From Candidatus Binatia bacterium (GTDB lineage: Bacteria > Desulfobacterota > Binatia > Bin18), in NCBI GenBank assembly GCA_022824615.1, contig JAJDZM010000093.1, positions 654 through 64,653 on the forward strand: a stretch of 64,000 bases of DNA, in the 5' to 3' direction. Within the stretch, counting starts at the first letter, position 1. Every line of letters begins with the position of its first letter. Shown in pieces: positions 1-64,000 of this stretch. The position numbers and the translations under genes are program-made. The notes under the pieces are model-generated. The model worked only from the letters and a program-made list of their open reading frames with translations. It had not been told where the DNA came from and ran no database searches.

Positions 1-285
1 ACCTATGTCTTCGACGAAATCATCACCCTCACACGGGTGCGACTCGGCCATCGTATCGCTCGTCTCGTCGGTAAAACCCTCTTGGACCCGAAGCCTGTGA
101 CCCTGCTCCATGTCACACCATCAGATGAAAGGGCAGCCTGGAAGCTCTTTGAGAAACGCGCCGACAAATCGTATAGCTTTACGGATTGTACGAGCTTCAT
201 CGTGATGCGGCGACAAAAAATCGGGCTGGCGCTCACACTTGACCGCCATTTCGCTCAAGAAGGGTTCCGCACGGCTCCCGCCTAG
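1..285 (+). CDS. PIN-domain (VapC-like) nuclease, 5' end truncated by window edge
   Basis: Frame 1 is open from nt 1. C-terminal segment SFTDCTSFIVMRRQKIGLALTLDRHF matches the conserved C-terminal Asp-containing block of PIN/VapC toxins. Confidence 0.55.
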   Translation, partial: TYVFDEIITLTRVRLGHRIARLVGKTLLDPKPVTLLHVTPSDERAAWKLFEKRADKSYSFTDCTSFIVMRRQKIGLALTLDRHFAQEGFRTAPA

Positions 286-383
286 CGACTTTTGAGGTTT
301 GCATAGCTCTAGCGCTCGTATGGATGGATCGTTTATAACAGTCCCCGACAATACTCTTCATTCTCGTTCGTAAGGAGGGAAGC

Positions 384-1595
384 ATGGCATTAGCGCTTGA
401 TGGCATAAAAGTCCTTGAACTCACGCGGGTCGGGCCGGGGGCATTCTGTACCATGATGCTGGCCGACATGGGGGCCGAGGTATTAAAAATCGAGCCGCCC
501 CCCGCCGGAAAGCTGGCCGGCTCGGGCGCGTCACCCAAGCCGGATGAGGCCCGCAAACTGGCCACCAGCTTCACAAATCGGAACAAAAAGAGTCTCACCC
601 TGAATTTGAAAGACCCGGCCGGACAGGAAGTCCTGCACGCTTTGGCCAAGGAGTACGACGTGCTGGTTGAAGGCTTTCGGCCCGGCGTGATGCAGCGGCT
701 GGGCGGTGACTATGAGACCCTGCGGGCAATCAACCCCGGCATCGTCTACTGCTCTTTGAGCGGCTACGGCCAGGACGGTCCGTACCGTAATTTCCCGGCC
801 CACGACCTGAATTATCTCTCTTTGAGCGGGGTGCTGGACCTGATTGGACCCCCCGAGGGTCCGCCCTCCATTCCGCTGAACATTATTGCCGACTATGCCG
901 GAGCCTCCATGCACGGTGCGCTCGGTATCATGTTTGCCCTGTTTGCCAGACAACAGACCGGCCAGGGGCAGTTGGTTGATATTTCCTATCTGGACACCAC
1001 GATTTCGCTGCTTGCGGCCACGCCGAACGTCCGTGATTATTTTGCCGATGGGACGATGCCGGGCCGGGCCAAGGGAGTTTTTGGCGGCGGATACGCCTAT
1101 TACAGCGTGTATCAGACCAAAGACGGCAAACATCTCTCCATTGGCTGCACCGAGCCCTGGCTGTGGAATAATGTCTGTGACGCCCTGGACCGCCCGGATT
1201 GGAAGGATTGCGGCATGAAGATGGGAGACTTCTCCCAGCATTCAACCGCGCGTCATCAGCAGGTGAAAAAAGAACTCCAGGATATTCTGCTCACCAAAAC
1301 ACGCGACGAGTGGTACGATTTTTTCACCCAAGCCGATGTGTGTGTCGGAAAAGTCTACGATGTACCTGAAGTCTTCGCAGACCCGCAGGTGAAACATCGC
1401 GAGATGGCAATTGAGCTCGACCACCCCCGGGCCGGAAAAGTGACCCAGGCCGGCGTGGCCATTAAGCTGTCGGACACACCAGGCTCGGTCCGCTCCTTTG
1501 CTCCCGCGCTCGGACAGCACACGGACGAAGTCCTGAGCGATGTGGGCCTGAGTGCCGAGCAAATCGCCCAACTCCGCGAGAAACAGGTGGTATAG
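384..1595 (+). CDS. CoA-transferase family III (CaiB/BaiF-like; alpha-methylacyl-CoA racemase / formyl-CoA transferase family)
   Basis: N-terminus LDGIKVLELTRVGPGAFCTMMLADMGAEVLKIEPP is the family III CoA-transferase signature. Length 403 aa. RBS-like aggaggg lies upstream. Confidence 0.85.
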   Translation: MALALDGIKVLELTRVGPGAFCTMMLADMGAEVLKIEPPPAGKLAGSGASPKPDEARKLATSFTNRNKKSLTLNLKDPAGQEVLHALAKEYDVLVEGFRPGVMQRLGGDYETLRAINPGIVYCSLSGYGQDGPYRNFPAHDLNYLSLSGVLDLIGPPEGPPSIPLNIIADYAGASMHGALGIMFALFARQQTGQGQLVDISYLDTTISLLAATPNVRDYFADGTMPGRAKGVFGGGYAYYSVYQTKDGKHLSIGCTEPWLWNNVCDALDRPDWKDCGMKMGDFSQHSTARHQQVKKELQDILLTKTRDEWYDFFTQADVCVGKVYDVPEVFADPQVKHREMAIELDHPRAGKVTQAGVAIKLSDTPGSVRSFAPALGQHTDEVLSDVGLSAEQIAQLREKQVV

Positions 1596-1600
1596 AAAAA

Positions 1601-1686
1601 GGGTCTGGGGGTTGGGAATTGGGGCGTGGGGAAGCCCAACCTCTAACCCCCAGCCCCCAATCCCTAACCCCCAATCCCCTCCTCCC
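1601..1686. repeat. G-run / C-run imperfect palindrome filling the whole intergenic gap (G4 / long hairpin potential)
   Basis: GGGTCTGGGGGTTGGGAATTGGGGCGTGGGG ... CCCCAGCCCCCAATCCCTAACCCCCAATCCCC. The left arm is G-runs and the right arm is their near reverse complement. Confidence 0.6.
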
Positions 1687-3048
1687 ATGCATCTGTCCTT
1701 CGACCTTGGGACGCTCGTGCTCTACGACCCTCCCGAAGAGTTTGTCCCGCCCTCTTGCTTTCGGTGGGATGGCCGGGTCGATCGGTGGCGAACGCAAGCC
1801 TATCACTATCGCCAGGTGGTTGAGACCTTCAAGCAGCACGAGGTCGCCTATACGAACGCCGCACCGGCCTACCGCACGCTGGTACTGTCCAGCCGCTTGA
1901 CCCAGACGCCACGGCCGTTTCAGAGTGATGCGCTTGAAGCCTGGGTCAACACGGGACGGCGTGGCACGGTCATTCTGCCGACCGGTGCCGGGAAGAGCTA
2001 TGTCGGCCAAAGGGCCATAGAAATTGTCCAGCGGAGCACCCTGGTTGTTGCTCCTACTATTGATCTCATGAATCAGTGGTACGACCTGCTGTGCGCGGCG
2101 TTTGGTGAAACGGTCGGGCTGATTGGCGGGGGGTATTATGAAATCGAAGACCTGACGGTGACAACCTATAGCAGCGCCTATCGGCATATGGACCGCTTGG
2201 GCAACCGGTGGGGCCTGGTGCTCTTTGACGAATGCCACCACCTGCCGGGCGACGTGTACAGCCATGCTGCGGAGATGTGTCTGGCCCCCTATCGCTTAGG
2301 GCTGACGGCGACGCCGGAACGGGCCGACGGTCGTGAGGCCCTGCTCGATACCCTCATCGGTCCACGGGTGTATGCCAAAGGGATTACCGAGTTGGCCGGG
2401 GAGTATTTGTCCGACTACGTGGTTGAACGCCTCAAGGTCACGCTCACGCCAGAGGAAGAAGCGGAATACCGTCAGGCCCGCAGCACATTCTATGATTTTA
2501 TTGTAGATCACGGCATCGTCCTGGACGGCCTGACCGGCTGGCATCGCTTTATTCGGGAGAGCGCGACGAGTCGGAAGGGCCGCAGTGCCCTGCTCGCCCA
2601 CCAGCGGGCAAAAAAACTGGCGCTAGGCACCCAGGCCAAGCTACGCACCCTTGATTTCCTGCTGAAAAAGCACGCCCGTGACCGGACTCTTATTTTCACC
2701 AGTGATAATGATACGGTCCACGCAATCTCGGCCGCGTTTTTGATTCCTGCCCTCACCCATCAAACGCCGACAAAGGAGCGCAAAGCCATACTCGAAGCGT
2801 TTAACCACGGGGAGTATCTGGCCCTGGCCACGTCAAAAGTGTTGAACGAAGGCGTGAATATCCCGGAGGCCAGTGTCGCCATTATTCTGTCCGGTTCCGG
2901 TTCCACCCGCGAGCACGTGCAGCGTCTGGGCCGGATTCTGCGCAAACGGGAAGGTAAGCAGGCGGTTTTGTACGAAGTCGTTACCGCGGGAACGGTGGAA
3001 GAACGTATCAGTGAGCGGCGACGTCAACACGCTGCCTACCAAGTCTGA
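1687..3048 (+). CDS. XPB/Rad25-like superfamily-2 DNA helicase (DEAD/DEAH box)
   Basis: Walker A ILPTGAGKS, DEAH-like motif II LFDECHHLP, helicase C-terminal domain. N-terminal approx 75 aa domain is typical of bacterial XPB homologues. The track ORF starts at 1552 but that stretch translates the G/C repeat, so the ATG at 1687 is preferred. Confidence 0.8.
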   Translation: MHLSFDLGTLVLYDPPEEFVPPSCFRWDGRVDRWRTQAYHYRQVVETFKQHEVAYTNAAPAYRTLVLSSRLTQTPRPFQSDALEAWVNTGRRGTVILPTGAGKSYVGQRAIEIVQRSTLVVAPTIDLMNQWYDLLCAAFGETVGLIGGGYYEIEDLTVTTYSSAYRHMDRLGNRWGLVLFDECHHLPGDVYSHAAEMCLAPYRLGLTATPERADGREALLDTLIGPRVYAKGITELAGEYLSDYVVERLKVTLTPEEEAEYRQARSTFYDFIVDHGIVLDGLTGWHRFIRESATSRKGRSALLAHQRAKKLALGTQAKLRTLDFLLKKHARDRTLIFTSDNDTVHAISAAFLIPALTHQTPTKERKAILEAFNHGEYLALATSKVLNEGVNIPEASVAIILSGSGSTREHVQRLGRILRKREGKQAVLYEVVTAGTVEERISERRRQHAAYQV

Positions 3049-3076
3049 ACAACGGGAGAGAAGAGAGAAACGCCTA

Positions 3077-3115
3077 TTCCCTCTCCCCTCAAGGGGAGAG
3101 GGTCAGGGTGAGGGG
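3077..3115. repeat. REP-like hairpin element, copy 1 (CCCTCTCCCCT-caag-GGGAGAGGG-tcAGGGTGAGGGG)
   Basis: Perfect 10-bp inverted repeat followed by AGGGTGAGGG. A near-identical second copy lies at 53884-53921. Confidence 0.7.
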
Positions 3116-3122
3116 AGTCAAG

Positions 3123-4172
3123 ATGGTTCAGGAAGACATCTCGCTCATTAACCTGCCGAATCTTATTGGTTTTCTGCGTGACAGGCTCTCCCTGACGGAG
3201 GGCGACATCAGGATTGAACGGCACGAAGCCGGCTATTCAAACGAAACGTTTTTTGTCTCCTGGGGAGACAAACGCTGGGTGCTGCGGCGTCCGCCGAGCG
3301 GGGATCTCCTGCCGACCGCCCACGATATGCTGCGCGAATACCGGGTGCTGTCGGCCCTGTCCGGCTTTGATGTGCGGACTCCACAGCCGGTGCTTGCGTG
3401 TGAAGATCGGGACGTTCTCGGCGTTCCTTTTTATCTGATGCAGCGGGTGGACGGTATCGTGATCCGCGAAACGCTCCCGGAAGTTTTTGCCGCCCAGGAA
3501 GAACGCCAACGACTCGGAGAAGAATTAATCGACGCCCTCGCTGAGCTCCACGCCGTGCAATGGCAGGGTACGGACCTGGAAGGCATTGGCCGGCCGCAGG
3601 GCTATCTTGAACGCCAACTCAAACGCTGGACCAAACAGTACGAGCTGACCGTGCCGCATACTCGGCCATTGCCCGGACTCGAAGCAGTCGGCGACTGGCT
3701 GCACCGGCGGCTGCCGCCGGCGAGTGAAGCGACAGTTGTCCACGGCGACTATAAAGTTGATAACGTGATGTTTGGGGTGTCCACTCCGACCCGCTTAGTT
3801 GCCATATTCGACTGGGAAATGGCGACCCTGGGCGACCCGCTGACCGACCTGGGTTGGCTGCTCAGCTTCTGGGGGCCTACCGGGGATGAGCGAGACACCC
3901 CGGACCTGATTGACAGCAATGTCATGACCCAGTTGCCGGGCTTTTTATCCCGCGAAGAGATGGCCGCGCGCTATGCCGAGCGCACCGGCCGGACCATGGA
4001 ACACTTTCCCTTTTATCGCTGCTTAGCGGTTTGGAAGTACGCCATCATTCTGGAGGGCCTGTATCGGCACTATCTCGAAGGAACCGCGGCCAATCCGAAG
4101 GCCGCCGAGTTTGCGTGGAAGGTCCCCCAGCTCGTGCAGCGCGCCCAGCGGATTATGGTCGAGGCGGGCTGA
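3123..4172 (+). CDS. phosphotransferase enzyme family protein (APH-like kinase)
   Basis: HGDYKVDNVMF catalytic loop, DWE motif (IFDWEMATLGDP), overall APH/aminoglycoside-phosphotransferase fold signature. ATG at 3123 follows gagggg RBS. Confidence 0.8.
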   Translation: MVQEDISLINLPNLIGFLRDRLSLTEGDIRIERHEAGYSNETFFVSWGDKRWVLRRPPSGDLLPTAHDMLREYRVLSALSGFDVRTPQPVLACEDRDVLGVPFYLMQRVDGIVIRETLPEVFAAQEERQRLGEELIDALAELHAVQWQGTDLEGIGRPQGYLERQLKRWTKQYELTVPHTRPLPGLEAVGDWLHRRLPPASEATVVHGDYKVDNVMFGVSTPTRLVAIFDWEMATLGDPLTDLGWLLSFWGPTGDERDTPDLIDSNVMTQLPGFLSREEMAARYAERTGRTMEHFPFYRCLAVWKYAIILEGLYRHYLEGTAANPKAAEFAWKVPQLVQRAQRIMVEAG

Positions 4173-4277
4173 GCGTGGCGTTCAGAACCGCGTGCTGTCT
4201 GACCTCAGTAAGTCGAATGGCTGGGCTGGCTTTGCGAGCCGAAGAGGGAGTCGAGTTGCATTGACTTCCCAATCTGT

Positions 4278-4565
4278 ATGGCGTTGTATGAATTCATGCT
4301 GAATCAATGCGTTCTCGGCTTGTTGTTGGGCCTATTGTTCCTTCCCGGTCCGTTGTGGGCGGTGGAAGTGGCCCCGGTCCTGACCGACCGAGCGATTGCG
4401 GACAGCCTGACCCGGCTGGAAGAAGGACAGCGTGCGGTGCGGACCGAGGTTAGCCAACTCCGCGGGGATATGAACCGGCAGAATCAGCACCTGTGGGACG
4501 ACATCAACGCTCAGTCCAACCGTCAGTTTCGGCTCGAAAACGTTCGCATTGTCCGCTTTGAGTAG
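4278..4565 (+). CDS. small secreted hypothetical protein (signal peptide, coiled-coil-like)
   Basis: 95 aa ORF. Hydrophobic N-terminus LGLLLGLLFLPGPLWA. No recognisable family. Confidence 0.4.
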   Translation: MALYEFMLNQCVLGLLLGLLFLPGPLWAVEVAPVLTDRAIADSLTRLEEGQRAVRTEVSQLRGDMNRQNQHLWDDINAQSNRQFRLENVRIVRFE

Positions 4566-4579
4566 TTGGGTGCAGGTGA

Positions 4580-5356
4580 TTGATGGCTCTATGCCATTCC
4601 AGAGCACCGCCTGTCTTTCTGTTTCATGCCTGTGTGCTCTCTCTTTCGGCTGCCGCCTGTAGCGTCGTCCAGGCTCAGCCACAACGACCGCTCACGATTC
4701 CAGTGAAGCCAGCCAGTTCTCAGCCGTCAGCCTCAGTGCAGCCCTTACCGGCGCGGGCAGAAATTCGCCGTGACCCGCGACTGGGAACAATCACTTTTTT
4801 GAAGGCCCCGAATCTTTCCGAGCACCTGGAGCACGACCCGGATTTTGCCCAACTGCAAGCGAGCAAGCAATTTGGAGACTTGGCTCGTGCGTTCGTTCAC
4901 GCCTACCGAGCCGATTTCCGACTCGCTCAGCCCACCAACGAGTTCCGAGTACACTCAGTCAAGACCGACGCTCTGGGGCTGACCCACGTCCGTCTGCAAC
5001 AGACCTTTCATGATGTCCCTGTCTGGGCGGCCGAGGTGGTTGTGCACCTGAACGCCGACACCCAAGTCTACCTCATCCAGGGGCGCTATATTCCAACTCC
5101 GCACAATTTGTCTACCGACCCGGAGCTAACAGAACAGACGGCGTTACAGCGGGCTGTGGACCACCTTGGGCAACCTCTCACTGGGTGTCTCAAATGCCAG
5201 GCTGACCTCGTGATTTTTACGACGGAAGGCAAAGCCCCACGTCTGGCCTATCGCGTCCTGGCCTTGCTGAATTTAGCGGAAGGGTGGGAGGTAATGATTG
5301 ATGCCTGGACGGGCGAGATCCTGCAACAACTGTCCACCATACGCACCACGCAATAA
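4580..5356 (+). CDS. stand-alone M4-protease propeptide-like protein (FTP + PepSY domains), secreted
   Basis: Signal peptide. Clear similarity to the propeptide region of the downstream M4 protease (e.g. ...AELIVHLD.../...AEVVVHLN..., PRLAYRV / PRLAWKL, VMIDAWTGEIL / VVIDAINGDEL). It ends before any catalytic domain. Confidence 0.6.
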   Translation: MMALCHSRAPPVFLFHACVLSLSAAACSVVQAQPQRPLTIPVKPASSQPSASVQPLPARAEIRRDPRLGTITFLKAPNLSEHLEHDPDFAQLQASKQFGDLARAFVHAYRADFRLAQPTNEFRVHSVKTDALGLTHVRLQQTFHDVPVWAAEVVVHLNADTQVYLIQGRYIPTPHNLSTDPELTEQTALQRAVDHLGQPLTGCLKCQADLVIFTTEGKAPRLAYRVLALLNLAEGWEVMIDAWTGEILQQLSTIRTTQ

Positions 5357-5602
5357 CCTTCCAGTCTGATATCATCCCCGCCCCGCGTTGACATTTTCCC
5401 CTGCGTCCAGCATCTCCGCACTTGGTCAACCGTCAGTACGGAACCCGTTAAGTCGGGTCGCCTGCTGAATAGAACAGCCACTACAGGCGCGGGAGTCATG
5501 ACCTGCGCCGTGGTGAATACGCAGGACTCACTTCAGTTCCGTACTGTGTGGTTGACACGGCCCGGCACTCCCGCCGGAATTAATGGTTCACGAGGGAGAG
5601 CG

Positions 5603-8600
5603 ATGCCCGACTGGAGCAAGCATTTTTGGCAGCGTCAGGGAAAAGCGACTCAATGGCTATGTGGCGGGATCGTTCTGCTGACGACGCTCCTGGTGAGTCA
5701 GAATCTCGCCGACGGCAATAGCCCGGCCTTTCATTTCCATCCGCTGTCTCCACCCAACGCGATTGCTCCGACAAGCGAGTCGTCCGCAGAGACCGACCCT
5801 GACCCCCGTGCGACCGAGTTGGCCCGGCGTCTCCGCCAACATCTGGGACTCCAAACCGCAACGCAACGGACGGCAACGCAGCCTACCCCGGGACAGAGCA
5901 ACGCGCTGTCCCGACTGCGAGCCCGCCTCCAAGAGGCTGTCTCCGTTCGGCTCCGTCCTGCTGTTGGAACGCCCCTACAGATTAAGGGCAAGGCGATGGA
6001 GCGTGCCCAGTCCGGTTTCTTCTCCAGTTTTTTCTCTGGCAAAGAGACCCACGAGGCAACGGCCCGGACATTTCTCCAGACGAATCGTGCTCTGCTCCGC
6101 CTTGACGACCCGCAGGCCGAACTCACACTGACCCGGCAGCAGACCGACGACCTGAGCCAGACCCATCTGCGTTTTGACCAGACGTATAAGGGCCTGCTCG
6201 TGTGGCCGGCCGAGTTGATTGTCCATCTTGACCCGAACGGCCATGTTGATTTGCTGAATGGGGCGTTCGTACCCACTCCCAAAAAGCTCGACACGGTTCC
6301 GGTCATTGACGAAGTCACCGCCATCGAATACGCCCGCACTGCGCTGACCGACGGAGACAAGGCCGAGGTCAGCGCATCCGAACTCATTATTTACGCTCCC
6401 GGCGACACTCCGCCCCGACTGGCCTGGAAACTGGAGTTGGATATCGATTTGACCTCCCATTGGCTAGTGGTCATTGACGCTATCAACGGAGACGAGTTGA
6501 CCGCCTATAGCCAAATCATGCACCAGCATGTCTCCGGATCAGGTACAGATTTGTTCGGCATCACCCGTCCGCTCAATGTCTGGCAGCAAGACGGTTTTTT
6601 CTGGATGTTCGATACCAGCAAATCCATGTTCGATCCCAACGCAGACCCAAGAGAGCGTGGCGTTATCTGGATTTACGATGCACAGAACCAGCCGCCAACA
6701 TCCGACCCTGAGATCGTTGCCGATCTCATCCCTCCCGCTCCGGTCGTCAATTCGAGAAGTTCAACCTCCGGGTGGCTGCCTGATGCAGTCAGCGCGTCGT
6801 ACAACCTTTCTCAAGCTTACGACTATTATAGAGAGCGGCACAGTCGGGACTCTTATAACGGTGAGGGGGCATCAATTCACGCGATGGTGCGTCTTGGTCA
6901 GAATTTTCGGAATGCGTTCTATAACCCTGGTCTTAATCTGATAGCATTTGGCGATGGATTACCATATGCTGGAGCGCTTGACGTTGTTGGCCACGAACTG
7001 ACTCACAGCGTCATCCAGTACTCGGCGGATTTGGTCTATCGAAACCAGCCAGGAGCGCTGAATGAGGCTTTTTCAGACATCTTTGGAGAAATGATCGAAG
7101 CCCGGACTACGGGCAGGCCGGATTGGATTATGGGCCAAGTTCTTGGCGACCGGCGGTTCATGCGCAATATGGCCAACCCCGCCGCTTTCACCTTTTCTGC
7201 TGGGCGACCTTATCCGACCAGAATGAGCGAGTTTGTTGAACTACCACTGGATCAAGACAACGGCGGCGTTCATATCAATAGCAGTATTATCAACCGGGCG
7301 TATTATCTGCTCGCAGCGGGTCTTGACGGGGCCATAGGCTTGCGCGATGCCGAGCGAATTTTCTACCGCGCACTGACCGTCTATCTGACCCGAAACTCGC
7401 AGTTTATTGACGCCCGTCTGGCCTGTATTCAAGCCGCGGAAGATATTTTTAGAACGGAGTCAACCCAGACCCGGAAAACAGCCGAGGCGTTTGATGCTGT
7501 CGAGATTGGGGCCGTCCCTCCCACGCCGGACCTACCGGATATTCCCACCGTTCAGGGGCCGGATGCCAGCCTGTTTATATATCGTGACCAATCCGGTCAG
7601 TTCCGGCTGGGGCGGTTGGAAGACGCGCGCGGCGACGAGGCCCACGGTATACAACTCGCCAACGCGGTCGTGGCTGCGGCTCGGCCCTCTGTCTCCCGCA
7701 ATGGCGAGTTAGCCGTCTTTGTCAATGCCCAAAATGACCTCTGCTTGATCGGAACAGATGGGAGTGGGGAATGGTGCGCCGGTTTTCCGGGTCTTGTTGC
7801 TTCGGTTGCCATGTCACCCGACAGCCGCTTTTACGGATTTGTCTTTCGGGACGCTCAGGGCAATGCAGATAACCGGATCACTGTTCTTGATGTGGAAACC
7901 GGTCGAGACCGGACCTTCACCCTCACGGCGCCGTCCTACGATGGCCCGGCAACCGATACCATCCTCCGTGTCGACGCCATGGATTTCACCAATGACGGGC
8001 AGTGGGTCATCTACGACGCTCTGAACGCGATAAACTTCGCCGATGGTTCCCAACTGAGACAATGGAGCCTGTACGCCTTGCATCTGGCTACAGGCACAAA
8101 CTTGCCCTTGATCCGGCCCATACCCGGCCTCAATATCGCCTATCCATCCCTGAGTCAGACCAGTGATAATTTCCTGACCTTTGATGTTTTTGACGAAGCT
8201 CGGAATCAATCCACTGTCTACACCGCCAATCTGAATACCGGAAATGTGGCGACCATTACGACAGTGGCGGGCAGCTACGGCGTGCCCGGCTATACGGGCG
8301 ACGATGCGGCACTGGTGTTTTCCAAGGATGACACGAGCGTTCCGACCGGGTTTTCTCTGGTCCGGCAGCCATTGGCAGCCGACCGCATTACGCCCCAGGG
8401 CCAGGCATCGGTTTGGCTGAGGGATGCCGATTTTGGCGTCATCTACCGCCGGTCGGGCTTAACCGGTGTCCTGGAGAACCCCTCCTCCGGGGCGTTCCAG
8501 AGCGGCATCGGGCTGTTCTCCGGTTGGGTATGCGACGCCTTGCGGGTTGAGATTGAAATTAACGGTACGACACGGCTGAATGCCGCGTACAGGACCATTC

Positions 8601-9331
8601 GGAGTGACACGACTGGCGTTTGTGGAGACAGCAATAACGGCTTTACGCTTCTCTTCAATTGGAATCTGCTCGGCAATGGAACGCATACTGTACGCGCCCT
8701 GGCCGATGGTCAGGAATTTGGCCGGGCCACGTTTACCGTGACCACGCTGGGGGAAGAATTCCTGCGAGGGGCCGCTGGAGCTTACACGTTGCGCGATTTT
8801 CCAAGCGATGGTCAGACGGCTCGCATTGAATGGCAACAGACTTTGCAGAATTTCGTGATTACGCCGGGCAGCGGAGCGAGGCCGCCAAGAGCCGCCGCTC
8901 CGCAGGCGACGCCCGGTTTGGTCGGTGCCTTGGAAAACCCGAGCAATGCGTCGTTCCAGAGCGGTATCGGCTTATTTTCCGGTTGGGTGTGTGACGCTCA
9001 GCGGGTGGAGATTGAAATTAACGGGATGCGATTGCAGGCTGGATATGGGACCATTCGGAGCGATACGGCGGGGGTCTGTGGTGATACGAATAACGGCTTT
9101 GGCCTGCTGTTCAACTGGAATCTGCTGGGCAACGGCGTGCATACGGTGCGCGCCTTAGCCAATGGCCGGGAGTTCGGCCGGGCCACGTTTACCGTGACCA
9201 CGCTGGGGACAGAGTTCCTGAGGGGAGTCAGTGGAGCCTATAGGCTACCGGATTTCCCGCGACAAGGAAGAAATGTCCTTGTTGACTGGCAACAGGCTTC
9301 GCAGAACTTTGTGATTACCGGAGTAGAGTAG
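5603..9331 (+). CDS. secreted multi-domain M4 (thermolysin-family) zinc metallopeptidase: propeptide + catalytic + beta-propeller-like + 2 tandem C-terminal domains
   Basis: HEXXH (VVGHELTHSV) and the third zinc ligand motif NEAFSDIFGE. N-terminal signal peptide plus FTP/PepSY propeptide. Central TolB/WD40-like segment. Two approx 135-aa near-identical C-terminal repeats. Start at ATG 5603 (MPDWSKHFW...). Confidence 0.85.
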   Translation: MPDWSKHFWQRQGKATQWLCGGIVLLTTLLVSQNLADGNSPAFHFHPLSPPNAIAPTSESSAETDPDPRATELARRLRQHLGLQTATQRTATQPTPGQSNALSRLRARLQEAVSVRLRPAVGTPLQIKGKAMERAQSGFFSSFFSGKETHEATARTFLQTNRALLRLDDPQAELTLTRQQTDDLSQTHLRFDQTYKGLLVWPAELIVHLDPNGHVDLLNGAFVPTPKKLDTVPVIDEVTAIEYARTALTDGDKAEVSASELIIYAPGDTPPRLAWKLELDIDLTSHWLVVIDAINGDELTAYSQIMHQHVSGSGTDLFGITRPLNVWQQDGFFWMFDTSKSMFDPNADPRERGVIWIYDAQNQPPTSDPEIVADLIPPAPVVNSRSSTSGWLPDAVSASYNLSQAYDYYRERHSRDSYNGEGASIHAMVRLGQNFRNAFYNPGLNLIAFGDGLPYAGALDVVGHELTHSVIQYSADLVYRNQPGALNEAFSDIFGEMIEARTTGRPDWIMGQVLGDRRFMRNMANPAAFTFSAGRPYPTRMSEFVELPLDQDNGGVHINSSIINRAYYLLAAGLDGAIGLRDAERIFYRALTVYLTRNSQFIDARLACIQAAEDIFRTESTQTRKTAEAFDAVEIGAVPPTPDLPDIPTVQGPDASLFIYRDQSGQFRLGRLEDARGDEAHGIQLANAVVAAARPSVSRNGELAVFVNAQNDLCLIGTDGSGEWCAGFPGLVASVAMSPDSRFYGFVFRDAQGNADNRITVLDVETGRDRTFTLTAPSYDGPATDTILRVDAMDFTNDGQWVIYDALNAINFADGSQLRQWSLYALHLATGTNLPLIRPIPGLNIAYPSLSQTSDNFLTFDVFDEARNQSTVYTANLNTGNVATITTVAGSYGVPGYTGDDAALVFSKDDTSVPTGFSLVRQPLAADRITPQGQASVWLRDADFGVIYRRSGLTGVLENPSSGAFQSGIGLFSGWVCDALRVEIEINGTTRLNAAYRTIRSDTTGVCGDSNNGFTLLFNWNLLGNGTHTVRALADGQEFGRATFTVTTLGEEFLRGAAGAYTLRDFPSDGQTARIEWQQTLQNFVITPGSGARPPRAAAPQATPGLVGALENPSNASFQSGIGLFSGWVCDAQRVEIEINGMRLQAGYGTIRSDTAGVCGDTNNGFGLLFNWNLLGNGVHTVRALANGREFGRATFTVTTLGTEFLRGVSGAYRLPDFPRQGRNVLVDWQQASQNFVITGVE
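8455..9328 (+). repeat. intragenic tandem duplication: two approx 415-bp units encoding near-identical approx 135-aa domains (8455-8874 and 8914-9328)
   Basis: LENPS.A.FQSGIGLFSGWVCDA.RVEIEING...GRATFTVTTLG.EFLRG..GAY.L.DFP...W.Q..QNFVIT occurs twice. Antisense track ORFs 8443-8676 and 8998-9201 are also mutually similar, which confirms DNA-level repetition. Confidence 0.85.
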
Positions 9332-9554
9332 GGGGCAATGTTGACGGGTCCCGGCTAAAATAGCCGCCACCCGCTCTTCCGTCCGGTCGGAAGACTGTTT
9401 GACCTCCAACACTATCTGTCCCAGGTCGCGTCATATGGCCTGGGATCCCTTGGCGGTCAGAGTCCCACTTGGCCAGCGTCATCCAGCGCGGCACAGCCTG
9501 ACGATACCCGAATCCCATAACACCGAGGGCCAACGCAGGGAGCATGGTTTGTGC

Positions 9555-10601
9555 TCAGCCATGCCGTCCTCCCCTGAGCAGCAACTCCTTGGCCCGGCCA
9601 AAAAGCGTCTTGACCGACGGGGCGATCAGGTCCCATTCGGGATCGTGGCGCTTGCCGCGACGGTGCAGCATCACGTTAAAGCAACTGATCGCGCCAAAGC
9701 GATAGCCGGCCAAGGCACGATACCAATTGATATCGGGAACTTTGCGTTGCATGCCTTCTTCGTACAGCGCCACGAGTTCGTCAATCGGCGGGATGGTTGA
9801 TATTGGATGGCGTTCGGCATCCCAGCTTTCCGGGTCAATAAAGACCAGCAGCCAGCCGAGATCGAGCAGATGCCCGCTGATACCGGAAATCTCCCAATCC
9901 AGGAGGGCCACCAGTTGCTCGCCCGCGGATTGTTGGTCAAACAGCAGATTGGTCCCCTGATAGTCGCCGTGAAAGAGGCCGACCGGAGGGTCTGTGGGCT
10001 GGTGGGCCAGCAGGAGAGTACGCACCTCTTCGCCCCAGGTGATCCATTCCGGCTCTGCGGCTTTGGCTAAAATGGGGTCCCAGAAGCGGATTTCCTGTTC
10101 GAGTGAGCGGGGCGTTTCCCAGCCGGCCAGTTCGGTCTTCCAATCGAGTTGGTGGACCTGGATTAAAGCCTGCACCCCCTGCCGGTAGAGATGCGCGACG
10201 GCCTCGGCGTCCCGGCTAAACGACGCGTCGGGTTCCCAGACGTGGAAGGTGCGACCGGGCAGGCGTTCGACCATCAGGTACGGCACCTCGAACCAGCGCA
10301 GGTCGTCTCCGGCCCAACGCACCTCAGGGACAGGCACTCCGTTCTTCTTGAGCGCGCGCAGTAAAGGTGCTTGGCGCAGGACATCGGTATTCCCACTTTG
10401 GCGAACGCCTTTGGGCGGCAGGCGCATGACCAGAGATTCGTTTTCAGCTTGGCCGTCTTTTTCATAGGTCACGGTAAAGCCAAAACTTAGCCCGGCATGA
10501 CCAGGCATGGCCTCGACCTGGTGGACGGTCGCGTCTTGGCCATAATGGCTCAGACAGAACGCTTGTAATTGTTGTGTGAGGACAGGAATCTCAACGGCCA
10601 T
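9555..10601 (-). CDS. phosphotransferase enzyme family protein (APH-like kinase), paralogue of 3123-4172
   Basis: HGDYQGTNLLF catalytic loop, LDWEISGISGHLLDLGW. Start moved to ATG 10601 (MAVEIPVLTQ) preceded by AAGGAG RBS. Confidence 0.8.
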   Translation of the reverse strand: MAVEIPVLTQQLQAFCLSHYGQDATVHQVEAMPGHAGLSFGFTVTYEKDGQAENESLVMRLPPKGVRQSGNTDVLRQAPLLRALKKNGVPVPEVRWAGDDLRWFEVPYLMVERLPGRTFHVWEPDASFSRDAEAVAHLYRQGVQALIQVHQLDWKTELAGWETPRSLEQEIRFWDPILAKAAEPEWITWGEEVRTLLLAHQPTDPPVGLFHGDYQGTNLLFDQQSAGEQLVALLDWEISGISGHLLDLGWLLVFIDPESWDAERHPISTIPPIDELVALYEEGMQRKVPDINWYRALAGYRFGAISCFNVMLHRRGKRHDPEWDLIAPSVKTLFGRAKELLLRGGRHG

Positions 10602-10670
10602 ACGGTTCTCCTTGGTGAGTGGGCTGAGAGGAAGTTTACAAGGGATGGGAGTGAGTGAATAGTGGTGACT

Positions 10671-12281
10671 ATGCACTATGAGCTGACCGCTGAGGACCGT
10701 GCAGAGCTCCAGGCCCGCGGGATGTTACCCGAGACGGTTGCGACCCATATTCGGCAGTTTCAGCAGGGTTTCCCTCCCACTCAGTTGGAGCGACCGGGTA
10801 CGCTCGGTGATGGGATTGCCCGCATACCAGCAGAGACAGATCGACTCGCCCAGTTGCATGCCGAGGCTGCCGCAGCAGGACGCCTGATCAAATTTGTTCC
10901 TGCCTCGGGTGCGGCTAGTCGGATGTTTCAACTCCTGCTCTCTTTTGCCCAGCAGCCGGAGTTGCTCTCGAATCAGGTGCTGGCCAGGAAAGCGGCCGAG
11001 GGCGATGCCGACTGTCAGGCGTTTCATCGCTTTCTCGGTCAGCTTGACCACTTTGCTTTTGCCCAGGAACTGCGGACAGTCTTACACAGGGACGGCCACA
11101 CACTGGAGGGACTCCTGAGTCAGGGGCAATATCACACGCTCCTCACCTACCTCCTCACTCCAGCAGGATTGAACTATGCCAACCTGCCCAAAGGACTCGT
11201 GCCATTTCACACCTACGGAGACCATAGCCGGACCGCTTTTGAGGAACATCTGGTTGAAGCGCTGGAGTATGTCCGAGATGCCTCCTCCGTTGCGCGGCTG
11301 CACTTCACGGTTCCCGCACCCCACCGGCAGGTTATTCAGACGTATCTTGACGGCGTGCGCCACCGCTACGCTCAGCGGGGCGCTCAACTCGATATTTCGT
11401 ACTCTATTCAGAAGCCCGCGACAGACACCATCGCCGTGGACTCAGACAACGTCCCGATCAGGGATAGTAGCGGTGTCCTTACTTTTCGTCCCGGCGGGCA
11501 CGGCGCTCTACTGGAAAACCTGGCCGACCTTCAAGGGGATATCGTTTTTATTAAGAACATCGACAATGTCCTGCCCGACCGACTCAAGCCCGATACCTAC
11601 CGGTATAAAAAGCTCCTGTGCGGCTATCTTCTCCACCTCCAGCAACAGGCGTTTTTTCATATCGCACAACTCAAAGCCCCCCTCCCCAGTGAGTCGCCCG
11701 CCACGCGTATCGCTATTGATGCCGCTCGTTGCTTTGCTCAGGACCAATTGTCGCTTGTCCTGCCTCAAGACTTTGAGCGCACCGCAATGCTGCGCCAGTG
11801 TGATTTTCTCATTGCTCAACTCGATCGGCCGTTGCGCGTGTGTGGAGTGGTGAAAAATACCGGAGAGCCGGGTGGGGGGCCTTTCTGGGTCAGACAGGCC
11901 AACGGCGCCACCTCGCTCCAAATCGTCGAGGCTTCCCAGATCGATATGACAAACGCAGAGCAACGAGATCGCTGGCAGGCGGCCACCCACTTCAATCCGG
12001 TTGATCTCGTCTGTGGTGTGCGAGACTATCGCGGACGCCCCTTTCCGTTAACTCAGTTCGTCGACCCCGCGACCGGATTTATCTCCGAGAAATCAAAAGA
12101 CGGACGTTCCCTGCGGGCCCTGGAATTACCGGGGCTGTGGAACGGTGCGATGGCGCACTGGAATACGGTCTTTGTGGAAGTGCCGGGCAGTACATTCCAC
12201 CCCGTCAAGACGGTGATGGACCTTTTGCGACCTGAGCACCAGCCCTCCCCTGTTCCCCCATTGACAACCCGCCTCGATTGA
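10671..12281 (+). CDS. DUF4301-family conserved hypothetical protein
   Basis: N-terminal block ...GMLPETVATHIRQFQQGFPPTQLERPGTLGDGI... KFVPASGAASRMF recalls DUF4301 proteins. Assignment is from memory of the family signature. Confidence 0.55.
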   Translation: MHYELTAEDRAELQARGMLPETVATHIRQFQQGFPPTQLERPGTLGDGIARIPAETDRLAQLHAEAAAAGRLIKFVPASGAASRMFQLLLSFAQQPELLSNQVLARKAAEGDADCQAFHRFLGQLDHFAFAQELRTVLHRDGHTLEGLLSQGQYHTLLTYLLTPAGLNYANLPKGLVPFHTYGDHSRTAFEEHLVEALEYVRDASSVARLHFTVPAPHRQVIQTYLDGVRHRYAQRGAQLDISYSIQKPATDTIAVDSDNVPIRDSSGVLTFRPGGHGALLENLADLQGDIVFIKNIDNVLPDRLKPDTYRYKKLLCGYLLHLQQQAFFHIAQLKAPLPSESPATRIAIDAARCFAQDQLSLVLPQDFERTAMLRQCDFLIAQLDRPLRVCGVVKNTGEPGGGPFWVRQANGATSLQIVEASQIDMTNAEQRDRWQAATHFNPVDLVCGVRDYRGRPFPLTQFVDPATGFISEKSKDGRSLRALELPGLWNGAMAHWNTVFVEVPGSTFHPVKTVMDLLRPEHQPSPVPPLTTRLD

Positions 12282-12427
12282 GACTTTGTATAGCGCCAGA
12301 TTTTCTGGTCGGCTCCGATTCCACATGGTATGGGGCAATATTTACGCGTAATTAAGATGGAAGGGTTTTCGCGGCGGAACCGCAGACGCTCGTCACACAG
12401 GACGGGGCGGTCATAAGGACAGACACC

Positions 12428-13792
12428 ATGAGTGATGCGCCTGCCAGGCTGGAAGAATACGCACCAGAATCAATCCTGACGATTGACGAATACGAGCCCT
12501 ATATCGGCCAGGAAGGGGTCGATGCGCTCAAGCAGCTTGCCGCTCCCGTTGAAGGGAAAGGCTGGGCAAATATCAACTCGACCTTTGTGGGCGGTGGGGT
12601 GGCGGAGATGCTGCGGAGTGTGATTCCGCTTGCCCGCTCACTCGGTGTTCACGCCCGCTGGTTTACCATCCAGGGCCATGAGGCGTTTTTTCATGTCACC
12701 AAGAAGTTTCACAACACGCTCCAGGGCGTAGACCAGCCGATTTCTCTTCAGGAACTGTTTGAAACCTATTTGGATAATCTGGCCGCCCACGCTCAAAATG
12801 CCGCAATAGAATCTGATCTGATTGTTGTCCACGATCCCCAACCTGCGGCGCTGATTATGAGTGGCCTGCTCATGGGCAATGTGCTGTGGCGGTGCCATAT
12901 TGACACGTCAACGCCGAACCCGACGGTGTGGCGTTTCCTGGCCCCCTACCTCAACCAGTATGCGGGTGCGATTTTTACCATGCCCGAGTTTGTCGGACCG
13001 GGATTACAGATTCCCCAATACCAGATTACGCCGTGCATAGACCCGCGGGTGGAAAAAAATCAGCAGTATACCGAAACCCGTGCCAAAGAGGTGCTCGCCC
13101 CACTGTTCCGGCAGCATGTGATCGACCCCGACCGTCCGATTCTCGCTGCCATTTCACGCTATGATATCCATAAAAATCAGGCGTCTATCCTGAGTGCTTT
13201 CAAACGCCTGCGTCAGCACAAGACCTATGACCCGATGCCCTATCTCATCTTTCTGGGCAACACCGCAACCGATGACCCGGAGGGTGAGGCCATGCTGGAG
13301 CAACTGCAAGCGCAAGCCGGCGCTGACCCTGATATCCGTTTCTGGGTCAATGTTGAAAACAACGATCAGGTCGTCGGTTCGCTGATGCGTCTGGCCCGGG
13401 GCTTCGTCCATATCTCAACCCGCGAAGGCTTTGGCCTGGTCGTGTCCGAGGCGTTGTGGCAGGGAACCCCGGTTATTGGCTCGCGTGTCGGGGGGATTGT
13501 GCAACAAGTCATTGACGGGCAGACGGGTTATCTGGTTGAACCCATGGACGTTGAGGCAATTGCAACGAAAATGGCCCGGATTCTTGATGAGCCAGAGCAA
13601 ACGGCACGACTCGGCCGGCAGGCTCAGGAACATGTGCGTCAAAATTTTCTGCTACCGGAATTGGTTCGGCGCTATCTGATCCTGCTCCGCTATTACACCG
13701 GAGTTGACCGAGACCACCCGACGTTTCGCCTGAACCCAACCAGCTATCACGAGGTGCTGGCCAGCCTTCTACCAATACCCGCCGACTTGTGA
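12428..13792 (+). CDS. GT4-family glycosyltransferase (trehalose-synthase/TreT-like architecture)
   Basis: C-terminal GT4 core (ISTREGFGLVVSEALWQGTPVIGSRVGGI, E-x7-E). Long N-terminal domain as in TreT / glucosyl-glycerate-synthase-like enzymes. Confidence 0.75.
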   Translation: MSDAPARLEEYAPESILTIDEYEPYIGQEGVDALKQLAAPVEGKGWANINSTFVGGGVAEMLRSVIPLARSLGVHARWFTIQGHEAFFHVTKKFHNTLQGVDQPISLQELFETYLDNLAAHAQNAAIESDLIVVHDPQPAALIMSGLLMGNVLWRCHIDTSTPNPTVWRFLAPYLNQYAGAIFTMPEFVGPGLQIPQYQITPCIDPRVEKNQQYTETRAKEVLAPLFRQHVIDPDRPILAAISRYDIHKNQASILSAFKRLRQHKTYDPMPYLIFLGNTATDDPEGEAMLEQLQAQAGADPDIRFWVNVENNDQVVGSLMRLARGFVHISTREGFGLVVSEALWQGTPVIGSRVGGIVQQVIDGQTGYLVEPMDVEAIATKMARILDEPEQTARLGRQAQEHVRQNFLLPELVRRYLILLRYYTGVDRDHPTFRLNPTSYHEVLASLLPIPADL

Positions 13793-13905
13793 GTCCGTTG
13801 AGTCTATGGAGTCTCTTGGGTCCTTTGAGTCCTTGACTCAACAGACGCTATAGACCCAACAGACCCCATTGACCCTATTGACTCAATAGACTCCATAGAC
13901 ATAGG
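13791..13905. repeat. palindromic array of 9-bp units (5 x GRGTCYNTK forward, then about 7 units in reverse orientation ...NAGAC(C/T)C...) filling the GT4-rfbB intergenic region
   Basis: GAGTCCGTT GAGTCTATG GAGTCTCTT GGGTCCTTT GAGTCCTTG | ACTCAACAG ACGCTATAG ACCCAACAG ACCCCATTG ACCCTATTG ACTCAATAG ACTCCATAG AC. Same unit family as the array at 54215. Confidence 0.85.
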
Positions 13906-13916
13906 CATGAGCACGT

Positions 13917-15017
13917 ATGGAGACCATGTTGATCACTGGCGGGGCAGGGTTTATCGGGAGCAATCTGGTTCGCCTCGCCCTGGCCGAAACAACGGCCTCT
14001 GTCATCATCGTTGATAAGTTGACGTATGCCGGCAGTCTGAACAATCTTGAAGACGTCCTCCACAATCCGCGTGTGACCTTTTCCCGGACCGATATCACCG
14101 AGCAGACGGCGGTGGCGGAATTATTCCGGACGTATCGGCCTCAGGCCGTGGTGAACTGCGCCGCGGAGACCCATGTGGACCGTTCCATTGACAATCCCTG
14201 GCCGTTTGTTGAAACGAATCTGCTTGGAACATTTTATTTGCTGGAGGAGGCCCGAAAATATGCGGCTTCCCCGTCCGTCCAGGGACAGTTCCGCTTTTTG
14301 CACGTCTCGACAGACGAAGTATACGGCAGCCTTGGGCCGCTGGGCCGCTTTTCCGAATCCAGCCCATACGCGCCGAATTCGCCGTATTCCGCCTCAAAGG
14401 CGAGCGCCGATCATTTTGCCCGCGCCTATTACGAGACGTATGGTCTGCACACGCTGATCACGAGTTGTTCCAATAATTATGGCCCCTATCAGTTTCCGGA
14501 AAAACTCATCCCGCTGATGATTCTGAACGCCCTTGAGGGCAAATCCCTTCCAATCTACGGCGATGGACAACACGTCCGTGACTGGCTGTACGTTGAAGAC
14601 CACTGTCGGGGCATCTTGCTTGTTTTGCGGCAGGGCAAGAGTGGCGAACAATATCATATCGGGGGGGGAAATGAGCGGACCAATCGTGCGGTTGTGGAGC
14701 AGGTCTGTACCATTCTTGAGGCACTGCTACCGGCCTCAAAAAATGCGGCTCTTAAGCAGCGAGGCATTCCAGCCTACTCCGAGCTGATGACCTTTGTGAC
14801 CGATCGTCCCGGCCATGATCGACGCTATGCCATCGACGCCACAAAAATCAGAACCCAGCTCGGTTGGCGGCCACGCTACACGTTCGAGCGTGGCCTGGCA
14901 CAGACGATCCGTTGGTATGTGGACAATCGGCGGTGGTGTGAAGCTATTGAGGCGGACAGGTATAACCGCGAGCGTCTGGGGTTAGGTGCTGCGCCTCTGA
15001 CAAAGGATAGATCATGA
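13917..15017 (+). CDS. rfbB: dTDP-glucose 4,6-dehydratase
   Basis: TGGAGFIGS Rossmann motif, YSASKA catalytic motif, full-length similarity to RfbB. Confidence 0.9.
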
Positions 15018-15889
15018 AAGGCATTATCCTCGCCGGTGGCTCCGGGACACGGCTGTATCCCATTACCCGGGCAGTCAGCAAGCAGCTCATGCCCATCTAC
15101 GACAAGCCGATGATCTATTACCCGCTCTCTACGCTGATGCTGGCGGGGATTCGTCAGGTTCTGGTCATTACCACCCCGCATGAGCAGAAGGGCTTCCAGC
15201 GTCTCCTGAAAGACGGTCGGTGGCTTGGTATGGATATTAGCTATGCGACGCAACCTCGTCCCGAGGGCATTGCTCAGGCCTTTCTGATTGGCCGTGATTT
15301 CATCGGCGGTGACGCGGTTGCGCTTGTTCTCGGGGATAACATCTTCTATGGCCACGGCTTTCCGGACTCGCTGCGTGTCGCGACCCAGCAGACGAGTGGG
15401 GCGACCATTTTTGCCTATCAAGTCCGCAACCCTGAACAGTACGGGGTCGTGGAATTCGACACTCAAGGACGGGCCATCGGTCTTGAAGAGAAACCGGCCA
15501 AACCGCGCTCAAGCTACGCGGTCACCGGTCTCTATTTCTATGACAATCAGATTGTCTCTATTGCCGCAGACCTCAGGCCCTCACACCGGGGCGAATTGGA
15601 AATTACGGATGTGAATCGGGCCTATCTCCGCCTGGGAGGTCTGCATGTGGAAAAACTTGGTCGAGGCATCGCCTGGTTGGATACCGGAACCCATGAATCA
15701 CTGCTTCACGCCTCGAATTTTATTCAGGCCCTGCAAGACCGGCAGGGCCTGATGGTCGCCTGTGTCGAAGAAATTGCCTACACCATGGGGTATATTTCTG
15801 AAACGGAAGTGCTCCAGCAGGCTAAGAGCATGAAGGGCAATGCCTACGGCCAATATCTGCTCCGTTTGATTCAGCATGAATCCTCATGA
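15014..15889 (+). CDS. rfbA: glucose-1-phosphate thymidylyltransferase
   Basis: [18 protein letters not shown]...[18 protein letters not shown] canonical RfbA N-terminus. Overlaps rfbB stop by 4 nt (operon). Confidence 0.9.
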
Positions 15890-16470
15890 AGAGAGCAGAC
15901 ATGCACTTTCTCCCGACCAGACTCCCAGGTGTGACGGTGGTTGAACCGGACGTGTACCACGATGCCCGCGGCTTCTTCCTCGAAACCTACCACGCCCGTA
16001 CCTATAGAGAGGGAGGGATCAAGGCGACTTTTGTTCAGGATAACCATTCTCAATCATCGTGCGGCACGCTCCGCGGGCTCCACGCCCAGATGCAGCATCC
16101 TCAAGGAAAGCTGATACGAGCCTTGGAGGGTGAAATTTTTGACGTGGCGGTGGATATTCGACGAGGCTCAGCAACCTTTGCCCAATGGACAAGCGTTATC
16201 CTTTCGGCAAAAAATTTTCGTCAGCTCTATATTCCACCCGGTTTTGCCCACGGCTTTGCTGTCCTGAGTGAACGCGCTCAAATTGTCTATAAGTGTACGG
16301 ATTTTTACGACCCGAATGATAAAATTTGCTTGGCCTGGAATGATCCAGACATTGGCATTGAGTGGCCGCTGAAGACGCCGCTGCTCTCAGCAAAGGACTC
16401 GTCCGCGCCACTCCTTCGGGACATTGAGGCATCCTTACCCCTCTTTCAGCCAGAGCCAGAAACGGACTGA
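15886..16470 (+). CDS. rfbC: dTDP-4-dehydrorhamnose 3,5-epimerase
   Basis: RGLHAQ motif, cupin fold signature. Translationally coupled to rfbA. Confidence 0.9.
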
Positions 16471-16577
16471 AACAGCACGGACGAGAGCAGGGGCATGTGC
16501 TCCACTTCCCTTCCCTCCAAACGGACGAAACAAAGGGAGGCAACTTATCGCTGGTCTCTCTATCGGAAGCATGTGCC

Positions 16578-17390
16578 ATGGGATATTTCGACGCCTGCCT
16601 GCTTGCTGTCCTGCAAGGCTTAACTGAGTTTCTGCCTGTTTCTTCTTCCGGCCATCTCGTCCTTGTCCAATACTTCTTTGGCGGTTCAGGAGAAATTGAT
16701 CTTCTGTATAATGTCGCCCTTCATGTTGCGACCGCGGGCGCGCTCCTGACCTATTTCCGTCACGACATTTACGGACTGTGTACCGGCCTCTTCCGCGCTG
16801 CCCCCCCTTCGCCGAGCGTTTTCTCCGGGCGCGAAAGACAAACCGTTGTCTATATCGTTCTGGCCTTGATACCGACTGCCCTCCTCGGGCTGTGTATCGA
16901 TACCTTTTTCATTTCCTTTTTTATCCGTCCTGATGTCGTCGGTTGTATGCTCCTCCTGACAGGTTGCTTTCTCTGGTGGGGAAAGGGCCAAGAGGTCCAC
17001 AACTCAACAACGCAAATGCGCGCACGCCACGCGCTCGTCATCGGTATCCTGCAGGGCTTCGCCGTTATCCCAGGCATATCTCGTTCTGGAGCGACGATTA
17101 CGGGGGGCATTCTCCTTGGCCTCAAGCGGGAACTGGCGGCGCGCTTCTCTTTGCTTATATCCATCCCGGCTATTCTTGGGGCAACCCTGCTGGAAGTGGC
17201 GAAGCTGGAGGAACAGGCTCTCCCGCCACTCGGTCCCTACGTTGCAGGTATGGTTGTTGCCGGCAGCGTCGGCTATGCGGCGATTGCCCTCATCCTCCAC
17301 CTCGTCCAACAAGAGCGGTTTCACCTGTTTGCGTGGTATGTATGGCCCCTCGGTGGTCTGGTGAGTATCGGCTACCACCTGCTGGGATAA
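16578..17390 (+). CDS. uppP: undecaprenyl-diphosphatase
   Basis: LQGLTEFLPVSSSGHL signature of UppP/BacA. Multiple TM segments. Start at ATG 16578 (MGYFDA...). Confidence 0.85.
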   Translation: MGYFDACLLAVLQGLTEFLPVSSSGHLVLVQYFFGGSGEIDLLYNVALHVATAGALLTYFRHDIYGLCTGLFRAAPPSPSVFSGRERQTVVYIVLALIPTALLGLCIDTFFISFFIRPDVVGCMLLLTGCFLWWGKGQEVHNSTTQMRARHALVIGILQGFAVIPGISRSGATITGGILLGLKRELAARFSLLISIPAILGATLLEVAKLEEQALPPLGPYVAGMVVAGSVGYAAIALILHLVQQERFHLFAWYVWPLGGLVSIGYHLLG

Positions 17391-17450
17391 CCGTTGTCAA
17401 GTGAGGTAGCTCACGGATTGCCAGAAGCGTCGCGTCTGGAGGGAGCGAGG

Positions 17451-17939
17451 TTATTCTTCCGTCTTGATGATGGTGGGGGGGAGAGTGTCCGCCGCTGCAC
17501 CAATACGAATGATGAGTGTCCCGCCTTGGTGTTTGCGCCCACCGACAAAAAGCATGCCGCGATTCGGAATTGATAGCAGCGTGCTCATCAGCGGAGAAGG
17601 AGAGGCGCCTTCCATCAGCATCACGTGAAGCGCAATCTGTTCATTCACATACTCTTTTGGAACGACCTGGAGAAATCGTCCACCGGGCAAAGAGAAGTTG
17701 ACCTGTTTGCCAAACTCGACTTTGCGACGCTCCTCCTGAACCAGGCGATAGGCAGAATAGCGGAAGGCCAAAAGTTGAGAACGCATCCCGGTCAGACGAT
17801 TATCAAATTCCTGTGAGGCGTCGGTTGCCAGAACGGTCTCAACACGAATATGAACCATATCCCCCAAGGCAACTGAGGTGATGCAAAGGAAAAACACGAG
17901 GGTGGCTGACACAGAAAAAGACAGGTAGCGCATATTCAT
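17451..17939 (-). CDS. secreted hypothetical protein, third gene of the ECF sigma / anti-sigma operon
   Basis: Signal peptide MNMRYLSFSVSATLVFFLCITSVALG. Overlaps the anti-sigma stop by 4 nt. No family recognised. Confidence 0.5.
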   Translation of the reverse strand: MNMRYLSFSVSATLVFFLCITSVALGDMVHIRVETVLATDASQEFDNRLTGMRSQLLAFRYSAYRLVQEERRKVEFGKQVNFSLPGGRFLQVVPKEYVNEQIALHVMLMEGASPSPLMSTLLSIPNRGMLFVGGRKHQGGTLIIRIGAAADTLPPTIIKTEE

Positions 17940-18562
17940 GGCAGCTCTTCCCCCGGCATCTCATCGACCCAGATGACTGTGGCATTGCTCGTCGGCTCGT
18001 TCCAGACCAGGACGGTCGAGGTCGCGGAGAGAGATTCGATCTGCGCCTGATTGTTGAGGGCTACTCTCACTGGCTTCTTGGTAGCCGGGATCTGCACGGC
18101 TCCTCTCGAAGTTGGAAGTTGAGTGGAGACAGCCGCGGTGAAGAGAAAGAGTCCCACAGCCGTTGCCCACGCCGGAACATGCCACGAAAAGGGGGCGTGC
18201 CACTGCATACGCCAGAGTCGAAAACGACTCGCCCACTGACTCGTCAGAGATACAGGTTGGGCTGCTACTCCCTGTTCAATCCGCGGCCAGAAATCCGAGA
18301 AATCAACACGAGCGACTTCCTCGTCGAGGGTCTGACTCAGCGTCTCGTGCGTGCGTTCGAGCAGTTGCAGCCGGTGGGCGCACTCCGGGCAGTCGGCGAT
18401 CTGAGAAGTGGCTTCGTCACGCCGAGCCTCGTCAAGCTCGTTGTCATACACAAGAGAAATGAGTTGTGAGGGGTGAGAACAACTCGCCATATGCTGCGCT
18501 ATCCTGATTAACGAGCTTCCCACCTGATGGTGCGGGGAAAGGCGGGAGGCGGTGTCTGACAA
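17936..18562 (-). CDS. membrane anti-sigma factor with N-terminal zinc-finger (ChrR/RsrA-like)
   Basis: C..HP...LISLVYDNELDE...CPECAHRL zinc-binding anti-sigma motif and a single TM. Alternative start at 18490 (MASCSHP...). Confidence 0.6.
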   Translation of the reverse strand: MSDTASRLSPHHQVGSSLIRIAQHMASCSHPSQLISLVYDNELDEARRDEATSQIADCPECAHRLQLLERTHETLSQTLDEEVARVDFSDFWPRIEQGVAAQPVSLTSQWASRFRLWRMQWHAPFSWHVPAWATAVGLFLFTAAVSTQLPTSRGAVQIPATKKPVRVALNNQAQIESLSATSTVLVWNEPTSNATVIWVDEMPGEELP

Positions 18563-18592
18563 GAGAGACGAATCATAGGTCGGAAGTCTTGG

Positions 18593-19165
18593 TTAGAGGT
18601 CGTGTCCTAGACGTTTCTGCAGCTTTTTTCTTGCATAGTGCAAGCGGCTCATCACCGTTCCCCTGGAACACTGCAACACCTGACTGATCTCTTCGTAGGA
18701 CAGCCCTTCGACTGCCCGTAGTAATATGACCGCTTTATGAGCGGGCGTCAACTCGTCAATAGCGGCCCGAATATGCTGTCCACGTTCGCGCTCGGCAACG
18801 AGATCTGAAGGATCAAGGCCGTGCGTATCTGGAATACTCTCAACCCAATCGTCATCGTCATCTCCCCTTGACGGATGTCGCTCGAACATTGAGCGTCGGC
18901 TACGCTGGCGCTGGCGGTCAATAGATAGATTTACAATGATTCGATACAGCCAGGTGTAAAAACTGGACTCTTCTTTAAACTTGCTGATACTCGTAAAAAC
19001 CTTGGTGAACGCTTCTTGGGCGACCTCAAGGGCATCCTCACGGTCGTGGAGCATTCCCAGCGCAATTGCCACCGCCTTTCGCTGATACCGCTCAACCAGT
19101 TCTTGAAACGCCTGACGGTCATCCTGCTTGCAGCGCCGGACGAGTTCCCAATCGCTTACTGCCAC
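18593..19165 (-). CDS. ECF-family RNA polymerase sigma-70 factor
   Basis: Sigma-70 region 2 (FTKVFTSISKFKEESSFYTWLYRIIVNLSIDRQR) and region 4 HTH (LSYEEISQVLQCSRGTVMSRLHYARKKL). Confidence 0.85.
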   Translation of the reverse strand: MAVSDWELVRRCKQDDRQAFQELVERYQRKAVAIALGMLHDREDALEVAQEAFTKVFTSISKFKEESSFYTWLYRIIVNLSIDRQRQRSRRSMFERHPSRGDDDDDWVESIPDTHGLDPSDLVAERERGQHIRAAIDELTPAHKAVILLRAVEGLSYEEISQVLQCSRGTVMSRLHYARKKLQKRLGHDL

Positions 19166-19474
19166 CGTTTTCCAGCATCCTTAGGATAAGACGTGAAAGG
19201 AGACATGACTATTCAGCACACAACCGCAGAAAATATGAGGACCTGCTCCAGGTCATAGTATCGAGCCCACCCCTTTCCTAACAGACCCTCACTCGTTAGG
19301 AAGAAAAAATGAAAAGGGCGTGAATGTCACCGGAGTTTTCCCGTCCAACAGCGGAAAGTGCAGCCCCCGTGCCCTTGGTCAACTTGACAAGAGGGGAAAC
19401 CCGTCTTAAAGATTCCTGCCAAAAGTGGATTTTTATCATCCCGTGTATTATCCATTCTCAGGCGTAACAAGACC

Positions 19475-20221
19475 ATGATAGAAGTACAAAATCTTACTAA
19501 GCGCTACGGTGACTTGACCGCGGTGTCTGACATCTCCTTCCAGGCTGAGTCAGGTCAGATCCTCGGCTTTCTCGGACCGAACGGTTCTGGGAAAACCACG
19601 ACCATGCGCATTATTACGGGCTTTATGCCGGCAACAGCGGGAACCGTCAAAGTCGCGGGATTCGATATCTTTGATGAGTCCTTTGAGGCCCGCAAACGGA
19701 TCGGGTATCTCCCGGAATCCCCACCGCTCTATAACGATATGACGGTCACCGCGTATCTGCGTTTTGTCGCCCGTATTAAAGGTATGGCACGCGCAGATAT
19801 CCCGGACGCCCTGGACCATGTGTTGGCGCGCTGTGGCCTGACTGACGTCGCCTATCGGGTCACCGGTTATCTTTCAAAAGGCTATCGACAGCGGGTGGGC
19901 CTGGCTCAAGCGATTATCCATAATCCAAGTGTTCTCATTCTGGATGAGCCAACGGTCGGCCTCGACCCGCAGCAGATTATTGGCATCCGATCCTTGATTA
20001 AGGAGCTTGCCGGCGAGCATACCGTTATCCTGTCTACGCATATCCTGCCCGAAGTCGCTCAGGTGTGTGAGAAAGTCGTCATTATTAATGCCGGAAAAGT
20101 CGTGGCCGAAGATATGCTGGCGAATCTTGCCCAAGACCAGACGCTCGAAGACGTATTTCTCAAAGCCATTGCACAGGAAGAGCCGGGAGCGGCAGAAACG
20201 GTGGAGGAGGCCGCGGAATGA
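19475..20221 (+). CDS. ABC transporter ATP-binding protein (ABC-2 / GldA-like)
   Basis: Walker A GPNGSGKTT, signature LSKGYRQRV, Walker B ILDEPTVGLD. Confidence 0.85.
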   Translation: MIEVQNLTKRYGDLTAVSDISFQAESGQILGFLGPNGSGKTTTMRIITGFMPATAGTVKVAGFDIFDESFEARKRIGYLPESPPLYNDMTVTAYLRFVARIKGMARADIPDALDHVLARCGLTDVAYRVTGYLSKGYRQRVGLAQAIIHNPSVLILDEPTVGLDPQQIIGIRSLIKELAGEHTVILSTHILPEVAQVCEKVVIINAGKVVAEDMLANLAQDQTLEDVFLKAIAQEEPGAAETVEEAAE

Positions 20222-20988
20222 GAAATGTATTCACCATCGTTCGCAAAGAGCTGCGGGCATACTTTGTCTCGCCCATTGCCTATGTCGTCCTGACCGGATT
20301 TCTCTTGTTGGGTGGGTGGTTTTTCTTTAACCTGCTCTCCCGCTTTAATGTGCTGCTCAGTATTTACACCCAACTCCAGCAGGGAGCGGAAGACCAGCTG
20401 AATCTGAACGAGTTTGTTATTGCCCCGCTGATGCATAATCTGTCCATTGTGCTGGTCATTCTCGTTCCCATGATCACGATGCGCGCCTATGCAGAAGAAA
20501 AAAAAGGTGGCACCTACGAACTCCTCCTGACCTCTCCGCTCCGCACGGGCGAGATTGTGTTGGGCAAATTCCTGGCCTCGTTTCTGTTTATTTGCATCAT
20601 GCTTGGCCTGACCGGAGTATACCCGGCAGTGCTGATTGCGTTTGGCAATCCGGAGATTGGAGTCCTGCTGGCCGGCTATCTGGGCTTGTTATTATTGGCG
20701 ACTTCCTTTGTCGCCGTCGGACTCCTCACCTCGTCGTTTACCGAAAACCAGATCATAGCCGCAGTGAGCGGGCTGGTGGCCACTCTGCTGCTGTATATTA
20801 TCGGCTGGCCAGCCGATACCGCCGGTGAGGTGCTCGGACCTCTCTTGCGCTATTTATCCGTCACCGAGCACTTTGCCGAAATGGTCAACGGTCTCATCGA
20901 CACCCAAGATTTGGTGTACTTCGCCAGTCTGATCCTGCTGTCCCTGTTTTTGACCCAGCGTTCGGTTGAATCGCTGCGCTGGAGGTAG
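20218..20988 (+). CDS. ABC-2 family transporter permease
   Basis: Six predicted TM segments. 4-nt overlap with the upstream ATPase gene. Confidence 0.75.
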   Translation: MRNVFTIVRKELRAYFVSPIAYVVLTGFLLLGGWFFFNLLSRFNVLLSIYTQLQQGAEDQLNLNEFVIAPLMHNLSIVLVILVPMITMRAYAEEKKGGTYELLLTSPLRTGEIVLGKFLASFLFICIMLGLTGVYPAVLIAFGNPEIGVLLAGYLGLLLLATSFVAVGLLTSSFTENQIIAAVSGLVATLLLYIIGWPADTAGEVLGPLLRYLSVTEHFAEMVNGLIDTQDLVYFASLILLSLFLTQRSVESLRWR

Positions 20989-20992
20989 TGCT

Positions 20993-22543
20993 ATGGCGCG
21001 TCTTGGTTCGTTTTACGGGGTGGTCGGGGTCATTCTGTTGCTGTTTGCCGGAGTGGCCTATTTTCTGACTCGCCATTTTTCCGCCTATGTTCTGGTGCAC
21101 ACGTTGGCCGGCCTCGTTGCCGTGATTGGTGCACTCGTCTCGTCCAGAGGGTCGGTCAGAACCTTTCTTGGTGAGCGCTCGACCAAATACGGGGCCAGCG
21201 CCGCGGTCTATTCTCTGCTCTTTATCGGCATCCTTATCCTGGTGAATTATCTGTCCACCCGCCACCATCACCGTTTCGACTTGACCGAGGCCAATGTCTA
21301 TAGTCTTTCCCCGCAGTCAGAGGGCGTTCTGCGCCAATTGGATAAAAAGCTTGAAATTGACGCCTTTGTCCAAGCCGGTTCGGACCCACAGTTGCGCGAA
21401 CTGCTGAGCAGCTATGGGTATGAGTCGGATAAAATTTCCTCGCGGATCATCGACCCTGACCAGCGACCGGACTTGGCCGAGCGATTCCAGGTCACCACGA
21501 TTCCAACCATTGTGTTGCGCTATGGGGACCAGACCAATCTCATTAACAAGACAACAGAAGAAGACCTGACCAACGGCATCATCAAAATCTCCCGTCCCGA
21601 CAAGAAAACCGTTTACTTTCTCGAAGGGCATGGCGAGCCCAGCAGCCAGGATCTCCAGGAAGCCGGGAGTTATGGGCAACTCAGGACTGCACTTGAAAAC
21701 GAGGGCTATACCGTCAACACGCTGGTCCTTGCGCCGGATACGTCCGTGCCGGAAGAGGCTAATCTGCTGATCGTTGCCGGGGCACAGCGTTCCCTCCTGG
21801 AGCATGAGACCCGGTTGATCGATACCTATTTGAAAAAGGCCGGGGCCGCCCTCTTCTTACTCAACCCGCGGGCAACGCCGGAATTGGTTCCGTACCTGGC
21901 CCAGTGGGGGATTCAGGTCGGTAACGATGTCATCGTCGATGAACAACTCCAGCTGTTGCGCGGTCGGACGTTTACCCTCACTCCCTTGGCCCAGACCTAT
22001 GGGGAACATCCGATCACGACGGACCTGAGCCGTCGCGGCTCGGCGGCGCTGACGACCTACGGCATTTCCCGCTCGGTTGAAGCGGACGCCAACGGCCGGT
22101 CTGGAATTACCTCGGTCAGCTTGGTCAAGACCGGGCCGAACGCCTGGGCGGAAACCGACCTTGAGGAGGTATTCCAAAACCAAAGCGTGCGACTCGACGA
22201 TCATGATCGTCAAGGCCCTATCTCGCTGGCTACTGCAGTCACAGCGGATCTGAAAGAAATAGGTGAGGAGCTTACGGATACCGCCCGGATGGTGGTCTTT
22301 GGCAATGCCGGTTTTGCCAACAATCAGTTTCTCGGTCAGTATTTTAACCGAGACCTGTTGCTGAACACCGTGAGCTGGCTGGTCGGGGAAGAAGAGCTGA
22401 TCTCCATCCGCCCCCGGACGATTCGCGCTTCACGTGTTCAACTCACTGCCGACCAAGGAACGACGGTCTTTTATCTGTCCGTCCTGATTCTGCCCGAGAT
22501 ACTGCTCATTGCCGGGCTCGCCACGTGGTGGCGACGGCGATAA
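20993..22543 (+). CDS. ABC-transporter auxiliary component (GldG-like)
   Basis: N- and C-terminal TM anchors with a large periplasmic domain. Conserved position after the ABC-2 permease. Alternative start 20966. Confidence 0.65.
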   Translation: MARLGSFYGVVGVILLLFAGVAYFLTRHFSAYVLVHTLAGLVAVIGALVSSRGSVRTFLGERSTKYGASAAVYSLLFIGILILVNYLSTRHHHRFDLTEANVYSLSPQSEGVLRQLDKKLEIDAFVQAGSDPQLRELLSSYGYESDKISSRIIDPDQRPDLAERFQVTTIPTIVLRYGDQTNLINKTTEEDLTNGIIKISRPDKKTVYFLEGHGEPSSQDLQEAGSYGQLRTALENEGYTVNTLVLAPDTSVPEEANLLIVAGAQRSLLEHETRLIDTYLKKAGAALFLLNPRATPELVPYLAQWGIQVGNDVIVDEQLQLLRGRTFTLTPLAQTYGEHPITTDLSRRGSAALTTYGISRSVEADANGRSGITSVSLVKTGPNAWAETDLEEVFQNQSVRLDDHDRQGPISLATAVTADLKEIGEELTDTARMVVFGNAGFANNQFLGQYFNRDLLLNTVSWLVGEEELISIRPRTIRASRVQLTADQGTTVFYLSVLILPEILLIAGLATWWRRR

Positions 22544-22565
22544 CCGGCCTGTCTCTCCGCTAGTT

Positions 22566-24002
22566 ATGAGTGTACCACGAACTATTCTCATGCTGGTCGT
22601 CCTCCTGGGTCTGGGGGCGTATGTCTATTTTGTTGAGCTACCAAAAGCCAAACAGGAGGCCGAAAAACCGACGATTTTGACGTTCGAGAAGGAGGCGGTG
22701 GATACGCTGACCCTGATCTATCCCGAGCGAGAAATCCGCCTGCAACAGACCGCAGCGGGGGAGTGGGACATTACGGCTCCTATCCAGGCGAAAGCCGACG
22801 ATACTGCGGTCAATAATATGCTGACCACCATAGTAGACGAAGAGGTCACTCGCAGTCTGACCCCCGAAGAGCCGGTCGATCTCGCCCTGTACGGCCTGGC
22901 TCAGCCGCTCGTCGTTCTGCGTATTGCTCTGCAGGACAGCACGACACTGCCAAAAGTGTCGATTGGCAAAGACACGCCAGTGGGGTTTTCCGCCTATGTT
23001 CAGAAAGAAGGTGACCCACAGCTCCACCTCACCCGCCAGGCGTTTCGTTTGGGGCTCACCAAAGAAGTCAAGGAACTGCGAGACAAAACGGTGCTACCGT
23101 TTGAGAGAGACAGCGTCACCCGGATAGCCATCAACACCGCCGAGACAAGCATTGTTTTGGGCAAGACGGATGATGGTTGGACGTTTGAAAACCGTACTTC
23201 ACACGCGGTCGATACGACCGCCGTCCAAACCTACCTCTCGACCCTGGAAGGTATGCGGGCGGAAGACTTCGTTGAGCAACCGTTGCTCGACCTGTCAGCC
23301 TTTGGCCTTGACCCGGCTCAACTGACCGTTTCGCTCCACCTTGGGGAAGACGCAAAACGGACGCTATCGGTTGGAGACGAGAAAAGCGTGGAGGCCGGGA
23401 CAACGCAACGCTACCTCAAGCGCGCCGACGGAGAAACGCTTTACCTTGTGCGTACCGGTCTGCTGAAAGATCTGAGTAAGTCAGTCACCGATTTTCGAGA
23501 TAAGAGCGTTATTAGCATACCGGAAGGGAAAATTACCCAAGTCGTGGTGACGCGCGAGGGGAGAGAGGGGTTTACGCTCTCACGAGGGGAAGAGAACACG
23601 TGGGAAATTGATAGAAAATCTGAAGGGACGCTCAAGACGGCAACCCTCAGCCAATTTGTGGCTGACCTGCGAGAACTACGCGGATTCGAAATTGCCGCGG
23701 ACAACCCGGAAGACTTGAGTCTGTATGGACTCGATAGTCCCGCTCTCACTCTTGTCGCAACAGATGAGGCGGGCGGAAAACTCGCGACCGTCTTTCTCGG
23801 TCAGACAACCCACGAGGAAACGGAAAAGCACTTTGCCATGCAGGAGGGGGGGGAGACCGTCTTTACCCTGCGGGATTATGTTTTTTCCCGGTTCGATAAG
23901 AATCCGAAAGATTTCTGGGAGAAGTCGGAACCGGAAGAGGAGAGCGCAGACGCCTCAGAGCATGGGGAAGAGGCGGACGTTCAAGAAGAAGTGCTGGAAT
24001 GA
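22566..24002 (+). CDS. DUF4340-domain protein (usual partner of GldG-like genes)
   Basis: N-terminal TM, repeated beta-rich modules, acidic C-terminal tail. Follows the GldG-like gene with a short gap as typically observed. Confidence 0.55.
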   Translation: MSVPRTILMLVVLLGLGAYVYFVELPKAKQEAEKPTILTFEKEAVDTLTLIYPEREIRLQQTAAGEWDITAPIQAKADDTAVNNMLTTIVDEEVTRSLTPEEPVDLALYGLAQPLVVLRIALQDSTTLPKVSIGKDTPVGFSAYVQKEGDPQLHLTRQAFRLGLTKEVKELRDKTVLPFERDSVTRIAINTAETSIVLGKTDDGWTFENRTSHAVDTTAVQTYLSTLEGMRAEDFVEQPLLDLSAFGLDPAQLTVSLHLGEDAKRTLSVGDEKSVEAGTTQRYLKRADGETLYLVRTGLLKDLSKSVTDFRDKSVISIPEGKITQVVVTREGREGFTLSRGEENTWEIDRKSEGTLKTATLSQFVADLRELRGFEIAADNPEDLSLYGLDSPALTLVATDEAGGKLATVFLGQTTHEETEKHFAMQEGGETVFTLRDYVFSRFDKNPKDFWEKSEPEEESADASEHGEEADVQEEVLE

Positions 24003-24068
24003 GCAATCGTTCTCACAAGTAAGGGGTGGCTCACATCCATGAGCAACCCCCTCATCCGTAGCAGACCG

Positions 24069-24779
24069 CTAGTTTTCAATCACCACCTCAACCCGGCGAT
24101 TTTGAGCTCGTCCCGCTGAGTTATCCGACCCATCGGGATTAGTATTGGGTGCAACCGGATACCGTTCGCCGTAGCCCGTTGTTGTCACCCGGGCCTGGTC
24201 GACCCCCGATGTCGTCAAGGCACCGGCGACACTGGCTGCTCGTCTTTCAGACAAGAGTTGGTTTGCTTCTTCGCTGCCAATAGCGTCGGTATGCCCTTCA
24301 ATTGAGACCCGTCGTCCCTGAGCCTGATTATTCAGCACATCAGCAATGCCCTGGACTCGACCCTGCGCATCACCGGTCAGATCAGACCGTCCGAATTCAA
24401 ACAGGACATCTGGAAGATTGACCACCACACCGCGCTCAGTCTCCCGTGCCTCAAGATTGCGCCGCTTGAGTTCTTCAAGCAGTTGGCGGTTGCGTGCTAT
24501 CTCTTGGCGTTGCCGCTCAATTTGCTGCTGGTTCGCCGCGAGTTCAGTATCGCGTTTCTGAAATCGATCACCGGCGACTGCGCCAGTGACACCCCCCAGC
24601 GCCCCACCAATGGCAGCCCCGGCCCCCGGATTTCCCACAGCAGCACCAATAATCGCACCGGTGGCGGCCCCGAGACCCGCACCTCCCAGCGTAGCCTTCT
24701 CTCGAGTCGACAAGGGCTGTGAGCAGCCGACCACAAAGACCAGCATGCACGGCAGCAGAGGAAGGACAATCTTTCTCAT
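24069..24779 (-). CDS. OmpA-family lipoprotein with N-terminal glycine-zipper
   Basis: Lipobox VVGCSQ. Gly-zipper GGAGLGAATGAIIGAAVG. OmpA C-like domain (RVSIEGHTDAIGSEEANQLLSERRAASV). Start set to ATG 24779 (MRKIV...). Confidence 0.8.
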   Translation of the reverse strand: MRKIVLPLLPCMLVFVVGCSQPLSTREKATLGGAGLGAATGAIIGAAVGNPGAGAAIGGALGGVTGAVAGDRFQKRDTELAANQQQIERQRQEIARNRQLLEELKRRNLEARETERGVVVNLPDVLFEFGRSDLTGDAQGRVQGIADVLNNQAQGRRVSIEGHTDAIGSEEANQLLSERRAASVAGALTTSGVDQARVTTTGYGERYPVAPNTNPDGSDNSAGRAQNRRVEVVIEN

Positions 24780-24798
24780 AGCTAACACTTTCTCCGGT

Positions 24799-25143
24799 TT
24801 AGTATTCTTGTTGCCGTTTGAGTTCTTCGAGTTCCTGCCGCTGCTGCTCAAGCTCCCGCCGTTGCTGCTCAAGCTGAAGCTGCTGGTTCTGCTGCTGAGT
24901 TTCTTGATTCTGCATTTTGTCGCCAACGACTGCGCCGGTGACGCCTCCCAGCGCCCCACCAATGGCGGCTCCAGCCCCAGGACTCCCCACGACAGCCCCG
25001 ATAATTGCGCCAGTTGCGGCCCCGAGTCCTGCGCCCCCCAGTGTGCTTTTCTCTCGGGTTGAGAGGGGTTGAGAGCAGGCGCTCACAAGAAACGCTGTCA
25101 GCACCAGGACACCACCCCATCGGATTCCGCTTTTCGTGTACAT
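24799..25143 (-). CDS. glycine-zipper lipoprotein with Q/E-rich coiled-coil tail, paralogue of the N-terminus of 24069-24779
   Basis: Lipobox LVSACSQ, then PLSTREKSTLGGAGLGAATGAIIGAVVGSPGAGAAIGGALGGVTGAVVGD, almost identical to the neighbour. Confidence 0.6.
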   Translation of the reverse strand: MYTKSGIRWGGVLVLTAFLVSACSQPLSTREKSTLGGAGLGAATGAIIGAVVGSPGAGAAIGGALGGVTGAVVGDKMQNQETQQQNQQLQLEQQRRELEQQRQELEELKRQQEY

Positions 25144-25345
25144 CTCTGACCTCCCAGACTACGATCTTCTCTTTTGCTTTCTCTGAAGACCGGAACAAAT
25201 CCTTACCTTTTCCACCTTAATCGGCCCCTGGTATTGGGTCAATATCACAAGGGGAAGTTGCATGGGATTCGGCAGCAGGACGCCAAAACGTGGCCCATCC
25301 CACCCCGTGCTAATAGATAGAAAGGGATCAATCACTGAGTAGCAG

Positions 25346-28300
25346 TCAGGCCGACTCGCGCTGCACCCCAACCGTCAGATTCGCGCCATCAATCTCTACA
25401 CTCTGGACCTGGTCTCCACTTGGCTGGCGATGTACCAGGGCGTGGGCGAGGGTCTCTTGTTGGATATAGGTTTTGTGTTGCGTAATGGCATCATGTAAGC
25501 GCCCATCCGCTTCATAGGTTACTGCAATACGGTCTTCTACCTGATAGCCGGCTTCCTTGCGGAGCTGTTGAATATAATGCACAACCTCACGTGCCAACCC
25601 TTCCGCTATCAGGCTGTCGTTCAGCTCGCACGGAAAATCGATAGAGATAAATCGGTCCGAACGGACATCCGGCAACCCTTCGCGAGCGTGGCGCAGGATC
25701 TGAATCTCCTCGGGCTGGAAGGCGTCCCCATTAAGTTGAATCGAGTCTCCCGCCTCAAGTATGAGCATCTGATCGATAGTCAGATCAGTAATTCGTTTGC
25801 GAATTTGAACAAAGAATTTTCCAAAGCGAGGGCCGAGGACCTGCGCGTTCGGCTTTGCGCTGAGCGTGACTTTCTCAGCTTCCGCTGTGCTGTAGGCGAC
25901 CTCTTTGACGTTCAATTCTTCCTGTATATAGCCTTCCAAGGGACGTAGCTCATCAAGAATCGCTTGTTGACGATGGAGGACCGTCAGCGTTTGGAGCGGG
26001 ATGCGGACTTTGACCTTCCGTTCGTTCCGTAAACTCCGCCCCAGCAAGATCACCCGCTGCATCCGAGCCACGGCATCTTCGAGCCGAGTGTCCACCTGGC
26101 TTTCATCGTAATCGGGGAACGGTTCGAGATGCACACTCTCTTCTGTCCCAGCCTCTTGGAGCGTGACCAGATTGGTATAAATGGCGTCTGCCAGAAACGG
26201 CGTAAACGGGGCCATGAGCTTGGAAAATGTCAGCAGGACATCGTACAGGGCCTGATAGGCGAACTGCTTGTCAGCCACATCGTCCTCACTCCAAAAACGA
26301 CGCCGGTTGAGACGGACATACCAATTGGTCAACTCGTTGAGAAAATCCAGCAGCGCGGGGACCACGTTATACAGCCGATACTGCTCCATCTCGGTACTGA
26401 CCCGGCGAATGAGGGTCTGTTTGCGAGAAAGGATCCAGCGATCCAGAATATTCGGTGAGGGCTCCTCCAGCGCGTGTGACGGGCGCCACTCGTCAACCAA
26501 GGCATACGTGACAAAGAATTTATAGGCGTTCCACCAGGGCAGGAGCAGGCGGCGGACCGTATCCCGCACGCCGCGCTCACTAAAGCGGAGTTCCTCGGCC
26601 CGGACCAGGGGCGAGTTGATCAGATAGAGGCGCAGGGCATCGGCCCCATGCTCGCCCAGAATCTCTTCGGGCTCAGGATAGTTCTTGAGCCGTTTGCTCA
26701 TCTTCTTGCCGTCTTCGGCCAGCACCATCCCGTTGACAACAACGTTGTGGAAAGCCGGCTTGTCAAACAGTGCGGCAGCAACGACCACCAGGGTGTAAAA
26801 CCAGCCTCGGGTCTGGTCCAGCCCTTCGGCAACAAAGTCTGCGGGAAACACCCGTGAGAACTGTTCTGCGTTCTCAAATGGATAGTGAATTTGCGCGTAG
26901 GGCATCGAACCGCTCTCGAACCAGCAGTCGAACACCTGCGGCACCCGCCGCATGACGCCGGTCCCGGTTGAATCGGGAAACGTCAGTTCATCGACAAATT
27001 CACGGTGGAGGTCGTCCACCCGCGTGCCGGTCCGCTTGGCGAGTTCATCAATGCTGCCCAGACACACGACTTCGGAGCCGGTCTCGTTTTTCCAAATCGG
27101 CAGCGGCGTCCCCCAGTACCGATTGCGGCTAATCGCCCAGTCGCGCGCGTTCTCCAGCCAGTTGCCAAAGCGCCCGTCTCGCAGATGATCCGGGACCCAG
27201 GTCGTTAGCTGATTATTTTTCACCAGTCGCTCACGAAAGGCTTCAACCCGGACAAACCAGGTCGTGACGGCCTTATAGATAAGTGGGGTCTCGCTGCGCC
27301 AACAGAAGGGATAACTGTGCTGGATCGTGCCCTGGTGAACGAGTTGTTTTGCCTGCTTGAGCTGCTGAATGATTTTGGGGTCGGCTTCCTTGACGTGCAG
27401 GCCCGCAAAATCCCTGACGACCGGGGTAAACCGGCCGTCATCATCGACCGGATTTACCAAGGGAATGCCCGCCTTTTGGCAGGCATAAAAATCCTCTTCC
27501 CCAAAGGCCGGGGCCATATGAACGATGCCGGTCCCGTCTTCGGTGGTCACATGCTCGGACTCGATGACCCGAAAGGCGCCGGCCTCCTTCTGATCGACAA
27601 AATAGGGAAACAGCGGGGTAAACGTCCGGCCGGTGAGGTCCTTGCCCCGATAGCGGGCCTCAATGGTGTAGCTGTCTTCTTTGGGGAAGTAGGTCTTGAG
27701 CCGGGCCTCGGCCATAATATAGCCGACCTTATCCGCGTGGTCGCGGACCTTCACATAGTCTATGTCAGAGCCGACGGCTAAGGCCAGATTCGACGGCAGG
27801 GTCCAGGGCGTGGTGGTCCAGGCAATAAAAAAGACCTGCTCTTCGCCTTCGGCGGCAAAGCGAACCGTGATGGCCGGGTCTTGAACATCTTTATAGTTCA
27901 AGTTGGCTTCAAAATTTGACAGCACTGTTCCCAGCCGGGTGGAAAACGGCAGGACCTTATAGCCTTCATAGACCAAATCCTGGTCCCACATCTGCTGGAA
28001 GACCCACCACACGGTCTCCATAAAGGAGGCGTCCATGGTCCGATAGTCATTCCGGAAATCGACCCAGCGGCCCATCCGCCGCACCGTTTTTTCCCACTCC
28101 TGAGTGTAGCGCAGAACAATCTTCCGGCATTCATTATTGAAATTGGCAATTCCGAATTTTTCGATCTCGGCTTTGCCACTCACCCCGAGAGCCTGTTCGA
28201 TTTCCATCTCGACCGGCAGACCGTGACAGTCCCAGCCAAATCGACGGTCCACATACCGCCCGCGCATGGTCCAAAAACGGGGGATAATATCTTTAATCGT

Positions 28301-28483
28301 CCCAGCCAATAAATGTCCGTAGTGCGGCAATCCAGTCGCAAAGGGTGGGCCGTCATAGAAAATAAAGGGCGGTTGCGCCTGGGTTTTGGCCAAGGTCTTC
28401 TTGAAAATATCGTGTCTGTCCCACGCCTGTAGCACTGCCAGTTCGACCTCGGCCAGCTTCACATTTTCCGCAACCGGTTTCAT
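25346..28483 (-). CDS. ileS: isoleucine--tRNA ligase
   Basis: HIGH motif (PHYGHLLAG), KMSKRL, 1045 aa class I synthetase with editing domain. Confidence 0.95.
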   Translation of the reverse strand: MKPVAENVKLAEVELAVLQAWDRHDIFKKTLAKTQAQPPFIFYDGPPFATGLPHYGHLLAGTIKDIIPRFWTMRGRYVDRRFGWDCHGLPVEMEIEQALGVSGKAEIEKFGIANFNNECRKIVLRYTQEWEKTVRRMGRWVDFRNDYRTMDASFMETVWWVFQQMWDQDLVYEGYKVLPFSTRLGTVLSNFEANLNYKDVQDPAITVRFAAEGEEQVFFIAWTTTPWTLPSNLALAVGSDIDYVKVRDHADKVGYIMAEARLKTYFPKEDSYTIEARYRGKDLTGRTFTPLFPYFVDQKEAGAFRVIESEHVTTEDGTGIVHMAPAFGEEDFYACQKAGIPLVNPVDDDGRFTPVVRDFAGLHVKEADPKIIQQLKQAKQLVHQGTIQHSYPFCWRSETPLIYKAVTTWFVRVEAFRERLVKNNQLTTWVPDHLRDGRFGNWLENARDWAISRNRYWGTPLPIWKNETGSEVVCLGSIDELAKRTGTRVDDLHREFVDELTFPDSTGTGVMRRVPQVFDCWFESGSMPYAQIHYPFENAEQFSRVFPADFVAEGLDQTRGWFYTLVVVAAALFDKPAFHNVVVNGMVLAEDGKKMSKRLKNYPEPEEILGEHGADALRLYLINSPLVRAEELRFSERGVRDTVRRLLLPWWNAYKFFVTYALVDEWRPSHALEEPSPNILDRWILSRKQTLIRRVSTEMEQYRLYNVVPALLDFLNELTNWYVRLNRRRFWSEDDVADKQFAYQALYDVLLTFSKLMAPFTPFLADAIYTNLVTLQEAGTEESVHLEPFPDYDESQVDTRLEDAVARMQRVILLGRSLRNERKVKVRIPLQTLTVLHRQQAILDELRPLEGYIQEELNVKEVAYSTAEAEKVTLSAKPNAQVLGPRFGKFFVQIRKRITDLTIDQMLILEAGDSIQLNGDAFQPEEIQILRHAREGLPDVRSDRFISIDFPCELNDSLIAEGLAREVVHYIQQLRKEAGYQVEDRIAVTYEADGRLHDAITQHKTYIQQETLAHALVHRQPSGDQVQSVEIDGANLTVGVQRESA

Positions 28484-28560
28484 CGCGTCGTATTCCTCGC
28501 CCGAAGAGTAGATTTGTCGTCTAGGCTACCGATTGGGCTATCTTTTTGCTAGAGGGCATA

Positions 28561-28610
28561 GAGAGGGAACGTGCCCAACCTTGGTCTATTGAAAGACACG
28601 TTCTCTCTTT
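28561..28610. repeat. approx 52-nt hairpin repeat, copy A (in ileS 5' leader region)
   Basis: GAGAGGGAACGTGCCCAACCttggTCTATTGAAAGACACGTTCTCTCTTT. Stem GAGGGAACG/CGTTC(T/C)CTC around loop CCAACC....CTATTGAAAGAC. Confidence 0.7.
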
Positions 28611-28691
28611 GCCGGCATGGACGGGCGGACTTGACCCTGTGTCACAGAAGGGCCATGAATAGACCATCAAGATCATGAGGAGAACGTACGG

Positions 28692-28916
28692 ATGGGCAAA
28701 CGGATGATGGTCAACTTCGGCAAGGAAGGCTTTCCGCAGTACGAGGAGGTTGAGGAGGAGGGCATGGCAAAACCCTGTGCGATGGGCCTGCCATGGGTGA
28801 ATCCCGATACTGTCAGAACGCTTGCGCTGAGGCAGGTCGGACGGACCGGCCCCAAAGGGGAGGCCCTGGAAGCTGCCTCAGCACCGCCCGAAACCGCGTC
28901 CGAGACGAACGAATAA
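28692..28916 (+). CDS. small hypothetical protein
   Basis: 74-aa ORF with acidic stretches. No family. Weak. Confidence 0.25.
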   Translation: MGKRMMVNFGKEGFPQYEEVEEEGMAKPCAMGLPWVNPDTVRTLALRQVGRTGPKGEALEAASAPPETASETNE

Positions 28917-28921
28917 ATCGT

Positions 28922-29254
28922 CTAGCCTCGGGGGAGACGCTTGGCTGTAGGCTTTGGCCGTTGACGTCGCTTCACAGGCTTCTGAGACGCCACGGCGAAA
29001 TCAGGGTCACCGTCCGGAGCTAACAACGGGTGCTGATGGAGACGTATCCCAAAAAAATAACAACAGGACTGGCTATCGAGGTTATTATCAAAGGTGCGCT
29101 GCTGACCATCCTCAAAGTTCACCCGCGCTAAGCAGGTCCCCCCTTCCAGGACCGATGTCATTTCCTCAACCACCTCACCCGTCCCCCATTCTTCATAGTG
29201 GCGATGGATCACATGATCCCCAACCCGGAGATACAAACGATGTTTGGCAGACAT
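28922..29254 (-). CDS. DUF3553-like small protein
   Basis: LYLRVGDHVIHRHYEEWGTGEVVEE....ARVNFEDGQQRTF resembles the DUF3553 pattern. Confidence 0.45.
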   Translation of the reverse strand: MSAKHRLYLRVGDHVIHRHYEEWGTGEVVEEMTSVLEGGTCLARVNFEDGQQRTFDNNLDSQSCCYFFGIRLHQHPLLAPDGDPDFAVASQKPVKRRQRPKPTAKRLPRG

Positions 29255-29363
29255 GTGGTGGCCTTACGGGCAAGTCGGATTGCGTTTGCAAGGGTTGTAT
29301 CTGAAAACGTGCAGCGATGGAAGCAAGCGATGAAAAAGCGACAGCGAGATCCACGCCGACGAT

Positions 29364-30239
29364 TCACGTCGAAAGCCCGCTATCCTGCAGAATAGATGTC
29401 TCCCTTCGGTAGGGGGCACGGAAAGAGACATTCTTTGCCCAGGCTGCAAGCGGCAGACCGCTTGTCCCGGAGCGCTCTGCCAGAGCGGCTCGCTTCCGTA
29501 TTAGCCTGGGGTCCAGGGAAACCGCATCACTGCCCATCACAACGACATTGCCACTCGGTACCGAGCAGGCAGTCGTATACCGGAAGGCCGCGGCAAACGT
29601 CCTGCGCGCGGTATCATACACTGGTGTAGAAGAGTGCAGGTTGGAAACGACCAGCCCGTGGGGACCCAGGCACGCACGGCATTCAGCGTAGAAATCGTAG
29701 GTCAAAAGATGGGGAGTAACCCCTTCGGCTCGGTAGGCGTCCAGCATGATAAGGTCGTAGGTTGTCCCAGCCGCTCGTGCGCGTACATACGACCTGCCAT
29801 CGGCAATCACAGCGCGCTGACGCTCGTCCGGGAAAAACCCAAAGAAGCGGGTAGCAATGTCAACAACGAGGGGATCAAGTTCAACGCTATCGAGTTGCGC
29901 GTTTTCAAAAACATGGTGCAATACCATTTGCAGCCGCCCGCCCCCAAGGCCGATCAAAAGAATACGCCGTGGTTGAGCACACCACACCAGGGCTAACACC
30001 ATAGCCTGAGTGTAAGGGGAGAGGAGGTCCAAGGGAGAGCGGGGGTCGAGCCGGGATTGGACTTCTTCAACGCGACTCTGCTGGTGTCGATAGCACAGCA
30101 GCAACTGATTATGCTTTCTGCGGATGACGACATGGTTGTAGGCAGATCGTCGCTCAAAGAGGACGCCCTGTGGAGAGCGGCGGAGTGGAGCGAGGCGACG
30201 GGTGATTGCCGCCAGATTGTGTTCTTGCCAGGGGGACAT
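29364..30239 (-). CDS. spermidine-synthase-family (polyamine aminopropyltransferase-like) protein
   Basis: RILLIGLGGGRLQMV ... VELDPLVVDIATRFFGF ... YDLIMLDAY matches the SAM-dependent spermine/spermidine synthase fold. Confidence 0.6.
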   Translation of the reverse strand: MSPWQEHNLAAITRRLAPLRRSPQGVLFERRSAYNHVVIRRKHNQLLLCYRHQQSRVEEVQSRLDPRSPLDLLSPYTQAMVLALVWCAQPRRILLIGLGGGRLQMVLHHVFENAQLDSVELDPLVVDIATRFFGFFPDERQRAVIADGRSYVRARAAGTTYDLIMLDAYRAEGVTPHLLTYDFYAECRACLGPHGLVVSNLHSSTPVYDTARRTFAAAFRYTTACSVPSGNVVVMGSDAVSLDPRLIRKRAALAERSGTSGLPLAAWAKNVSFRAPYRRETSILQDSGLST

Positions 30240-30306
30240 GCCTGAGTGGGGTCTGGATATTGGCTTGACTATTCGGGTCCAGGCCGGGCCTTATCTTCCC
30301 TAGCTC

Positions 30307-30726
30307 CTACCTGCTCTGGGTCGCAATAGCCAAACGACCGAGCCCTTCGGTGCGAGCCAGGTCCATGACCTGAACGACTCGATTATGGGTGACATCGCCG
30401 TCCGCCCGAATAACAAGTGTCACGTCTGCGCCTTGGCTCTTTTCGGCCTTAAAGCGGGCTTCGAGTTCGGCAATAGTCGTCGGTGTCTCGCCTAAGAAGA
30501 GTTGACCATCTTTCTTCAAGCTCACGCTCAGGCGTTTTTTTTCAGCCGGAGGTTTTGCCGATGCGGCCTTGGGCAGGCTCACATCGACCTGGCCTTCGCG
30601 TGTTTTCTGAAAGGTTGCCAGAAAGCTGAACGTGATGAAGAAGAAGATGAACATATTGATGATGATATCAGTGAGCGCCAGCGGCTCCATACTCGTCAAG
30701 ATTTTCGCTTTGCGCTTAAACTGCAT
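30307..30726 (-). CDS. exbD: biopolymer transport protein ExbD/TolR
   Basis: Single N-terminal TM (LTDIIINMFIFFFI) plus periplasmic ExbD domain. Overlaps exbB. Confidence 0.8.
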   Translation of the reverse strand: MQFKRKAKILTSMEPLALTDIIINMFIFFFITFSFLATFQKTREGQVDVSLPKAASAKPPAEKKRLSVSLKKDGQLFLGETPTTIAELEARFKAEKSQGADVTLVIRADGDVTHNRVVQVMDLARTEGLGRLAIATQSR

Positions 30727-31372
30727 GACGAGTTGGCTCCTGTAGCGGTACGGCCTCCGGGAGGGCTTCTTGCGCGGGCGTCCCGGTCAGTGCATCGAGG
30801 AGTTCTTCGGTACGCGTCTCGGTCAGACGGGTCAAACGTTGTATGCGTGAGGTCAGGTGGTTGTACAAAAGATAGTAAGGGATGGCGACCGTCAGCCCTG
30901 CCGCCGTGGTCAACATGGCCTTATAAATACCACCGGCCAGAACGCCAACGGTAATTTGGTCCCCCAGCGTCTCCCAACTCATAAAGGCTTCAACCAGGCC
31001 AATAATCGTACCCAGGAAGCCCAGCATGGGTGCGACCCCGACCACGCTTGCCAGGGCCGTCATATACGCCTCCAGCCCGGCCACCACCTCGCCTCCAAAT
31101 CGTTCCAGGCGTCGCGTCAGCTCCGTTCGTTCCTCAAAGCGATGCAGGAAGGCCGTCTCGAACAGTCGGCCGAGCGGCGTGTTGTGCTCGCGGCAAACCT
31201 GGAGGGCTGCATTCAGGGTGCCGTCTTGGTCAAGCTGGCCTCCAGATCCCTGAATGAGGAGGTGCAGGCGCTCGCACAGTCGATTGAGCTGCGAGCGAAA
31301 TCGCGCCAAGCTCCAAAACTTCGTAAGGACAATAGCCAGCGCGAAAATGGACAGGGCGATAATGAGATACAT
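30716..31372 (-). CDS. exbB: MotA/TolQ/ExbB proton-channel protein
   Basis: Three TM helices with conserved C-terminal TM2/TM3 region (GLLGTIIGLVEAF). Start MYLIIAL at 31372 (track start 31432 possible). Confidence 0.75.
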   Translation of the reverse strand: MYLIIALSIFALAIVLTKFWSLARFRSQLNRLCERLHLLIQGSGGQLDQDGTLNAALQVCREHNTPLGRLFETAFLHRFEERTELTRRLERFGGEVVAGLEAYMTALASVVGVAPMLGFLGTIIGLVEAFMSWETLGDQITVGVLAGGIYKAMLTTAAGLTVAIPYYLLYNHLTSRIQRLTRLTETRTEELLDALTGTPAQEALPEAVPLQEPTRHAV

Positions 31373-31594
31373 TATATTCCCGCCCTGGTCGATAAAATAC
31401 AGAATTCCCGGAGAGTCCACCTGTGTTGGCATAGCGCGGTATATGTAGCGGAGTTCCCCTCTGAGGGGAAGGGTAGCGTCCTTCGACTTCGCTCGGCTAC
31501 GCTCAGGATGCTCGGAGACAGAACGAAGGTTGAGACCTTTCCTTTTTTTTATCCGACTGGTAATCCGCAGAGAACGACCGGGAGTTAATACGCA

Positions 31595-31981
31595 ATGGGA
31601 AGAATAGTCGCAACAGTGGACATCGAGAATTTCTCCGAAGCCGGCTCGTCCATGAAACTGGACGCCTTGGTTGATACCGGAGCAAGCTATCTCACCTTAC
31701 CGTCACGCTGGAAGAGCCGGTTCGGCGCGTTTGCTTCGGAGGAGACGGTTGAACTGCAAACAGCGACTCAAGAAGCCGTTCAAGGAACAGTCTGCGGCCC
31801 GGTAAAAATCACCGTGGAAGGCTTTCGATCTATTTACAATGAAGTGCTGTTCATAGACATGAAGCCGGAGAACGGCGAATACGAGCCATTACTGGGCTAT
31901 ATCGCGCTTGAGCAATGCGGAGCGGCCGTCGATATGCTCGGCCACAGATTGGTACCAGTGAAATATATGGATGCGAAATAG
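31595..31981 (+). CDS. retropepsin-like (clan AA) aspartic peptidase
   Basis: LVDTGASYLTLP D-T/S-G-A catalytic motif. Approx 128 aa single-domain bacterial retropepsin architecture. Confidence 0.7.
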   Translation: MGRIVATVDIENFSEAGSSMKLDALVDTGASYLTLPSRWKSRFGAFASEETVELQTATQEAVQGTVCGPVKITVEGFRSIYNEVLFIDMKPENGEYEPLLGYIALEQCGAAVDMLGHRLVPVKYMDAK

Positions 31982-32009
31982 CACGAAACGACCTGAACAA
32001 GGAAATGTT

Positions 32010-32504
32010 ATGGCCGTTCCAGCAGCAAAACCACCACTCTCTGAGCACGACTACCATGCGTGGCTCCTTGAACAAGCGGCCCGTCTTCGGGCTCGTCAGT
32101 TTGACCAGATTGATTATGAGATGCTCGCGGAGAAGTTGGAAGACATGGGGCGGAGTGAACGGCGCGCAGTCGAAAGCCATCTGGAGAATCTTCTCATCCA
32201 CCTCTTGAAATGGGCCAAGCAAAAGCAACGTCGCTCAGGAAGCTGGCGAGACAGTATTGACAATGCGCGAGATGCGCTTGCCGACTTGCTTCAAGACAGC
32301 CCCAGTCTGCGCCCTCAGCTCCCAGAATTTGTCAAGCGTCAATATCCCCGCGCCCGCCGGAGCACCGCTAACCAAACCGGTCTGACAGTGACACGCTTTC
32401 CCGCTACCTGTCCCTTTCGCTTGGAAGACATTCTCGATGCTGAGTCCTTTTCTGAGACTCTGCGGAGAGGGGAAAGCCTGCGTCGTGCTTCTCGGGGATC
32501 GTAG
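32010..32504 (+). CDS. DUF29-family protein
   Basis: SEHDYHAWLLEQAARLRARQFDQIDYEMLAEKLEDMGRSERRAVESHLENLLIHLLKW closely matches the DUF29 consensus. Confidence 0.7.
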   Translation: MAVPAAKPPLSEHDYHAWLLEQAARLRARQFDQIDYEMLAEKLEDMGRSERRAVESHLENLLIHLLKWAKQKQRRSGSWRDSIDNARDALADLLQDSPSLRPQLPEFVKRQYPRARRSTANQTGLTVTRFPATCPFRLEDILDAESFSETLRRGESLRRASRGS

Positions 32505-32517
32505 ATGCCTGCGGGGG

Positions 32518-34059
32518 CTATATTTTGAGGTTTAGCTCGATGAAGCCGAAGTTGGCATCACTACCAGTATAGATGTGGTTGACGATACTGTCGCCAAACG
32601 CATGCGCAAAGAAGACGTGTACGTTAACATGCTCGTTGATCGTGTAGTTGAGGGTGGTTTCGATGATCTGGAACAGGTCACGCTTGCCAAAGACCGGACG
32701 GCCGACAAAGCCGAAGCCGGCCTGACGGTCTTCAAGGGTGGCACCCGCACCCTGGTACCACAGGTCATTCTTCTCGCTGACGCGAATATAGTGAAAGTCC
32801 GTACGCCAGACTAACCCTTTGAATGGACGTAGAATCAGCTGGAAGAAGATGTCTTCATTGTTCATCAGATTATAGAAGGTAGAAAACGAATAGACCCGAG
32901 CGGTTGGCAGCATCTGGAAAAAGGTATCGTGGTCGTTGTCGTTGGGGTCGTCGTCGCCCGAACTGCGGTTATACCCAATCCGGAACCAGGGCTTCCACGG
33001 CAATCCCTTGGGTTGCCAGCCGGCCTCGGCGGCAAACGCCCAGCCGTGATGATCCTGCCGGCCCCAGTCGCCGCCCTGCCCGATGCCCAAACCCATCAGG
33101 TCGATCGGTCCCGCGCCGGTCGGAATGACGTGGACCAGATTGCCACCATAGGCATGCACCGTGATATGACGCCGGTCGGTGTTACGCACCACGGCGGGCC
33201 GATTATCGGTCGGCCGCAGCCCGCGGCCGTCGGCATAGTAGATATAGAACAGCCGCGCGTCGCTCGTTTCCGCAAACGCCGGCTTTGTCACGTTGAACCC
33301 GGTGTAAAGGACGTCGATGTCGTCAATAGTCTTCACCCCGGCCAGGTCGAACCCGCCTTGGGTTGGATGGGAACCGTGGACGGTGAGGCTATACGCCCCC
33401 TTGGTGTAGCTGGCCGTAAAACCGTCGAAAGAGCGTCCGGTGTGCGACCAGGCAAAGGGGCCGATCATACGCTGCGATACGCGGAAGCGTTTGACCCAGT
33501 CAATCGTGGGGTCCTTGCTCATCACCTCCGCGCCTGCTGCGAATAGCAACCGCCCGCCTTTGAGCTTCAGCCCCGGTATCCCCAGCTTCTTGAGAGTCAG
33601 ATGCGCCTGCTTGAGAAAGACTACAGCATCGTTCTGCCGGCGATTATGGGCCAGGTAGACGTGCCCCAAACCGAATGCGCCTTGTGGGGCGGGGCCAACG
33701 GCGTCGTCGGGAAGCCCCATCACAGCCGTGTTTTGCGTCTCGACATACAGGTCAAAAGAGTCATCGGTCCACTTGAACCCCAGCTTGGCGACGGTGGCCG
33801 CATAGGCATACGAAGAATCGCCAGAGGTGCCCTCAAACCAGTCCCAGAATTCACCCCGTGTACGCAGGCTGGCCGAGAGCGACAGCTTCGTTGATATTTG
33901 GGAGAGCGGCAGTTCCGCCTTCAGCGGTGCAGGAGCCAGCAGGAGGAGGCATACTCCCGCCAACAATGCGCATCCCCATCGAGGCGCGCGGAATGTCTGA
34001 CAAATCATCTGATGGACCGTCTCAATGGCTTTCGCCATGGTGGTTTGATAGATACTCAC
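32518..34059 (-). CDS. outer-membrane beta-barrel, alginate-export (AlgE-like) family
   Basis: Signal peptide. Alternating beta-strand pattern with aromatic girdle. N-terminal SLRTRGEFWDWF and C-terminal ...FGFIELNLKI (terminal aromatic). Family call from memory. Confidence 0.5.
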   Translation of the reverse strand: MSIYQTTMAKAIETVHQMICQTFRAPRWGCALLAGVCLLLLAPAPLKAELPLSQISTKLSLSASLRTRGEFWDWFEGTSGDSSYAYAATVAKLGFKWTDDSFDLYVETQNTAVMGLPDDAVGPAPQGAFGLGHVYLAHNRRQNDAVVFLKQAHLTLKKLGIPGLKLKGGRLLFAAGAEVMSKDPTIDWVKRFRVSQRMIGPFAWSHTGRSFDGFTASYTKGAYSLTVHGSHPTQGGFDLAGVKTIDDIDVLYTGFNVTKPAFAETSDARLFYIYYADGRGLRPTDNRPAVVRNTDRRHITVHAYGGNLVHVIPTGAGPIDLMGLGIGQGGDWGRQDHHGWAFAAEAGWQPKGLPWKPWFRIGYNRSSGDDDPNDNDHDTFFQMLPTARVYSFSTFYNLMNNEDIFFQLILRPFKGLVWRTDFHYIRVSEKNDLWYQGAGATLEDRQAGFGFVGRPVFGKRDLFQIIETTLNYTINEHVNVHVFFAHAFGDSIVNHIYTGSDANFGFIELNLKI

Positions 34060-34272
34060 AGCTTCCCTCTCAAAATCCTCGATCGCTGAGTATGTCCCTG
34101 CGGGCTCGGGTAGTTACCGGAAGCGTTTGCCGAAGGTAATCCCGATGCCCAAGTGAGCAAAGCAGCGTCTGGGGCAGCTTGAGTTTCGTGAGCTAACCTG
34201 CACGTATGAGCGCCTGCATCTTTAGTGTAAGCACGCCAGAGCAAAACGCTCGATGGTTGCACACATCTGCGG

Positions 34273-34848
34273 CTACTCCGTCACGAAGAGGCGGATGATA
34301 ACGCCACCCATCACGTCACCGAGCTTAAAGTCGTTCCGCGGCGACTTGGGGTGGCTGTTGTGGCATGTGACACACGCCTCGACATTCGCCACATCCGCAT
34401 AGATGGCCACGAAGCTTTGCTTACCGAAGAAGTTCTCCTCGGCATAGAAACGCTCCTCAGGATTGGCCTTCACGTACTGGAGGCCCTGCTCCTCCACAGG
34501 GGTGATTGGACCCATCGCCTCGTTGATCGGGGTGAGCGCACGTAGTGCGAGCCAGAAGTCTCCGGTTTCACCGGCTTCATCCAAGAGTTCCTCGGCGGCG
34601 AAACGGAACATCTGCGCCGGTAACGGAAGCCCCTTCTCGTCTCTGAAGTGCTCCGAGGCGGTGACAACCGATTCTTCGTTGGAGAGCCGCTGTACAATAT
34701 CCCTCGTATAGACCTTGCGATTGGCAAAGGCCAACTCGTAGAGCATATCGGCGACCTGACGATGCGGAATTCCGTCGGCGGCGACACCAGCACTGGTAAC
34801 GGCGGTGAGACTGAGGGTCAGGGCCATAATCTTGGTCAGTACTCTCAT
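34273..34848 (-). CDS. DUF3365 (Tll0287-like) periplasmic protein with CxxCH haem-binding motif
   Basis: Signal peptide. C-terminal CVTCHNSHP. Confidence 0.55.
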   Translation of the reverse strand: MRVLTKIMALTLSLTAVTSAGVAADGIPHRQVADMLYELAFANRKVYTRDIVQRLSNEESVVTASEHFRDEKGLPLPAQMFRFAAEELLDEAGETGDFWLALRALTPINEAMGPITPVEEQGLQYVKANPEERFYAEENFFGKQSFVAIYADVANVEACVTCHNSHPKSPRNDFKLGDVMGGVIIRLFVTE

Positions 34849-34918
34849 TAACCTCTCCTTCTACAGATTCAGACTTTGCTCTTTCAGTATCCGACAAAAG
34901 CGAAAAGCTTCGCCTGAC

Positions 34919-35932
34919 CTACTCGGCCTGGGCGGCCGCTACAGTCAGGATGTCCAGGTTCTTGACGAGTCTCAGAGCCTGAGCGAACACATCGGTCGGT
35001 CTTTTGTTCCGTGGCTCATCACGAGCCTCGTGGGGCAGGTTAATGTCCAAGTGCAGCTTGATCCGGGTCATCTCCGCCAGCAGGATGTTAGTAATCTCAT
35101 AGACCTCTGTCGGGGTTATGCGCACAAGCGTCAGATTCGGAACGCTGGATGCCTCCATGCCCAGCCTGTTCTGAAGGCCAATGACCTTGTAGGTGGCTCT
35201 GAGCATCTGTTGGGCGACCTCCTGTGGGCGTTTCCGACCCCCCACTGCGGGCGGCTCGAGTTCGAGGGAGGCTCCGAGCTTGGCAGCGATGAGATCCATG
35301 TCGTCGTGGATGTGCATCACATTCCCAAAGACATCGTTTGGCGTTGTGGACCGACCCACAAGCCCGTCCAGCAAGAATGATGCATCCCCCAGATTTTTAT
35401 AGACGAGTGACGGTGTCTTGCCACCGGCAAAGGGAGCAGGTTCGATCTCAGTCTCAATGACGAGTTGTCCCTTTATTCTCCGGATCTCTTCGAGGATGGT
35501 CTGCACGACACCCAAGACATCCGTCGGGACAATATTCTTGACGGGTATCTGTCCAGAATCGGCCGGAATCATCCCAAGTTTTCTTTGAACACGAGCTACT
35601 TTCCCCATAACTTCGAGAGTTTTAGCGTATGCATGAAACGGGGAGCGGCCCTCCTGGAGTTCAGCCTCGCTGGGGTAATCGTCGACGGCCAACTCGTTCC
35701 TCAGGATTTCGATTTCCGAGAGGACATCTAATGTCGCTTGAAACACGTGACTGGGTGTCACACTGCTTTCGCTCCCTTCCTCCCCTTGGGCAGCGGCCTC
35801 TTGTGCCTGTACTCCGAGCACCCAATTCATCAACCTATTTCCCTGTCCTTCCTGCGCCTTCACTGGTCCGACTGTAATCCCAAATAGCCCGATACAGCAA
35901 AATATCATGACCTTTCCAACTCGTTTTTTCAT
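34919..35932 (-). CDS. secreted hypothetical protein built of 3-4 internal repeats
   Basis: Signal peptide. Repeated module ..PTDV(L/F/Y)..(V/I)...L.E(I/M).RIK..L (VPTDVLGVVQTILEEIRRIKGQL; TPNDVFGNVMHIHDDMDLIAAKLG; TPTEVYEITNILLAEMTRIKLHL; RPTDVFAQALRLVKNLDIL). Confidence 0.5.
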   Translation of the reverse strand: MKKRVGKVMIFCCIGLFGITVGPVKAQEGQGNRLMNWVLGVQAQEAAAQGEEGSESSVTPSHVFQATLDVLSEIEILRNELAVDDYPSEAELQEGRSPFHAYAKTLEVMGKVARVQRKLGMIPADSGQIPVKNIVPTDVLGVVQTILEEIRRIKGQLVIETEIEPAPFAGGKTPSLVYKNLGDASFLLDGLVGRSTTPNDVFGNVMHIHDDMDLIAAKLGASLELEPPAVGGRKRPQEVAQQMLRATYKVIGLQNRLGMEASSVPNLTLVRITPTEVYEITNILLAEMTRIKLHLDINLPHEARDEPRNKRPTDVFAQALRLVKNLDILTVAAAQAE

Positions 35933-36401
35933 TGCTGTCTTCTCCTTCTAAACGGTGAGGGATTTGCTACAAAGCTTGCGTGTTGGGCACCAACCAATAC
36001 GGCGTGGTAATGGACCCCCGTACTGGACCATCCGCTAACAGGCATCACATGTTCAAGAGGGGCAGAGTAAGACCGGTAGCTAGCTGCATACGCTTAGGGC
36101 CCATGCAGCTGACATCGTAACGATACTGGATTCGGAATACATTTGGTCTGTATGCCGAGCTAAAATACATATATACAGTTTCCATGTCAATTCTATCAGA
36201 TTTTGGCTCCTGTCCTCATGAGGCTACTTCGGCTCAAATGAGGACAGCACCAAGGTAAATTGTGGTTTTTATTGATGAAATTTTCAAATTGACATATTAC
36301 CGGAAATCGATAAGAAATCCGGCTCTTGATGAAGCCGTCACGTACGGAACACTCGATACTGTCAGCCGGCAGGCATATACCGAGAATGACCGCGCAGAAT
36401 T

Positions 36402-37378
36402 TTAGGGTGATAAATCTATGGATTCACCAACCAGCGTCTTGATGAATGCGACGATCGCCTCCTTGTCCCCGTCGGACGCCTCACGCCCCAACTGGAACTC
36501 GAACATGACGTCGACCGCATCACGCAGGGTTACAGCGCTTCCGTCGTGAAGATAGGGCTCGGTCAGGATCGCCATTCGCAGGCTTGGGACCTTGAAGACA
36601 TGACGGTCAGCGGCCTGTCCGGTAACATTGTAGCGGCCGAGGTCGGTATCGGTGATGTCGTCCCGATTCTTGAAGTAATCGTTGACCACACCGAAAACCC
36701 GGAACATGTTGCCTCCCGCATTCACGCCTTGGTGACAGGAGGCGCAACCGTAGCTCTTGAACAGGGCATAGCCGTGCTTCTCCAGCGTGCTCAGGGCTGT
36801 GTCATCACCCCCTAGATACTGGTCGAAGCGGCTGTCCGGGGTGATGAGAGATTTGATAAATGCACCGAGCGCGTTCTTGATGTTCTTGCGATTAATACCG
36901 TCTGGATAGAGGAGCTTGAAGCGGTCGGGGTAGCTTTCGTGCTGGTAGAACTTGGAGACGACCGTCGGCCATGTACTTCTCATATAGATCGGCGACTGCA
37001 CATGGATGTCAATCAGGTCTTCGACCGTCTTCGCTCGTCCGTCCCAGAACTGCTTAAAGTTCAAACCGGAATTAAACACAGTCGGGGTGTTGATGACTCC
37101 TGACCTCCCCCCAATCCGGATGGAAACCTTACGGCCATCGTCACCACCAGAGCCGAGATTGTGACAACTGTGGCATGATACGGTATTGTCCTTTGATAAT
37201 CTCGGGTCATAGAACAGCATCCGTCCGAGCATCAGCTTTTCGACATTAACCTCAATCTCTTCTAGAATCGGCTTGATGGGCTCCTCAGCACGCACATCGC
37301 TGACAAAGGCGAAACAGACGACCGCAAATACTATCCAGGTAATGCGAATGCTCTCGAGAGTCAATTTTTGAGTGGACA
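36402..37378 (-). CDS. di-haem cytochrome c peroxidase (CCP/MauG family)
   Basis: Two CxxCH sites (CHSCHNLG, CASCHQG) and conserved FKVPSLRM...PYLHDGS. Start at ATG 37378 (MSTQKL...). The N-terminal extension in the track is unlikely. Confidence 0.85.
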
Positions 37379-37614
37379 TCGGAGAGGTTACCCCTGATAA
37401 GATGGGCTTCGGCCGAGGCCAAAATAAAAATGAGGGAGGAAATTTATTCGGGTCGCACTCAGCATCTGGCCAAGAAGAATAAAACCGGCAGGATAGTGGC
37501 GCGTTGGTAGCATATTTGTCCGAGGATTGTCTAGGTGTTGTGGGCTTTTCTTTTCTCATAGCAGCAAAAGCCTCCTTCGAGTCTGCTTCATAAACTGTTA
37601 TAAAGGACCCTGCC

Positions 37615-38166
37615 ATGAGAAACTGCTTAAAAATCACCCACTCGATCACGGTCATGCTTTCCCGCTGTCGTCTTTGCCTGATTGTACTCGGGACCTGCGT
37701 CTTATCCGTTTTTCCAGAGTTCCTTCTTCAGGCTCAGCCGCAGAATGTGGAAGTCCAGGTCCGGCCATTAAACGCAATAGCCCCGGAGATTGTCGTCCCG
37801 CCGGGCAGAGGTTCGTCCGCCATGCGCAGGACCACGGACGACATGCGTAGAGCCGCGGACGACAGGTGGGAGCGCGTTCGGAACAGTGAAAACTTTGTGG
37901 TGGAAGTAAAGATTCACAACGGAACTGACCGCTCCTATCTGATTAAAGCCAATAAGGTCTCGTTACGCGCCGAGTCTGGCGAACGCGTGAGACCGCTGGA
38001 AGCAAGCGAAGACGGTCCGACTCCTGTCCTTACGGATCAGACCATTGCGCCCGGCGCGGAGATCCGTGGCTATCTCTCTTTCCCACCTGGCTCCTATACG
38101 GGTGCGCGGGGGTTTCTTATTGAAGAGCGCACCCAGGCGAACGAGGGGTTCAGTATCGACTTTTAG
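37615..38166 (+). CDS. secreted hypothetical protein
   Basis: Hydrophobic N-terminus. No family recognised. Confidence 0.35.
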   Translation: MRNCLKITHSITVMLSRCRLCLIVLGTCVLSVFPEFLLQAQPQNVEVQVRPLNAIAPEIVVPPGRGSSAMRRTTDDMRRAADDRWERVRNSENFVVEVKIHNGTDRSYLIKANKVSLRAESGERVRPLEASEDGPTPVLTDQTIAPGAEIRGYLSFPPGSYTGARGFLIEERTQANEGFSIDF

Positions 38167-38208
38167 GCGAGCCCGTAGCGCTACACCCAGACTCTGCCCA
38201 TTCCTGAC

Positions 38209-38260
38209 GAAAAGAGGAAACGTGTCCAACCACCAGCTATTGAAAGACCCGTTCCCTCTT
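38209..38260. repeat. approx 52-nt hairpin repeat, copy B (overlaps the stop codon of the molybdoenzyme gene, between convergent genes)
   Basis: AAAAGAGGAAACGTGTCCAACCaccaGCTATTGAAAGACCCGTTCCCTCTTT. Stem AAGAGG(G/A)AACG / CGTTCCCTCTT. Confidence 0.7.
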
Positions 38261-40567
38261 TATTTCCGGGGGAACGAACGCGGTCACGGGCGGTGGGTCG
38301 TCCCGGTAGCGTTCGACCTGAACCAAAGTCGTGTGCGCACTGGGCCCCTGACCCAGCTTTGACGTGCCTTTGTCCAGAGTGAGCACATTGGGGTTGCCGT
38401 GTTTTTCCAATGACCCCGGCAATCCCGGTTCGAGCGGGTCATACCAGGCTCCGGTAGGAAGCTGGACCACGCTCGGTTGGATATTGGCGGTAATGCGCAC
38501 CCCGGCCAGACATTGCCCCCGGTCATTAAAGACCCGGACAAGATCGCCTTCACTGAGCCCACGCGCTTGGGCATCGACCGGATGGATCCATAGGGGTTCG
38601 CGTTCGGCGACTTTCGAACTGCGGCTGACCGACCCCTGGTCGAGTTGGCTGTGCAGGCGCCCGACCGGCTGATTGGAAATCAGATGGAGGGGGTAGGATA
38701 CGGCTTTCTCACTTCCCAGCCATTCGGCCGGTTCCATCCAGGTCGGGTGAGGTGGACAATCGTCGTAGTGATACGACGCAATCCGTTCTGACCAGAGCTC
38801 AATCCTCCCGGACGGCGTGTCTAACGGATGGGCATCGGGATCAGACCGAAAAGCGGACAGAAAAGGCCGGGGCTCAGATGGGGGTGGCAGTTCGAAATAA
38901 CCGTCCGTCCAAAACTGCTCAAAGTCAGGCAGAGTAAAACCATATTCCTTCGCCCGCTCGCGGGAGAGCGCATAGAGGTGGCGCAGCCAACCGGCTTCGT
39001 CCCGTCCTTCGGTAAACCCTTCCCGAAAGCCGAGGCGTTCGGCCAGGTCCGCAAAAATATCATGATCGTTCCGTGCCCCGCCGACCGGCTCCATCGCCTG
39101 TTTATTGGCCACGATAAAGCCGTCGCGGGGCGTGCAGACCATATCGTTGCGTTCGAGCGGGGTCGTTGCCGGGAGGATGATATCCGCGTGGCGCGCCATG
39201 GGCGTCCACCATGGCTCATGGACGATAATGGTTTCCGGCTTTTGCCAGGCCCGGAGCAGGCGGTTCAAGTCCTGATGGTGATGGAAGACGTTACCGCCGA
39301 CCCAGTAGATCAGGCGAATATCAGGATAGGTCGCGCGGCGTCCGTTATAGTCGAATTCCGTGTTCGGATTCAGCAACAGGTCGGCAATCCTGGCAACCGG
39401 GATGACATCGTCGACCGGGTGGACACAGCGGTCGAGTGTGGCCCAGGGAATGCGAGAGGACGGGTTTCCGACCGTAGCGACGGACGAGTAGCCATAGCCA
39501 AACCCTCCGCCCGGGAGTCCGACCTGTCCCAACATGGCGGCCAGGGTGATGGCCATCCAATAGCTCTGCTCGCCATGATCCGCCCGCTGGAGGGACCAGG
39601 CTATCGTGATCAGCGTGCGCTTGGCGGCCATCCGTCGGGCCAGCGTGGTAATCGTCTCAGCCTCCAGGCCGGTGATAGCGGCCGCCCAGTGCGCATCCTT
39701 GGGCTGCCCATCGTTTTCGCCCATGAGATACGGTCGAAATTTTTCAAAGCCGACACAGTGTCGCGTCAGGAATTCAAAATCGGCCAGCCCTTCTTTGACC
39801 AGAGTATGAGCCAGACCGAGCATCAGCGCCACGTCGGTATTGGGGCGCGGGGTCAGCCATTCGGCCCGCAGAAAGTCGGCCGCGTCGTTTTTCACCGGAC
39901 CGATGTTCAGGAATTCGACACCCGCCTGCCGACATGCCTCCAGGCCCTCTCGAGTTCGATGCCGGGCCACTCCGCCATAGGCCACCTGCGCGTTTTTGAG
40001 GGGCATTCCGCCAAATGCCACCACAAGCTCGGAATGTTGGGCAATCGTCTGCCACGAGGCCTGCTCGACCAGCAGACGAAAAAAATTCCCGGCAATATAG
40101 GGCATGGCCACATCGGCCGCGGCATGACTGTAGGTGTTGATGGAACGGACAAAGCCACCGAAGAGATTGAGGAAGCGATGCAGTTGTCCTTGGGGGAAAT
40201 GGAAGGAACCGGCACTGCCCCAGCCGTACGAGCCGGCATAAATCGTCCGGTTGCTGAATGTGCTCCGGATACGTTCGAGTTCAGCGGACACAAGATCAAG
40301 CGCCCGCTCCCAACTGAGCGCGACAAAAGGCTCGCCCCCACGAGTACCACCGCCCGGGCCGTTCCTGAGCCAGCCTTCCCGCACCATAGGTTGGCGGATG
40401 CGGAGCGCGTCATTGACCGCCTCGACATAGGAGCGCCCCAGAGGAGAGGGCTCCGGGTCCTCGGGCGTGGCATCCATGGCGACCAAACGACCCTTCATGA
40501 CCCGAGGCGCATAGCCGCCCCAGTGGAAGGCGGAACGTGGATTTACGGCGTTGTCAGCGATTTTCAT
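38237..40567 (-). CDS. molybdopterin S-/N-oxide reductase, BisC/TorA-like (no N-terminal Fe-S cluster)
   Basis: 776 aa. N-terminus ...HWGGYAPRVMKGRLVAMD...IRQPMVREGWL...FVALSWERALDLV...IYAGSYGWGSAGSFH aligns with biotin-sulfoxide / TMAO reductase family. Cys-cluster motif absent. Confidence 0.85.
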   Translation of the reverse strand: MKIADNAVNPRSAFHWGGYAPRVMKGRLVAMDATPEDPEPSPLGRSYVEAVNDALRIRQPMVREGWLRNGPGGGTRGGEPFVALSWERALDLVSAELERIRSTFSNRTIYAGSYGWGSAGSFHFPQGQLHRFLNLFGGFVRSINTYSHAAADVAMPYIAGNFFRLLVEQASWQTIAQHSELVVAFGGMPLKNAQVAYGGVARHRTREGLEACRQAGVEFLNIGPVKNDAADFLRAEWLTPRPNTDVALMLGLAHTLVKEGLADFEFLTRHCVGFEKFRPYLMGENDGQPKDAHWAAAITGLEAETITTLARRMAAKRTLITIAWSLQRADHGEQSYWMAITLAAMLGQVGLPGGGFGYGYSSVATVGNPSSRIPWATLDRCVHPVDDVIPVARIADLLLNPNTEFDYNGRRATYPDIRLIYWVGGNVFHHHQDLNRLLRAWQKPETIIVHEPWWTPMARHADIILPATTPLERNDMVCTPRDGFIVANKQAMEPVGGARNDHDIFADLAERLGFREGFTEGRDEAGWLRHLYALSRERAKEYGFTLPDFEQFWTDGYFELPPPSEPRPFLSAFRSDPDAHPLDTPSGRIELWSERIASYHYDDCPPHPTWMEPAEWLGSEKAVSYPLHLISNQPVGRLHSQLDQGSVSRSSKVAEREPLWIHPVDAQARGLSEGDLVRVFNDRGQCLAGVRITANIQPSVVQLPTGAWYDPLEPGLPGSLEKHGNPNVLTLDKGTSKLGQGPSAHTTLVQVERYRDDPPPVTAFVPPEIKRERVFQ

Positions 40568-40651
40568 GAGTCGGGACTTTCCTCTGAGACAGAAGCGCGA
40601 AGGGGCACGCGAGCGTACCCCCTGGGAAGATGACAGAGAACGAAGAGGCGC

Positions 40652-43063
40652 TTAGGCCCCACACGTTTGACTGGCAAAATCCTGAATCTTGGTCTTGAGA
40701 TTGGCATCACCAAGCCGTTTCAGCATTCTTTGAGCGCTGCTGACCGCCTTACAGGCTTGGTCCGCATTGCCGAGGGTGTCATTCAGCCGGGCCACTTCAA
40801 ACGTCCCACGAAACCACAGCGGGTCACCAACCTGGGTCCCCTTGAGCATGGCCTCCCACAGGGAAAGCGCCCGTTTATTATCCCCCCGCACCTCAGAAAC
40901 CTGGGCGAGTCCAACAATAGCGACCAGCGCATAGGCACCCTGCTTTTGCTCCAGGTCTTTATAGATAATTTCAGCCTTGTCGTATTGCTGGGTGTCGAGA
41001 TAGAGCTGAGCGAGATCATAGTGGAAGCGATCCGGGGACTGATCCTCCGCAAATTTGCCATCGTTCTTGAGCCAGGCTTCATGCAGGCGCGTCAGCGTCT
41101 GCTTGGCAATAAGTTCGTTGTCCTTATCATCCTGACGGCGGAGTTTACGGATGTCTTTTTCCAGCACGCCGGCCAGGCCGGCCAGGAGTTCCTCCTGTTT
41201 GTCGGCCTGATAACGCTCTAAAATCGTGTCCACGTCTCTGGCGAGTTCGGCATAGCGTCCGGTCTTCTGCAGGGCGACCAGCCGGGTCCGGGCAACGGTT
41301 TCAAACGCCTCGGGCTGCTTCGGATATTTCTCTTCAAAGCCTTCCAGAAAAGAAACGATCTGTTCGGCGTTGGCGTCCATGTCGTGGCTCAAATAGACCG
41401 CGTGCATCACGCTGACCTTGCCCGGATATTCGCGATAGGGGTCTCGCTTCACCAGTCTGGGACTGCTCTTGGCCAGTGTCGCGCTGTTCTTCCAGTAGGC
41501 GTCCAGGCTGGTACCAATCCGCTGGCGGAGTTCGTCTTCGCTCAGCCCACTACTGGTATCGCCGTCTTCAATCGCGTGCAGCACCTCGAAGTACGACTGG
41601 AGCGTGGCATAGTCGGCTCGCACCCGGAACGCCGGCGCGCCGCGTACCTTTTTATACGCATCGGCCGCTCTCAAATACTCCTCTTGCTCCTGGTAATACT
41701 CACCCAGCCGGAAGTGGGCTTCGTAGATGGACCGGTGCTTGGGGTATTTCCGCGCGAAGTCGCGAATCGCTTGTACATACAGCCTCCCGTTCTGCGCGCT
41801 TTGGTCCCGGGCGTATAACGACTCCGCCGACTTGAACTGAAAGTATTCCGCGTCAGCCGCGTGCTTGGTCTTTGCCCCCCCGTTGCTGAGAAAGGTGTCC
41901 AGGGTGTTGATGGCTTGTCGATAGCGACGTTGTTCATACAACCCAACGCCAAGATAGTATTGCGCGTCTGTCTGATACACCGCAGCGTTGGGGTCGTTTG
42001 AAGCAATGACTTCCTCAAGAAAAGGAACCGCCTTGGCAAAGCGTCGTTTCTGCATATGCTCCTTGGCCTTTAACCAGGGCGGAAACGGGTTTTCCTGCTC
42101 GGCGATGACGAGTTCTTCCTCGCGCGTCAGCTCTGCCTGTATCAACGCATCGGCGCGGTCCTGCCACTTGCCGCCGGCCTTGCGGAGTTCAAGAATCAAG
42201 GCCAGGAGTTGACCGCGCAACTGGCTGCGCTTCTTGCCGCTCGCATTTCGACTCTGCTTGGCAATATTTTTTGCCTGCTGGAATTGGGCTTGCGCCAACT
42301 CCGTCGGAGAAGGTTGGCCCTTCCCACCACGCTTGGCATAGCGCCGCGTCTGCTCCAGCGCCCTCTGGGCCTTTCGTTTCATATCGGCAGACACGCCGGG
42401 CTGTTTGAGCAGCAGTTCAAAATCCCGTATGGCCCAGTCAAACTTCTCAAGTTCGCGCTCGCTCAGCGCTCGGCCGAACAGGCTCTCGTTCTTGAGCCGT
42501 GAGGCCTGATCGCCAACCGCGAATTCACCAAAGCCGTTCATGGCTTTGGTCAGCAGGGTTTCCTTTTTCTTCCCATCGAACGTGAACGAGCCGATGTAGT
42601 TCAGCCAGTTCAAGAAATATAAGGCGCGCGCAGCCACCCCTTGTTCGGCGCGGTACTCCTGTGAATCCTGCACGGCCTCCAGGTCGCCATCCCGCGCAAT
42701 AACATCCTGCGTCATCTGGTCAACGCGCTTGAAACTACCGGTATAGATATCGTTGAGCGGACCCTGGAGCGTCTCGTAGATATCGCGAATGGCTTTTTTG
42801 CTCGCTGGGGTTTTAACTGCTTGGGCCAAATTGGGGAGCGCAACAAACTCCAGGGCAACCGGACCCAGGATTTGAATGGCTTGCAGCTTGGCCTGCGCAT
42901 CCCAACTCCCCTGTTTGAGCGCATTGGCCTTGCCCCGGGCCTGCTTCGCCTTGGTAGAGAGTTCAGCAATAGACGCCGCCTCGACCTCGGAATTCAGCCA
43001 GCCCAGGGTCAGGCTCAGAGAGATCATACCGACAATGGAAACCAGACGCCGCACGCTTAACAC
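40652..43063 (-). CDS. large secreted tetratricopeptide-repeat (TPR) protein
   Basis: 803 aa. Signal peptide. Many TPR-like Ala/Tyr/Leu-rich helical pairs. Last gene of the exbB-exbD-VWA-TPR co-directional set. Confidence 0.75.
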   Translation of the reverse strand: MLSVRRLVSIVGMISLSLTLGWLNSEVEAASIAELSTKAKQARGKANALKQGSWDAQAKLQAIQILGPVALEFVALPNLAQAVKTPASKKAIRDIYETLQGPLNDIYTGSFKRVDQMTQDVIARDGDLEAVQDSQEYRAEQGVAARALYFLNWLNYIGSFTFDGKKKETLLTKAMNGFGEFAVGDQASRLKNESLFGRALSERELEKFDWAIRDFELLLKQPGVSADMKRKAQRALEQTRRYAKRGGKGQPSPTELAQAQFQQAKNIAKQSRNASGKKRSQLRGQLLALILELRKAGGKWQDRADALIQAELTREEELVIAEQENPFPPWLKAKEHMQKRRFAKAVPFLEEVIASNDPNAAVYQTDAQYYLGVGLYEQRRYRQAINTLDTFLSNGGAKTKHAADAEYFQFKSAESLYARDQSAQNGRLYVQAIRDFARKYPKHRSIYEAHFRLGEYYQEQEEYLRAADAYKKVRGAPAFRVRADYATLQSYFEVLHAIEDGDTSSGLSEDELRQRIGTSLDAYWKNSATLAKSSPRLVKRDPYREYPGKVSVMHAVYLSHDMDANAEQIVSFLEGFEEKYPKQPEAFETVARTRLVALQKTGRYAELARDVDTILERYQADKQEELLAGLAGVLEKDIRKLRRQDDKDNELIAKQTLTRLHEAWLKNDGKFAEDQSPDRFHYDLAQLYLDTQQYDKAEIIYKDLEQKQGAYALVAIVGLAQVSEVRGDNKRALSLWEAMLKGTQVGDPLWFRGTFEVARLNDTLGNADQACKAVSSAQRMLKRLGDANLKTKIQDFASQTCGA

Positions 43064-43197
43064 TCCTTTTTTGACCCTGTCCCTTATGTTATGGCCTTGC
43101 GTTCAAAGCTCCCGCCGTTCATCCCCCCCTGCACGAAGAGAAGCGCTTGCCTACAGGGTTTTCTGGTATCACGCTCTATCAACCACCGGACTGCATT

Positions 43198-44439
43198 CTA
43201 CTCCAAGTCCCGTAAGTATCTTGCCATCTCCACTTCCCAGCGCGAACCAAAGGTCATAATAATGATGTTCCTGGTCAATGCCTTTTCCTCAGTCAGCGGG
43301 ATAAAGTCACCCCCGCCAGCCCGGGCCACAGACGCCATGGTATGCCGGAATTCGCGGTAGAAACTCGGCAACGGCGTTGGCTGAAAGGCGACATTCATAA
43401 TTTTTCCGGTCTGCTCCCAGAGCGCGTACTCAAAGTCCTCGTGCATCTTATCGGCCAGGTCCATCACGCTGACTACTCCACCGCGCGCCTGGAACCCTTG
43501 CGCCAAACCCAGCACGCTACCCATGCTTTCCGGATGGGGCGGTGAGCCGGCGGCGATAATGACCACCCGGCGTGAGCGTTTCCGCCAGCTCAAATCATTC
43601 ATGGCCGCGTCCATGCCTTCATACACCGCTTCCGGCCAGTCGCCGCCACCGTCAGAGTGCAGATTGGCCAAAAAGCCTTTGAGCTTGGGTGTGGAAAAAC
43701 TTAAGTCAACCCATTTTGTGACATATTCTTCGCCCCTGTCCCGATAGGCCACCACACCGATCCGGGAGGTCGGGACGAGCTTTCGCAATAACGTTACCAG
43801 CTTCGTCAAGCGGTCACGCACCGAATCGATCACAAACTGCATGCTGTCTGTGGCGTCAATCACCAGGGCGACATCAAGACCAACCTTGCGTAGCCCCCGT
43901 CCATAGTCTCCGAATCCTCCGCCCCCGCCGAGGTCCCCCGCGCCAACCAGACCGCTGAGCTGGGTGTCGATACCGGAAAAACTACTGTCAGCGCGCTGGA
44001 CCTCAATCGTCACTGGCCCGATACCCGAGAAGACGGGAATCGCCGCCCGTTGGATAGGGGCCTGGAGCGGACCGGTGGATGACGGACCGGTTGGGCGTGC
44101 CCTATTCGGCGCGAGATCCTCCATGGTCAGGATGCCGGGAATATCCTCGAGCGAGGGTTCACCTTCCCAATCGTCCGGCATCTCCTCTTCCGCCATGGCG
44201 TCCAGCTCTTCCTGTGTGAGCGGCAGGGCATTGACCCGAACCATTTCCGGCTCTTTCATGATGGTCACGGCCGTGGTGGCAAAGATGGACAAAATGAGAA
44301 TATGGGCCGCCGTCGAGAAGGCGAACCAGCGCGCATTTCGGCTAAATCCTCCACCCCGATACAGCCACATATCCTCTTGAATTTTCCGCTCGACTGACGT
44401 GCTCTCGGATGTGTTTGGGTTCTCTTCGGGCGAAGCCAT
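43198..44439 (-). CDS. membrane-anchored periplasmic von Willebrand factor A (VWA) domain protein
   Basis: One TM (WFAFSTAAHILILSIFATTAVTI). Acidic/Pro-rich linker. MIDAS DATDSM in VALVIDATDSMQF. Confidence 0.75.
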   Translation of the reverse strand: MASPEENPNTSESTSVERKIQEDMWLYRGGGFSRNARWFAFSTAAHILILSIFATTAVTIMKEPEMVRVNALPLTQEELDAMAEEEMPDDWEGEPSLEDIPGILTMEDLAPNRARPTGPSSTGPLQAPIQRAAIPVFSGIGPVTIEVQRADSSFSGIDTQLSGLVGAGDLGGGGGFGDYGRGLRKVGLDVALVIDATDSMQFVIDSVRDRLTKLVTLLRKLVPTSRIGVVAYRDRGEEYVTKWVDLSFSTPKLKGFLANLHSDGGGDWPEAVYEGMDAAMNDLSWRKRSRRVVIIAAGSPPHPESMGSVLGLAQGFQARGGVVSVMDLADKMHEDFEYALWEQTGKIMNVAFQPTPLPSFYREFRHTMASVARAGGGDFIPLTEEKALTRNIIIMTFGSRWEVEMARYLRDLE

Positions 44440-44474
44440 GACCTTCCCCTCCTTCAGTGATTGCGACGGACTCC

Positions 44475-44909
44475 TTAACCGGTCTGCCGGGCCGCAATCG
44501 CGACCTGAGCCGCTCCCGCTCGTTGGGCAATAGAGAGAATTTTGACCGCCTCTCCTAAAATGACGTCCTTATCCCCTTCGAGCACAACCGGGACATCCGG
44601 CTTGGCGGTGACTTGCTGCCGAATGGCCACCTCAAGATCGGCCATGGTCACCGGTCTGGCGTTCACAAAAATTTCCTTTTGGGGTGTCACCGTAATCACA
44701 ATCTGCCGTGGCTCCGATTCGGTTTCCTGTACCTCGGGCAGGTTAATCTCTGCGCCGGATTGAACCATCGCCACACTGGTTACCATAAAGATGATCAGTA
44801 GCACCAAAAAGATGTCGCACAAGGGAACGATATTGATCTCGGCCATAATATCGGATCCACTCCCGCTCTTCTTGCGTGGGTTAGTCATTCCCATGAGCTT
44901 TCCTTCCAA
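44475..44909 (-). CDS. exbD: biopolymer transport protein ExbD/TolR (second copy)
   Basis: EINIVPLCDIFLVLLIIFMV TM plus ExbD periplasmic domain. Alternative starts 44894 / 44888. Confidence 0.8.
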   Translation of the reverse strand: MEGKLMGMTNPRKKSGSGSDIMAEINIVPLCDIFLVLLIIFMVTSVAMVQSGAEINLPEVQETESEPRQIVITVTPQKEIFVNARPVTMADLEVAIRQQVTAKPDVPVVLEGDKDVILGEAVKILSIAQRAGAAQVAIAARQTG

Positions 44910-45525
44910 GGCGGACTGCTTCGAGTACGCGATCCGAACTGATCGTCATTGCTGCCTCGACCCGCTCAAGCTTGGTATGAAAATAGTTATAGAAGACCAC
45001 CGCAACGATCCCGACTGCGAGCCCAAGAGCCGTTGCAACCAGGGCCTCAGAAATACCACCAGCAACCACAGCAAAACCACCACTGCCCTCAACCGCCATA
45101 TTTGTGAAGGATTTGATAATCCCGATGACGGTACCGAGGAGTCCGATGAACGGGGCACTCACCCCCACCGTTCCCAGCACCCAGATGCTGCCTTTGAGCG
45201 CCTCGATCTCCTCGAAGCGCCGGTCCTCAATGATTTCAGACAAATATTCGAGCGATTCGCCCTCTTGTTGAGCAAGGACATCACGAAATATCCGGCCCGC
45301 CGGTTTGTCCGCCTGCTCCTCAGCGGAGGTCATAGCTCCTTGAAAATCACCCTTCTGTAAGACGCCAACCAGACCACCGGCAATCTGCAAGGTCCCACCG
45401 ATCAATCCGCGTAGGGCAACTATCCGTTCAAAAATGATGGTGATGACAACCATCGACATGATGATCAGGGGATAGGTGATATACCACCCCTGCTGGATCA
45501 TATCGAGAACACTTAAACCTTCCAT
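44881..45525 (-). CDS. exbB: MotA/TolQ/ExbB proton-channel protein (second copy)
   Basis: Three TM helices, conserved TolQ/ExbB C-terminal half (VGVSAPFIGLLGTVIGIIKSF). Confidence 0.8.
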   Translation of the reverse strand: MEGLSVLDMIQQGWYITYPLIIMSMVVITIIFERIVALRGLIGGTLQIAGGLVGVLQKGDFQGAMTSAEEQADKPAGRIFRDVLAQQEGESLEYLSEIIEDRRFEEIEALKGSIWVLGTVGVSAPFIGLLGTVIGIIKSFTNMAVEGSGGFAVVAGGISEALVATALGLAVGIVAVVFYNYFHTKLERVEAAMTISSDRVLEAVRLGRKAHGND

Positions 45526-45557
45526 TCTGAACCCTCCTCCTGTGTGTGCGTTTTTTC

Positions 45558-46160
45558 CTATACCGCTTCTCTCTCCGAAGAGGAGACGCGCATTGGTCCA
45601 TCTGCCTTCAATTCCCGACCGTTCTGTCCATCGATTGTGGCCAGGAATTCCTCAAGCCAATGAATTTCTCCTTCCAAGTACGTCAGTCCATGCGCAATAA
45701 TCTGGGCTTGCGGAAGTGTGACACCCTGCTCATTCCAGTAGGTTTGCTGCTCGGTGACCCAGGCCAGACGCCGGTGGGTCCACTCAAGTTGGCTCTGGAG
45801 TGCATCACGCAGTTCCGAGCCGTCAAGCAGATGACTAAAGGCAAGGGCGGCGTTCAAGGGGTCAAAGACTTTGGTTCGCTCTTTGGTGTCGAACAGTTGA
45901 CGCCGCAACTCGGCCCGCAAATAGTCGTGGCCGGCCGGCGTGATTTGGTAGACCTGCCGAGCCGGATAGTTGCCCTTTTGCTCGACCTTGGTCTTTTCCA
46001 CATAGCCGGCCTGTTCAAGCTGCCCGAGATTATAGTAGAGCGAGCCACCACTCAGGTTGATATACTTGGCGTACAGCCGGTGCTCGACCTCCTGCCGCAG
46101 TTCATAACCATGAAACGGCTTCTCGGATAACAGCCCTAAAATGACAAGTTGAACACTAAT
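45558..46160 (-). CDS. PadR-family transcriptional regulator; 5' end uncertain (no canonical start codon upstream of the HTH)
   Basis: Winged-helix PadR signature VILGLLSEKPFHGYELRQEVE...YYNLGQLEQAGYVEKTKVEQKGNYPARQVYQITPAGH is encoded upstream of the track start (a GTG at 46001). Frame is open back to a TAA at 46182-46184 with no ATG/GTG/TTG; ATT at 46160 or CTG at 46133 are the only candidates. Confidence 0.5.
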   Translation of the reverse strand: MSVQLVILGLLSEKPFHGYELRQEVEHRLYAKYINLSGGSLYYNLGQLEQAGYVEKTKVEQKGNYPARQVYQITPAGHDYLRAELRRQLFDTKERTKVFDPLNAALAFSHLLDGSELRDALQSQLEWTHRRLAWVTEQQTYWNEQGVTLPQAQIIAHGLTYLEGEIHWLEEFLATIDGQNGRELKADGPMRVSSSEREAV

Positions 46161-46292
46161 GTCACACCCCCATAAACTAGTTTATTCAGACTAATTAAAG
46201 AAAGTGGAAGGTCAAGTCAAGAGGTTTGTCATTCTTTTTTTCGACGATGAAAAGTTTTTATCCTTACAAAAGCCAAGCCAGACTCTTCATGG

Positions 46293-47033
46293 TCAATCAG
46301 CATCAATAATGCCCCGCCCCCGCAACAAGTTGAGAATAATATCCAGGCTGTGCTCTCGCAGGTGAATCTTGAGTTGATCGTAGAGGGTAAAATTGGCGAG
46401 GCGGAGAAAGGGTCGCCCGTGAACAAAGTCAATAATATTGATACAGCCGAAGTCCTGCTCGATATTAAAAATCCGTCCCTGCGTAACCCCTGTAGCATGA
46501 GCCAAAAAAGCGTTGTTCACGCCCCCGTGCGCAACAAGGAGAATGGTCTGCCAATCATCTTTGGCCAAGAGGGTCTGGAGGAGGTGCCCGGCACGGGCAT
46601 AGACCTGGCGGAAACTCTCTCCGCCCAGATAGGATTCATCCCAGTCAGAGTCCGTATTCTTAAAGAATGCCTGAATCTCCTTAAATATATCGGCCAGGCT
46701 TTTTTGGGCTAAGACCGTGTCACTCGGGATGATCTCGCTCAGTTCCGGCGCGACCTGAATGTCCAGCTCTTTTTCCTTGGCAATGACCTGGGCGGTGTCA
46801 TACGCCCGTTCAAGCGGGCTGGCGTAAATCGCATCAAGCGGCACCCCCCGAAAGAGCAAAGCGACCGCTGCGACCTGCTCCTGCCCCCGTTCGGTCAGGG
46901 CCCCATTACCCAGCGCCCCCTCGTTTGCCACACGTTGATACAGGGTTTCCCCATGGCGCATCAGGTAGATGCGGCGCCCGTCCATCAGCCGGCTGTCCAT
47001 GCTATTTCTTGGCGAACGGCTTGTCACGCTCAC
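46293..47033 (-). CDS. histidine phosphatase family (phosphoglycerate-mutase-like) protein with C-terminal extension
   Basis: RIYLMRHGETLYQ (RHG catalytic motif). Alternative starts 46999 / 46985. Confidence 0.7.
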   Translation of the reverse strand: MSVTSRSPRNSMDSRLMDGRRIYLMRHGETLYQRVANEGALGNGALTERGQEQVAAVALLFRGVPLDAIYASPLERAYDTAQVIAKEKELDIQVAPELSEIIPSDTVLAQKSLADIFKEIQAFFKNTDSDWDESYLGGESFRQVYARAGHLLQTLLAKDDWQTILLVAHGGVNNAFLAHATGVTQGRIFNIEQDFGCINIIDFVHGRPFLRLANFTLYDQLKIHLREHSLDIILNLLRGRGIIDAD

Positions 47034-47817
47034 GCAGGGCTTCTTTGAGACCGCGTTCCATCATTTTCTTGACCTCATTTTTGACTGTTACGGTCTGATG
47101 GGCGATTACGTCGAATTCCGTTGCCGACTGTTCAGCCGCATACAGACCCATGGCCTCAAAAAAGCGATTGGTCGCCGCCTTATGGAGCGTCAGCAGGTCA
47201 ACCGGCACCGCGGCAACACGACGGGCGTAACGCAGCACCTCGTCCTCCAACTCCTGTTTCGGATAGACGTGGTTAATCAGGCCATTTTCCAGCGCCTCAG
47301 CCGCGGTCATGGAATCCCCGGTAAAGAGAAACTCTTTGGTCTTGCGCATCCCCATCAGGTAGGGCCACATGGCCAGCGACGGGAGCACTCCAAGCGAGCG
47401 TCCGGCGGGGTGGCCGAACTGGGCATCGTCTGCTGCAAAGACCAAGTCACAATGCCCGACAAACTCCGTCGCTCCGGCCAAACAATAGCCGTGGACTTGG
47501 GCAATCGTCGGTTTTGGCAGGTTCCATAGACGCTGCCAGCGGGCAACGATCTTGCGCAATCCCCAGCGGTCACTGGTGACGGTAAAGCCTCCCCCCGGCC
47601 CCGAAACCGGCTGGAGATCGTAGCCCGCGCAGAAGGCCCGCCCGGCCCCACGAATGATCAGGACACTGGCATCATTGTCCGTTTCAAACTCCTCCAGGGC
47701 CGCGTCCAACTCGGACAAGAGTTGGCGACTCATGGCGTTCAGTTTCTCCGGACGATTCAGCGTCATGCGGACAATCTTGTCTTCCACCTGCTCGTAGATA
47801 ATGGCCTCATATCCCAT
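47002..47817 (-). CDS. enoyl-CoA hydratase/isomerase family protein
   Basis: Crotonase fold signature LNRPEKLNAMS...VLIIRGAGRAFCAGYDL. Confidence 0.85.
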   Translation of the reverse strand: MGYEAIIYEQVEDKIVRMTLNRPEKLNAMSRQLLSELDAALEEFETDNDASVLIIRGAGRAFCAGYDLQPVSGPGGGFTVTSDRWGLRKIVARWQRLWNLPKPTIAQVHGYCLAGATEFVGHCDLVFAADDAQFGHPAGRSLGVLPSLAMWPYLMGMRKTKEFLFTGDSMTAAEALENGLINHVYPKQELEDEVLRYARRVAAVPVDLLTLHKAATNRFFEAMGLYAAEQSATEFDVIAHQTVTVKNEVKKMMERGLKEALRERDKPFAKK

Positions 47818-48006
47818 CGTGGAGTCTCCTTTTCCTGCTGGCAGGGAGAATAGAAGGTCTGGCTTACCACAGGCGACCGCGAGTGCATAGAGAGAAACGG
47901 CAGGCCATCCTCACACTCCCGCAAGCGTCCTTGTCCCGTATTCTTCTTCTGCGTACAGTTGCGGGGAAAGAGGCGAGCGCATGTTGTTCTACAGCCGGAG
48001 GTTCTT

Positions 48007-49077
48007 ATGTCAACGGATGTAACCGCACTCCTTACCCGCGCCGTCCAATCAGGCGCTTCTGACATCCACCTCAGCAGTGGAGCACCACCCATGATTCGGC
48101 TCGACGGGATCATGAAGCAACTTGAGCACGCCTCGCTGTCCCGGGATGAAGTCCACGCTCTCGTGTACGACATTATGGATGAGGGTCAGCGAAAGATGTT
48201 CGAGGAGAGTCTCGAACTCGACTTCTCCTGTGACCTGGGTGACGCGGGGCGCTTTCGGGTGAATGTCTTTATGCAGCAACATGGCGAGGGTGCGGTGTTT
48301 CGGGCCATTCCAACGCAGATTGCCTCGTTCGAGGAACTCGGGCTACCGTCGATTCTCAGCCAACTGTGTACGCGGAGAAAAGGGCTGATCCTGGTGACCG
48401 GTCCAACCGGCTGTGGAAAATCGACCACCCTGGCTGCCATGGTCAATCATCTCAACGAGACCGTCGAAGGTCACATCGTCACGATTGAAGATCCCATCGA
48501 ATTCACTCATCAGTCCAAGAAATGCCTCGTCAATCAGCGCGAACTCGGCGTTCACACCCACTCGTTTGCCAATGCGCTGCGGGCGGTCTTACGCGAAGAT
48601 CCCGACATTATTCTGGTTGGCGAAATGCGCGACCTGGAAACCATCCAACTCGCTCTCACGGCCGCCGAAACCGGTCATCTCGTTTTGAGTACTTTACACG
48701 CGCCAGGCGTGGCGCAGGCCGTTGACCGGATTATCGACGTCTTTCCAGCCGCTCAGCAACCTCAGATTCGAACTCAGTTTGCCGACTCGATTGAAGCCAT
48801 CGTCACCCAGACTTTATGTCAAAAGAAAGGCGGGGGGCGCGTCGCGGCCTTGGAAATTCTGATGGGCAGCACGGCAGTCCGCACACTGATCCGCGAGGGT
48901 AAGGGGCACCAAATCCTCTCAGCCCTCCAGGTTGGCCAAAAGGACGGGATGCAGACCATGGACCGGGCGCTTGTTGACCTCGCTACACGAGGGCTTATTA
49001 CGCAGGAAGAAGCGCAGGCCAAGAGCCCGACCCCGAACCTCTTTGGTCAGAGTGGCCGCGCAGTCCTACGCAGATAG
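48007..49077 (+). CDS. pilT: type IV pilus retraction ATPase PilT
   Basis: Walker A GPTGCGKST, Asp/His boxes, IREG motif (AVRTLIREGKGHQI). Start ATG 48007. Confidence 0.9.
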   Translation: MSTDVTALLTRAVQSGASDIHLSSGAPPMIRLDGIMKQLEHASLSRDEVHALVYDIMDEGQRKMFEESLELDFSCDLGDAGRFRVNVFMQQHGEGAVFRAIPTQIASFEELGLPSILSQLCTRRKGLILVTGPTGCGKSTTLAAMVNHLNETVEGHIVTIEDPIEFTHQSKKCLVNQRELGVHTHSFANALRAVLREDPDIILVGEMRDLETIQLALTAAETGHLVLSTLHAPGVAQAVDRIIDVFPAAQQPQIRTQFADSIEAIVTQTLCQKKGGGRVAALEILMGSTAVRTLIREGKGHQILSALQVGQKDGMQTMDRALVDLATRGLITQEEAQAKSPTPNLFGQSGRAVLRR

Positions 49078-49188
49078 CGATCTTGCACAGCGACGGGTGT
49101 GAGACTGAACATGCGTGAATATTTTGCAGCGGTCTTCACGTCTCCGTCGGGTAAGGGAGCTGGAATCAGCACTGCTGGATTTGTCTGG

Positions 49189-49512
49189 TTAGCTGCCGCT
49201 TCTATCAAACTCCAGCCGGCCGGCTTGTTGACAGAGTTCGGCCAAAGCTTCTTCGGCTTTTTGATACATGCCTTGCAGCGTTCTGTCTTTCCTTATCAGC
49301 GGATGGCTGCCAAGAAATTGATAGACGTAATCCAGGGCGACAGACGCTCGGTCCATAAGTTCGAAATAATGGCCCTCATTTATTGCCTCGTCCGTATCGT
49401 TAGGAAAAAGGGTTGATCCTCCGTCTGTTTCTTTTCCTTCAAGGATCGGACAACGGAACGCATGAAGAAAATACCTTATGTCTTCTCGCAGTTCCTCAAC
49501 CGTTTCACCCAT
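49189..49512 (-). CDS. hypothetical protein
   Basis: 107-aa ORF co-directional with ispD. Protein-like composition. No family. Confidence 0.35.
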   Translation of the reverse strand: MGETVEELREDIRYFLHAFRCPILEGKETDGGSTLFPNDTDEAINEGHYFELMDRASVALDYVYQFLGSHPLIRKDRTLQGMYQKAEEALAELCQQAGRLEFDRSGS

Positions 49513-49589
49513 AGGTGAGACTGGTTCTTGTGTCCAACCTTCAAATTATCCTCATTGTAGTGGCTGAATCTTAAACGGTTCTTCTCCAT

Positions 49590-50285
49590 TCAGGACGAGC
49601 TCCCAATCTGCAGCACTGCCTGGGCGAGAGCCAGGTCATCCGGTGTTGTAATCTTAAAATTGAGCGCGTCGCCGGGAACGAGGCGGACGGGCCGGCCCAT
49701 TTGCTCGACCAGGCTGGCATCGTCCGTTCCCGTGATACTCCGTTGCTGCGCCCAGCGGTGGGCTGCTCGAATTACTTCGACCCGGAATGTCTGTGGGGTT
49801 TGCGCCAGCCACAGGTCGTGCCGGGAGACCGTCTCACGGATCGTGTGCTGTGCGTCGGCCCGTTTAACGGTATCGCGGACGGGGGTCGCCACAACCGCGC
49901 TGCCCGCTTTGGCCGCCGCGTCAATACTGCGCTGAATCGCCTCCACCCTGATAAACGGCCGGGCCGCGTCATGAATCACCACGACCTCGCACTGCGTCTC
50001 AAGCGCGGCCAAACCGTTCCGGACCGAATCCTGCCGCTCCGCTCCTCCGTGGACAACGGTAATCGGTTGTGGCCAGGGACCGTGCGTGTGGAGTACCTCC
50101 CGGCAAAGAGCCTCGCGTTCGGCAGCAACGACAACGACTATGCGCCGGACCGTCTCAATGGAGGCAAAACGCCGCAGGGTATGCACGAGAATCGGACTCC
50201 CGGCAATAGACAGAAACGGTTTGGGCAGCTCGCTTTGCAGCCGCGTGCCTTTTCCCGCGGCAACAATGACGACATTGACGTGCAT
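49590..50285 (-). CDS. ispD: 2-C-methyl-D-erythritol 4-phosphate cytidylyltransferase
   Basis: VVIVAAGKGTRLQSELPKPFL signature. Start at ATG 50285 (MHVNV...). Confidence 0.85.
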   Translation of the reverse strand: MHVNVVIVAAGKGTRLQSELPKPFLSIAGSPILVHTLRRFASIETVRRIVVVVAAEREALCREVLHTHGPWPQPITVVHGGAERQDSVRNGLAALETQCEVVVIHDAARPFIRVEAIQRSIDAAAKAGSAVVATPVRDTVKRADAQHTIRETVSRHDLWLAQTPQTFRVEVIRAAHRWAQQRSITGTDDASLVEQMGRPVRLVPGDALNFKITTPDDLALAQAVLQIGSSS

Positions 50286-50292
50286 ACGGCGC

Positions 50293-50730
50293 TTACTCTT
50301 GTGGCGGAGCTTCAGCCAGGTCTTCAACCAGAATGACCTTGCCATGCCCGATTGAGGACCCGACAAATCCGGCCACCCGCGCGAGAGAATATTTTGAGCG
50401 AAAGAGATCGTGGACCCGTTCGCTCTCAGCCGTGTCTGTCATAAATTGTGCCCTTCCGGTGAGGGTGAGTTGGCCGATTTTCAACTGCATCTGTGGGTTT
50501 TTTTGCAGGTTGCGATACCAATGGGTTTTCCCCTCTTGTCCGGATTGGATATACAAAGCTCCCTGGTCGTAGACAAACCAGATCGGTTTTGTCCGCGGCT
50601 TGCCACTCTTCCGTCCTATAGTGGTAATTTCGAGCGTTGATTCATTGGCGACCTGGGCCAGGGCGTCCTGAAGTCTGTTCTCCTGAGCGTGGCCGAGTGT
50701 TCCCATGAACAGGCTCACAAAAAGGAGCAT
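50293..50730 (-). CDS. DUF385 / PNPOx-like (deazaflavin-dependent nitroreductase family) protein with N-terminal signal-like segment
   Basis: TTIGRKSGKPRTKPIWFVYDQGALYIQSGQEGKTHWYRNLQKNPQMQLKIG matches the DUF385 core. Start at ATG 50730 (MLLFVSLFMG...). The N-terminal part of the track ORF is just the hairpin repeat translated. Confidence 0.55.
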   Translation of the reverse strand: MLLFVSLFMGTLGHAQENRLQDALAQVANESTLEITTIGRKSGKPRTKPIWFVYDQGALYIQSGQEGKTHWYRNLQKNPQMQLKIGQLTLTGRAQFMTDTAESERVHDLFRSKYSLARVAGFVGSSIGHGKVILVEDLAEAPPQE

Positions 50731-50762
50731 CAGCCCGGCCCGGTGACGTTCCCGTGCCGTAA

Positions 50763-50816
50763 AGAGGGAACGTGTCGCCTTCTGTCTATCTGTTGAAGGA
50801 CCCGTTCCCTCTTTGT
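50763..50816. repeat. approx 52-nt hairpin repeat, copy C (5' leader of the DUF385 gene)
   Basis: AAAGAGGGAACGTGTCgccttctgtctatcTGTTGAAGGACCCGTTCCCTCTTT. Perfect 11-bp stem AAGAGGGAACG/CGTTCCCTCTT. Confidence 0.7.
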
Positions 50817-50933
50817 CACAGTGTGTCATGTTCATTCCTTCCTCTCTGTATACACCAGTACGATCTATAGTTTCTCAGTACAATGATCTATGGTAGCGTG
50901 TCTCTATTCTGGACTTATGAGGAGGAAGCCGCG

Positions 50934-51272
50934 ATGGCCACCCAGTACCATTTCCGTATCGCGAACGAAAGCATCGAGGTGCAGATGGGCGCCCATGCGT
51001 CCCCGAATATTACTCTCACCATGAAGGAGAGTGATTACCTGGAAAAGATCAACGGCAAGCTCAACGGCCAAATGGCGTTTATGAGCGGCAAGCTGAAAAT
51101 TGCCGGAGATATGGGTCTGGCGCTCAGGCTCCAAAACCTCTTTTCGCCGCCGGAGGCCGGCAGCCCGCCGCTGGAAACCGTCCAGGCAGTCATTGACGGC
51201 ATGCCGGAGGGGTTCAATGCCGAGGCGGCCAAGGGCATGGATGCCGTCTTTCAGTTTGATCTGACTGACTGA
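50934..51272 (+). CDS. SCP2 sterol-binding-domain protein
   Basis: [20 protein letters not shown] is the SCP2 C-terminal consensus. Start ATG 50934. Confidence 0.7.
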
Positions 51273-51378
51273 ACACCATACTACGCACATCCAGGGAGGA
51301 GGGCCTCTTCTCCCTGGGCTCCCCAGTGTTTCACCATCGCGTCCCCCTGGATGAGGGTATTCTCCCGCAGGAAGCTGC

Positions 51379-52560
51379 ATGTCAAAACGGACGGTTATCG
51401 GCCTGATGTCCGGCACGTCCCATGATGGGATTGATGCCGTGCTGGTCGATATTGCCCGCGTGAGGGGCCGCTTCCGTATTCAACAACGGGCCTTCCGCTC
51501 ATTCCCCTACTCCCGACCGGTGAGAGCCCGTTTGTTGAGCGTCAGCCAGGGAGCCCGGATCGATGCCGGTGAAGTCTCACAAGTCAACGCGCTCCTCGGC
51601 GAGTTGTTTGCCCGAGCGGCACTCAAGCTGTGCGAACATGCGGCTGTCTCGTGGGAGCAGGTCGATGCCATCGGCTCCCACGGACATACGATTTATCACA
51701 ACCCCCACCAGCGACCCGGACCCGGTTCAACCCTCCAGATTGGAGAACCTGCCGTCATTGCGCAACGGACCGGTATCACCACCATAGCCGACTTTCGGCC
51801 GGCAGACGTGGCGCTGGGCGGCGAGGGTGCGCCGCTCGTGCCTTATGTGCACGCGTTTCTGTTTCAACAGTCCGGCCGTGCGGTGGCCGTGCATAATATC
51901 GGTGGGATTGCCAACCTCACCTACCTGCCGCCGCGTTTCGCAAAACAAGACCTGCTGGCCTTTGATACCGGTCCTGGGAATATGTTGATCGACACCATTG
52001 TCCACACCGTTACCCAGGGCAAGCAGTGGTACGACCGGAACGGCCGAATGGCCAAAGCCGGGAGCGTACACGCCCGTCTTTCGGACGAACTGCTCCGGCA
52101 TCGGTACTTTGCCCGGCGGCCGCCCAAGTCGACCGGCCGGGAAGAGTTCGGCGCGCCGTTTGCCGAGCGATTCCTCAAACGCGCCGCGCAACTCAAGCTG
52201 TCTCCCAACGACCAGGTGGCGACGGCAAGCGCCGTTACCGCCACGAGTATGGCCCGAGCGTATCACGACTTTATCCTGCCGCACGGCCCGCTCGCCGAGG
52301 TCTACCTCACCGGTGGTGGGGCGCTTAACCCGACTCTGCGAGCGCAATTTGCTCAGGCCCTGCCTAATGTCCGTGTTCGACTGCTTGAAGAGACCGGCTA
52401 TGAGAGCCAGTCGTTGGAAGCCTTGGCATTTGCCGTTTTAGCCTACGCCACTGTGCACGGCCTGCCCTCGAACGTCCCGAGTGCAACCGGTGCGCGGATG
52501 CCGGCCGTTCTTGGAAAAATTGTTCCTGGTAAGAACTATCGTGATGTGCGGTTGAGCTAA
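51379..52560 (+). CDS. anmK: anhydro-N-acetylmuramic acid kinase
   Basis: GLMSGTSHDGIDAVLVDI N-terminal signature. ASKHA-fold length. Confidence 0.9.
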   Translation: MSKRTVIGLMSGTSHDGIDAVLVDIARVRGRFRIQQRAFRSFPYSRPVRARLLSVSQGARIDAGEVSQVNALLGELFARAALKLCEHAAVSWEQVDAIGSHGHTIYHNPHQRPGPGSTLQIGEPAVIAQRTGITTIADFRPADVALGGEGAPLVPYVHAFLFQQSGRAVAVHNIGGIANLTYLPPRFAKQDLLAFDTGPGNMLIDTIVHTVTQGKQWYDRNGRMAKAGSVHARLSDELLRHRYFARRPPKSTGREEFGAPFAERFLKRAAQLKLSPNDQVATASAVTATSMARAYHDFILPHGPLAEVYLTGGGALNPTLRAQFAQALPNVRVRLLEETGYESQSLEALAFAVLAYATVHGLPSNVPSATGARMPAVLGKIVPGKNYRDVRLS

Positions 52561-52576
52561 CAGAGAGGACAACAGT

Positions 52577-53650
52577 ATGGCAAAGCGCGTTGTGGTGATT
52601 CCCGGTGATGATGCGGCACCCGAGGCAATGGCACCCACAGTCGAAATCCTGAAAAACTTTGCGCTGGACCTGCGCTTCACCGAGTTTCCATCAGGTGAAG
52701 AGGGAGTGAAGCAGTACGGCTCACGAAAGGGCTTTGAGCGCGCGCTACGCGAAGCCATTGACCAATCGGACTCGACTCTCTTTGGCTCGACCAATGGCAC
52801 GACCGGCGGGATCGGATACCTGCGCTGGGGCAAGCAGACGTATGCTAATGTTCGCCCGGCACGCTGGCGGCCGGGGTTTCGAAGCCCACTCAAAAACCCG
52901 GAATCCATTGATTTTGTAGTGGTCCGGGAAAACCTGGAAGACCTGTATATGGGGGTTGAGGGCGACCTGAATACGCTTGCGCCGCTCGGCTTGACGAGTG
53001 CGATCACGCGTAAACCGCTCGATACCACGGCTCAGGGCCTGTTTGCCATTAAAGCGATTACCGAGCACGGCTCCCGCCGCATTGCCCGCTTTGCCTTTGA
53101 ACTGGCGCGTAAACGCAAAGCCCAGGGTGGGAGGGGGCTCGTCACCTGTACCAGCAAGTACAATATGCTGCGGAAAAGTGACGGCTTATTCCGTGAAGTG
53201 GTTGAAGCAACGGCCAAAGCATATCCCGACCTGGACTATGAGCAATACATTGTCGATGATTTTGCGCGGCGTCTCGTCGCCAGCCCGTCACAGTTTGACG
53301 TCGTTGTCATGCCGAATTTGTACGGCGATATCCTGTCCGACGTTGCCGCCGGCACCATTGGCGGCCTCGGACTCGCACCGAGCGGGTGTTACGGCGACAC
53401 CTACGCCTATTTTGAGTCCGTCCACGGCTCCGCACCCGATATTGCCGGCCAGAACATCATTAATCCGACCGCAACCCTACTCTCCGTCGCGCTGCTGCTC
53501 GACTATCTCGGCTGGACCGACGAGGCCCAACGCCTTGAGGACGCAATCGCGCAGGTGTACGCCAGCGGCGAGACCCTGCCGCCTGACCAAGGCGGGTCCG
53601 CCTCAACAACGGCGTTCTGTGCGGCGGTCCGGAAGGTACTCTTTGGCTAG
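52577..53650 (+). CDS. isocitrate/isopropylmalate dehydrogenase family protein
   Basis: NLYGDILSD motif, 357 aa. Could be IMDH, tartrate or homoisocitrate dehydrogenase; not resolvable by eye. Confidence 0.8.
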   Translation: MAKRVVVIPGDDAAPEAMAPTVEILKNFALDLRFTEFPSGEEGVKQYGSRKGFERALREAIDQSDSTLFGSTNGTTGGIGYLRWGKQTYANVRPARWRPGFRSPLKNPESIDFVVVRENLEDLYMGVEGDLNTLAPLGLTSAITRKPLDTTAQGLFAIKAITEHGSRRIARFAFELARKRKAQGGRGLVTCTSKYNMLRKSDGLFREVVEATAKAYPDLDYEQYIVDDFARRLVASPSQFDVVVMPNLYGDILSDVAAGTIGGLGLAPSGCYGDTYAYFESVHGSAPDIAGQNIINPTATLLSVALLLDYLGWTDEAQRLEDAIAQVYASGETLPPDQGGSASTTAFCAAVRKVLFG

Positions 53651-53883
53651 AGCGTTTCACGATAAGTTGGAGCCATGCCAGTCCGCGCTCGTCGGGAAGG
53701 ACAAGGGCCTGTCCCAAACGGCCTGGGAGGGCGCACTCCTCTAGGACGTGTGATGCAGATTAACTGGTCCGGTACCGGACCGGCTGCCCATCCTTCTCCT
53801 TCGCCCCTATGGGACTCCGCTCAGCACGAACGGAGGTCCCGGCGCAGGCCGGGCAACCACAAGGGTTGCCCCTACCATATACA

Positions 53884-53921
53884 TTCCCTCTCCCCTGGAG
53901 GGAGAGGGCTAGGGTGAGGGG
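53884..53921. repeat. REP-like hairpin element, copy 2
   Basis: CCCTCTCCCCT-ggag-GGGAGAGGG-ctAGGGTGAGGGGG. Compare 3077-3115. Confidence 0.7.
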
Positions 53922-54016
53922 GCCGGGCCTGCTGTCCGTAGGGACCGCCACACAATGGGTATCACTCCTCTAGGAGAAGAGAGACGCACTACACAGCCTC
54001 GTGATTTGCTCTAGGC

Positions 54017-54214
54017 TCAGGACGGGGTTTGTGAGGGAATTTGTCCCGAGGATTTGCTCCGGGAGCGCTTCACAACAACAACATTCTGGCCGTTGACGCG
54101 AACGGTGCGTTTATCTGCGGTGGGAGAAGACTGCTGGACCGGCTTGCGGCCACGCTCTTCTCGCCACCGTTTGAGTTGTTGTTCCAGGTCTTTCGAATTC
54201 ACTCGTTCCTCCAA
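54017..54214 (-). CDS. small basic hypothetical protein
   Basis: 65-aa Lys/Arg-rich ORF starting right after the 9-bp repeat array. Weak. Confidence 0.2.
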   Translation of the reverse strand: MEERVNSKDLEQQLKRWREERGRKPVQQSSPTADKRTVRVNGQNVVVVKRSRSKSSGQIPSQTPS

Positions 54215-54304
54215 TTGGGTCTATGGGGTCTGTTGGGTCTATGGGGTCTGTTGGGTCTGTTGGGTCTGTTGGGTCTGTTGGGCCGGACTCAAGGGACTCA
54301 ATGT
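54215..54304. repeat. tandem array of eight 9-bp units (TTGGGTCTR/TGGGGTCTG) followed by two reverse-type units (GACTCAAGG GACTCAATG), directly after the rpoD stop codon
   Basis: TTGGGTCTA TGGGGTCTG TTGGGTCTA TGGGGTCTG TTGGGTCTG x3 TTGGGCCGG. Same unit family as 13791-13905. Confidence 0.85.
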
Positions 54305-56127
54305 TAGCTATCGATAAAGGCTTCCAGACTCTTCGCTCGGGTTGGGTTGCGTAATTTCCGTAAGGCTTTGGCCTCAATCTGACGGATGCGCTCACGGGTC
54401 ACGGCAAAGCGCTGTCCCACTTCTTCAAGTGTGTAATCTGTCTTTTCGTCAATGCCGAACCGCATACGCAGGATCTGCTCCTCGCGCGGCGTCAGGGTGG
54501 CGAGGACTTTGCGTGTCTGTTCCTCTAAACTGAGGGCCATCGCCGCGTCTGCCGGAGAGAGGGTCTGCCGATCTTCAACAAAATCTCCCAGCGAACTTTC
54601 CTCATCATCGCCAATTGGCGTCTCCAGGGAGACCGGCTCTTTGACGATTTTGAGGACTTTCCGGACTTTGTCCGCCGGCACTTCCATCTGGGCGGCAATC
54701 TCTTCCGGCGAAGGTTCCCGGCCGAGCTGTTGGACCAGGTAGCGAGAGGTCCGCAGCACCTTATTGATCGTCTCAATCATATGGACCGGGATGCGAATCG
54801 TCCGGGCCTGGTCGGCGATGGCGCGACTCACCGACTGTCGAATCCACCACGTTGCATAGGTCGAGAATTTATAGCCGCGTTGATACTCAAATTTTTCAAC
54901 CGCGCGCATCAGACCGATATTACCCTCCTGAATCAGGTCCAGAAATCCCAGCCCGCGGTTGACATAGCGTTTGGCAATACTCACCACCAGGCGCAGATTG
55001 GCTTCAATGAGACGGCGCTTGCCTTCTTGCGCCTGGGCTTCTCCGCGCGCAATCGTCTTCAGGGCCTGCCGCAGCTCTTCTCGATTTGTGCCAAGCTGCC
55101 TCTCAAGGTACTGAATTGCTTTGCGGGCGTCCTTGATGGTCTGACTGGCTTCTTGGATTTTCTGTGCCTGGGCCTTTCCACCGCTCTCTCCCGCTCTCGG
55201 ACGGGTCCGTCCATTCTTTGATGTGGACTCACGTGCCAGGGCGAGAATCTCAGACGCCTTGCAATTCAGGGCGGACTCTTGTCTGCGGATGGTCCGCTCA
55301 TGCTTGTCCAGCATGACGCCGACTTCCTTGAGTTTATCGGTCACCACCGTAATATGACGCCGCCCCAAAGGCAGACTGTCCAGTGAAACCCTGATCTTCT
55401 CGCGGAGGGTGCCCAGCCGCTTCAGTGCCTTCTCTCGCTCTGCGACCGGACTCCGCTTGCGAGACAATGTTGTTGCCTTTTCCCGCTCTCCGGCCAGGCG
55501 TTTGAGCGGTCCCATACGGCCCAGAAAGAGCGTAATGCGCTGGTCTTCCTTGCCGGACGTATCGGCATCCTCTTCTTCGTCGCCAAAAATACGCCGCGCT
55601 TCTGTTTCGTCCTGTTTGAGCCGACTCCCCAGAGATAAGATATATTGGAGCGCCAAAGGGGTGGAGAAGATCTCCTGGCGAATGCATTTCTCCCCAGCCT
55701 CAATCTCTTTTGCGATCGCCACCTCCTCCTCACGGCTCAGGAGGGGGATATTGCCCATCTCCTGGAGATACATCCGGACAGGGTCTGACGTGTCTCCCGT
55801 CACTGGCTCCCCAGCCGTGACCACTCTCTCTCCCCAGCTCTCTTCGTCCTGTTTCGCCGTCTCAGGAGCAGCGGTCTCCTCTTCTCCAATGCTGGTGGAG
55901 TTCCTTTCCTCAAGCACATCAACCGTCTCAATATCCATATCTTCAAGAATGGACATGATTTCCATTTCTCGTGCCGGTTTCTCCCCTTGTGGCGTTGAAG
56001 CAGCAGGGGTGACAGCCTGGGCTTTTATCAGGATGGATTTCTCAGACTGCCGCGCCGCTGTCTGTAGGGAAGTTTTTCGGAGGGTCTGCGAAACCGTCGC
56101 CGTTTTTCCGTTTTTCTTTTTTTCCAT
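54304..56127 (-). CDS. rpoD: RNA polymerase primary sigma factor
   Basis: Region 1.2 ([16 protein letters not shown]), 2.x ([30 protein letters not shown]), 3 and 4.2 HTH. Long acidic low-complexity N-terminus. Confidence 0.95.
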
Positions 56128-56357
56128 AAGACGCCTCAGCCCCCTTTACATGAACAGCATCAGAACACGACAGGACGCAACTTTGCCTTCATCCTAACGC
56201 ATGAGAAGGCAAGGGAAAGGATTGACTGCTCCGACAGAACTGCTTCTGCTTAGTTGATCCAAAAGAATTTATGGGCAGGCCGACAAGCGTGGCCAAAGCT
56301 TTGAAAAATAAGGATTCCGCCCATACTACGGCGAGGGGGGGAGGAAGTCAAGAGAAA

Positions 56358-56957
56358 CTACTTGATCCGCAGTTTTCCGAACCAGTACTGTAGCCCATGG
56401 AGCATCTCGTCCTGAGCCCCGCCCGGGTCGTCTGCGTGGGCGACATAGACTCCCGCTTCGAGGAGAGCCCCCCACACCAGACGGGCGAGCGCTTGGCACG
56501 GGACCTTGTCTTCGATAAAGCCTTCTGCTCTCAACTGCTCGAAGCCATGCACGATGAAATGCATGGCCGGTACGTTTTTATGCCAGATGTCCGGGGATAA
56601 CACGGACGGGCCGTCAGTGAAAATGATACGCTGCGCGTCCTCTTTAGACATGGATTCAATAGCAACGGAGAGCCCGGTCTCGACAAGCCGCTCCCAGATG
56701 CTGCCCTTAGCATCTTGTATACGCGCCAGAAGCGCCTGCGTCCGAGTTTGTCGAAACTGCTCAAAAACGGCTTTGAATAAGGCTTCCTTGTCCAGAAAAT
56801 GATAATACAGCGCCCCTCTGGTCACCTTGGCGCGGTCCACAATATCGCTCGTGGAGGTGGCAGCATAGCCTCGCTCGGCAAAGAGTTCACGGGCAATGTC
56901 CAGTAGTGTGGTTCTGGTCTTCTCGTATTGCTCTGCTTTTGTGAGACCTGCTGTCAT
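56358..56957 (-). CDS. TetR/AcrR-family transcriptional regulator
   Basis: N-terminal HTH TRTTLLDIARELFAERGYAATSTSDIVDRAKVTRGALYYHF. Confidence 0.8.
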   Translation of the reverse strand: MTAGLTKAEQYEKTRTTLLDIARELFAERGYAATSTSDIVDRAKVTRGALYYHFLDKEALFKAVFEQFRQTRTQALLARIQDAKGSIWERLVETGLSVAIESMSKEDAQRIIFTDGPSVLSPDIWHKNVPAMHFIVHGFEQLRAEGFIEDKVPCQALARLVWGALLEAGVYVAHADDPGGAQDEMLHGLQYWFGKLRIK

Positions 56958-57072
56958 TCCACACCCCTTAAAATGATCTACATTTCAGAAAACCTATGTA
57001 TACATATCACCTGTATTTATCATTGTCAACATCACGGCCCAAGCAAATAATTCCCTCCTCTGCCGCAGATAT

Positions 57073-57171
57073 CTGACATACAAACAGGGTATATCTTAAC
57101 TGGGGGTTGACATACAAGCAGGATATATTTTAGTATGCGGGAAGAATACAGACAGTATACGTTTTAACTGG
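57073..57171 (+). promoter_or_regulatory. three tandem approx 30-bp direct repeats, each with a TTGACA-like -35 hexamer and a 17-bp-spaced -10-like hexamer (candidate duplicated promoter/operator modules). A fourth partial copy is at 57281-57293
   Basis: cTGACAtacaaacagggtatatcTTAACTgg / TTGACAtacaagcaggatatattTTAGTAtg / aGAATACagacagtatacgttTTAACTgg. AT-rich divergent region between the TetR gene and the lipoprotein gene. Confidence 0.45.
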
Positions 57172-57300
57172 CAAGCTGAACGACGTTGAGGGACGTCCGG
57201 CCATGACTCACTGTTTAAGACACTTGGGTAACGTCTGGTAGGGATTCTCAGGGCAATGCATCGAACCGAGTCCGTCTGGACTTGACATACACCATGAAAC

Positions 57301-58029
57301 ATGAAGATTTTCTCTTCTCTTCTCTTCTCTTCTCTTCTCTTCTCTTCTCTTCTCTTCTCTTCTCTGAGCGCGTGTAGCAGCGCCACAGTCGGAAGAGAAG
57401 CGTTGAACCCGGCCCAACAGCAGATGTTGGACCGTGGTCTGGAAGTGTCGTCCGTCGCCGTCAAAACCGGCCAGCCCATTGCTGCGGGACGGATGTATGA
57501 ACGCCTGTCCACCTCCTTCCCGAGCGCCCCGGAACCGAAACTCGGGCTCGCCTATATGGCCCTGCACGCGGGCGACTTTGCGACCGCCGATGCCCTGTTC
57601 ACCGAAGCCAGTACACTGGCGACGCGACCGGCCCTCAAGGCCGAGGCCCTGCTCGGTGCCGGGCGGGCGAGTCTGGGGCGAGAAGACTTCGCCGCGGCCA
57701 AGACCCACTTCCTCGCCGCGGCCGAACCAGCCCAAGGCTCGCCTGTCGAGTCCTGGGTCATGAACGGTCTGGCGGTCGTGGCCGCGCTCGAAGGCGATTA
57801 CCCCCTGGCCGAGCAACACTACAGAGCAGCGCTGACAGTGGCGTCGCATCCGCTCATCACGGCCAACCTGATGCGGACACTCGTCGAGGCGGGCCGCATA
57901 GACGAAGCCCGCCAACTCCATGCCAGCCACAGCGCCACCTACTGGGCGGAAGGCGACAGGGCCGAGTTGTCACAACTGCTCAAAAACAGCACCACACGCG
58001 GGACGGAGCAAACGCCGGTCACTGAGTGA
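57301..58029 (+). CDS. TPR-like (Ala-rich helical repeat) lipoprotein whose signal peptide is encoded by a pentanucleotide repeat
   Basis: MKIFSSLLFSSLLFSSLLFSSLSAC with lipobox LSAC. Downstream TPR-like helices (GLAYMALHAGDFATADALF...). Confidence 0.6.
   Translation: MKIFSSLLFSSLLFSSLLFSSLSACSSATVGREALNPAQQQMLDRGLEVSSVAVKTGQPIAAGRMYERLSTSFPSAPEPKLGLAYMALHAGDFATADALFTEASTLATRPALKAEALLGAGRASLGREDFAAAKTHFLAAAEPAQGSPVESWVMNGLAVVAALEGDYPLAEQHYRAALTVASHPLITANLMRTLVEAGRIDEARQLHASHSATYWAEGDRAELSQLLKNSTTRGTEQTPVTE
57310..57364 (+). repeat. (TTCTC)11 perfect pentanucleotide microsatellite inside the 5' coding region
   Basis: 55 bp perfect repeat starting 9 nt after the ATG. It encodes (SSLLF)n in frame. 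Confidence 0.95.
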
Positions 58030-58037
58030 GGAAAGGT

Positions 58038-59297
58038 ATGATGCATACAAGGCAAACGACCCCCAAGCCGTCTCACCGCCTACTGCGGGCGTTCGGCCTC
58101 AGTCTGGCACTCAGCCTCGGGTCCGCCGAATATGGAGCAGCGGCAGAGCCGATCAAGCCGCTCCCGGTCATGATTGAGGTGAACGAAGCCAAAGCCGAAC
58201 TCGGCAGGCTGCTGTTCCACGAACCGAGATTGTCCAAGAACGACACCATCTCCTGCGCCACCTGCCACGACCTGAGCGCCGGTGGGGATGACGGACAGGT
58301 CGTGTCCACCGGCATTGAGGGCCGGACCGGGCTCGTGAACGCGCCCACCGTGTTCAACTCCGCCTACAATTTCAAGCAGTTCTGGGACGGCCGGGCACAT
58401 ACCCTCAAAGAGCAGGTTGACGGCCCGCTCCAGAGCCGCATCGAGATGGAAAGCATCTGGCCCGATGTCGTGACCAAACTCTTTCAGGATAAAGACTATC
58501 CCCGCATGTTTCAGCAGGCCTATCCCAATGATTCTCAGATTATTTCTCGCGAGAACATCAAAGATGCCATTGCCGAGTTCCAGCGTTCCCTGATCACGCC
58601 CAACAGTCGTTTCGACCAATGGCTCAGAGGCAACGTTGGAGCCATCAACGAACAGGAGAAAGAGGGCTACGCCTTGTTCAAGCGCTACGGCTGTGTGTCC
58701 TGCCATCAAGGGGCCAATGTCGGCGGCAATATGTTCCAGGTCTTTGGGGTCATTAACGACTATTTCAGAAAGCGGGGCAATATCACCGACGCCGACCTGG
58801 GACGCTTCAACGTGACCGGAAACGAGGTCGACAAACACGCCTTCAAGGTCCCCAGCCTGCGCATGGCCGCTCATACCGCCCCCTATCTGCACGACGGCAG
58901 CGCCGGGACCCTGCGCGACGCGGTCGATGCCATGTTCGAGTTCCAGCTCGGACGAGAAGCCCCGGACGAAGACAAAGAGGCTATCGTGGCCTTCATCAAG
59001 ACGCTGGCAGGAGAGTATCGAGAAAGCAATTACCGCTTTGACCTTGGAGAGAGCCCGCTGTCTGCCGAGTTCCAGGAAGACAGTCGCAACGGACACCTCG
59101 GGCAGAGTCCCGCGCCGAACGGCCTCCAAGAAATCTCTGTGGTAGAGACCGTTGAGGGGAGTCCTCCCGCGGACATCGCCGAAACCATTTCCCAAAACGG
59201 CAAGGCCCCCCCGCTCCGTACGGGTCGAGCCGCCAAACCCGCCGCCGAAAGCGAAGCAGCCGGACGTTCGGGGCGTTCGGGGCGTTCGGGACGATAA
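58038..59297 (+). CDS. di-haem cytochrome c peroxidase (CCP/MauG family), paralogue of 36402-37378
   Basis: CATCHDLS and CVSCHQG haem sites, FKVPSLRM, PYLHDGSAGTLRDAVD, DKEAIVAFIKTL (identical block in the paralogue). C-terminal tail ends in GRSGRSGRSGR (9-bp x3 repeat). Confidence 0.85.
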   Translation: MMHTRQTTPKPSHRLLRAFGLSLALSLGSAEYGAAAEPIKPLPVMIEVNEAKAELGRLLFHEPRLSKNDTISCATCHDLSAGGDDGQVVSTGIEGRTGLVNAPTVFNSAYNFKQFWDGRAHTLKEQVDGPLQSRIEMESIWPDVVTKLFQDKDYPRMFQQAYPNDSQIISRENIKDAIAEFQRSLITPNSRFDQWLRGNVGAINEQEKEGYALFKRYGCVSCHQGANVGGNMFQVFGVINDYFRKRGNITDADLGRFNVTGNEVDKHAFKVPSLRMAAHTAPYLHDGSAGTLRDAVDAMFEFQLGREAPDEDKEAIVAFIKTLAGEYRESNYRFDLGESPLSAEFQEDSRNGHLGQSPAPNGLQEISVVETVEGSPPADIAETISQNGKAPPLRTGRAAKPAAESEAAGRSGRSGRSGR

Positions 59298-59328
59298 CCC
59301 ACACCGCAATGACTGAGGAGTCATCACC

Positions 59329-61140
59329 ATGAGATCCAAATCCATGACCATCGGCATCTTCCTGTCCGTCGCTCTGATCGGAACCGCCGCCGGATTTTAC
59401 TGGATGGCCGCGCAGGCCAAAGCCGGCGAGCATCACCTGGCCATTTCCACCGTGCGGCAGCTTCAGCACCTCGAATCCCAGTGGAGTGTCGAAGTGGCCC
59501 GCGTCCGCTCCGACCCCTTTGCCGACTTCGACTCCCTGACCCAATTCATTCCCCGGATGGAACGCCTCAAAGAGACCCTGACCGATACCATCCAGGGCAT
59601 CCCCAGCCTGCCGAACCGGCTGGCCAACACCACGGGTGCCTACCTGAGCGCCCTGACCGCCAAGGAAGAGCGCATTGAGCGCTTCAAAACCGGCTATGCG
59701 GTGCTGCGCAATTCTGTGCGTTACCTGCCGTTGGCTGCCACCAATGTCATGCAACAAATGCAGACCCGTGGGGCCAACTCGGCTTTTATCAAGAACGTGG
59801 CGACCGTCACCGACGAGATCAACACCTATCTGGCGAGCCCGGCTCCCCCGGAAAAAGAGCGGCTGACACGGGTGCTGGCCGAACTGGGCGACAGTATTGC
59901 GACCCAGCACCCCGCCTTGGTCAACTCCGCCATGAATTTTGTCGCGCACGGCCAGGTCCTGCTCGAAAAACAAGCCCCGACCGAGGAGATATTCCAGGAG
60001 GCGACCTCCGATCAGGTCGGTGACCTGGGCGAAACCATCATCAAGGGCTTGGAGTCTGAGATCGACCGAACCGAGGCCTTGGCCGCCTGGTACGAGCGCG
60101 GCATCGTCGGCACCGGTGTGGTGCTCTGGGTGATGTGGCTGACCATCGCGGTCAGAATGCCGTCCAGGGGCAAAGGCCAGCCGCGCAAAGACAGTCTGGC
60201 GTCCAGCATGGCGTCCCGGCAGCAACCAAACCCGCTGCTGCTGAGAGAACAGGCCACACCCGGACCGGACGAAGGGCTCGAACGCCTGACCGTCGACCTC
60301 ATGAAAGCCGGGCAGTTCGACGCGGAAGAGCGAGACCCGACCGCAACCGCAGCGTTTACCGCCTATCAGGTCGGAGTGGACATCGCCGCCGAGCGGCTGG
60401 TGGCCCTGGCCGAGCGCATCAACAGCAGCACCGAGATGCTCACCGACCTGCCGGACCAGCCGGCGGACAATGGCGCGGAGGCTGCCGACCCCGAGATGCT
60501 CGCCGACGACCTGCCGGACCAGCCGGCGGACAATGGGGCAGAATTTGCCGACGGGGCAGAGTTTGCCGACACCTCGGACGGAGACCGGGACGCCGTCGCC
60601 GCGGTCGTCGCCAGCATCCACACCCAGACCAACGATATCGTGGCCTTGGCCAAGCGCCTGCCCGCCTTGGCACCCAAACGCGACGAGGGCTACGCCCAAA
60701 TCGACCTCAACGATTACCTCGACGAAATCGCCGACACCATCCAGGCCAAAGGCCGGTCGTTAGTCGTCAAGGAGTTGAATCCGCTGCCGAGCCTGCCGGT
60801 CTCAGAATCCGATGTGACCCTGATGCTGACCAACATTCTGGACAATGCCGCCTTGGCGATTCAGGAGCGCGGCCAGAAGAAAGGCATTATTCGGGTGGAG
60901 ACCAAACAGGAGAACGACAACGTCACGGTGACCGTCTCCGATAACGGCATCGGTATTCGACCCGAACGCCGCAAGAAAGTCTTTCAGCCGTTCTACACCA
61001 CCCGCGAGGGGGCTTTGGGCATGGGGCTGACGATCGCCAAAAATCTGGTAGAGAAATATGGGGGCAGTATCGCGATGAACTCCATGCACCACCGCGGCAC
61101 GGTCGTTCGGGTCACCCTGCCCATCCGCACGTATGCGTAA
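59329..61140 (+). CDS. sensor histidine kinase, atypical (periplasmic helical sensor domain, acidic repeat-containing linker, HATPase_c)
   Basis: C-terminal HATPase_c (NILDNAALAI...VSDNGIGIRPERRKKVFQPFYTT...GMGLTIAKNLVEKYGGSI). Signal/TM at N-terminus and a second TM around residue 265. No canonical H-box seen; a possible His is at SIHTQTNDIVALAKRL. Confidence 0.7.
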   Translation: MRSKSMTIGIFLSVALIGTAAGFYWMAAQAKAGEHHLAISTVRQLQHLESQWSVEVARVRSDPFADFDSLTQFIPRMERLKETLTDTIQGIPSLPNRLANTTGAYLSALTAKEERIERFKTGYAVLRNSVRYLPLAATNVMQQMQTRGANSAFIKNVATVTDEINTYLASPAPPEKERLTRVLAELGDSIATQHPALVNSAMNFVAHGQVLLEKQAPTEEIFQEATSDQVGDLGETIIKGLESEIDRTEALAAWYERGIVGTGVVLWVMWLTIAVRMPSRGKGQPRKDSLASSMASRQQPNPLLLREQATPGPDEGLERLTVDLMKAGQFDAEERDPTATAAFTAYQVGVDIAAERLVALAERINSSTEMLTDLPDQPADNGAEAADPEMLADDLPDQPADNGAEFADGAEFADTSDGDRDAVAAVVASIHTQTNDIVALAKRLPALAPKRDEGYAQIDLNDYLDEIADTIQAKGRSLVVKELNPLPSLPVSESDVTLMLTNILDNAALAIQERGQKKGIIRVETKQENDNVTVTVSDNGIGIRPERRKKVFQPFYTTREGALGMGLTIAKNLVEKYGGSIAMNSMHHRGTVVRVTLPIRTYA

Positions 61141-61167
61141 CAGGGAGCCGTACAGGAGGGATCACGT

Positions 61168-61782
61168 ATGCCTCATATCGGTCGTGTTTCAGTTCTGCCT
61201 CGTCTCTTTCTCAGGAATCGCCGCTCGCCAACGCCCGCTGCATCACCCCCCACCCATCTCACTTGGTTCCTCACCTGCCGCCGCGGCACCGTTGCCCTGG
61301 AGAGCGCCATTGCCGTCATCCCCCTCATCATTTGTCTGGTCGGGGTGTTCGAGATCGTCCAGTCTGTTTTTGTCCGCGACCTGACCCAGCGCGCCGCCTA
61401 CCGGGTCGCCTATGCCAATGCGCTGCGCGCCGGCGCGGCCGCCGACATACCGGAACTGCGGACACAATTACGGGAATGGGTCCAGGCCGAAGTCGGTGAT
61501 CTGCCCAGTTTCGAGTTGGCCGGTCAAGGCGTGTGCCGTAAGACTCCGGATCAGGATGACCCCCCGGTAGACTTTTGCCTGGATGTTAAGGTCTACAACA
61601 GCCCGACCGACATGCTGAACGGCACGCCGTCGCAGGGCGGCAACGCCGGGCTCGGCGGTAATGCCTGCGACATGGTGGTCGTCAAAGTGGTGGCGCAGCG
61701 TCTCTTCGGCACTCCTGACGTGGATGCCTTGACCGTAGCAGTTCGGCGCAACGAACCAAGTGATGTGTCATGCCCAACATGA
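61168..61782 (+). CDS. TadE-like (Flp-pilus assembly) protein
   Basis: TadE/TadG N-terminal motif RRGTVALESAIAVIPLIICLVGVFEI. Confidence 0.55.
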   Translation: MPHIGRVSVLPRLFLRNRRSPTPAASPPTHLTWFLTCRRGTVALESAIAVIPLIICLVGVFEIVQSVFVRDLTQRAAYRVAYANALRAGAAADIPELRTQLREWVQAEVGDLPSFELAGQGVCRKTPDQDDPPVDFCLDVKVYNSPTDMLNGTPSQGGNAGLGGNACDMVVVKVVAQRLFGTPDVDALTVAVRRNEPSDVSCPT

Positions 61783-62345
61783 ATGATGGAGCGGGTGTCA
61801 TGAAGAACTGGCTGGACTTCATACGAAATGAGCGCGGCGCTGCCGCCCTGGAAAGCGCGCTCGGGGCCGTCGCCCTCATCACTGTCTCGGTCCTGGCCTT
61901 CGAGCTGTACGTGCGGGCCACCGCGCCGCCGGTCGGGCTGAACACCGCAGTCACCGTCGCCGAGTATGTGAGCCTGGAAGCCCAGCCGGCCGCCACCCAG
62001 ATTGAGGCGCTGGCCAAATTCCTGCACAGGGAATTTTTCCCCCAAGCCGCCACGGTGTTCGTGGTCACCGCCGTCGAGGGTCAAACCGCCCCACAGAAGC
62101 CCACCATGCTGTGGAACAAAGTGATTGCCGTCGGTCCGAACGCCGCGGCTGACACCGGCCTGGCCTCATGCAGCCAAGTTGCCGGAGAGAACAACACGGC
62201 AACGCCTCCCGAGGCTCTGAAGCTGGAGGACGACGAGATTGTTATCGTGGCTGAGGTCTGCGTCAAACAAGCGGACGAAGTGGCGCGCTACCACCATATC
62301 CTGCCCACCCGCTCCGATATTGCGCCAGTTCTCCAGCAGTCTTAG
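61770..62345 (+). CDS. TadE-like protein (second copy)
   Basis: ERGAAALESALGAVALITVSVLAFELY TadE-type N-terminus. 13-nt overlap with the previous gene. Confidence 0.55.
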   Translation: MPNMNDGAGVMKNWLDFIRNERGAAALESALGAVALITVSVLAFELYVRATAPPVGLNTAVTVAEYVSLEAQPAATQIEALAKFLHREFFPQAATVFVVTAVEGQTAPQKPTMLWNKVIAVGPNAAADTGLASCSQVAGENNTATPPEALKLEDDEIVIVAEVCVKQADEVARYHHILPTRSDIAPVLQQS

Positions 62346-62356
62346 GGATTCCATCA

Positions 62357-64000
62357 TGACACAGTACAACAGGACAGAAAGCGCAACGTTCCAACCCAGC
62401 CGCCCGGTCGTCAAACCCACCCCGCCGCTGACGCTGCAATACGCATCACACGTCCAAGGAGGGGATGGGAACAGCTCCCCTCTTGGGAGGGGTGGCCGAA
62501 GGCCGGGGTGGGTACTCCCCCGCTTCCTCCGCGACCGGCGGGCGGCCGGCACGGCCCTGACCGCGGCCCTGTTCACCCTCATGAGCCTGGCCGGCATCGC
62601 CTTTGCCAGCGACCATGTCTGGCTGGTCTATCAGCGCGACCTGCTCAAAGTCGCCTCCGATGCGGCCAGCGTCGCCGTCACCAAAGCCATGAAAACGCTT
62701 GACCCCGGCCTGAAAAAGGACGCGGTCACGGCGGCGCTGCTGCCCACTGCCAAGCGCTATATCCTGGCCAATATCCCGGAAGGCTCCCGCGAGCAGGTAG
62801 AAGACACCTTGGAGATCACGCTTGAACCCAACAGCGCGTACGGCACGGTATACCTCACTGCGACGGCCGAACTCGGCGGCGCGATCTTCGGCACGTGGCT
62901 GTGGGACGCGGTGGCCAGCGAGACCCAGGTGAAGAGCGGGACCGAGCAGGTGGCCAGCGGCGGTGGCCTCATTGAGTTGGCGCTGGCTCTCGATATCACC
63001 GGCTCAATGCGGACGACGATCGTATCCTCAGAGGGAGGTGTCGAGAAGCGTATCAAGCGTATCAAGGTCGTCAAAGATGTCGCCAAAGAGATGGTCAATA
63101 TGCTGGCCGCTGGCAGTGACACCCTTGCGGTCGGCATCGTGCCCTGGCACTACCGGGTCAAGTTCGACCAGGCCACCCGAACGCGCTGGACAGACAAGGG
63201 ATATGCCCAGTATCCGCTCCAGCAGCATTACCCCAACCCCGACAATGAAAACAGATCGAGCGAATCCTACACCCTGCCGACCACTTGGCCAGAACCCTGG
63301 AAGGGCTGTGTGGACCAGCGTGCAACCTCCGGCCAGAACCCGCCCGGCCTGACCGCCGTGCTACCCACGGTCACGCCGTTCAATATGGGGTTTTACTCGC
63401 CCACACCCCAGAACGAGTACCAGAACAATAGGCGGGATAGCAGCATCGCTTTCTCGTGCTACTCGAATCAGGACTTTTGTTATGACCCTGACAGAGAACA
63501 CTATAACCATCCGAACAGCAAAGGCGAGAGGCCGTGGCGGTGGTCGCCGCAGGATAACTGCCACCGCGACAATGAAATCCTGCCGCTGACAACCGATATC
63601 GATACCGTCAAGAGCCACCTTGCCGCCTTGGACGCGGACGGGGGCTCGACCTATTCGACGCTCGGCCTGACGTGGGGCCACCGACTGCTGGCCCCGACCT
63701 GGCGCACCGTCTGGAGCGACGACTCCGAACATCCCATAGACCTGAGCCAGCACGAGCACGCGATGAAAGCGCTGCTGCTGCTGACCGATGGGAGAGATAA
63801 CTTCTACGAGGAGAGCACGGCGAATAGTCATTTCCGGACCGCCTGCACCGCCGCCAAGAAGGATGGCATCGCGGTGTTTATTGTTGCGATCCTGAGCGCA
63901 GCGGAAGCTCACTTTGGGTCCATTAGGAGTCGCATTGAGAACTGTGCGGGCCGTCGTGAATACGACCCGGGACAGTATGCCTTTATCTCCGAAGAGGCTA
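62357..64000 (+). CDS. TadG-like pilus-associated protein with von Willebrand factor A domain, 3' end beyond the window (absent from the supplied ORF track)
   Basis: Frame 2 is open for 548 codons from ATG 62357 to the window end (translated by hand). TM/TadE-like N-terminus (TALTAALFTLMSLAGIAFA). VWA MIDAS LALDITGSM, LLLLTDGRDN, AVFIVAI. The three minus-strand track ORFs across this span are antisense shadows. Confidence 0.65.

Follow-up and report, generated by a model that had tools for sequence, protein, structure and literature searches.

A separately encoded propeptide-like protein and a very large M4 metalloprotease form a conserved two-gene module in Binatia and related loci

The window, a 64,000-nucleotide stretch of DNA from an uncultured Candidatus Binatia bacterium, contains a small gene on the forward strand located directly upstream of the gene for an M4 (thermolysin-family) metalloprotease. 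The small gene encodes a free-standing, propeptide-like protein and is read from an ATG that sits four bases after an AGGTGA ribosome-binding site; its product is database protein P0001. The first-pass annotation had described a 258-aa open reading frame at 4580–5356; the frame exists on the forward strand, however the TTG that opens it is an alternative start, and the likely product is 257 aa long and begins at the ATG at 4583. The protease gene probably starts at an ATG which follows a GGGAGAG ribosome-binding site, so that its product is 1242 aa long rather than the 1243 aa first given. The two genes and the spacer between them are as follows.

4583–5356 (stop codon included), forward strand: small gene for the free-standing propeptide-like protein (257 aa); open reading frame with ATG at 4583 and AGGTGA ribosome-binding site
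4580, forward strand: alternative TTG start of the small gene
5357–5602, forward strand: intergenic spacer, 246 nt
5603–9331, forward strand: M4 metalloprotease precursor of 1242 aa with an N-terminal Sec-type signal; equals database protein P0047

The spacer was searched for a terminator-like site, a promoter-like site and an Rfam match, and none was found. In the window both genes and the spacer share one reading frame, interrupted by just one TAA. This arrangement, together with the paralogy of the small gene to the 5' part of its neighbor, would be in line with a tandem duplication of the protease gene followed by decay of one copy, or by a mis-called open reading frame. The shared frame is not kept elsewhere; at the related locus L009 the two genes overlap in another frame, and at L023 their frames differ. 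Since relatives have either differing frames or overlapping genes, the shared frame of the window is regarded as a coincidence, and stop-codon readthrough or gene fusion was rejected on the same grounds.

Two APH-family kinases flank the pair in the window (Pfam 4.5e-54 and 1.7e-23), as was noted at first; neither they nor a 95-aa open reading frame upstream have a counterpart in any related locus, which rules out all three as parts of the module and makes the kinases irrelevant to it. Directly upstream of the small gene, eleven other Binatia loci encode a highly conserved secreted protein of approximately 150 aa; the window keeps only the last 18 codons of that gene (4509–4562), fused to an unrelated 5' part, which indicates a rearrangement breakpoint approximately 70 nt upstream of the small gene.

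The partner protease has its own complete propeptide, M4 catalytic domains and a long C-terminal extension, with the following features.

5900–6532, forward strand: the protease's own propeptide, about residues 100–310, paralogous to the small protein (BLASTP, profile, Pfam FTP 1.3e-13)
6536–7507, forward strand: M4 catalytic domains (Pfam Peptidase_M4 1.4e-25, Peptidase_M4_C 4e-41)
6992–7006, forward strand: protease motif HELTH
7061–7078, forward strand: protease motif NEAFSD
7262–7273, forward strand: protease motif GGVH
7601–9328, forward strand: C-terminal extension of 576 residues (AlphaFold2 model with pLDDT 75, Foldseek)

No family reached its cutoff when the C-terminal 576 residues were scanned against Pfam. 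The AlphaFold2 model of this extension features a TolB/YVTN-like β-propeller followed by two tandem β-rich repeats of approximately 130 aa each; the repeats are 77% identical to each other and each contains conserved cysteines, while Foldseek matches the extension to TolB and YVTN propellers at 1e-9 to 1e-8. Proteases partnered with the small gene are unusually large in general, ranging from 964 to 1456 aa with extra C-terminal domains.

The small protein can be divided into an export signal, a linker and a folded body made up of two propeptide-type domains.

4583–4660, forward strand: signal peptide with a lipobox-like end, LSAAAC, at Cys26 (motif, conserved Cys)
4661–4753, forward strand: Pro/Gln/Ser-rich linker, residues 27–57, predicted to be disordered (pLDDT below 50 for residues 1–50)
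4754–5338, forward strand: folded propeptide-like body, residues 58–252 (pLDDT, Foldseek, profile against the PDB)
4937–5089, forward strand: FTP motif, residues 119–169 (Pfam PF07504, E 2.1e-17, 63 bits against a cutoff of 21, profile positions 1–51 of 51)
5132–5338, forward strand: PepSY-like domain, residues 184–252, with one helix and four strands (model, Foldseek, prothermolysin alignment)
5186–5197, forward strand: CxxC pair formed by Cys202 and Cys205, on the loop that follows the PepSY helix (codons TGT CTC AAA TGC)

Homology of the small protein along its length to the propeptide of the adjacent protease, claimed from the start, is borne out by BLASTP and by profile alignment. BLASTP gives 36% identity over 156 aa (E 1e-24), with residues 102–254 of the small protein aligned to residues 189–340 of the protease in a 1277-aa numbering, equivalent to 155–306 when counted from the start at 5603; this interval replaces the region of approximately 170–380 proposed beforehand. 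A profile of the small family aligns to partner-protease propeptides over profile positions 43–256 in some cases, and positions 47–256 align to residues 101–308 of the window's own protease; almost all of the folded portion of the small protein is therefore covered by the homology. Pfam recognizes FTP in both proteins (E 2e-17 in the small protein, 1e-13 in the protease). Peptidase_M4 and Peptidase_M4_C are found only in the large protein, in agreement with the earlier description of a small protein with no catalytic domain, and a Pfam scan of the small protein at E-values up to 10 yielded nothing beyond FTP and PepSY, with neither I9 nor I29 among the matches. The PepSY match is below its cutoff (PF03413, E 0.049, 14.4 bits against 24); a homologue, P0038, has a precomputed PF03413 match, and the helix-plus-four-strand unit is modeled with high confidence and matches PepSY structures (AlphaFold2, Foldseek).

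Through AlphaFold2 modeling from 33 aligned sequences the folded body is predicted to begin with an N-terminal β-hairpin carrying the motif AEIRRDPxxGTITFLKAPNLS, followed by a helical segment, the FTP β-sheet, a GRYIPTP hinge and the PepSY-like domain. Block-mean pLDDT values are 84–98 (mostly above 90) for residues 61–250, 80 for residues 51–60 and below 50 for residues 1–50. The best Foldseek matches among solved structures are the propeptide chain of vibriolysin MCP-02 (3nqz_A, 8.7e-9, TM 0.63 normalized to the target) and that of Aspergillus fungalysin (4k90_B, 5.3e-8, TM 0.61); a sequence profile searched against the PDB matches prothermolysin (5a3y, 1e-17) as well as the fungalysin and MCP-02 propeptides and the LasB pro-elastase. 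Approximately 27 core positions are common to the small family and the partner propeptides, with residues of the FTP motif, the hinge G-x-x-x-P-T-P and the W...DA..G motif of PepSY among them; the fold, and likely the enzyme-binding surface, would thus be retained in the small protein. Sequence and modeled fold place the small protein in the FTP-PepSY propeptide family; however, it is a separate open reading frame with its own start, signal peptide and stop rather than the N-terminal part of a protease precursor, and because it lies outside any precursor it fails one defining property of a propeptide. Its closest cluster representatives, roughly 140 in number, are likewise short, at 190–330 aa.

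The small gene is a real gene under purifying selection. In pairwise comparisons of Binatia orthologues the folded part of the small protein has dN/dS values of 0.17–0.35, and in the same comparison the protease's own propeptide has values of 0.18–0.28 and the catalytic domain 0.19–0.37; the N-terminal 54 residues of the small protein are far less constrained, at 0.45–1.09. A decayed fragment with a disrupted fold was looked for and is not borne out by the selection values, the pLDDT of at least 84 or the matches to propeptide chains. The possibility that the small gene is a decaying duplicate or a mis-called frame has to be set against its dN/dS, the approximately 140 clusters of proteins of similar length that accompany it and a fold modeled with high confidence, as well as its own signal peptide and ribosome-binding site and a shared frame which is not conserved; we consider this explanation scarcely credible.

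The N-terminus of the small protein was initially read as that of a secreted protein. Export is supported by the signal peptide; the protein is probably a lipoprotein, however, rather than simply secreted, as judged from the lipobox-like Cys26. Throughout the Binatia clade this cysteine never varies, and the orthologues there read [VI][TSAIP]AC; in a crude motif count, a lipobox-like Cys follows the hydrophobic stretch in 83 of the 121 family representatives whose N-terminus is complete. The A-A-A-C of the window is non-canonical, and cleavage by signal peptidase I after VQA (residue 31) is an alternative; a subclade, P0039–P0044, has an ordinary signal-peptidase I site in place of the lipobox. 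Membrane tethering is therefore not universal, since part of the family does not have the lipobox Cys. The linker of about 30 residues that follows is predicted by the model to be disordered and probably acts as a flexible tether.

Like the lipobox-type Cys and the linker, the CxxC pair was not noticed at first. About half of the family has it; across 144 family representatives, both cysteines are found in 74, one in 14 and none in 56. The window protease's own propeptide has no Cys at either position, and partner propeptides have no conserved Cys in the column of Cys205. The both-or-none pattern suggests a disulfide between Cys202 and Cys205. The idea that CxxC serves throughout the family as a functional site, for instance as a cysteine switch acting on the catalytic zinc, was considered and rejected, as just 74 of the 144 have the pair and the pattern is one of both or none; a structural disulfide is more likely from the sequence pattern than a role as zinc ligand, which is not favored.

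The small FTP-PepSY gene and the M4 protease gene make up a conserved two-gene module. An M4 protease adjoins the small gene in every locus with readable neighboring DNA (approximately 25 loci, down to 30–35% identity), among them loci of Binatia, of one Syntrophobacteraceae genome and of metagenome contigs without an assigned taxon; in all but one the protease, a large HExxH enzyme, is directly downstream on the same strand, and it still has its own propeptide wherever the contig extends over its N-terminal part. All 11 Binatia genome loci have the pair, with proteases of 1167–1456 aa and two loci frameshifted in the assemblies. At L002 (57% identity) and at L003 and L004 (44%) the pair is present among entirely different neighbors; it is likewise present at L036 (Syntrophobacteraceae, 35%), and at the P0178 locus (47%) and L037 (35%), where the C-terminal domains of the protease differ. 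The adjoining M4 protease of L038 (30%) is convergently oriented. A metagenome scan with a 26-sequence alignment found 13 loci, five of which end at a contig edge; in all eight loci with enough downstream DNA the next gene contains a propeptide, and in seven of these eight an M4 catalytic domain. Loci in which the pairing is missing were looked for among relatives and not seen; the pair recurs in every locus with readable neighboring DNA. The spacer is 15–106 nt in other loci, or is replaced by a 4-nt gene overlap, compared with 246 nt in the window; such short spacers and overlaps imply co-expression. As neither decay nor lost pairing was seen, the earlier suggestion that the small protein is a functional, dedicated partner of the protease is supported by purifying selection, an intact modeled fold and the recurrent pairing.

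Conservation of the pair also bears on which protein the small protein acts upon. In the Foldseek list the propeptides are followed by the PepSY domains of YpeB (5boi, 1.5e-6), and YycI and YpmB are listed as well; PepSY proteins are known to regulate partners other than M4 proteases, an example being YpeB with SleB (PMC13556211). The small protein could by analogy be a PepSY-type envelope regulator of some other target, such as another hydrolase or a signaling protein, with its linkage to the protease reflecting shared regulation only. It has kept the complete FTP plus PepSY propeptide rather than PepSY alone, however, and the M4 gene is adjacent in every informative locus while the remaining neighbors change; the small gene and the protease gene are also co-inherited. 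A target other than the M4 protease is thus considered very improbable.

The family of the small protein is broad. An exhaustive profile search over 1.84 billion cluster representatives gave 260 matches below 1e-30; among the best 150 of these 260, about 145 are proteins of 117–358 aa, and 139 are proteins of 195–335 aa that cover profile positions from about 45 to 257. Full-length proteases appear in the profile-search list only from E-values of approximately 1e-40. The small family accordingly has at least about 140 clusters at the 50% identity level, with similar protein lengths; named taxa among its members are Binatia, Syntrophobacteraceae and Desulfobacteraceae. In databases the short proteins are named only "hypothetical protein" or, misleadingly, "Zn-dependent metalloprotease". 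Searches of NCBIfam gave only weak, partial matches to M36 and M4 protease models, far below the cutoffs, and neither an NCBIfam model nor a Pfam family describes the stand-alone protein. Literature searches for a stand-alone M4, FTP or PepSY partner found no description of one, nor did they yield any account of an entire FTP-PepSY paralogue that is encoded together with an M4 protease and devoted to it.

Neighbor-joining trees were constructed on a common core of approximately 157 residues. The small proteins fall in one clade and the propeptides of partner proteases in another, with propeptides of unpartnered M4 proteases from other phyla outside both; bootstrap support is only moderate, with 52% for the clade of small proteins, 72% for that of partner propeptides and 59% for the grouping of both to the exclusion of the outgroup. 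Branching in one clade follows the same order as in the other, and the pairwise identities among small proteins correlate with those among partner propeptides (Mantel r = 0.93 over 18 loci, a value reached in none of 5000 permutations). Identity between a small protein and the propeptide of its own partner is flat at 27–37% everywhere. These sequence comparisons give moderate support to a single old duplication of the propeptide of the protease lineage followed by stable co-inheritance. Some shuffling is seen within Binatia; the small gene of the window is closest to those of L006 and L008, and its protease to those of L011, L012 and L013.

Propeptides of M4 enzymes act as folding chaperones and also as inhibitors, which stay bound after cleavage until they are degraded (PMC13576997; PMC13556211). 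It is hypothesized that the small protein is a membrane-tethered, trans-acting inhibitor or holdase (a latency factor) of the mature protease, a role to which we would give an even chance on the basis of sequence, modeled structure and analogy. The protease's own propeptide would carry out folding, be cut off and eventually be destroyed, as in LasB and other M4 enzymes, while the separately encoded copy would be beyond the reach of removal by autoprocessing. With a probable lipid anchor at its N-terminus, a flexible linker of approximately 30 residues and a probable stabilizing disulfide, the small protein would bind the mature catalytic domain on the surface used by the protease's own propeptide and, being tethered, would act as a reversible inhibitor or holdase; such an arrangement may shield the envelope against enzyme maturing ahead of export, or may keep protease in latent form at the cell. 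Among the roles put forward at first (trans-acting inhibitor, maturation factor or immunity-like partner), a tethered inhibitor or holdase is favored because the protease's own propeptide covers folding and because the copy is non-removable, probably tethered and probably braced by a disulfide.

Certain features count against this proposal. The tail past the last PepSY strand of the small protein is approximately 5 residues long, and may be too short to fill the active-site cleft in the way that a cleaved propeptide fills it with its C-terminus. In the window the lipobox departs from the canonical form, some members of the family have no lipobox, and the CxxC is restricted to about half of the family.

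The same propeptide fold would also suit a trans-acting foldase or maturation factor, which would help the very large protease to fold or autoprocess and then be released with no lasting inhibition. The whole propeptide fold is kept in the modeled small protein, the upstream position and the overlapping or closely spaced genes are suited to co-translation, and partner proteases of such unusual size, with their extra C-terminal domains, may benefit from assistance. Parallels are known in the lipase-specific foldases and in the thermolysin propeptide, which can be supplied in trans. The chaperone function of M4 propeptides (PMC13576997; PMC13556211) is also in line with this role; against it, the protease has its own intact propeptide, which is under the same constraint and already supplies a folding catalyst, so that a second chaperone would be less needed than a second inhibitor. 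The membrane tether and probable disulfide would, in addition, better match a stable binding partner than a transient catalyst. A foldase is therefore considered possible but unlikely.

Another role consistent with the lipobox-type Cys and the disordered linker of about 30 residues is that of a docking receptor at the cell surface or envelope, which would hold the mature, active protease at the cell with its active site unblocked and so keep digestion products close by. The short C-terminal tail, which may not reach the active site, would be explained by such a role, as would a protease without a recognizable anchor of its own. Bound propeptide is inhibitory in the characterized M4 systems (PMC13556211; PMC13576997), however, and the same binding without inhibition would be unusual; docking is for this reason regarded as improbable.

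A more elaborate form of the inhibitor or holdase proposal is a relay of two propeptides for giant M4 proteases, in which the small proteins would be a widespread, unnamed family of lipoprotein "trans-propeptides". The protease's own propeptide would fold the enzyme and be destroyed, after which the non-cleavable, tethered paralogue would capture the mature enzyme; the result would be a reversibly latent, cell-bound pool with regulated release, for example through redox change at the CxxC or degradation of the tether. This relay is offered tentatively and is considered unlikely.

Several known systems resemble the pair in part. The propeptides of the M4 and M36 families (thermolysin, vibriolysin MCP-02, LasB pro-elastase and the fungalysin Mep) share with the small protein the FTP plus PepSY fold and the sequence family; they are N-terminal precursor parts removed by autoprocessing, whereas the small protein is a separate gene product. 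Unlike them, the small protein has its own signal peptide, a lipoprotein-type Cys, a linker and a CxxC, and coexists with the complete propeptide of the protease. Stand-alone mimics of subtilisin propeptides are grouped in MEROPS family I9 and include Pleurotus POIA1, the yeast proteinase B inhibitor, Arabidopsis SPI-1, Toxoplasma MIC5 and Plasmodium SUB1-ProM (PMC6993865); these mimics are potent inhibitors, and SUB1-ProM is encoded in a syntenic locus beside its target subtilase genes (PMC6993865). Like the small protein, the I9 mimics are small, separate gene products that resemble a protease's propeptide; inhibition is proven by experiment for I9 and hypothesized here. I9 proteins have another fold and belong with serine proteases of the S8 clan, in contrast to the FTP-PepSY fold and metallo M4 partner of the small protein. 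Neither sequence nor fold places the small protein in I9 or I29, as its matches in a Pfam scan and in structural comparisons are M4/M36 propeptides and PepSY proteins.

MEROPS I29 comprises cathepsin-propeptide-like inhibitors, and a related arrangement is seen with Spi, the inhibitor of the streptococcal cysteine protease SpeB, which is the propeptide-like product of an adjacent small gene; Spi is cytoplasmic and is not known to have a signal peptide. The Spi-SpeB pair is like that of the window in joining a protease gene to an adjoining propeptide-like small gene, however it belongs to the cysteine clan and has an unrelated fold. The inhibitors of MEROPS I38 (AprI, Inh, SmaPI and the Brucella lipoprotein Omp19) are small, exported and sometimes lipidated proteins encoded beside secreted metalloproteases, and their presumed role is to shield the periplasm against enzyme that becomes active too early. 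I38 inhibitors have an unrelated β-barrel fold, target serralysins (M10) and are not known to derive from propeptides, whereas the small protein has a propeptide fold and an M4 partner. That free PepSY proteins regulate hydrolases or peptidases in trans was hypothesized by Yeats, Rawlings and Bateman in 2004, as cited in PMC13556211; the same paper describes free-standing PepSY domains of YpeB as holding SleB inactive and possibly also chaperoning it. YpeB-type proteins consist of PepSY repeats without FTP and have non-M4 partners, in contrast to the complete two-domain propeptide and M4 partner considered here. Each element of the inhibitor or holdase proposal has a precedent among these systems, and the small protein is hypothesized to work in the manner of the stand-alone propeptide mimics known from other clans of proteases.

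Proteases of the thermolysin family are of major importance both as virulence factors of bacteria and as industrial enzymes, and their control is thought to rest on the propeptide within the precursor; we know of no dedicated protein partner from the producing cell described for them. The locus adds a conserved, separately encoded copy of the propeptide which is invariably found together with M4 proteases of a very large subclass in size. As a family these copies are widespread, unnamed and mis-annotated, although their existence may not be very surprising to a protease specialist. If the small protein is an inhibitor or holdase, the principle of the stand-alone propeptide mimic, proven for subtilases and cysteine proteases, would extend to metalloproteases; it would also provide a natural protein scaffold for specific M4 inhibitors, and a systematic mis-annotation would be corrected. 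Should the relay of two propeptides prove true, the small protein would represent a new layer of zymogen control and, for the thermolysin family, the first dedicated self-inhibitor or holdase of protein nature to be described.

The region immediately 5′ of the small gene, which encodes the exported paralogue of the M4 propeptide, and the flanks of the pair it forms with the adjoining protease contain the following features in the window:

3108-4172, + strand, APH-family phosphotransferase gene, flanking the pair
4278-4565, + strand, ORF of 95 aa preceding the small gene
9555-10676, − strand, APH-family phosphotransferase gene, flanking the pair

Similarity of the 95-aa ORF to other loci is confined to its last 18 residues, FRLENVRIVRFE (4509-4562, + strand); these match the C-terminal end of a secreted, highly conserved ~150-aa protein, and this places a rearrangement breakpoint in the window ~70 nt 5′ of the small gene. 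In 11 other Binatia loci, the gene for the ~150-aa protein, which is without a Pfam or NCBIfam family, immediately precedes the small gene; this third gene of the Binatia cluster has been lost or replaced in the window. The two APH-family genes are present on opposite strands around the pair, as the first-pass annotation had described; their products share only ~26% identity, and both genes are missing from the flanks of every related locus.

In the window, the ORFs of the small protein and the protease share a reading frame, and only one TAA stop, followed by 82 sense codons, lies between them (5354-5602). The frame is not kept in related loci with the pair, as the two ORFs overlap by 4 nt in L009 and lie in different frames in L023; the common frame is therefore probably a coincidence rather than a sign of readthrough.

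The protease carries a large C-terminal extension, which has no Pfam family:

7601-9328, + strand, protease residues 667-1242, predicted structure

This extension models as a TolB/YVTN-like β-propeller followed by two tandem β-rich repeats; the repeats are ~130 aa each with 77% mutual identity, their starts are marked by ENPS motifs at residues 958 and 1111, and each contains conserved cysteines. The C-terminal domains of partner proteases differ in other lineages, which feature HYDIN/ASH Ig-like, DUF4214, or CLIPPER/He_PIG domains.

L038, at 30% identity, is the locus of the most distant family member examined, and an M4 protease also adjoins the small-protein homologue there:

3753-4580 and 4723-7563 of L038, convergent, the pair

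The adjacent protease gene is convergent there, not downstream in the same orientation; the contig stops short of its N-terminus, where any propeptide of its own would lie.

Among the related Binatia loci, one genome contains two pairs (L011 and L013), and a second M4 protease follows in tandem downstream in L007 and L014. Synonymous distances between the window pair (4583-9331) and those of L006-L014 are discordant between the two genes: the small gene is nearest those of L006 and L008 (dS 0.37), whereas the propeptide region of the protease is nearest L011 (dS 0.37, versus 0.91 for L006). Such a pattern would be expected if paralogous pairs had recombined or been shuffled, which is the reading suggested here.

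Follow-up and report, generated by a model that had tools for sequence, protein, structure and literature searches.

Paired sets of short tandem repeats between genes have been described in Geobacter metallireducens, where 3-5 tandem units of 7-9 nt form opposite-strand pairs at 8-24 intergenic places, including the proB-proA spacer (Aklujkar et al. 2009, PMC2700814). These sites, of which classes 1-3 read GTTGCTYN x4, TCTCCGTS[Y] x3 and MTYCTGA x5, are species-specific, a sister species having a different sequence in its proB-proA spacer, and the paired sets were interpreted as sites for global regulators (PMC2700814). Long simple sequence repeats (LSSR) of prokaryotes, with units of 5-11 nt, are sporadically distributed and supposed to arise by polymerase slippage according to the summary of Mrazek et al. 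2007 in PMC4679880. Heptamer direct repeats (STRR-type; TAACTGA) are found in cyanobacteria and Beggiatoaceae; in Nostoc, GAC(C/T)AAT x8 abuts the recO start, and a post-transcriptional role is suspected but unproven (PMC4679880; bioRxiv 10.1101/2022.06.06.494920).

The array studied here lies between the gene of a GT4 glycosyltransferase and rfbB. The window, i.e. the whole 64-kb stretch of DNA that was analysed, holds no rRNA or tRNA; the features relevant to the array are the following.

1598..1686, + strand: sister palindrome of 7-bp units, a GGGGTTG-type arm and then a CCCYAAC-type arm
12428..13792, + strand: TreT-like GT4 glycosyltransferase gene, upstream (ORF list; Pfam TreT_GT1 and Glycos_transf_1)
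13791..13831, + strand: forward arm made up of five 9-bp units, each with a GRGTC core (GAGTCCGTT, GAGTCTATG, GAGTCTCTT, GGGTCCTTT, GAGTC)
13832..13834, + strand: palindrome centre CTT, the loop of the predicted hairpin
13835..13906, + strand: reverse arm made up of eight 9-bp units, core GACYC, of which the final two are degenerate
13917..15017, + strand: rfbB (dTDP-glucose 4,6-dehydratase), downstream
15014-15889: rfbA, after rfbB
15886-16470: rfbC, after rfbA
54213..54303, - strand: second array of the same unit family, after rpoD, about 40 kb from the GT4-rfbB array

Like the G. metallireducens sites, the array brings two opposite-strand sets of 7-9-nt units to one intergenic place (five plus eight units here). 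The unit sequences differ, however, the arms abut here whereas the Geobacter pairs lie a variable distance apart, and the arrays here are longer (5+8 units) with a strain-variable unit number. With LSSR as summarised in PMC4679880 the array shares a head-to-tail unit, here of 9 nt, a length far beyond chance and a sporadic phylogenetic distribution. Unlike LSSR, it consists of two opposite arrays fused as a palindrome in a fixed arm order, its units are unevenly conserved and its copies fill whole intercistronic spacers. The cyanobacterial and Beggiatoaceae heptamers are likewise short intergenic tandem units directly before starts, and Nostoc GACYAAT resembles the reverse unit GACYCAAYA, but they measure 7 nt rather than 9, are usually single-orientation and belong to different phyla.

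Better-known repeats are more distant. REP/BIME elements of enterobacteria are dispersed, strain-variable intercistronic palindromes, transcribed as stem-loops able to protect upstream mRNA; each REP is one imperfect palindrome of ~35 nt with a GTAG head, and REPs are linked to RAYT transposases. Dispersal in operon gaps and variable presence are shared, but a REP/REPIN identity was rejected, as the array is built of tandem 9-nt units and has no GTAG head. Iterons are conserved repeats of ~17-22 bp that belong to replication origins, where a rep gene and an AT-rich region adjoin them. The array resembles them as a set of direct short repeats with potential for cooperative protein binding; iteron length, origin context and conservation do not apply, given a unit of 9 bp, flanks of GT4/rfbB and rpoD, and absence from L121-L124, L249 and L250. 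Drosophila fold-back (FB) transposons are eukaryotic, kilobase-scale elements with defined termini. Their inverted arms of short tandem sub-repeats, varying in length between copies, recall the array, for which mobility would be hypothetical.

The GT4-rfbB region is indeed an imperfect palindrome that could form a hairpin or cruciform, as the first-pass annotation had proposed. Forward GRGTC cores start at 13791, 13800, 13809, 13818 and 13827 and reverse GAC motifs run from 13835 to 13898, with an exact 9-nt step in each arm and an 8-nt step across the centre, as a palindrome requires. The reverse units read, in order, GACTCAACA GACGCTATA GACCCAACA GACCCCATT GACCCTATT GACTCAATA GACTCCATA GACATAGGC; six of the eight have a GACYC core, one has GACGC and the final, degenerate unit has GACAT. 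Then follow ATGAGCACGT and the rfbB ATG at 13917. The array spans 13790-13906, beginning at the TGA stop of the GT4 gene and ending 10 nt short of the rfbB ATG. The earlier description was right about five forward units and about the beginning at the GT4 stop; it had counted seven reverse units instead of eight and had placed the end about 12 nt before rfbB.

TRF returned a period of 9 plus higher-order periods of 18 and 27 nt, and unit matches of 73-82% characterise the repeats as imperfect. The phased triplet GRGTC-N4-GRGTC-N4-GRGTC occurred 11 times in the 64-kb window versus 0.00 in 100 shuffles, and all 11 matches fell in this array or in the array at 54217-54275; the pentamer GRGTC alone was not enriched in the window (321 observed vs 315 ± 16 expected). 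The array thus has the attributes of an LSSR, a head-to-tail unit within 1-11 nt and a length above the chance expectation. Its arms are complementary at 72-80% in several registers, so that no single register is preferred. On the sense strand the reverse arm is rich in C and A (C/G ratio 2.1). An independent assembly (L001) contained the identical array sequence.

Relatives have no array at the orthologous GT4-rfbB spacer (L121, L122, L123, L124, L249, L250). The flanks are core genes in conserved synteny with the relatives, and in L121, L249 and L250 they are 88-93% nucleotide-identical to the window. A conserved spacer unlike the array is common to 4-5 relatives (L121, L122, L249, L250 and L124 being those named), and the L123 spacer is 24 nt long. 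In the window, the GT4 TGA stop (13790-13792) overlaps the first repeat unit, the final ~6 GT4 codons are unlike those of relatives, and similarity picks up again at GAGCACGTATG (13909), ahead of rfbB. By sequence comparison, the GT4-rfbB copy is confined to its own strain's lineage and has taken the place of a ~118-nt ancestral spacer kept by relatives. The array had been suggested to sit where the rfbBAC promoter is expected, and the relatives' conserved spacer indeed carries TGAACA..TAGAAT, read by eye as a possible promoter. Promoter, terminator and Rfam scans of this ancestral spacer gave no match, the 15-nt gap of TGAACA..TAGAAT being outside the promoter scan rule. Since the spacer conserved in relatives is lost here, rfbBAC may have come to rely on read-through out of the GT4 gene. 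On sequence reading rfbB has no obvious Shine-Dalgarno sequence.

The second array of the window follows rpoD. On the minus (transcribed) strand it reads stop TAA, CAT, two TGAGTCC units, seven CAGACCCAA/TAGACCCCA units and then TTGGAGGAACGAGTG, with which a small conserved ORF sets in (its Shine-Dalgarno sequence and start). Most units of this array are GGGTC, and the C/G ratio of its reverse arm on the sense strand is 4.1 (arms measured over 68-72 nt). Among strains with RpoD 94-96% identical, this array was present, shortened or cleanly missing: the site is empty in L725 (TAA followed directly by ATTGGAGG) and 11 nt long in L723/L724; L125 carries seven reverse units there, to which the window adds two forward ones, and window and L125 agree exactly in the last three units. 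The rpoD copy is thus an insertion/deletion polymorphism of near relatives, sharply bordered and varying by strain in the number and composition of its units. The nearest RpoD relatives that carry a name, at ~68-70% identity, are MAGs with the label Binatia or Deltaproteobacteria.

The unit family is dispersed, with at least two copies in the 64-kb window and further ones in other genomes and metagenomes. In another MAG (L043), a LivH-type permease gene is preceded by arrays of 12 and ~24 of the same units. When genome contigs were scanned with a loose pattern (five GRGTC at 9-nt steps), the matches listed were mostly actinomycete coding repeats and useful loci were few (L043, L058); the metagenome scan yielded at least 120 loci with array units. 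Fold-back 9-mer arrays were also present in unrelated metagenome contigs, e.g. between sucC and sucD. A literature search for the 9-mers themselves matched primers only.

A fold-back copy typically takes up the whole spacer between two genes of the same direction, and the order of its arms is fixed. Among the matches listed, GRGTC stood 5' of GACYC in 15 loci vs 1 in the opposite order (p = 5e-4), and fold-backs with at least 4 units per arm were in GRGTC-then-GACYC order by 10 vs 0. Eight of nine hand-read fold-backs sit between co-directional ORFs, with flanks identified by Pfam as sucC/sucD, pgsA-like/cinA, PGM/CofD, FolD, TPP enzyme and amidohydrolase; the co-directional context (~10 of 11 fold-backs) is not clearly over the genomic background for gene pairs. 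Reverse units outnumber forward ones on the sense strand in 8 of the 11. Single-orientation arrays had no significant polarity to neighbouring start or stop codons (10 vs 6, p = 0.45; 9 vs 12), and a cruder longest-ORF tally gave 25 vs 15.

The family thus has two copies within 64 kb and others in L043 and in metagenomes, while relatives lack one at the orthologous GT4-rfbB spacer, and the reading as an iteron-like array or a locus-specific rfb control element is not supported. Dispersal of the units and absence from close relatives were largely the outcomes that the first-pass annotation itself had named as speaking against it.

Within the unit G-R-G-T-C-n-n-T-n, positions 1, 3, 4, 5 and 8 are nearly invariant and positions 6, 7 and 9 are free to vary; changes affected 1 of 52 core cells vs 19 of 39 linker cells (p = 6e-8). 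Such uneven conservation, as read from the units, points to sequence-specific recognition or to a sequence-dependent generating mechanism. The near-invariant positions leave room for the cooperative binding array that had been suggested. It had also been claimed that all units face the same side of the helix. At 10.5 bp/turn, each 9-bp unit is rotated by -51 degrees (-257 degrees over five units), and the units are therefore not on one helix face. Neither is GANTC a feature of the unit: it occurs in only 7 of the 13 GT4-rfbB units and in 2 of ~10 units of the rpoD array, and a CcrM-type GANTC cluster was rejected on these counts.

RNA folding of the GT4-rfbB array gave z = -4.2 on either strand. 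The sense RNA has a predicted fold of -42 to -48 kcal/mol with the start region unpaired. Antisense RNA folds better in 7 of 11 nonamer fold-backs, the GT4-rfbB array included (-50.4 vs -42.3). As the sense strand has no folding advantage, the G-U wobble signature of RNA-structure selection is missing, and selection at the RNA level was rejected on this comparison. Folding of the rpoD array on its sense strand gives almost no structure (-9.6 kcal/mol), which means that the two copies of the window do not share a hairpin.

Scans for known signals were negative. Sigma-70 promoters (-35/-10, 16-18-nt spacer) had 0 sites in the array, the TTGAC inside units lacking a suitably spaced -10; terminators had 0 sites in 13600-14100, where the stem has no T run after it; and Rfam gave no match at gathering score in the window, only sub-threshold miRNA-hairpin noise (E = 0.009-0.57). 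Integron attC sites have RYYYAAC 5' and GTTRRRY 3' in a cassette array beside an integrase. Here GTTGGGT and ACCCAAC occur the other way round and the array is flanked by core genes whose synteny is conserved, which led to rejection of attC. PleI/N.BstNBI-type nicking 4 nt past GAGTC gives exactly 9 nt, and a GAGTC+N4 nickase was considered as the generator of the 9-mers. Among viral contigs, GRGTC arrays with 8 or more phased units had period 6 in 106 cases, 7 in 34, 8 in 25, 9 in 92, 10 in 13 and 12 in at least 120, and noncoding-like arrays of these periods numbered 25, 15, 16, 19, 9 and at least 32, respectively; since period 9 is not special and the rpoD units are mostly GGGTC, the nickase idea is unsupported. 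A G-quadruplex is not shared by both arrays either: in the rpoD array, the plus strand has TTGGGTCTG x7, which a loose G3N6 motif would match, but the GT4-rfbB array has at most three consecutive G3 runs.

With moderate confidence, we read the array as one copy of a dispersed, fast-turnover family of short tandem repeats and not as a conserved rfb control site. The family belongs by its sequence with the long simple sequence repeats of 5-11-nt units, and its arrays are often in fold-back form. Replication slippage or unequal exchange would make and resize such arrays, an origin that the 18- and 27-nt higher-order periods fit. The array would be transcribed together with its flanking genes, and any effect probably acts via the intercistronic mRNA. 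This RNA may form a long imperfect stem with its base at the upstream stop and its 3' side reaching to within 10-20 nt of the following start. An insert that folds back in this manner would hold stop and start near in space and leave the start region unpaired, which would explain its tolerance inside operons. The effect on rfbBAC would then be generic, the hairpin serving as a processing or stability barrier and not as a dedicated switch, with an additional effect from loss of whatever signals the ancestral spacer may have held. Against plain slippage with neutral decay counts the uneven conservation of core and linker, which these do not predict; replacement of a conserved spacer and clean presence or absence at TAA/ATTGG count against slippage alone.

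The conserved core G-GTC--T with variable linkers makes a sequence-specific binding factor possible: the array could be a row of sites for a DNA- or RNA-binding factor (a nucleoid or global regulator, or an RNA-binding protein) reading this core every 9 nt, the arms being inverted site sets. The fixed arm order of fold-backs and the L043 units, differing mainly at positions 2 and 6, agree with such reading, as do the interpretation of the paired inverted sets of G. metallireducens as global-regulator sites (PMC2700814) and the altered reporter expression caused by Nostoc heptamer repeats beside start codons (10.1101/2022.06.06.494920). We nevertheless regard it as rather unlikely, for the array is not kept at orthologous sites of relatives at ~90% nucleotide identity, the unit number is free (0 to 9 at the rpoD site), 9-bp spacing turns the sites around the helix, copies lie at unrelated housekeeping junctions (rpoD, sucCD, folD) and there is no candidate protein. 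A non-autonomous, MITE-like mobile fold-back element, with arms of tandem sub-repeats as terminal repeats and its enzyme encoded elsewhere, would account for the clean empty and filled sites at rpoD, for an occupancy there that is decoupled from RpoD similarity (a 96% relative without the array, a 94% relative with it), for the replacement of the whole GT4-rfbB spacer and for an outward-to-inward arm orientation as fixed as in terminal inverted repeats. It is improbable, however, given arms of unequal and variable length, no target-site duplication or constant ends, many single-orientation arrays (L125, L043), an ancestral spacer that is missing and not split, and no transposase gene nearby in the window.

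The reverse arm, C-rich and G-poor, might instead act as an unstructured mRNA tract, either loading Rho as an intercistronic attenuator or serving as ribosome standby or enhancer before weak starts, with the forward arm masking it by pairing. Its C/G ratio of 2.1, and 4.1 in the rpoD array, over 68-72 nt, the lack of an obvious Shine-Dalgarno sequence in front of rfbB and, in L125 and L043, sense-strand units of reverse type that adjoin the start would suit this reading. The excess of reverse units among fold-backs (8 vs 3) is not significant, though, nor is the polarity of single-orientation arrays to starts, and we consider such a tract very improbable. Simple repeats upstream of surface-polysaccharide genes are a classic layout of phase variation (for background, PMC4679880), so that gain and loss of 9-bp units might switch or tune transcription or translation of rfbBAC, and hence a surface rhamnose-containing polysaccharide; the strain-dependent unit number at rpoD and a TTCTC tract at the 5' end of another gene of the window are in keeping with a contingency locus. 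We hold this to be the least probable of the readings, because units matching at only 73-82% suppress slippage, two independent assemblies contain the same array, the array has no promoter-like hexamers and sister copies follow rpoD or separate sucC from sucD, sites at which switching would make little sense.

Returning to the repeat-family reading, the tempting view is removed that the array is a conserved rfb operator or an iteron-like site. Short-unit palindromes recur between co-directional genes in several uncultured lineages, their arm order fixed, their borders exact and their presence subject to gain and loss among strains, a pattern without accepted mechanism, and one similar to it was mentioned only in passing in the Geobacter genome paper. 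At stake is whether slippage produces them as neutral sequence that folds out of the way, or whether they constitute a real operon-internal control layer. In the latter direction, and as a distinctly unlikely extension, fold-back 9-nt arrays, with their invariant G-GTC--T core and their arms always ordered GRGTC 5' and GACYC 3', may be a distinct, widespread class of intercistronic elements in uncultured bacteria, precisely installed and removed between a stop and the next ribosome-binding site by a sequence-specific process and read by a dedicated DNA or mRNA factor that sets the relative expression of the neighbours (sucC/sucD, rpoD and the small downstream ORF, GT4/rfbBAC).

The window contains other repeats as well. 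The sister palindrome of 7-bp units fills the spacer from a CoA-transferase stop to a helicase ATG, and L121, L122 and L124 have differing unit numbers at this site. A separate REP-like family of GTAGGGGC type is also present. Finally, a gene for a putative exported protein contains a perfect TTCTC x11 tract within its 5' end.

The gap between the GT4 glycosyltransferase gene and rfbB is filled by an array of 9-nt units arranged as a palindrome, in which a forward arm of units with a GRGTC core is followed by a reverse arm of units with a GACYC core.

12428-13792: GT4 glycosyltransferase gene, TreT-like, 454 aa (Pfam TreT_GT1 and Glycos_transf_1)
13790-13906: array including the GT4 stop TGA; five GRGTC 9-nt units, a CTT centre, eight GACYC 9-nt units

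The step is exactly 9 nt within each arm, TRF returned period 9 plus higher-order periods of 18 and 27 nt, and complementarity between the arms is 72-80% in several registers. Phased unit triplets occurred 11 times in the window vs none in 100 shuffles, all of them within this array or a second one at rpoD, and the pentamer GRGTC alone was found at chance frequency. As RNA, either strand of the array folds strongly (z = -4.2). The palindrome described in the first-pass annotation is therefore confirmed, including its five forward units; for the reverse arm eight units were counted instead of seven, the final two being degenerate. Between the array end and the rfbB ATG (13917) lies ATGAGCACGT, and the genes that follow are rfbB, rfbA, rfbC and an undecaprenyl-diphosphatase gene.

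Protein homologues of GT4 were found in a graded series, several of them on megabase contigs, and synteny around GT4-rfbBAC is kept in the relatives. The array is absent from the orthologous spacer of five relatives (L121, L122, L249, L250, L124). All five carry a common spacer, about 100-125 nt long, in which a pair of hairpins and a TGAACA..TA(G/C)AAT stretch are conserved; in L123 the spacer is just 24 nt long. The ancestral spacer was located as follows.

L121, 11366-11491
L249, 4366-4491
L250, 4366-4492
L124, 11396-11494

An invariant CTGTGAACA...GTCTA(G/C)AAT stretch runs through it across relatives. No Rfam family matched the spacer and it did not pass a simple promoter scan; it may represent the true control region of rfbBAC, which the window strain has lost. 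In L121, L249 and L250 the flanking genes share 88-93% nucleotide identity with the window. Homology is lost about six codons ahead of the GT4 stop and picks up again at GAGCACGTATG, and an independent assembly (L001) is identical to the window across the array. Judged by these alignments, the array is peculiar to the lineage of the window strain, where it recently replaced a conserved spacer. Since near relatives carry no array here, its reading as an rfb-specific control element is not supported.

Nor is the array unique to the rfb locus, as a second one lies downstream of rpoD, the gene of a 607-aa primary sigma factor. The state of this site in the window and in the compared contigs was as follows.

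Window, 54213-54303, minus (transcribed) strand: second nonamer array, from the rpoD stop to a small conserved ORF; two forward and seven reverse units
L125, 4046-4110: RpoD identity 94%; seven reverse-type units, no forward units
L725, about 4325-4345: RpoD identity 94%; empty, TAA followed directly by ATTGGAGGAACGAGTG (junction TAA/ATTGGAGG)
L723 (about 1983-2000) and L724: RpoD identity 96%; 11 nt (GTAGTAGAGTA)
L126 and L128: RpoD identity 88% and 86%; unrelated short spacers

On the minus strand the window reads rpoD TAA, CAT, two TGAGTCC units, seven CAGACCCAA/TAGACCCCA units and then TTGGAGGAACGAGTG, the start of a small ORF present in all relatives. The window and L125 agree in their final three units, and their arrays are therefore of common origin; presence or absence of an array does not track RpoD similarity. 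The borders are exact, with no target duplication evident in the compared relatives. The small ORF itself (54017-54214, minus strand), immediately 3' of rpoD, encodes a lysine/arginine-rich product of 57-65 aa and is conserved in L125, L126, L128, L723 and L725.

A pattern search also found a MAG contig (L043) with TTGRGTCYG arrays of 12 and about 24 units upstream of the gene for a branched-chain amino-acid permease, and a metagenome scan with three-and-a-half reverse-type units as the pattern returned at least 120 loci. Among the genome and metagenome matches listed, about half of the arrays look coding, for instance as Asp-Pro-Thr linkers or as the C-terminal tail IESIESIES on FolD (L248), and many of the non-coding arrays are fold-backs. 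In the same matches the GRGTC arm stood 5' of the GACYC arm at 15 loci vs 1 (p = 5e-4), or 10 vs 0 with at least four units in both arms; this order is the same on either strand and is thus a real structural constant. Eight of the nine fold-backs read by hand fill a gap between co-directional ORFs. Flanking genes were confirmed by Pfam as follows.

L221, 3737-3865, about 130 nt: between sucC and sucD
L058: CDP-alcohol phosphatidyltransferase gene, then cinA
L189: phosphoglucomutase gene, then CofD-family gene
L248, L145 and L205: upstream genes folD, a TPP enzyme gene and an amidohydrolase gene, respectively

The genes sucC and sucD normally lie very close together in one operon. Arrays can also overlap the 3' end of the preceding gene and add repetitive tails to its product, as in FolD (...IESIESIES; L248 9137-9252) and a phosphoglucomutase-family protein (...IESMRPKGP; L189 2294-2388).

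Altogether, the array is best explained as a dispersed, rapidly turning-over short-period repeat of the long simple sequence repeat (LSSR) class, with a tendency to form fold-backs in intercistronic gaps. The fold-back geometry would bring the stop codon of the upstream gene and the start codon of the downstream gene together at the base of a single stem, leaving the start region free, and could in this way make inserts tolerable inside operons. The fixed arm order puts the C/A-rich arm, which is free of Shine-Dalgarno-like or start-like motifs, next to the downstream start, whichever strand carries the genes; this may explain the 15-to-1 bias. The reverse arm is C-rich and G-poor (C/G 2.1 in the rfbB-side array, 4.1 in the rpoD array), and in 8 of 11 fold-backs the sense strand has more reverse than forward units. 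Polarity of single-orientation arrays towards starts was not significant (10 vs 6).

An iteron-like or cooperative protein-binding array, or a cruciform-forming element at the presumed rfbBAC promoter, had been proposed, with all units on one helix face and GANTC sites in the units. A 9-bp unit turns by -51 degrees and five units by -257 degrees, so the units do not share a face, and GANTC occurs in 7 of 13 units of the rfbB-side array and in two of the rpoD array. No promoter-like or terminator-like site and no Rfam match was found in the array. For 7 of the 11 nonamer fold-backs, the rfbB-side array included, the antisense strand folds better as RNA, and a wobble-pair signature of selection on the RNA fold is thus lacking; the sense strand of the rpoD array is nearly unstructured, and the hairpin is thus not common to both window copies. 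Within units, positions 1, 3, 4 and 5 changed in 1 of 52 cells and positions 6, 7 and 9 in 19 of 39 (p = 6e-8), an unevenness not predicted by neutral decay of a slipped repeat. Because this core invariance, the arrival of arrays at new sites and the replacement of a conserved spacer are left unexplained by the LSSR account, a binding-site array and a mobile, MITE-like fold-back element both stay in contention as less likely alternatives. As a source of the 9-nt period, a GAGTC+4 cutting geometry was rejected: non-coding GRGTC arrays in viral contigs are about equally common at periods 6 to 12.

The LSSR class, with units of 5-11 nt, and heptamer repeats abutting start codons have been described (PMC4679880), and in Nostoc eight GAC(C/T)AAT units touching the recO start had reporter effects (preprint, 10.1101/2022.06.06.494920). 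The nearest parallel comes from the genome paper on Geobacter metallireducens (PMC2700814), which lists paired opposite-strand sites of 3-5 tandem 7-9-nt units each, one pair lying between proB and proA; they are absent from the sister species, and the authors guessed at global-regulator sites. The present array is a longer, strain-variable version of this pattern in which the arms abut.

Other repeats were seen in the window and its relatives.

1598-1686: palindrome of 7-nt units, GGGGTTG-type arm then CCCYAAC-type arm, filling the CoA-transferase/helicase gene gap
L121 4399-4473, L122 about 4410-4475 and L124 4492-4561: the same palindrome in relatives
57310-57365: perfect TTCTC x11.2 tract inside the 5' end of ORF 57301-58029

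The position of the 7-nt palindrome is conserved, with different numbers of units from one relative to the next; in L123 there are no heptamers but a G-rich/C-rich hairpin. ORF 57301-58029 (N-terminus MKIFSSLLFSSLLFSSLLF...) has a TPR-like homologue in L125, an orthologue from which the tract is missing. Slippage of the 5-nt unit shifts the reading frame, which makes this ORF a candidate phase-variable gene. REP-like hairpins beginning GTAGGGGC (window about 53700-53900; L725 about 4640-4670, for example GTAGGGGCAATTCATGAATTGCCCCTAC; L043 about 3340-3400 and 3660-3680) are a separate dispersed repeat family of the same lineage. Finally, a coding 9-nt repeat (CGTTCGGGG x2.9, 59265-59290) yields the GRSGRSGRSGR C-terminal tail of ORF 58026-59297, by our own reading a putative di-haem cytochrome c peroxidase-like protein.

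Follow-up and report, generated by a model that had tools for sequence, protein, structure and literature searches.

Introduction

Rickettsia palindromic elements (RPEs) lie in frame in housekeeping genes, and a dedicated transposase for them is not known (PMC10969869; Di Nocera 2013, PMC3733652). REPs of E. coli have been reported with roles of the mRNA-stabilizing, terminator or protein-binding type (Di Nocera 2013, PMC3733652), and GTAG- or CGTC-tagged REPs occur inside genes, those for DNA repair included, in Opitutus terrae, Xanthomonas and Thioalkalivibrio, where they account for ~20–30 extra residues (PMC3733652); the CGTC class has no dedicated transposase (Di Nocera et al. 2013, PMC3733652). 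By definition, REPs lie mainly outside genes; the RAYT cuts their GTAG tag, and its gene has REPs on its flanks.

The window, i.e., the whole stretch of 64,000 nucleotides of Candidatus Binatia DNA analyzed here, holds three hairpins (copies A, B and C). With a probability of about 85%, these are members of a REP/RPE-like family of mobile DNA palindromes of very small size, a family restricted to one Candidatus Binatia clade. A small MITE- or REP-like element had been one option in the original prediction for this DNA, and it is now strongly supported by hundreds of copies, occurrence in both orientations, presence/absence polymorphism and insertions into coding sequence.

The three copies in the window

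Copy boundaries were set through homology to the family ends AAAGAGG...CCTCTTT. All three hairpins exist, each at most 1–3 nt off the coordinates first proposed; their gene contexts (Table 1) are as originally described, and the placement of the loops on the forward strand holds for every copy, at +11–20 bits on that strand. The proposed stem, AAGAGGGAACG...CGTTCCCTCTT, is exact in copy C and inexact in copies A and B, which read GAGAGGGAACG...CGTTCTCTCTT and AAGAGGAAACG...CGTTCCCTCTT, respectively, each with one non-Watson–Crick position. Along the same lines, the loop core CCAACC....CTATTGAAAGAC is common to copies A and B, and the loop of copy C differs (GCCTTCTGTCTATCTGTTGAAGGAC).

Table 1. 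Positions of the features discussed, counted from the first letter of the window.
Feature	Position	Strand	Remark
Copy A	28560..28610	+	51 nt; arms 28560-28573 and 28597-28610
Copy B	38211..38261	+	51 nt
Copy C	50761..50814	+	54 nt
IleRS gene	25346-28483	minus	ATG at 28483; copy A 76 nt upstream of the start codon
Conserved 74-aa ORF	28692-28916	+	other side of the divergent intergenic region holding copy A
Molybdopterin oxidoreductase ORF	38237-40567	minus	TAG stop 38237-38239 inside copy B; converges with 37615-38166 (+)
Empty target site	40541..40542		L054 ortholog (3227-3280) filled exactly here by a 54-nt copy
F420H2_quin_red/PNPOx-type ORF (F420H2-dependent quinone reductase/PNPOx-like)	50293-50835	minus	copy C in the 5' end
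Vacant unit (second repeat family, co-resident)	62478..62514	+	CCCTCTTGGGAGGG^GTGGCCGAAGGCCGGGGTGGGTA; ^ = hot spot of the 54-nt element

A 49-nt consensus, with up to three mismatches allowed, matches copies A and B where 0.00 matches are expected (100 shuffles), so that the copies lie beyond chance. A profile HMM and a covariance model (the latter with filters off) each return exactly the three copies (E ~1e-11 to 1e-12) and no further family member in the 64-kb window, the next match having an E of 0.3. Folded as RNA, the copies reach between −14.6 and −26.5 kcal/mol, with z between −3.5 and −5.0, whichever strand is taken.

The family in Candidatus Binatia

A pattern scan of GTDB genomes gave at least 112 loci, and among the matches listed nearly all come from ~20 Candidatus Binatia assemblies; no family copies were found in viral contigs and plasmids. 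The loci sampled from ~20 Candidatus Binatia genomes (952 kb) carry 182 distinct copies, compared with three in the 64-kb window. The element is thus dispersed in high copy number, and the wider occurrence that the original prediction had proposed to look for is borne out, with hundreds of copies across Candidatus Binatia and covariation in the stem.

The family consensus, AAAGAGGAAACGTGTCC-[~20 nt]-GGACACGTTTCCTCTTT, has perfect terminal inverted repeats of 17 bp that enclose a spacer both variable and asymmetric; 64% of the copies are 54 bp (18 codons) long. In an alignment of 130 copies the 17-bp stem is 93.7% paired (slid controls, 42–60%), and double-sided changes fall on nine pairs, with 44 cells against 14 ± 3 in shuffles (0/500 reach the observed value). 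Folding of the copies and the compensatory changes in this alignment thus bear out the stable, covarying hairpin for which a check had been suggested. The sample is biased toward intact arms, and conservation of the arms is partly an ascertainment effect. The arms themselves are neither palindromic nor hairpins, and no orphan arms (arms alone) were found in the sampled loci. GTAG, CTAC, CGTC and GACG are all absent from the family consensus AAAGAGGAAACGTGTCCAGC..TATTGGAGGACACGTTTCCTCTTT, and the flank logo reads GCTNN, not GTAG.

Conservation of the loop sequence had been called odd for simple terminators, which is right for terminators, whereas family-wide the loop is the most variable part. 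The loop is also inverted in 8 of 46 orthologous pairs, i.e., it flips in place. Five of the six reading frames are open in 70–83% of the copies.

Insertion sites and orthologous loci

Between close relatives, copies are gained or lost as exact units. Four clean pairs of filled and empty sites show precise 51–54-nt insertions with the exact ends AAAGAGG...CCTCTTT and no target duplication. The target is weakly palindromic, approximately GCTNN^NNAGC: at 110 unique sites the flanks have G at −5 in 53% (p 3e-7) and C at +5 in 51%, with A at −6 and T at +6 in 4% each, and empty sites retain G−5/C+5 at 6/8 positions (p 0.009). A further preferred site is provided by the second repeat family, whose units in related genomes are filled by the 54-nt element at the marked position (Table 1) in 24 of 65 cases. 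Within a genome, non-orthologous copies resemble one another hardly more than do copies from different genomes, and only one identical pair was seen; most copies must therefore be old. The case for current activity is built on few polymorphic sites, and at some of them a precise deletion could have taken place instead of an insertion.

Two of these sites concern the molybdopterin oxidoreductase gene. Copy B provides its final seven codons and the TAG stop, and is missing from the ~90% identical locus L054, which has the empty site GGCGA^ATTTCC with no target duplication; the C-terminus accordingly reads ...PPEI-KRERVFQ* with copy B and ...PPEI-RQE* in L054. In the best explanation, the insertion of copy B displaced the three final codons of the molybdoenzyme gene. 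L054 has in turn a 54-nt copy of its own, in frame and nine codons into the ORF. At this site the window has GTGGATTT^ACGGCG, and L054 has GTGGATTC[AAAGAGG...CCTCTTT]GCGGCG, the N-terminus with the element being MKIADNAAKRKRVPHLPVEGGHVSSLNPRSAFHWGG.

Copy A lies 2 nt away from a ~45-nt block conserved upstream of ileS. It was not found upstream of ileS in 13/13 relatives examined, including L133, whose IleRS is 97% identical. This is no clean insertion site: T + element + GCCGGCATGG in the window corresponds to CTCGAA in L133, such that 62 nt stand in place of 6 nt. A terminator scan gave no terminator-like site at copy A. Under the best explanation, copy A inserted recently, immediately upstream of this conserved ~45-nt block.

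Copy C forms codons 8–25 of the reductase ORF and precedes a signal-peptide-like segment. It occupies the same site in five genomes (the window, L005, L085, L095 and L099) with diverging sequences, the L085 ortholog having lost 9 nt (3n) of one arm. The repeat had been regarded as wrongly translated in this DUF385-type ORF. This is doubtful, since the frame is open through copy C in all five genomes, and the upstream start codon and a Shine–Dalgarno-like sequence are kept in its orthologs; the element is demonstrably translated elsewhere, within MnmG and MetH. In the best explanation copy C is old and in decay, and the part of the F420-type reductase that it occupies is N-terminal and probably a signal peptide.

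Elements within genes

Deep within ORFs lie 27 of 116 unique sites, about a quarter, an intragenic fraction that is approximate because gene calls outside the Pfam-checked examples came from a crude, purpose-made ORF scorer. Another 38/116 overlap ORF ends, and the intergenic share is ~43%, tandem and convergent spacers included; divergent spacers hold 16 unique sites and convergent ones 8. The deep copies reside in MetH, MnmG, a UvrD-like helicase, MrpA, a MiaB-like protein and a CoA-transferase, and no link of the family to any gene class was seen; read in frame, they add 17–18 residues. Comparison with E. coli MnmG (3CP2) and Thermus MetH (8SSC) reveals clean insertions of 17–19 residues.

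The length is 3n at 86% of the genic sites and at 57% of the others (Fisher p 0.001). Genic copies are carried in frame in three different frames and in both orientations; the frequent frame RGNVS...DTFPL, found in 22/41 deep genic copies, arises because the palindrome gives an identical frame in both orientations. Copies would persist where they do little harm, in spacers, protein termini, linkers and surface loops, and those at tolerated gene positions may survive because of the 3n length and the absence of stops from most frames. Binatota is an uncultured soil phylum, and the element is often in frame inside essential genes.

Mobilization and alternative explanations

The element itself is presumably non-autonomous: an enzyme encoded on the chromosome and recognizing the hairpin or the inverted ends would mobilize it in trans. 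The lack of target duplication points to a single-strand mechanism (HUH/RAYT- or IS200/IS605-like) or an IS110-like one, rather than DDE cut-and-paste, a putative and tentative assignment at somewhat less than even odds. IS200/IS605 elements do not use a symmetric target. The sampled loci amount to ~1 of ~100 Mb of host DNA, so that failure to find an enzyme in them counts for little. A tblastn search of these 952 kb with E. coli RayT gave no RAYT homolog (best E 1.1), and there was no ORF with an HUH...Y..NP motif; the sampled loci contained neither a full-length IS bounded by the family arms nor a multi-copy protein, transposase-like ones included.

That the element is a true REPIN/REP family with a dedicated RAYT is unlikely. 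The two inverted arms around a spacer, which make a long hairpin, would agree with a REP–RAYT system, as would the missing target duplication and a population that is lineage-restricted, mostly old and vertically inherited. On the other hand, the consensus has neither the GTAG nor the CGTC tag, many copies are intragenic, the arms are not palindromic by themselves, and the sampled 952 kb hold no RAYT. A transposition or recombination system of a kind still undescribed may be considered, with similarly limited prospects, because RAYT/REP, IS200/IS605 and DDE-MITE systems each fail some of the combined features: an 18-codon hairpin, duplication-free insertion at the center of GCTNN^NNAGC, a hot spot between the two hairpins of another repeat, and routine colonization of essential genes in a phylum that is free-living.

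It is improbable that the hairpins were exapted for a host function of the REP type (as stabilizers of mRNA 3' ends, as terminators or attenuators, or as sites bound by nucleoid or topology proteins) and are maintained by selection at the intergenic copies. Their large intergenic share and strongly conserved arm sequences would fit such a function, even if that conservation is in part ascertainment. But a T-run after the stem is absent, no terminator-like site was found at copy A, the 17-bp hairpin is tolerated inside metH, mnmG and uvrD-like ORFs, divergent spacers, where promoters lie, hold no fewer sites than convergent spacers do, and orthologous copies decay, as does copy C in L085. An intrinsic terminator was rejected, since the consensus has no more than TTT at its end and copies are found within ORFs as well as between divergent genes.

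A classical IS-derived MITE, whose 17-bp terminal inverted repeats are bound by a DDE transposase, has equally poor odds. Its perfect inverted ends, small size and dispersal in both orientations argue for it; target-site duplications at 0/4 clean insertion sites argue against it, and so does the absence from the sample of a longer element with the same ends and of a multi-copy transposase-like protein.

A cis-regulatory RNA, for instance a leader that would fold in the mRNAs of ileS and the reductase gene to govern their expression, is very improbable, and the original hint of an ileS leader finds no backing. Copies A and C do lie near the 5' ends of minus-strand genes, and the covarying hairpin is stable as RNA on both strands. 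However, copy A is missing from the relatives and lies beyond the conserved block, the family has no Rfam match, either at the gathering threshold or with E up to 10, and neither orientation prevails at tandem intergenic sites (15 same, 11 opposite). Copies also sit within unrelated ORFs, and their loops flip in place. Furthermore, G-U and A-C pairs number 57 and 83 on the loop strand, which is no RNA-strand signature, and 64 and 78 on the sense strand, where G-U is likewise not favored. A leader of conserved position and fixed orientation, such as a T-box for ileS, is at odds with the 13 relatives without the copy and with the use of both orientations. None of the copies A, B and C shows evidence of a regulatory role.

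Finally, there is next to no chance that the repeat is a selected peptide module (xRGNVS...DTFPLx) with an incidental DNA palindrome: the shared frame of the deep genic copies would suit it, but it is refuted by the intergenic copies, with a further 18% of unique sites overlapping ORF ends only; three frames, both orientations and insertions in linkers of unrelated enzymes also speak against it.

Significance

For the annotation of Binatia MAGs, a palindromic mobile element of this size matters, as 54-nt units yield apparent insertions of 18 residues, change the ends of proteins and displace the calls of starts or stops, exemplified in the window by the molybdoenzyme C-terminus and the reductase N-terminus; such units are also open to confusion with regulatory RNAs. 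The concept of Rickettsia-type palindromic selfish DNA in housekeeping genes is extended to a free-living, globally distributed soil phylum and to a much smaller element. The copies represent dozens of natural experiments on positions in proteins that tolerate insertions, such as loops of MnmG and linkers of MetH. Insertion without duplication, a palindromic target and frequent in-place inversion of the loop are concrete starting points in the search for the responsible enzyme and in work on how hairpins or cruciforms form in vivo. Should the system prove to be an undescribed one, Binatia would allow the in-frame insertion of peptides by mobile DNA to be studied in a tractable natural setting other than Rickettsia.

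Comparison with known systems

With bacterial MITEs (Correia/NEMIS, ERIC, RUP, BOX) the element shares the small size, the non-autonomous nature and the terminal inverted repeats, and some MITEs, too, lie inside genes and keep a frame open (PMC10969869); MITEs are usually ≥100 bp and have target-site duplications, whereas the Binatia element is half that size and has none. The tagged intragenic REPs are dimers of 20–40-bp units, unlike the single 54-bp unit with neither tag, whose intragenic share appears much higher.

The REP/REPIN–RAYT systems of E. coli and Pseudomonas resemble the family in their short hairpin repeats in hundreds of copies, in the broad REPIN-like outline of two inverted arms and a spacer, and in forming lineage-restricted, long-lived populations without target duplication. 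The Binatia element differs from REPs in the missing GTAG, the many intragenic copies and the lack of a RAYT in the sampled 952 kb. BIME-type mosaics and the insertion of IS110/IS1111 into REPs (ISPpu9) offer a parallel for a repeat nested at a fixed position within a small hairpin repeat, but here the inserted unit is just 54 bp and non-coding.

Chloroplast non-coding DNA undergoes hairpin-loop ‘flip-flop’ inversions of the spacer between short inverted repeats, among close relatives. The in-place inversion of the spacer is alike, although the Binatia element is a dispersed bacterial repeat in another type of genome.

The RPEs, too, are palindromic selfish repeats in frame in unrelated housekeeping genes, where a peptide is added and the protein not destroyed. 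By their descriptions they are ~100–150 bp long, occur in obligate intracellular Rickettsia and have a reported CGTC end, unlike the 54-bp element of free-living soil Binatia, which lacks CGTC and probably differs in sequence. The family of roughly 54 bases is new, in the sense of previously undescribed, and is set apart from the RPEs by these descriptions, while its kind is already known.

The Repeat Family and Its Hosts

The three hairpin repeats of the original prediction, copies A, B and C, were all found where it had placed them, and its assignment of their gene contexts (ileS for A, a BisC-like gene for B and, for C, the DUF385 gene, here a reductase ORF) proved correct. A 49-nt consensus with up to three mismatches matched copies A and B against 0.00 matches expected, and a profile HMM and a covariance model (filters off) each returned exactly three copies in 64 kb at E ~1e-11 to 1e-12, with no further copy in the 64-kb window below E 0.3; for A, B and C alike the plus strand scored 11-20 bits above the other. 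Folded as RNA, all three copies give long hairpins whichever strand is taken (-14.6 to -26.5 kcal/mol, z -3.5 to -5). As DNA they reach -7.5 to -14.6 kcal/mol, compared with -18.4 kcal/mol (z -8.5) for the family consensus, and are thus slightly degraded members of the family.

Species-representative genomes were scanned with the pattern AGAGRRAACGTG-N15-45-CGTTYYCTCTT, which at least 112 loci match; among the matches listed, nearly all stem from about 20 Candidatus Binatia / Binatota assemblies, to several of which the window DNA is 90-94% identical. Complete Binatia chromosomes bearing the element include OZ242288.1, OZ243979.1, OX638322.1, OY729511.1 and OY763426.1. The further copies that the original prediction wanted sought beyond the window are abundant, at least 182 distinct ones in 952 kb being recovered by relaxed searches of 8-kb loci among the matches listed. 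The density of about one copy per 13-21 kb, taken from the extra copies per locus or from the window's 3 in 64 kb, extrapolates to a few hundred copies per 5-Mb genome. The consensus of 130 copies, nAAAGAGGAAACGTGTCCAGCnTnT......TATTGGAGGACACGTTTCCTCTTTn, ends in 17-bp perfect inverted repeats around an asymmetric, variable spacer of ~20 nt, and the element is 54 nt long in 64% of copies. Viral contigs and plasmids gave 0 matches to the family, and 37 metagenomic ileS loci from remoter relatives (~210 kb) lacked the element, indicating that it marks a sub-clade and not the whole phylum. In the scan matches from Acidobacteria (L018) and a 'delta proteobacterium' (L055) the loops are unrelated, and these matches appear fortuitous. 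The genome OZ219926.1, labelled Thermodesulfobacteriota (L056, L073, L091, L106, L108), is probably Binatia-like and filed under another label, because its insertions are orthologous to those of Binatia MAGs, for example at the same MnmG site. A literature search found nothing connecting Binatota with such repeats.

Coordinates of features in the window and clean filled/empty pairs of insertion sites (L-numbers, related genome loci compared with the window; ^, insertion position)
Feature	Position	Remark
Copy A	28560-28610	boundaries by homology to family ends
Copy B	38211-38261	boundaries by homology to family ends
Copy C	50761-50814	boundaries by homology to family ends
Conserved block upstream of ileS	about 28517-28557	minus-strand sense
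Small ORF divergent from ileS	28692-28916 (+)	74 aa
Second repeat	62410-62514	
Second repeat, unoccupied unit	62478-62514	
ORF containing second repeat	62239-63999 (+)	crude ORF call
Tandem 9-nt units	54206-54291	
Palindromic 9-mer array	13798-13900	intergenic
Inverted 428-nt matches	36424-36851; 58587-59014	
Paralogous genes	36402-37655 (minus); 58026-59297 (plus)	
Convergent intergenic region	53651-54303	
CCCTCTCCCCTGGAGGGAGAGGG hairpin	53886-53908	inside 53651-54303
Clean pair 1	filled window copy B; empty L054	GGCGA^ATTTCC
Clean pair 2	filled L054 copy; empty window 40541/40542	GGATTT^ACGGCG
Clean pair 3	filled second copy in MnmG of L041; empty L073	
Clean pair 4	filled L006/L082; empty L037	

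Insertion, Target and Age

Present or past mobility is seen in four clean filled/empty orthologous pairs, which share identical ends, AAAGAGG...CCTCTTT, and lack a target-site duplication. Over 110 unique, non-mosaic sites, G occupies position -5 in 53% (p 3e-7) and C position +5 in 51%, A at -6 and T at +6 are rare (4% each), and the flank bias is mirror-symmetric, with C at -4 and T at -3 facing G at +4 and A/G at +3. Since G-5/C+5 is retained in the empty sites at 6 of 8 positions (p 0.009), the bias belongs to the preferred target, about GCTNN^NNAGC, and is not part of the element. Non-orthologous copies resemble each other scarcely more within one genome than across genomes, with a single identical pair; most copies are therefore old, and a recent burst is ruled out. 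The two members of the identical pair (L013, 6478 and 7310) face opposite ways at a distance of 830 nt. Elements also stand directly next to or close by one another at L052 (3008-3114) and at L009/L065/L083 (two copies ~100 nt apart), and one pair is arranged back to back in a single long ORF, ahead of a formamidase domain. The ortholog alignment breaks in a convergent intergenic region (360 nt in the window, 85 nt in L085); at the left edge of the orthologous region L085 carries a 54-nt element copy that the window lacks.

The loop itself can invert. Among 46 orthologous pairs whose 100-nt flanks on either side reach at least 75% identity, eight have the spacer reverse-complemented and the flanks unchanged, an outcome to be expected if the arms of an extruded hairpin undergo recombination or template switching. 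As loops flip in place, their orientation is no record of the orientation of insertion.

Maintenance of the Stem

In the 17-pair stem 93.7% of cells are paired, against 42-60% in slid controls; this high pairing is partly ascertainment, and the search patterns do not favour double changes. The compensatory changes that the original prediction had proposed looking for are present in nine stem pairs: two-sided changes number 44 cells, compared with 14 ± 3 in shuffles (0/500 reach the observed value), with examples such as A-T/G-C/T-A at one position and AGAAG...CTTCT. An RNA strand signature is missing from the counts of G-U and A-C mismatches, both for the loop-defined strand (57 vs 83) and for the sense strand of copies with known transcription direction (64 vs 78), and the loop takes both orientations about equally in tandem intergenic spacers (15 vs 11, p 0.56). 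Rfam gave 0 matches at gathering thresholds over the whole window; with the cut-off loosened to E 10 for the stretch upstream of ileS, nothing above noise turned up (a plant miRNA model, 15 bits). It is as DNA that the stem is maintained, and the repeat is non-random, yet not a regulatory RNA. The suggestion of a cis-regulatory RNA, which would have placed ileS under leader control, thus fails for want of an RNA signature, an orientation bias and an Rfam match. A T-box or another known leader for ileS was rejected as having no Rfam support.

Copy A and the ileS Upstream Region

Copy A lies 76 nt upstream of the IleRS ATG (an exact-sequence look-up of the window IleRS returned no record) and is absent from the ileS upstream region in 13 relatives, one of which (L133) has an IleRS 97% identical and near-identical flanks. 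This comparison does not give a clean insertion: where L133 has 6 nt, the window has 62. Among the assemblies without copy A is MKWU01. In front of ileS, 13 Binatia relatives share a conserved ~45-nt block, CCCTCTAGCMAAA-N-CCTCAGTCKATAGCCTAGA (IleRS identity 75-97%) within a hypervariable spacer; copy A sits 2 nt beyond it, between the block and a divergent small ORF (MGKRMMVNFGKEGFPQYEEVEEEGMAKPCAMGLPWVNPDT...) whose sequence and position are conserved in all relatives examined and for which no Pfam family was found. Judged by its sequence conservation, the block may serve as a promoter or as a leader element specific to ileS; Rfam holds no match for it, and a consensus promoter/terminator scan around copy A found nothing. 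Were the ileS promoter to lie in this block, copy A would be outside the leader altogether.

Copies Inside Genes

ORFs were called by a simple codon-usage caller (86% coding). Among the 116 unique sites, 27 are deep in an ORF (start at least 90 nt away, stop at least 60 nt), 17 within ORF ends, 21 overlapping ORF ends and 50 intergenic (16 divergent, 26 tandem, 8 convergent), with one at a locus edge left unclassified. According to Pfam the hosts are genuine housekeeping genes, including MetH and MnmG/GidA with two copies each (those of MetH in interdomain linkers), a UvrD-like helicase, MrpA, a MiaB-like radical-SAM enzyme and CoA-transferase III. When Binatia MnmG is aligned with E. coli MnmG (PDB 3CP2), two gaps coincide exactly with RGNVSSNRHEMPDTFPLQ and KRGDVSSNRHEMLDTFP, and Binatia MetH against Thermus MetH (8SSC) has gaps at both element positions. 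A length of 3n is found in 86% of genic copies vs 57% elsewhere (p 0.001), and five of the six frames are each free of stops in 70-83% of copies; most often the element is read as xRGNVS...DTFPLx, and the palindrome offers the same frame in both orientations. The many copies inside genes would thus be translated, with peptides such as RGNVSSNRHEMLDTFPL joined to MnmG, MetH or MrpA sequence as predicted products. Loop orientation is biased among the deep genic copies (20 vs 7, p 0.02), which fits protein-level filtering, because the opposite orientation yields a more hydrophobic peptide.

Copy B holds the stop codon of the molybdopterin oxidoreductase (BisC-like) gene, the C-terminus changing from ...PPEI-RQE-stop to ...PPEI-KRERVFQ-stop, with the TAG provided by the loop motif CAATAG. 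Copy C falls within the first 25 codons of the F420H2-quinone-reductase/PNPOx-type ORF, where its peptide, KEGTGPSTDRQKATRSLF, is flanked by a conserved MNMT(H/Q)CD start with a Shine-Dalgarno-like GGAAGG and by a signal-peptide-like segment, RERHRAG-LMLLFVSLFMG. Each of the five orthologous loci has it, though in diverging form (in L085 one arm is shorter by 9 nt), and the frame is open through it in 5/5; an internal ATG/GTG start is conserved too. With frame and upstream start both conserved, copy C is likely translated, contrary to the earlier view that the repeat had been wrongly translated into the N-terminus of this ORF, then called the DUF385 gene.

Further Repeats

A second repeat of ~45 nt, ...CCCTCnnnnGAGGG^GTG[GCCGAAGGCC]GGGGTGGGTT, is abundant, with 65 units in 952 kb, of which 24 house a nested copy of the 54-nt element at ^. 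Its general form is (A/G)TC-CCCTCYnnGGAGGG-GTG-(GCC-GAAG-GCC or CCGCG-nnn-GCGGC)-GGGGTGGGTTCC, two mini-hairpins with covarying stems; inverted pairs are common and make up ~200-nt mosaics with a T-run. Besides the window, where it falls inside an ORF, it occurs at L014, L044, L101 and many other loci. Elsewhere in the window, about nine tandem 9-nt units (TTGGGTCTR / TGGGGTCTG) lie in a 650-nt convergent intergenic region, and the same 9-mers form an internally palindromic array 40 kb away (62-nt arms, 82% complementary); both look like iteron-like or protein-binding arrays. Two inverted 428-nt matches (73% identity) reflect paralogous genes whose proteins are at least 50% identical.

Mobilisation and Comparison with Known Systems

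The behaviour of the element is that of non-autonomous selfish DNA, which bears out the MITE/REP-like option of the original prediction in the shape of a high-copy, mobile, palindromic family. In the sampled ~1 Mb (~1% of host genomes), tblastn with E. coli RayT from MG1655 found no RAYT, no ORF had the HUH...Y..NP motif, no other transposase and no full-length parent came to light, proteins present more than once per genome were tandem paralogs only, and the search for single arms outside complete elements gave just four chance-like matches. The best guess would be a single-strand, hairpin-recognising enzyme (HUH/RAYT-like or IS110-like) acting in trans; candidate classes would be Y1/HUH RAYT or TIRYT, IS110-like DEDD and serine/tyrosine recombinases. 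The family is of moderate interest: it is very small, it is often found inside essential genes of a free-living phylum, and it enters a palindromic target without duplication.

A DDE MITE does not fit, since the element has no target duplication. REPs do not fit either, the element lacking a GTAG or CGTC tag and not being overwhelmingly extragenic; intragenic REPs are known in Opitutus, Xanthomonas and others (Di Nocera 2013, PMC3733652). Rickettsia palindromic elements differ in size (100-150 bp vs 54 bp) and in host. In form the family comes closest to REP/REPINs, with a hairpin, no duplication and long-lived, vertical populations; in lifestyle it is closest to the Rickettsia palindromic elements, which insert in frame inside genes (PMC10969869). 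The family is new, and its kind, bacterial selfish DNA, is already known.
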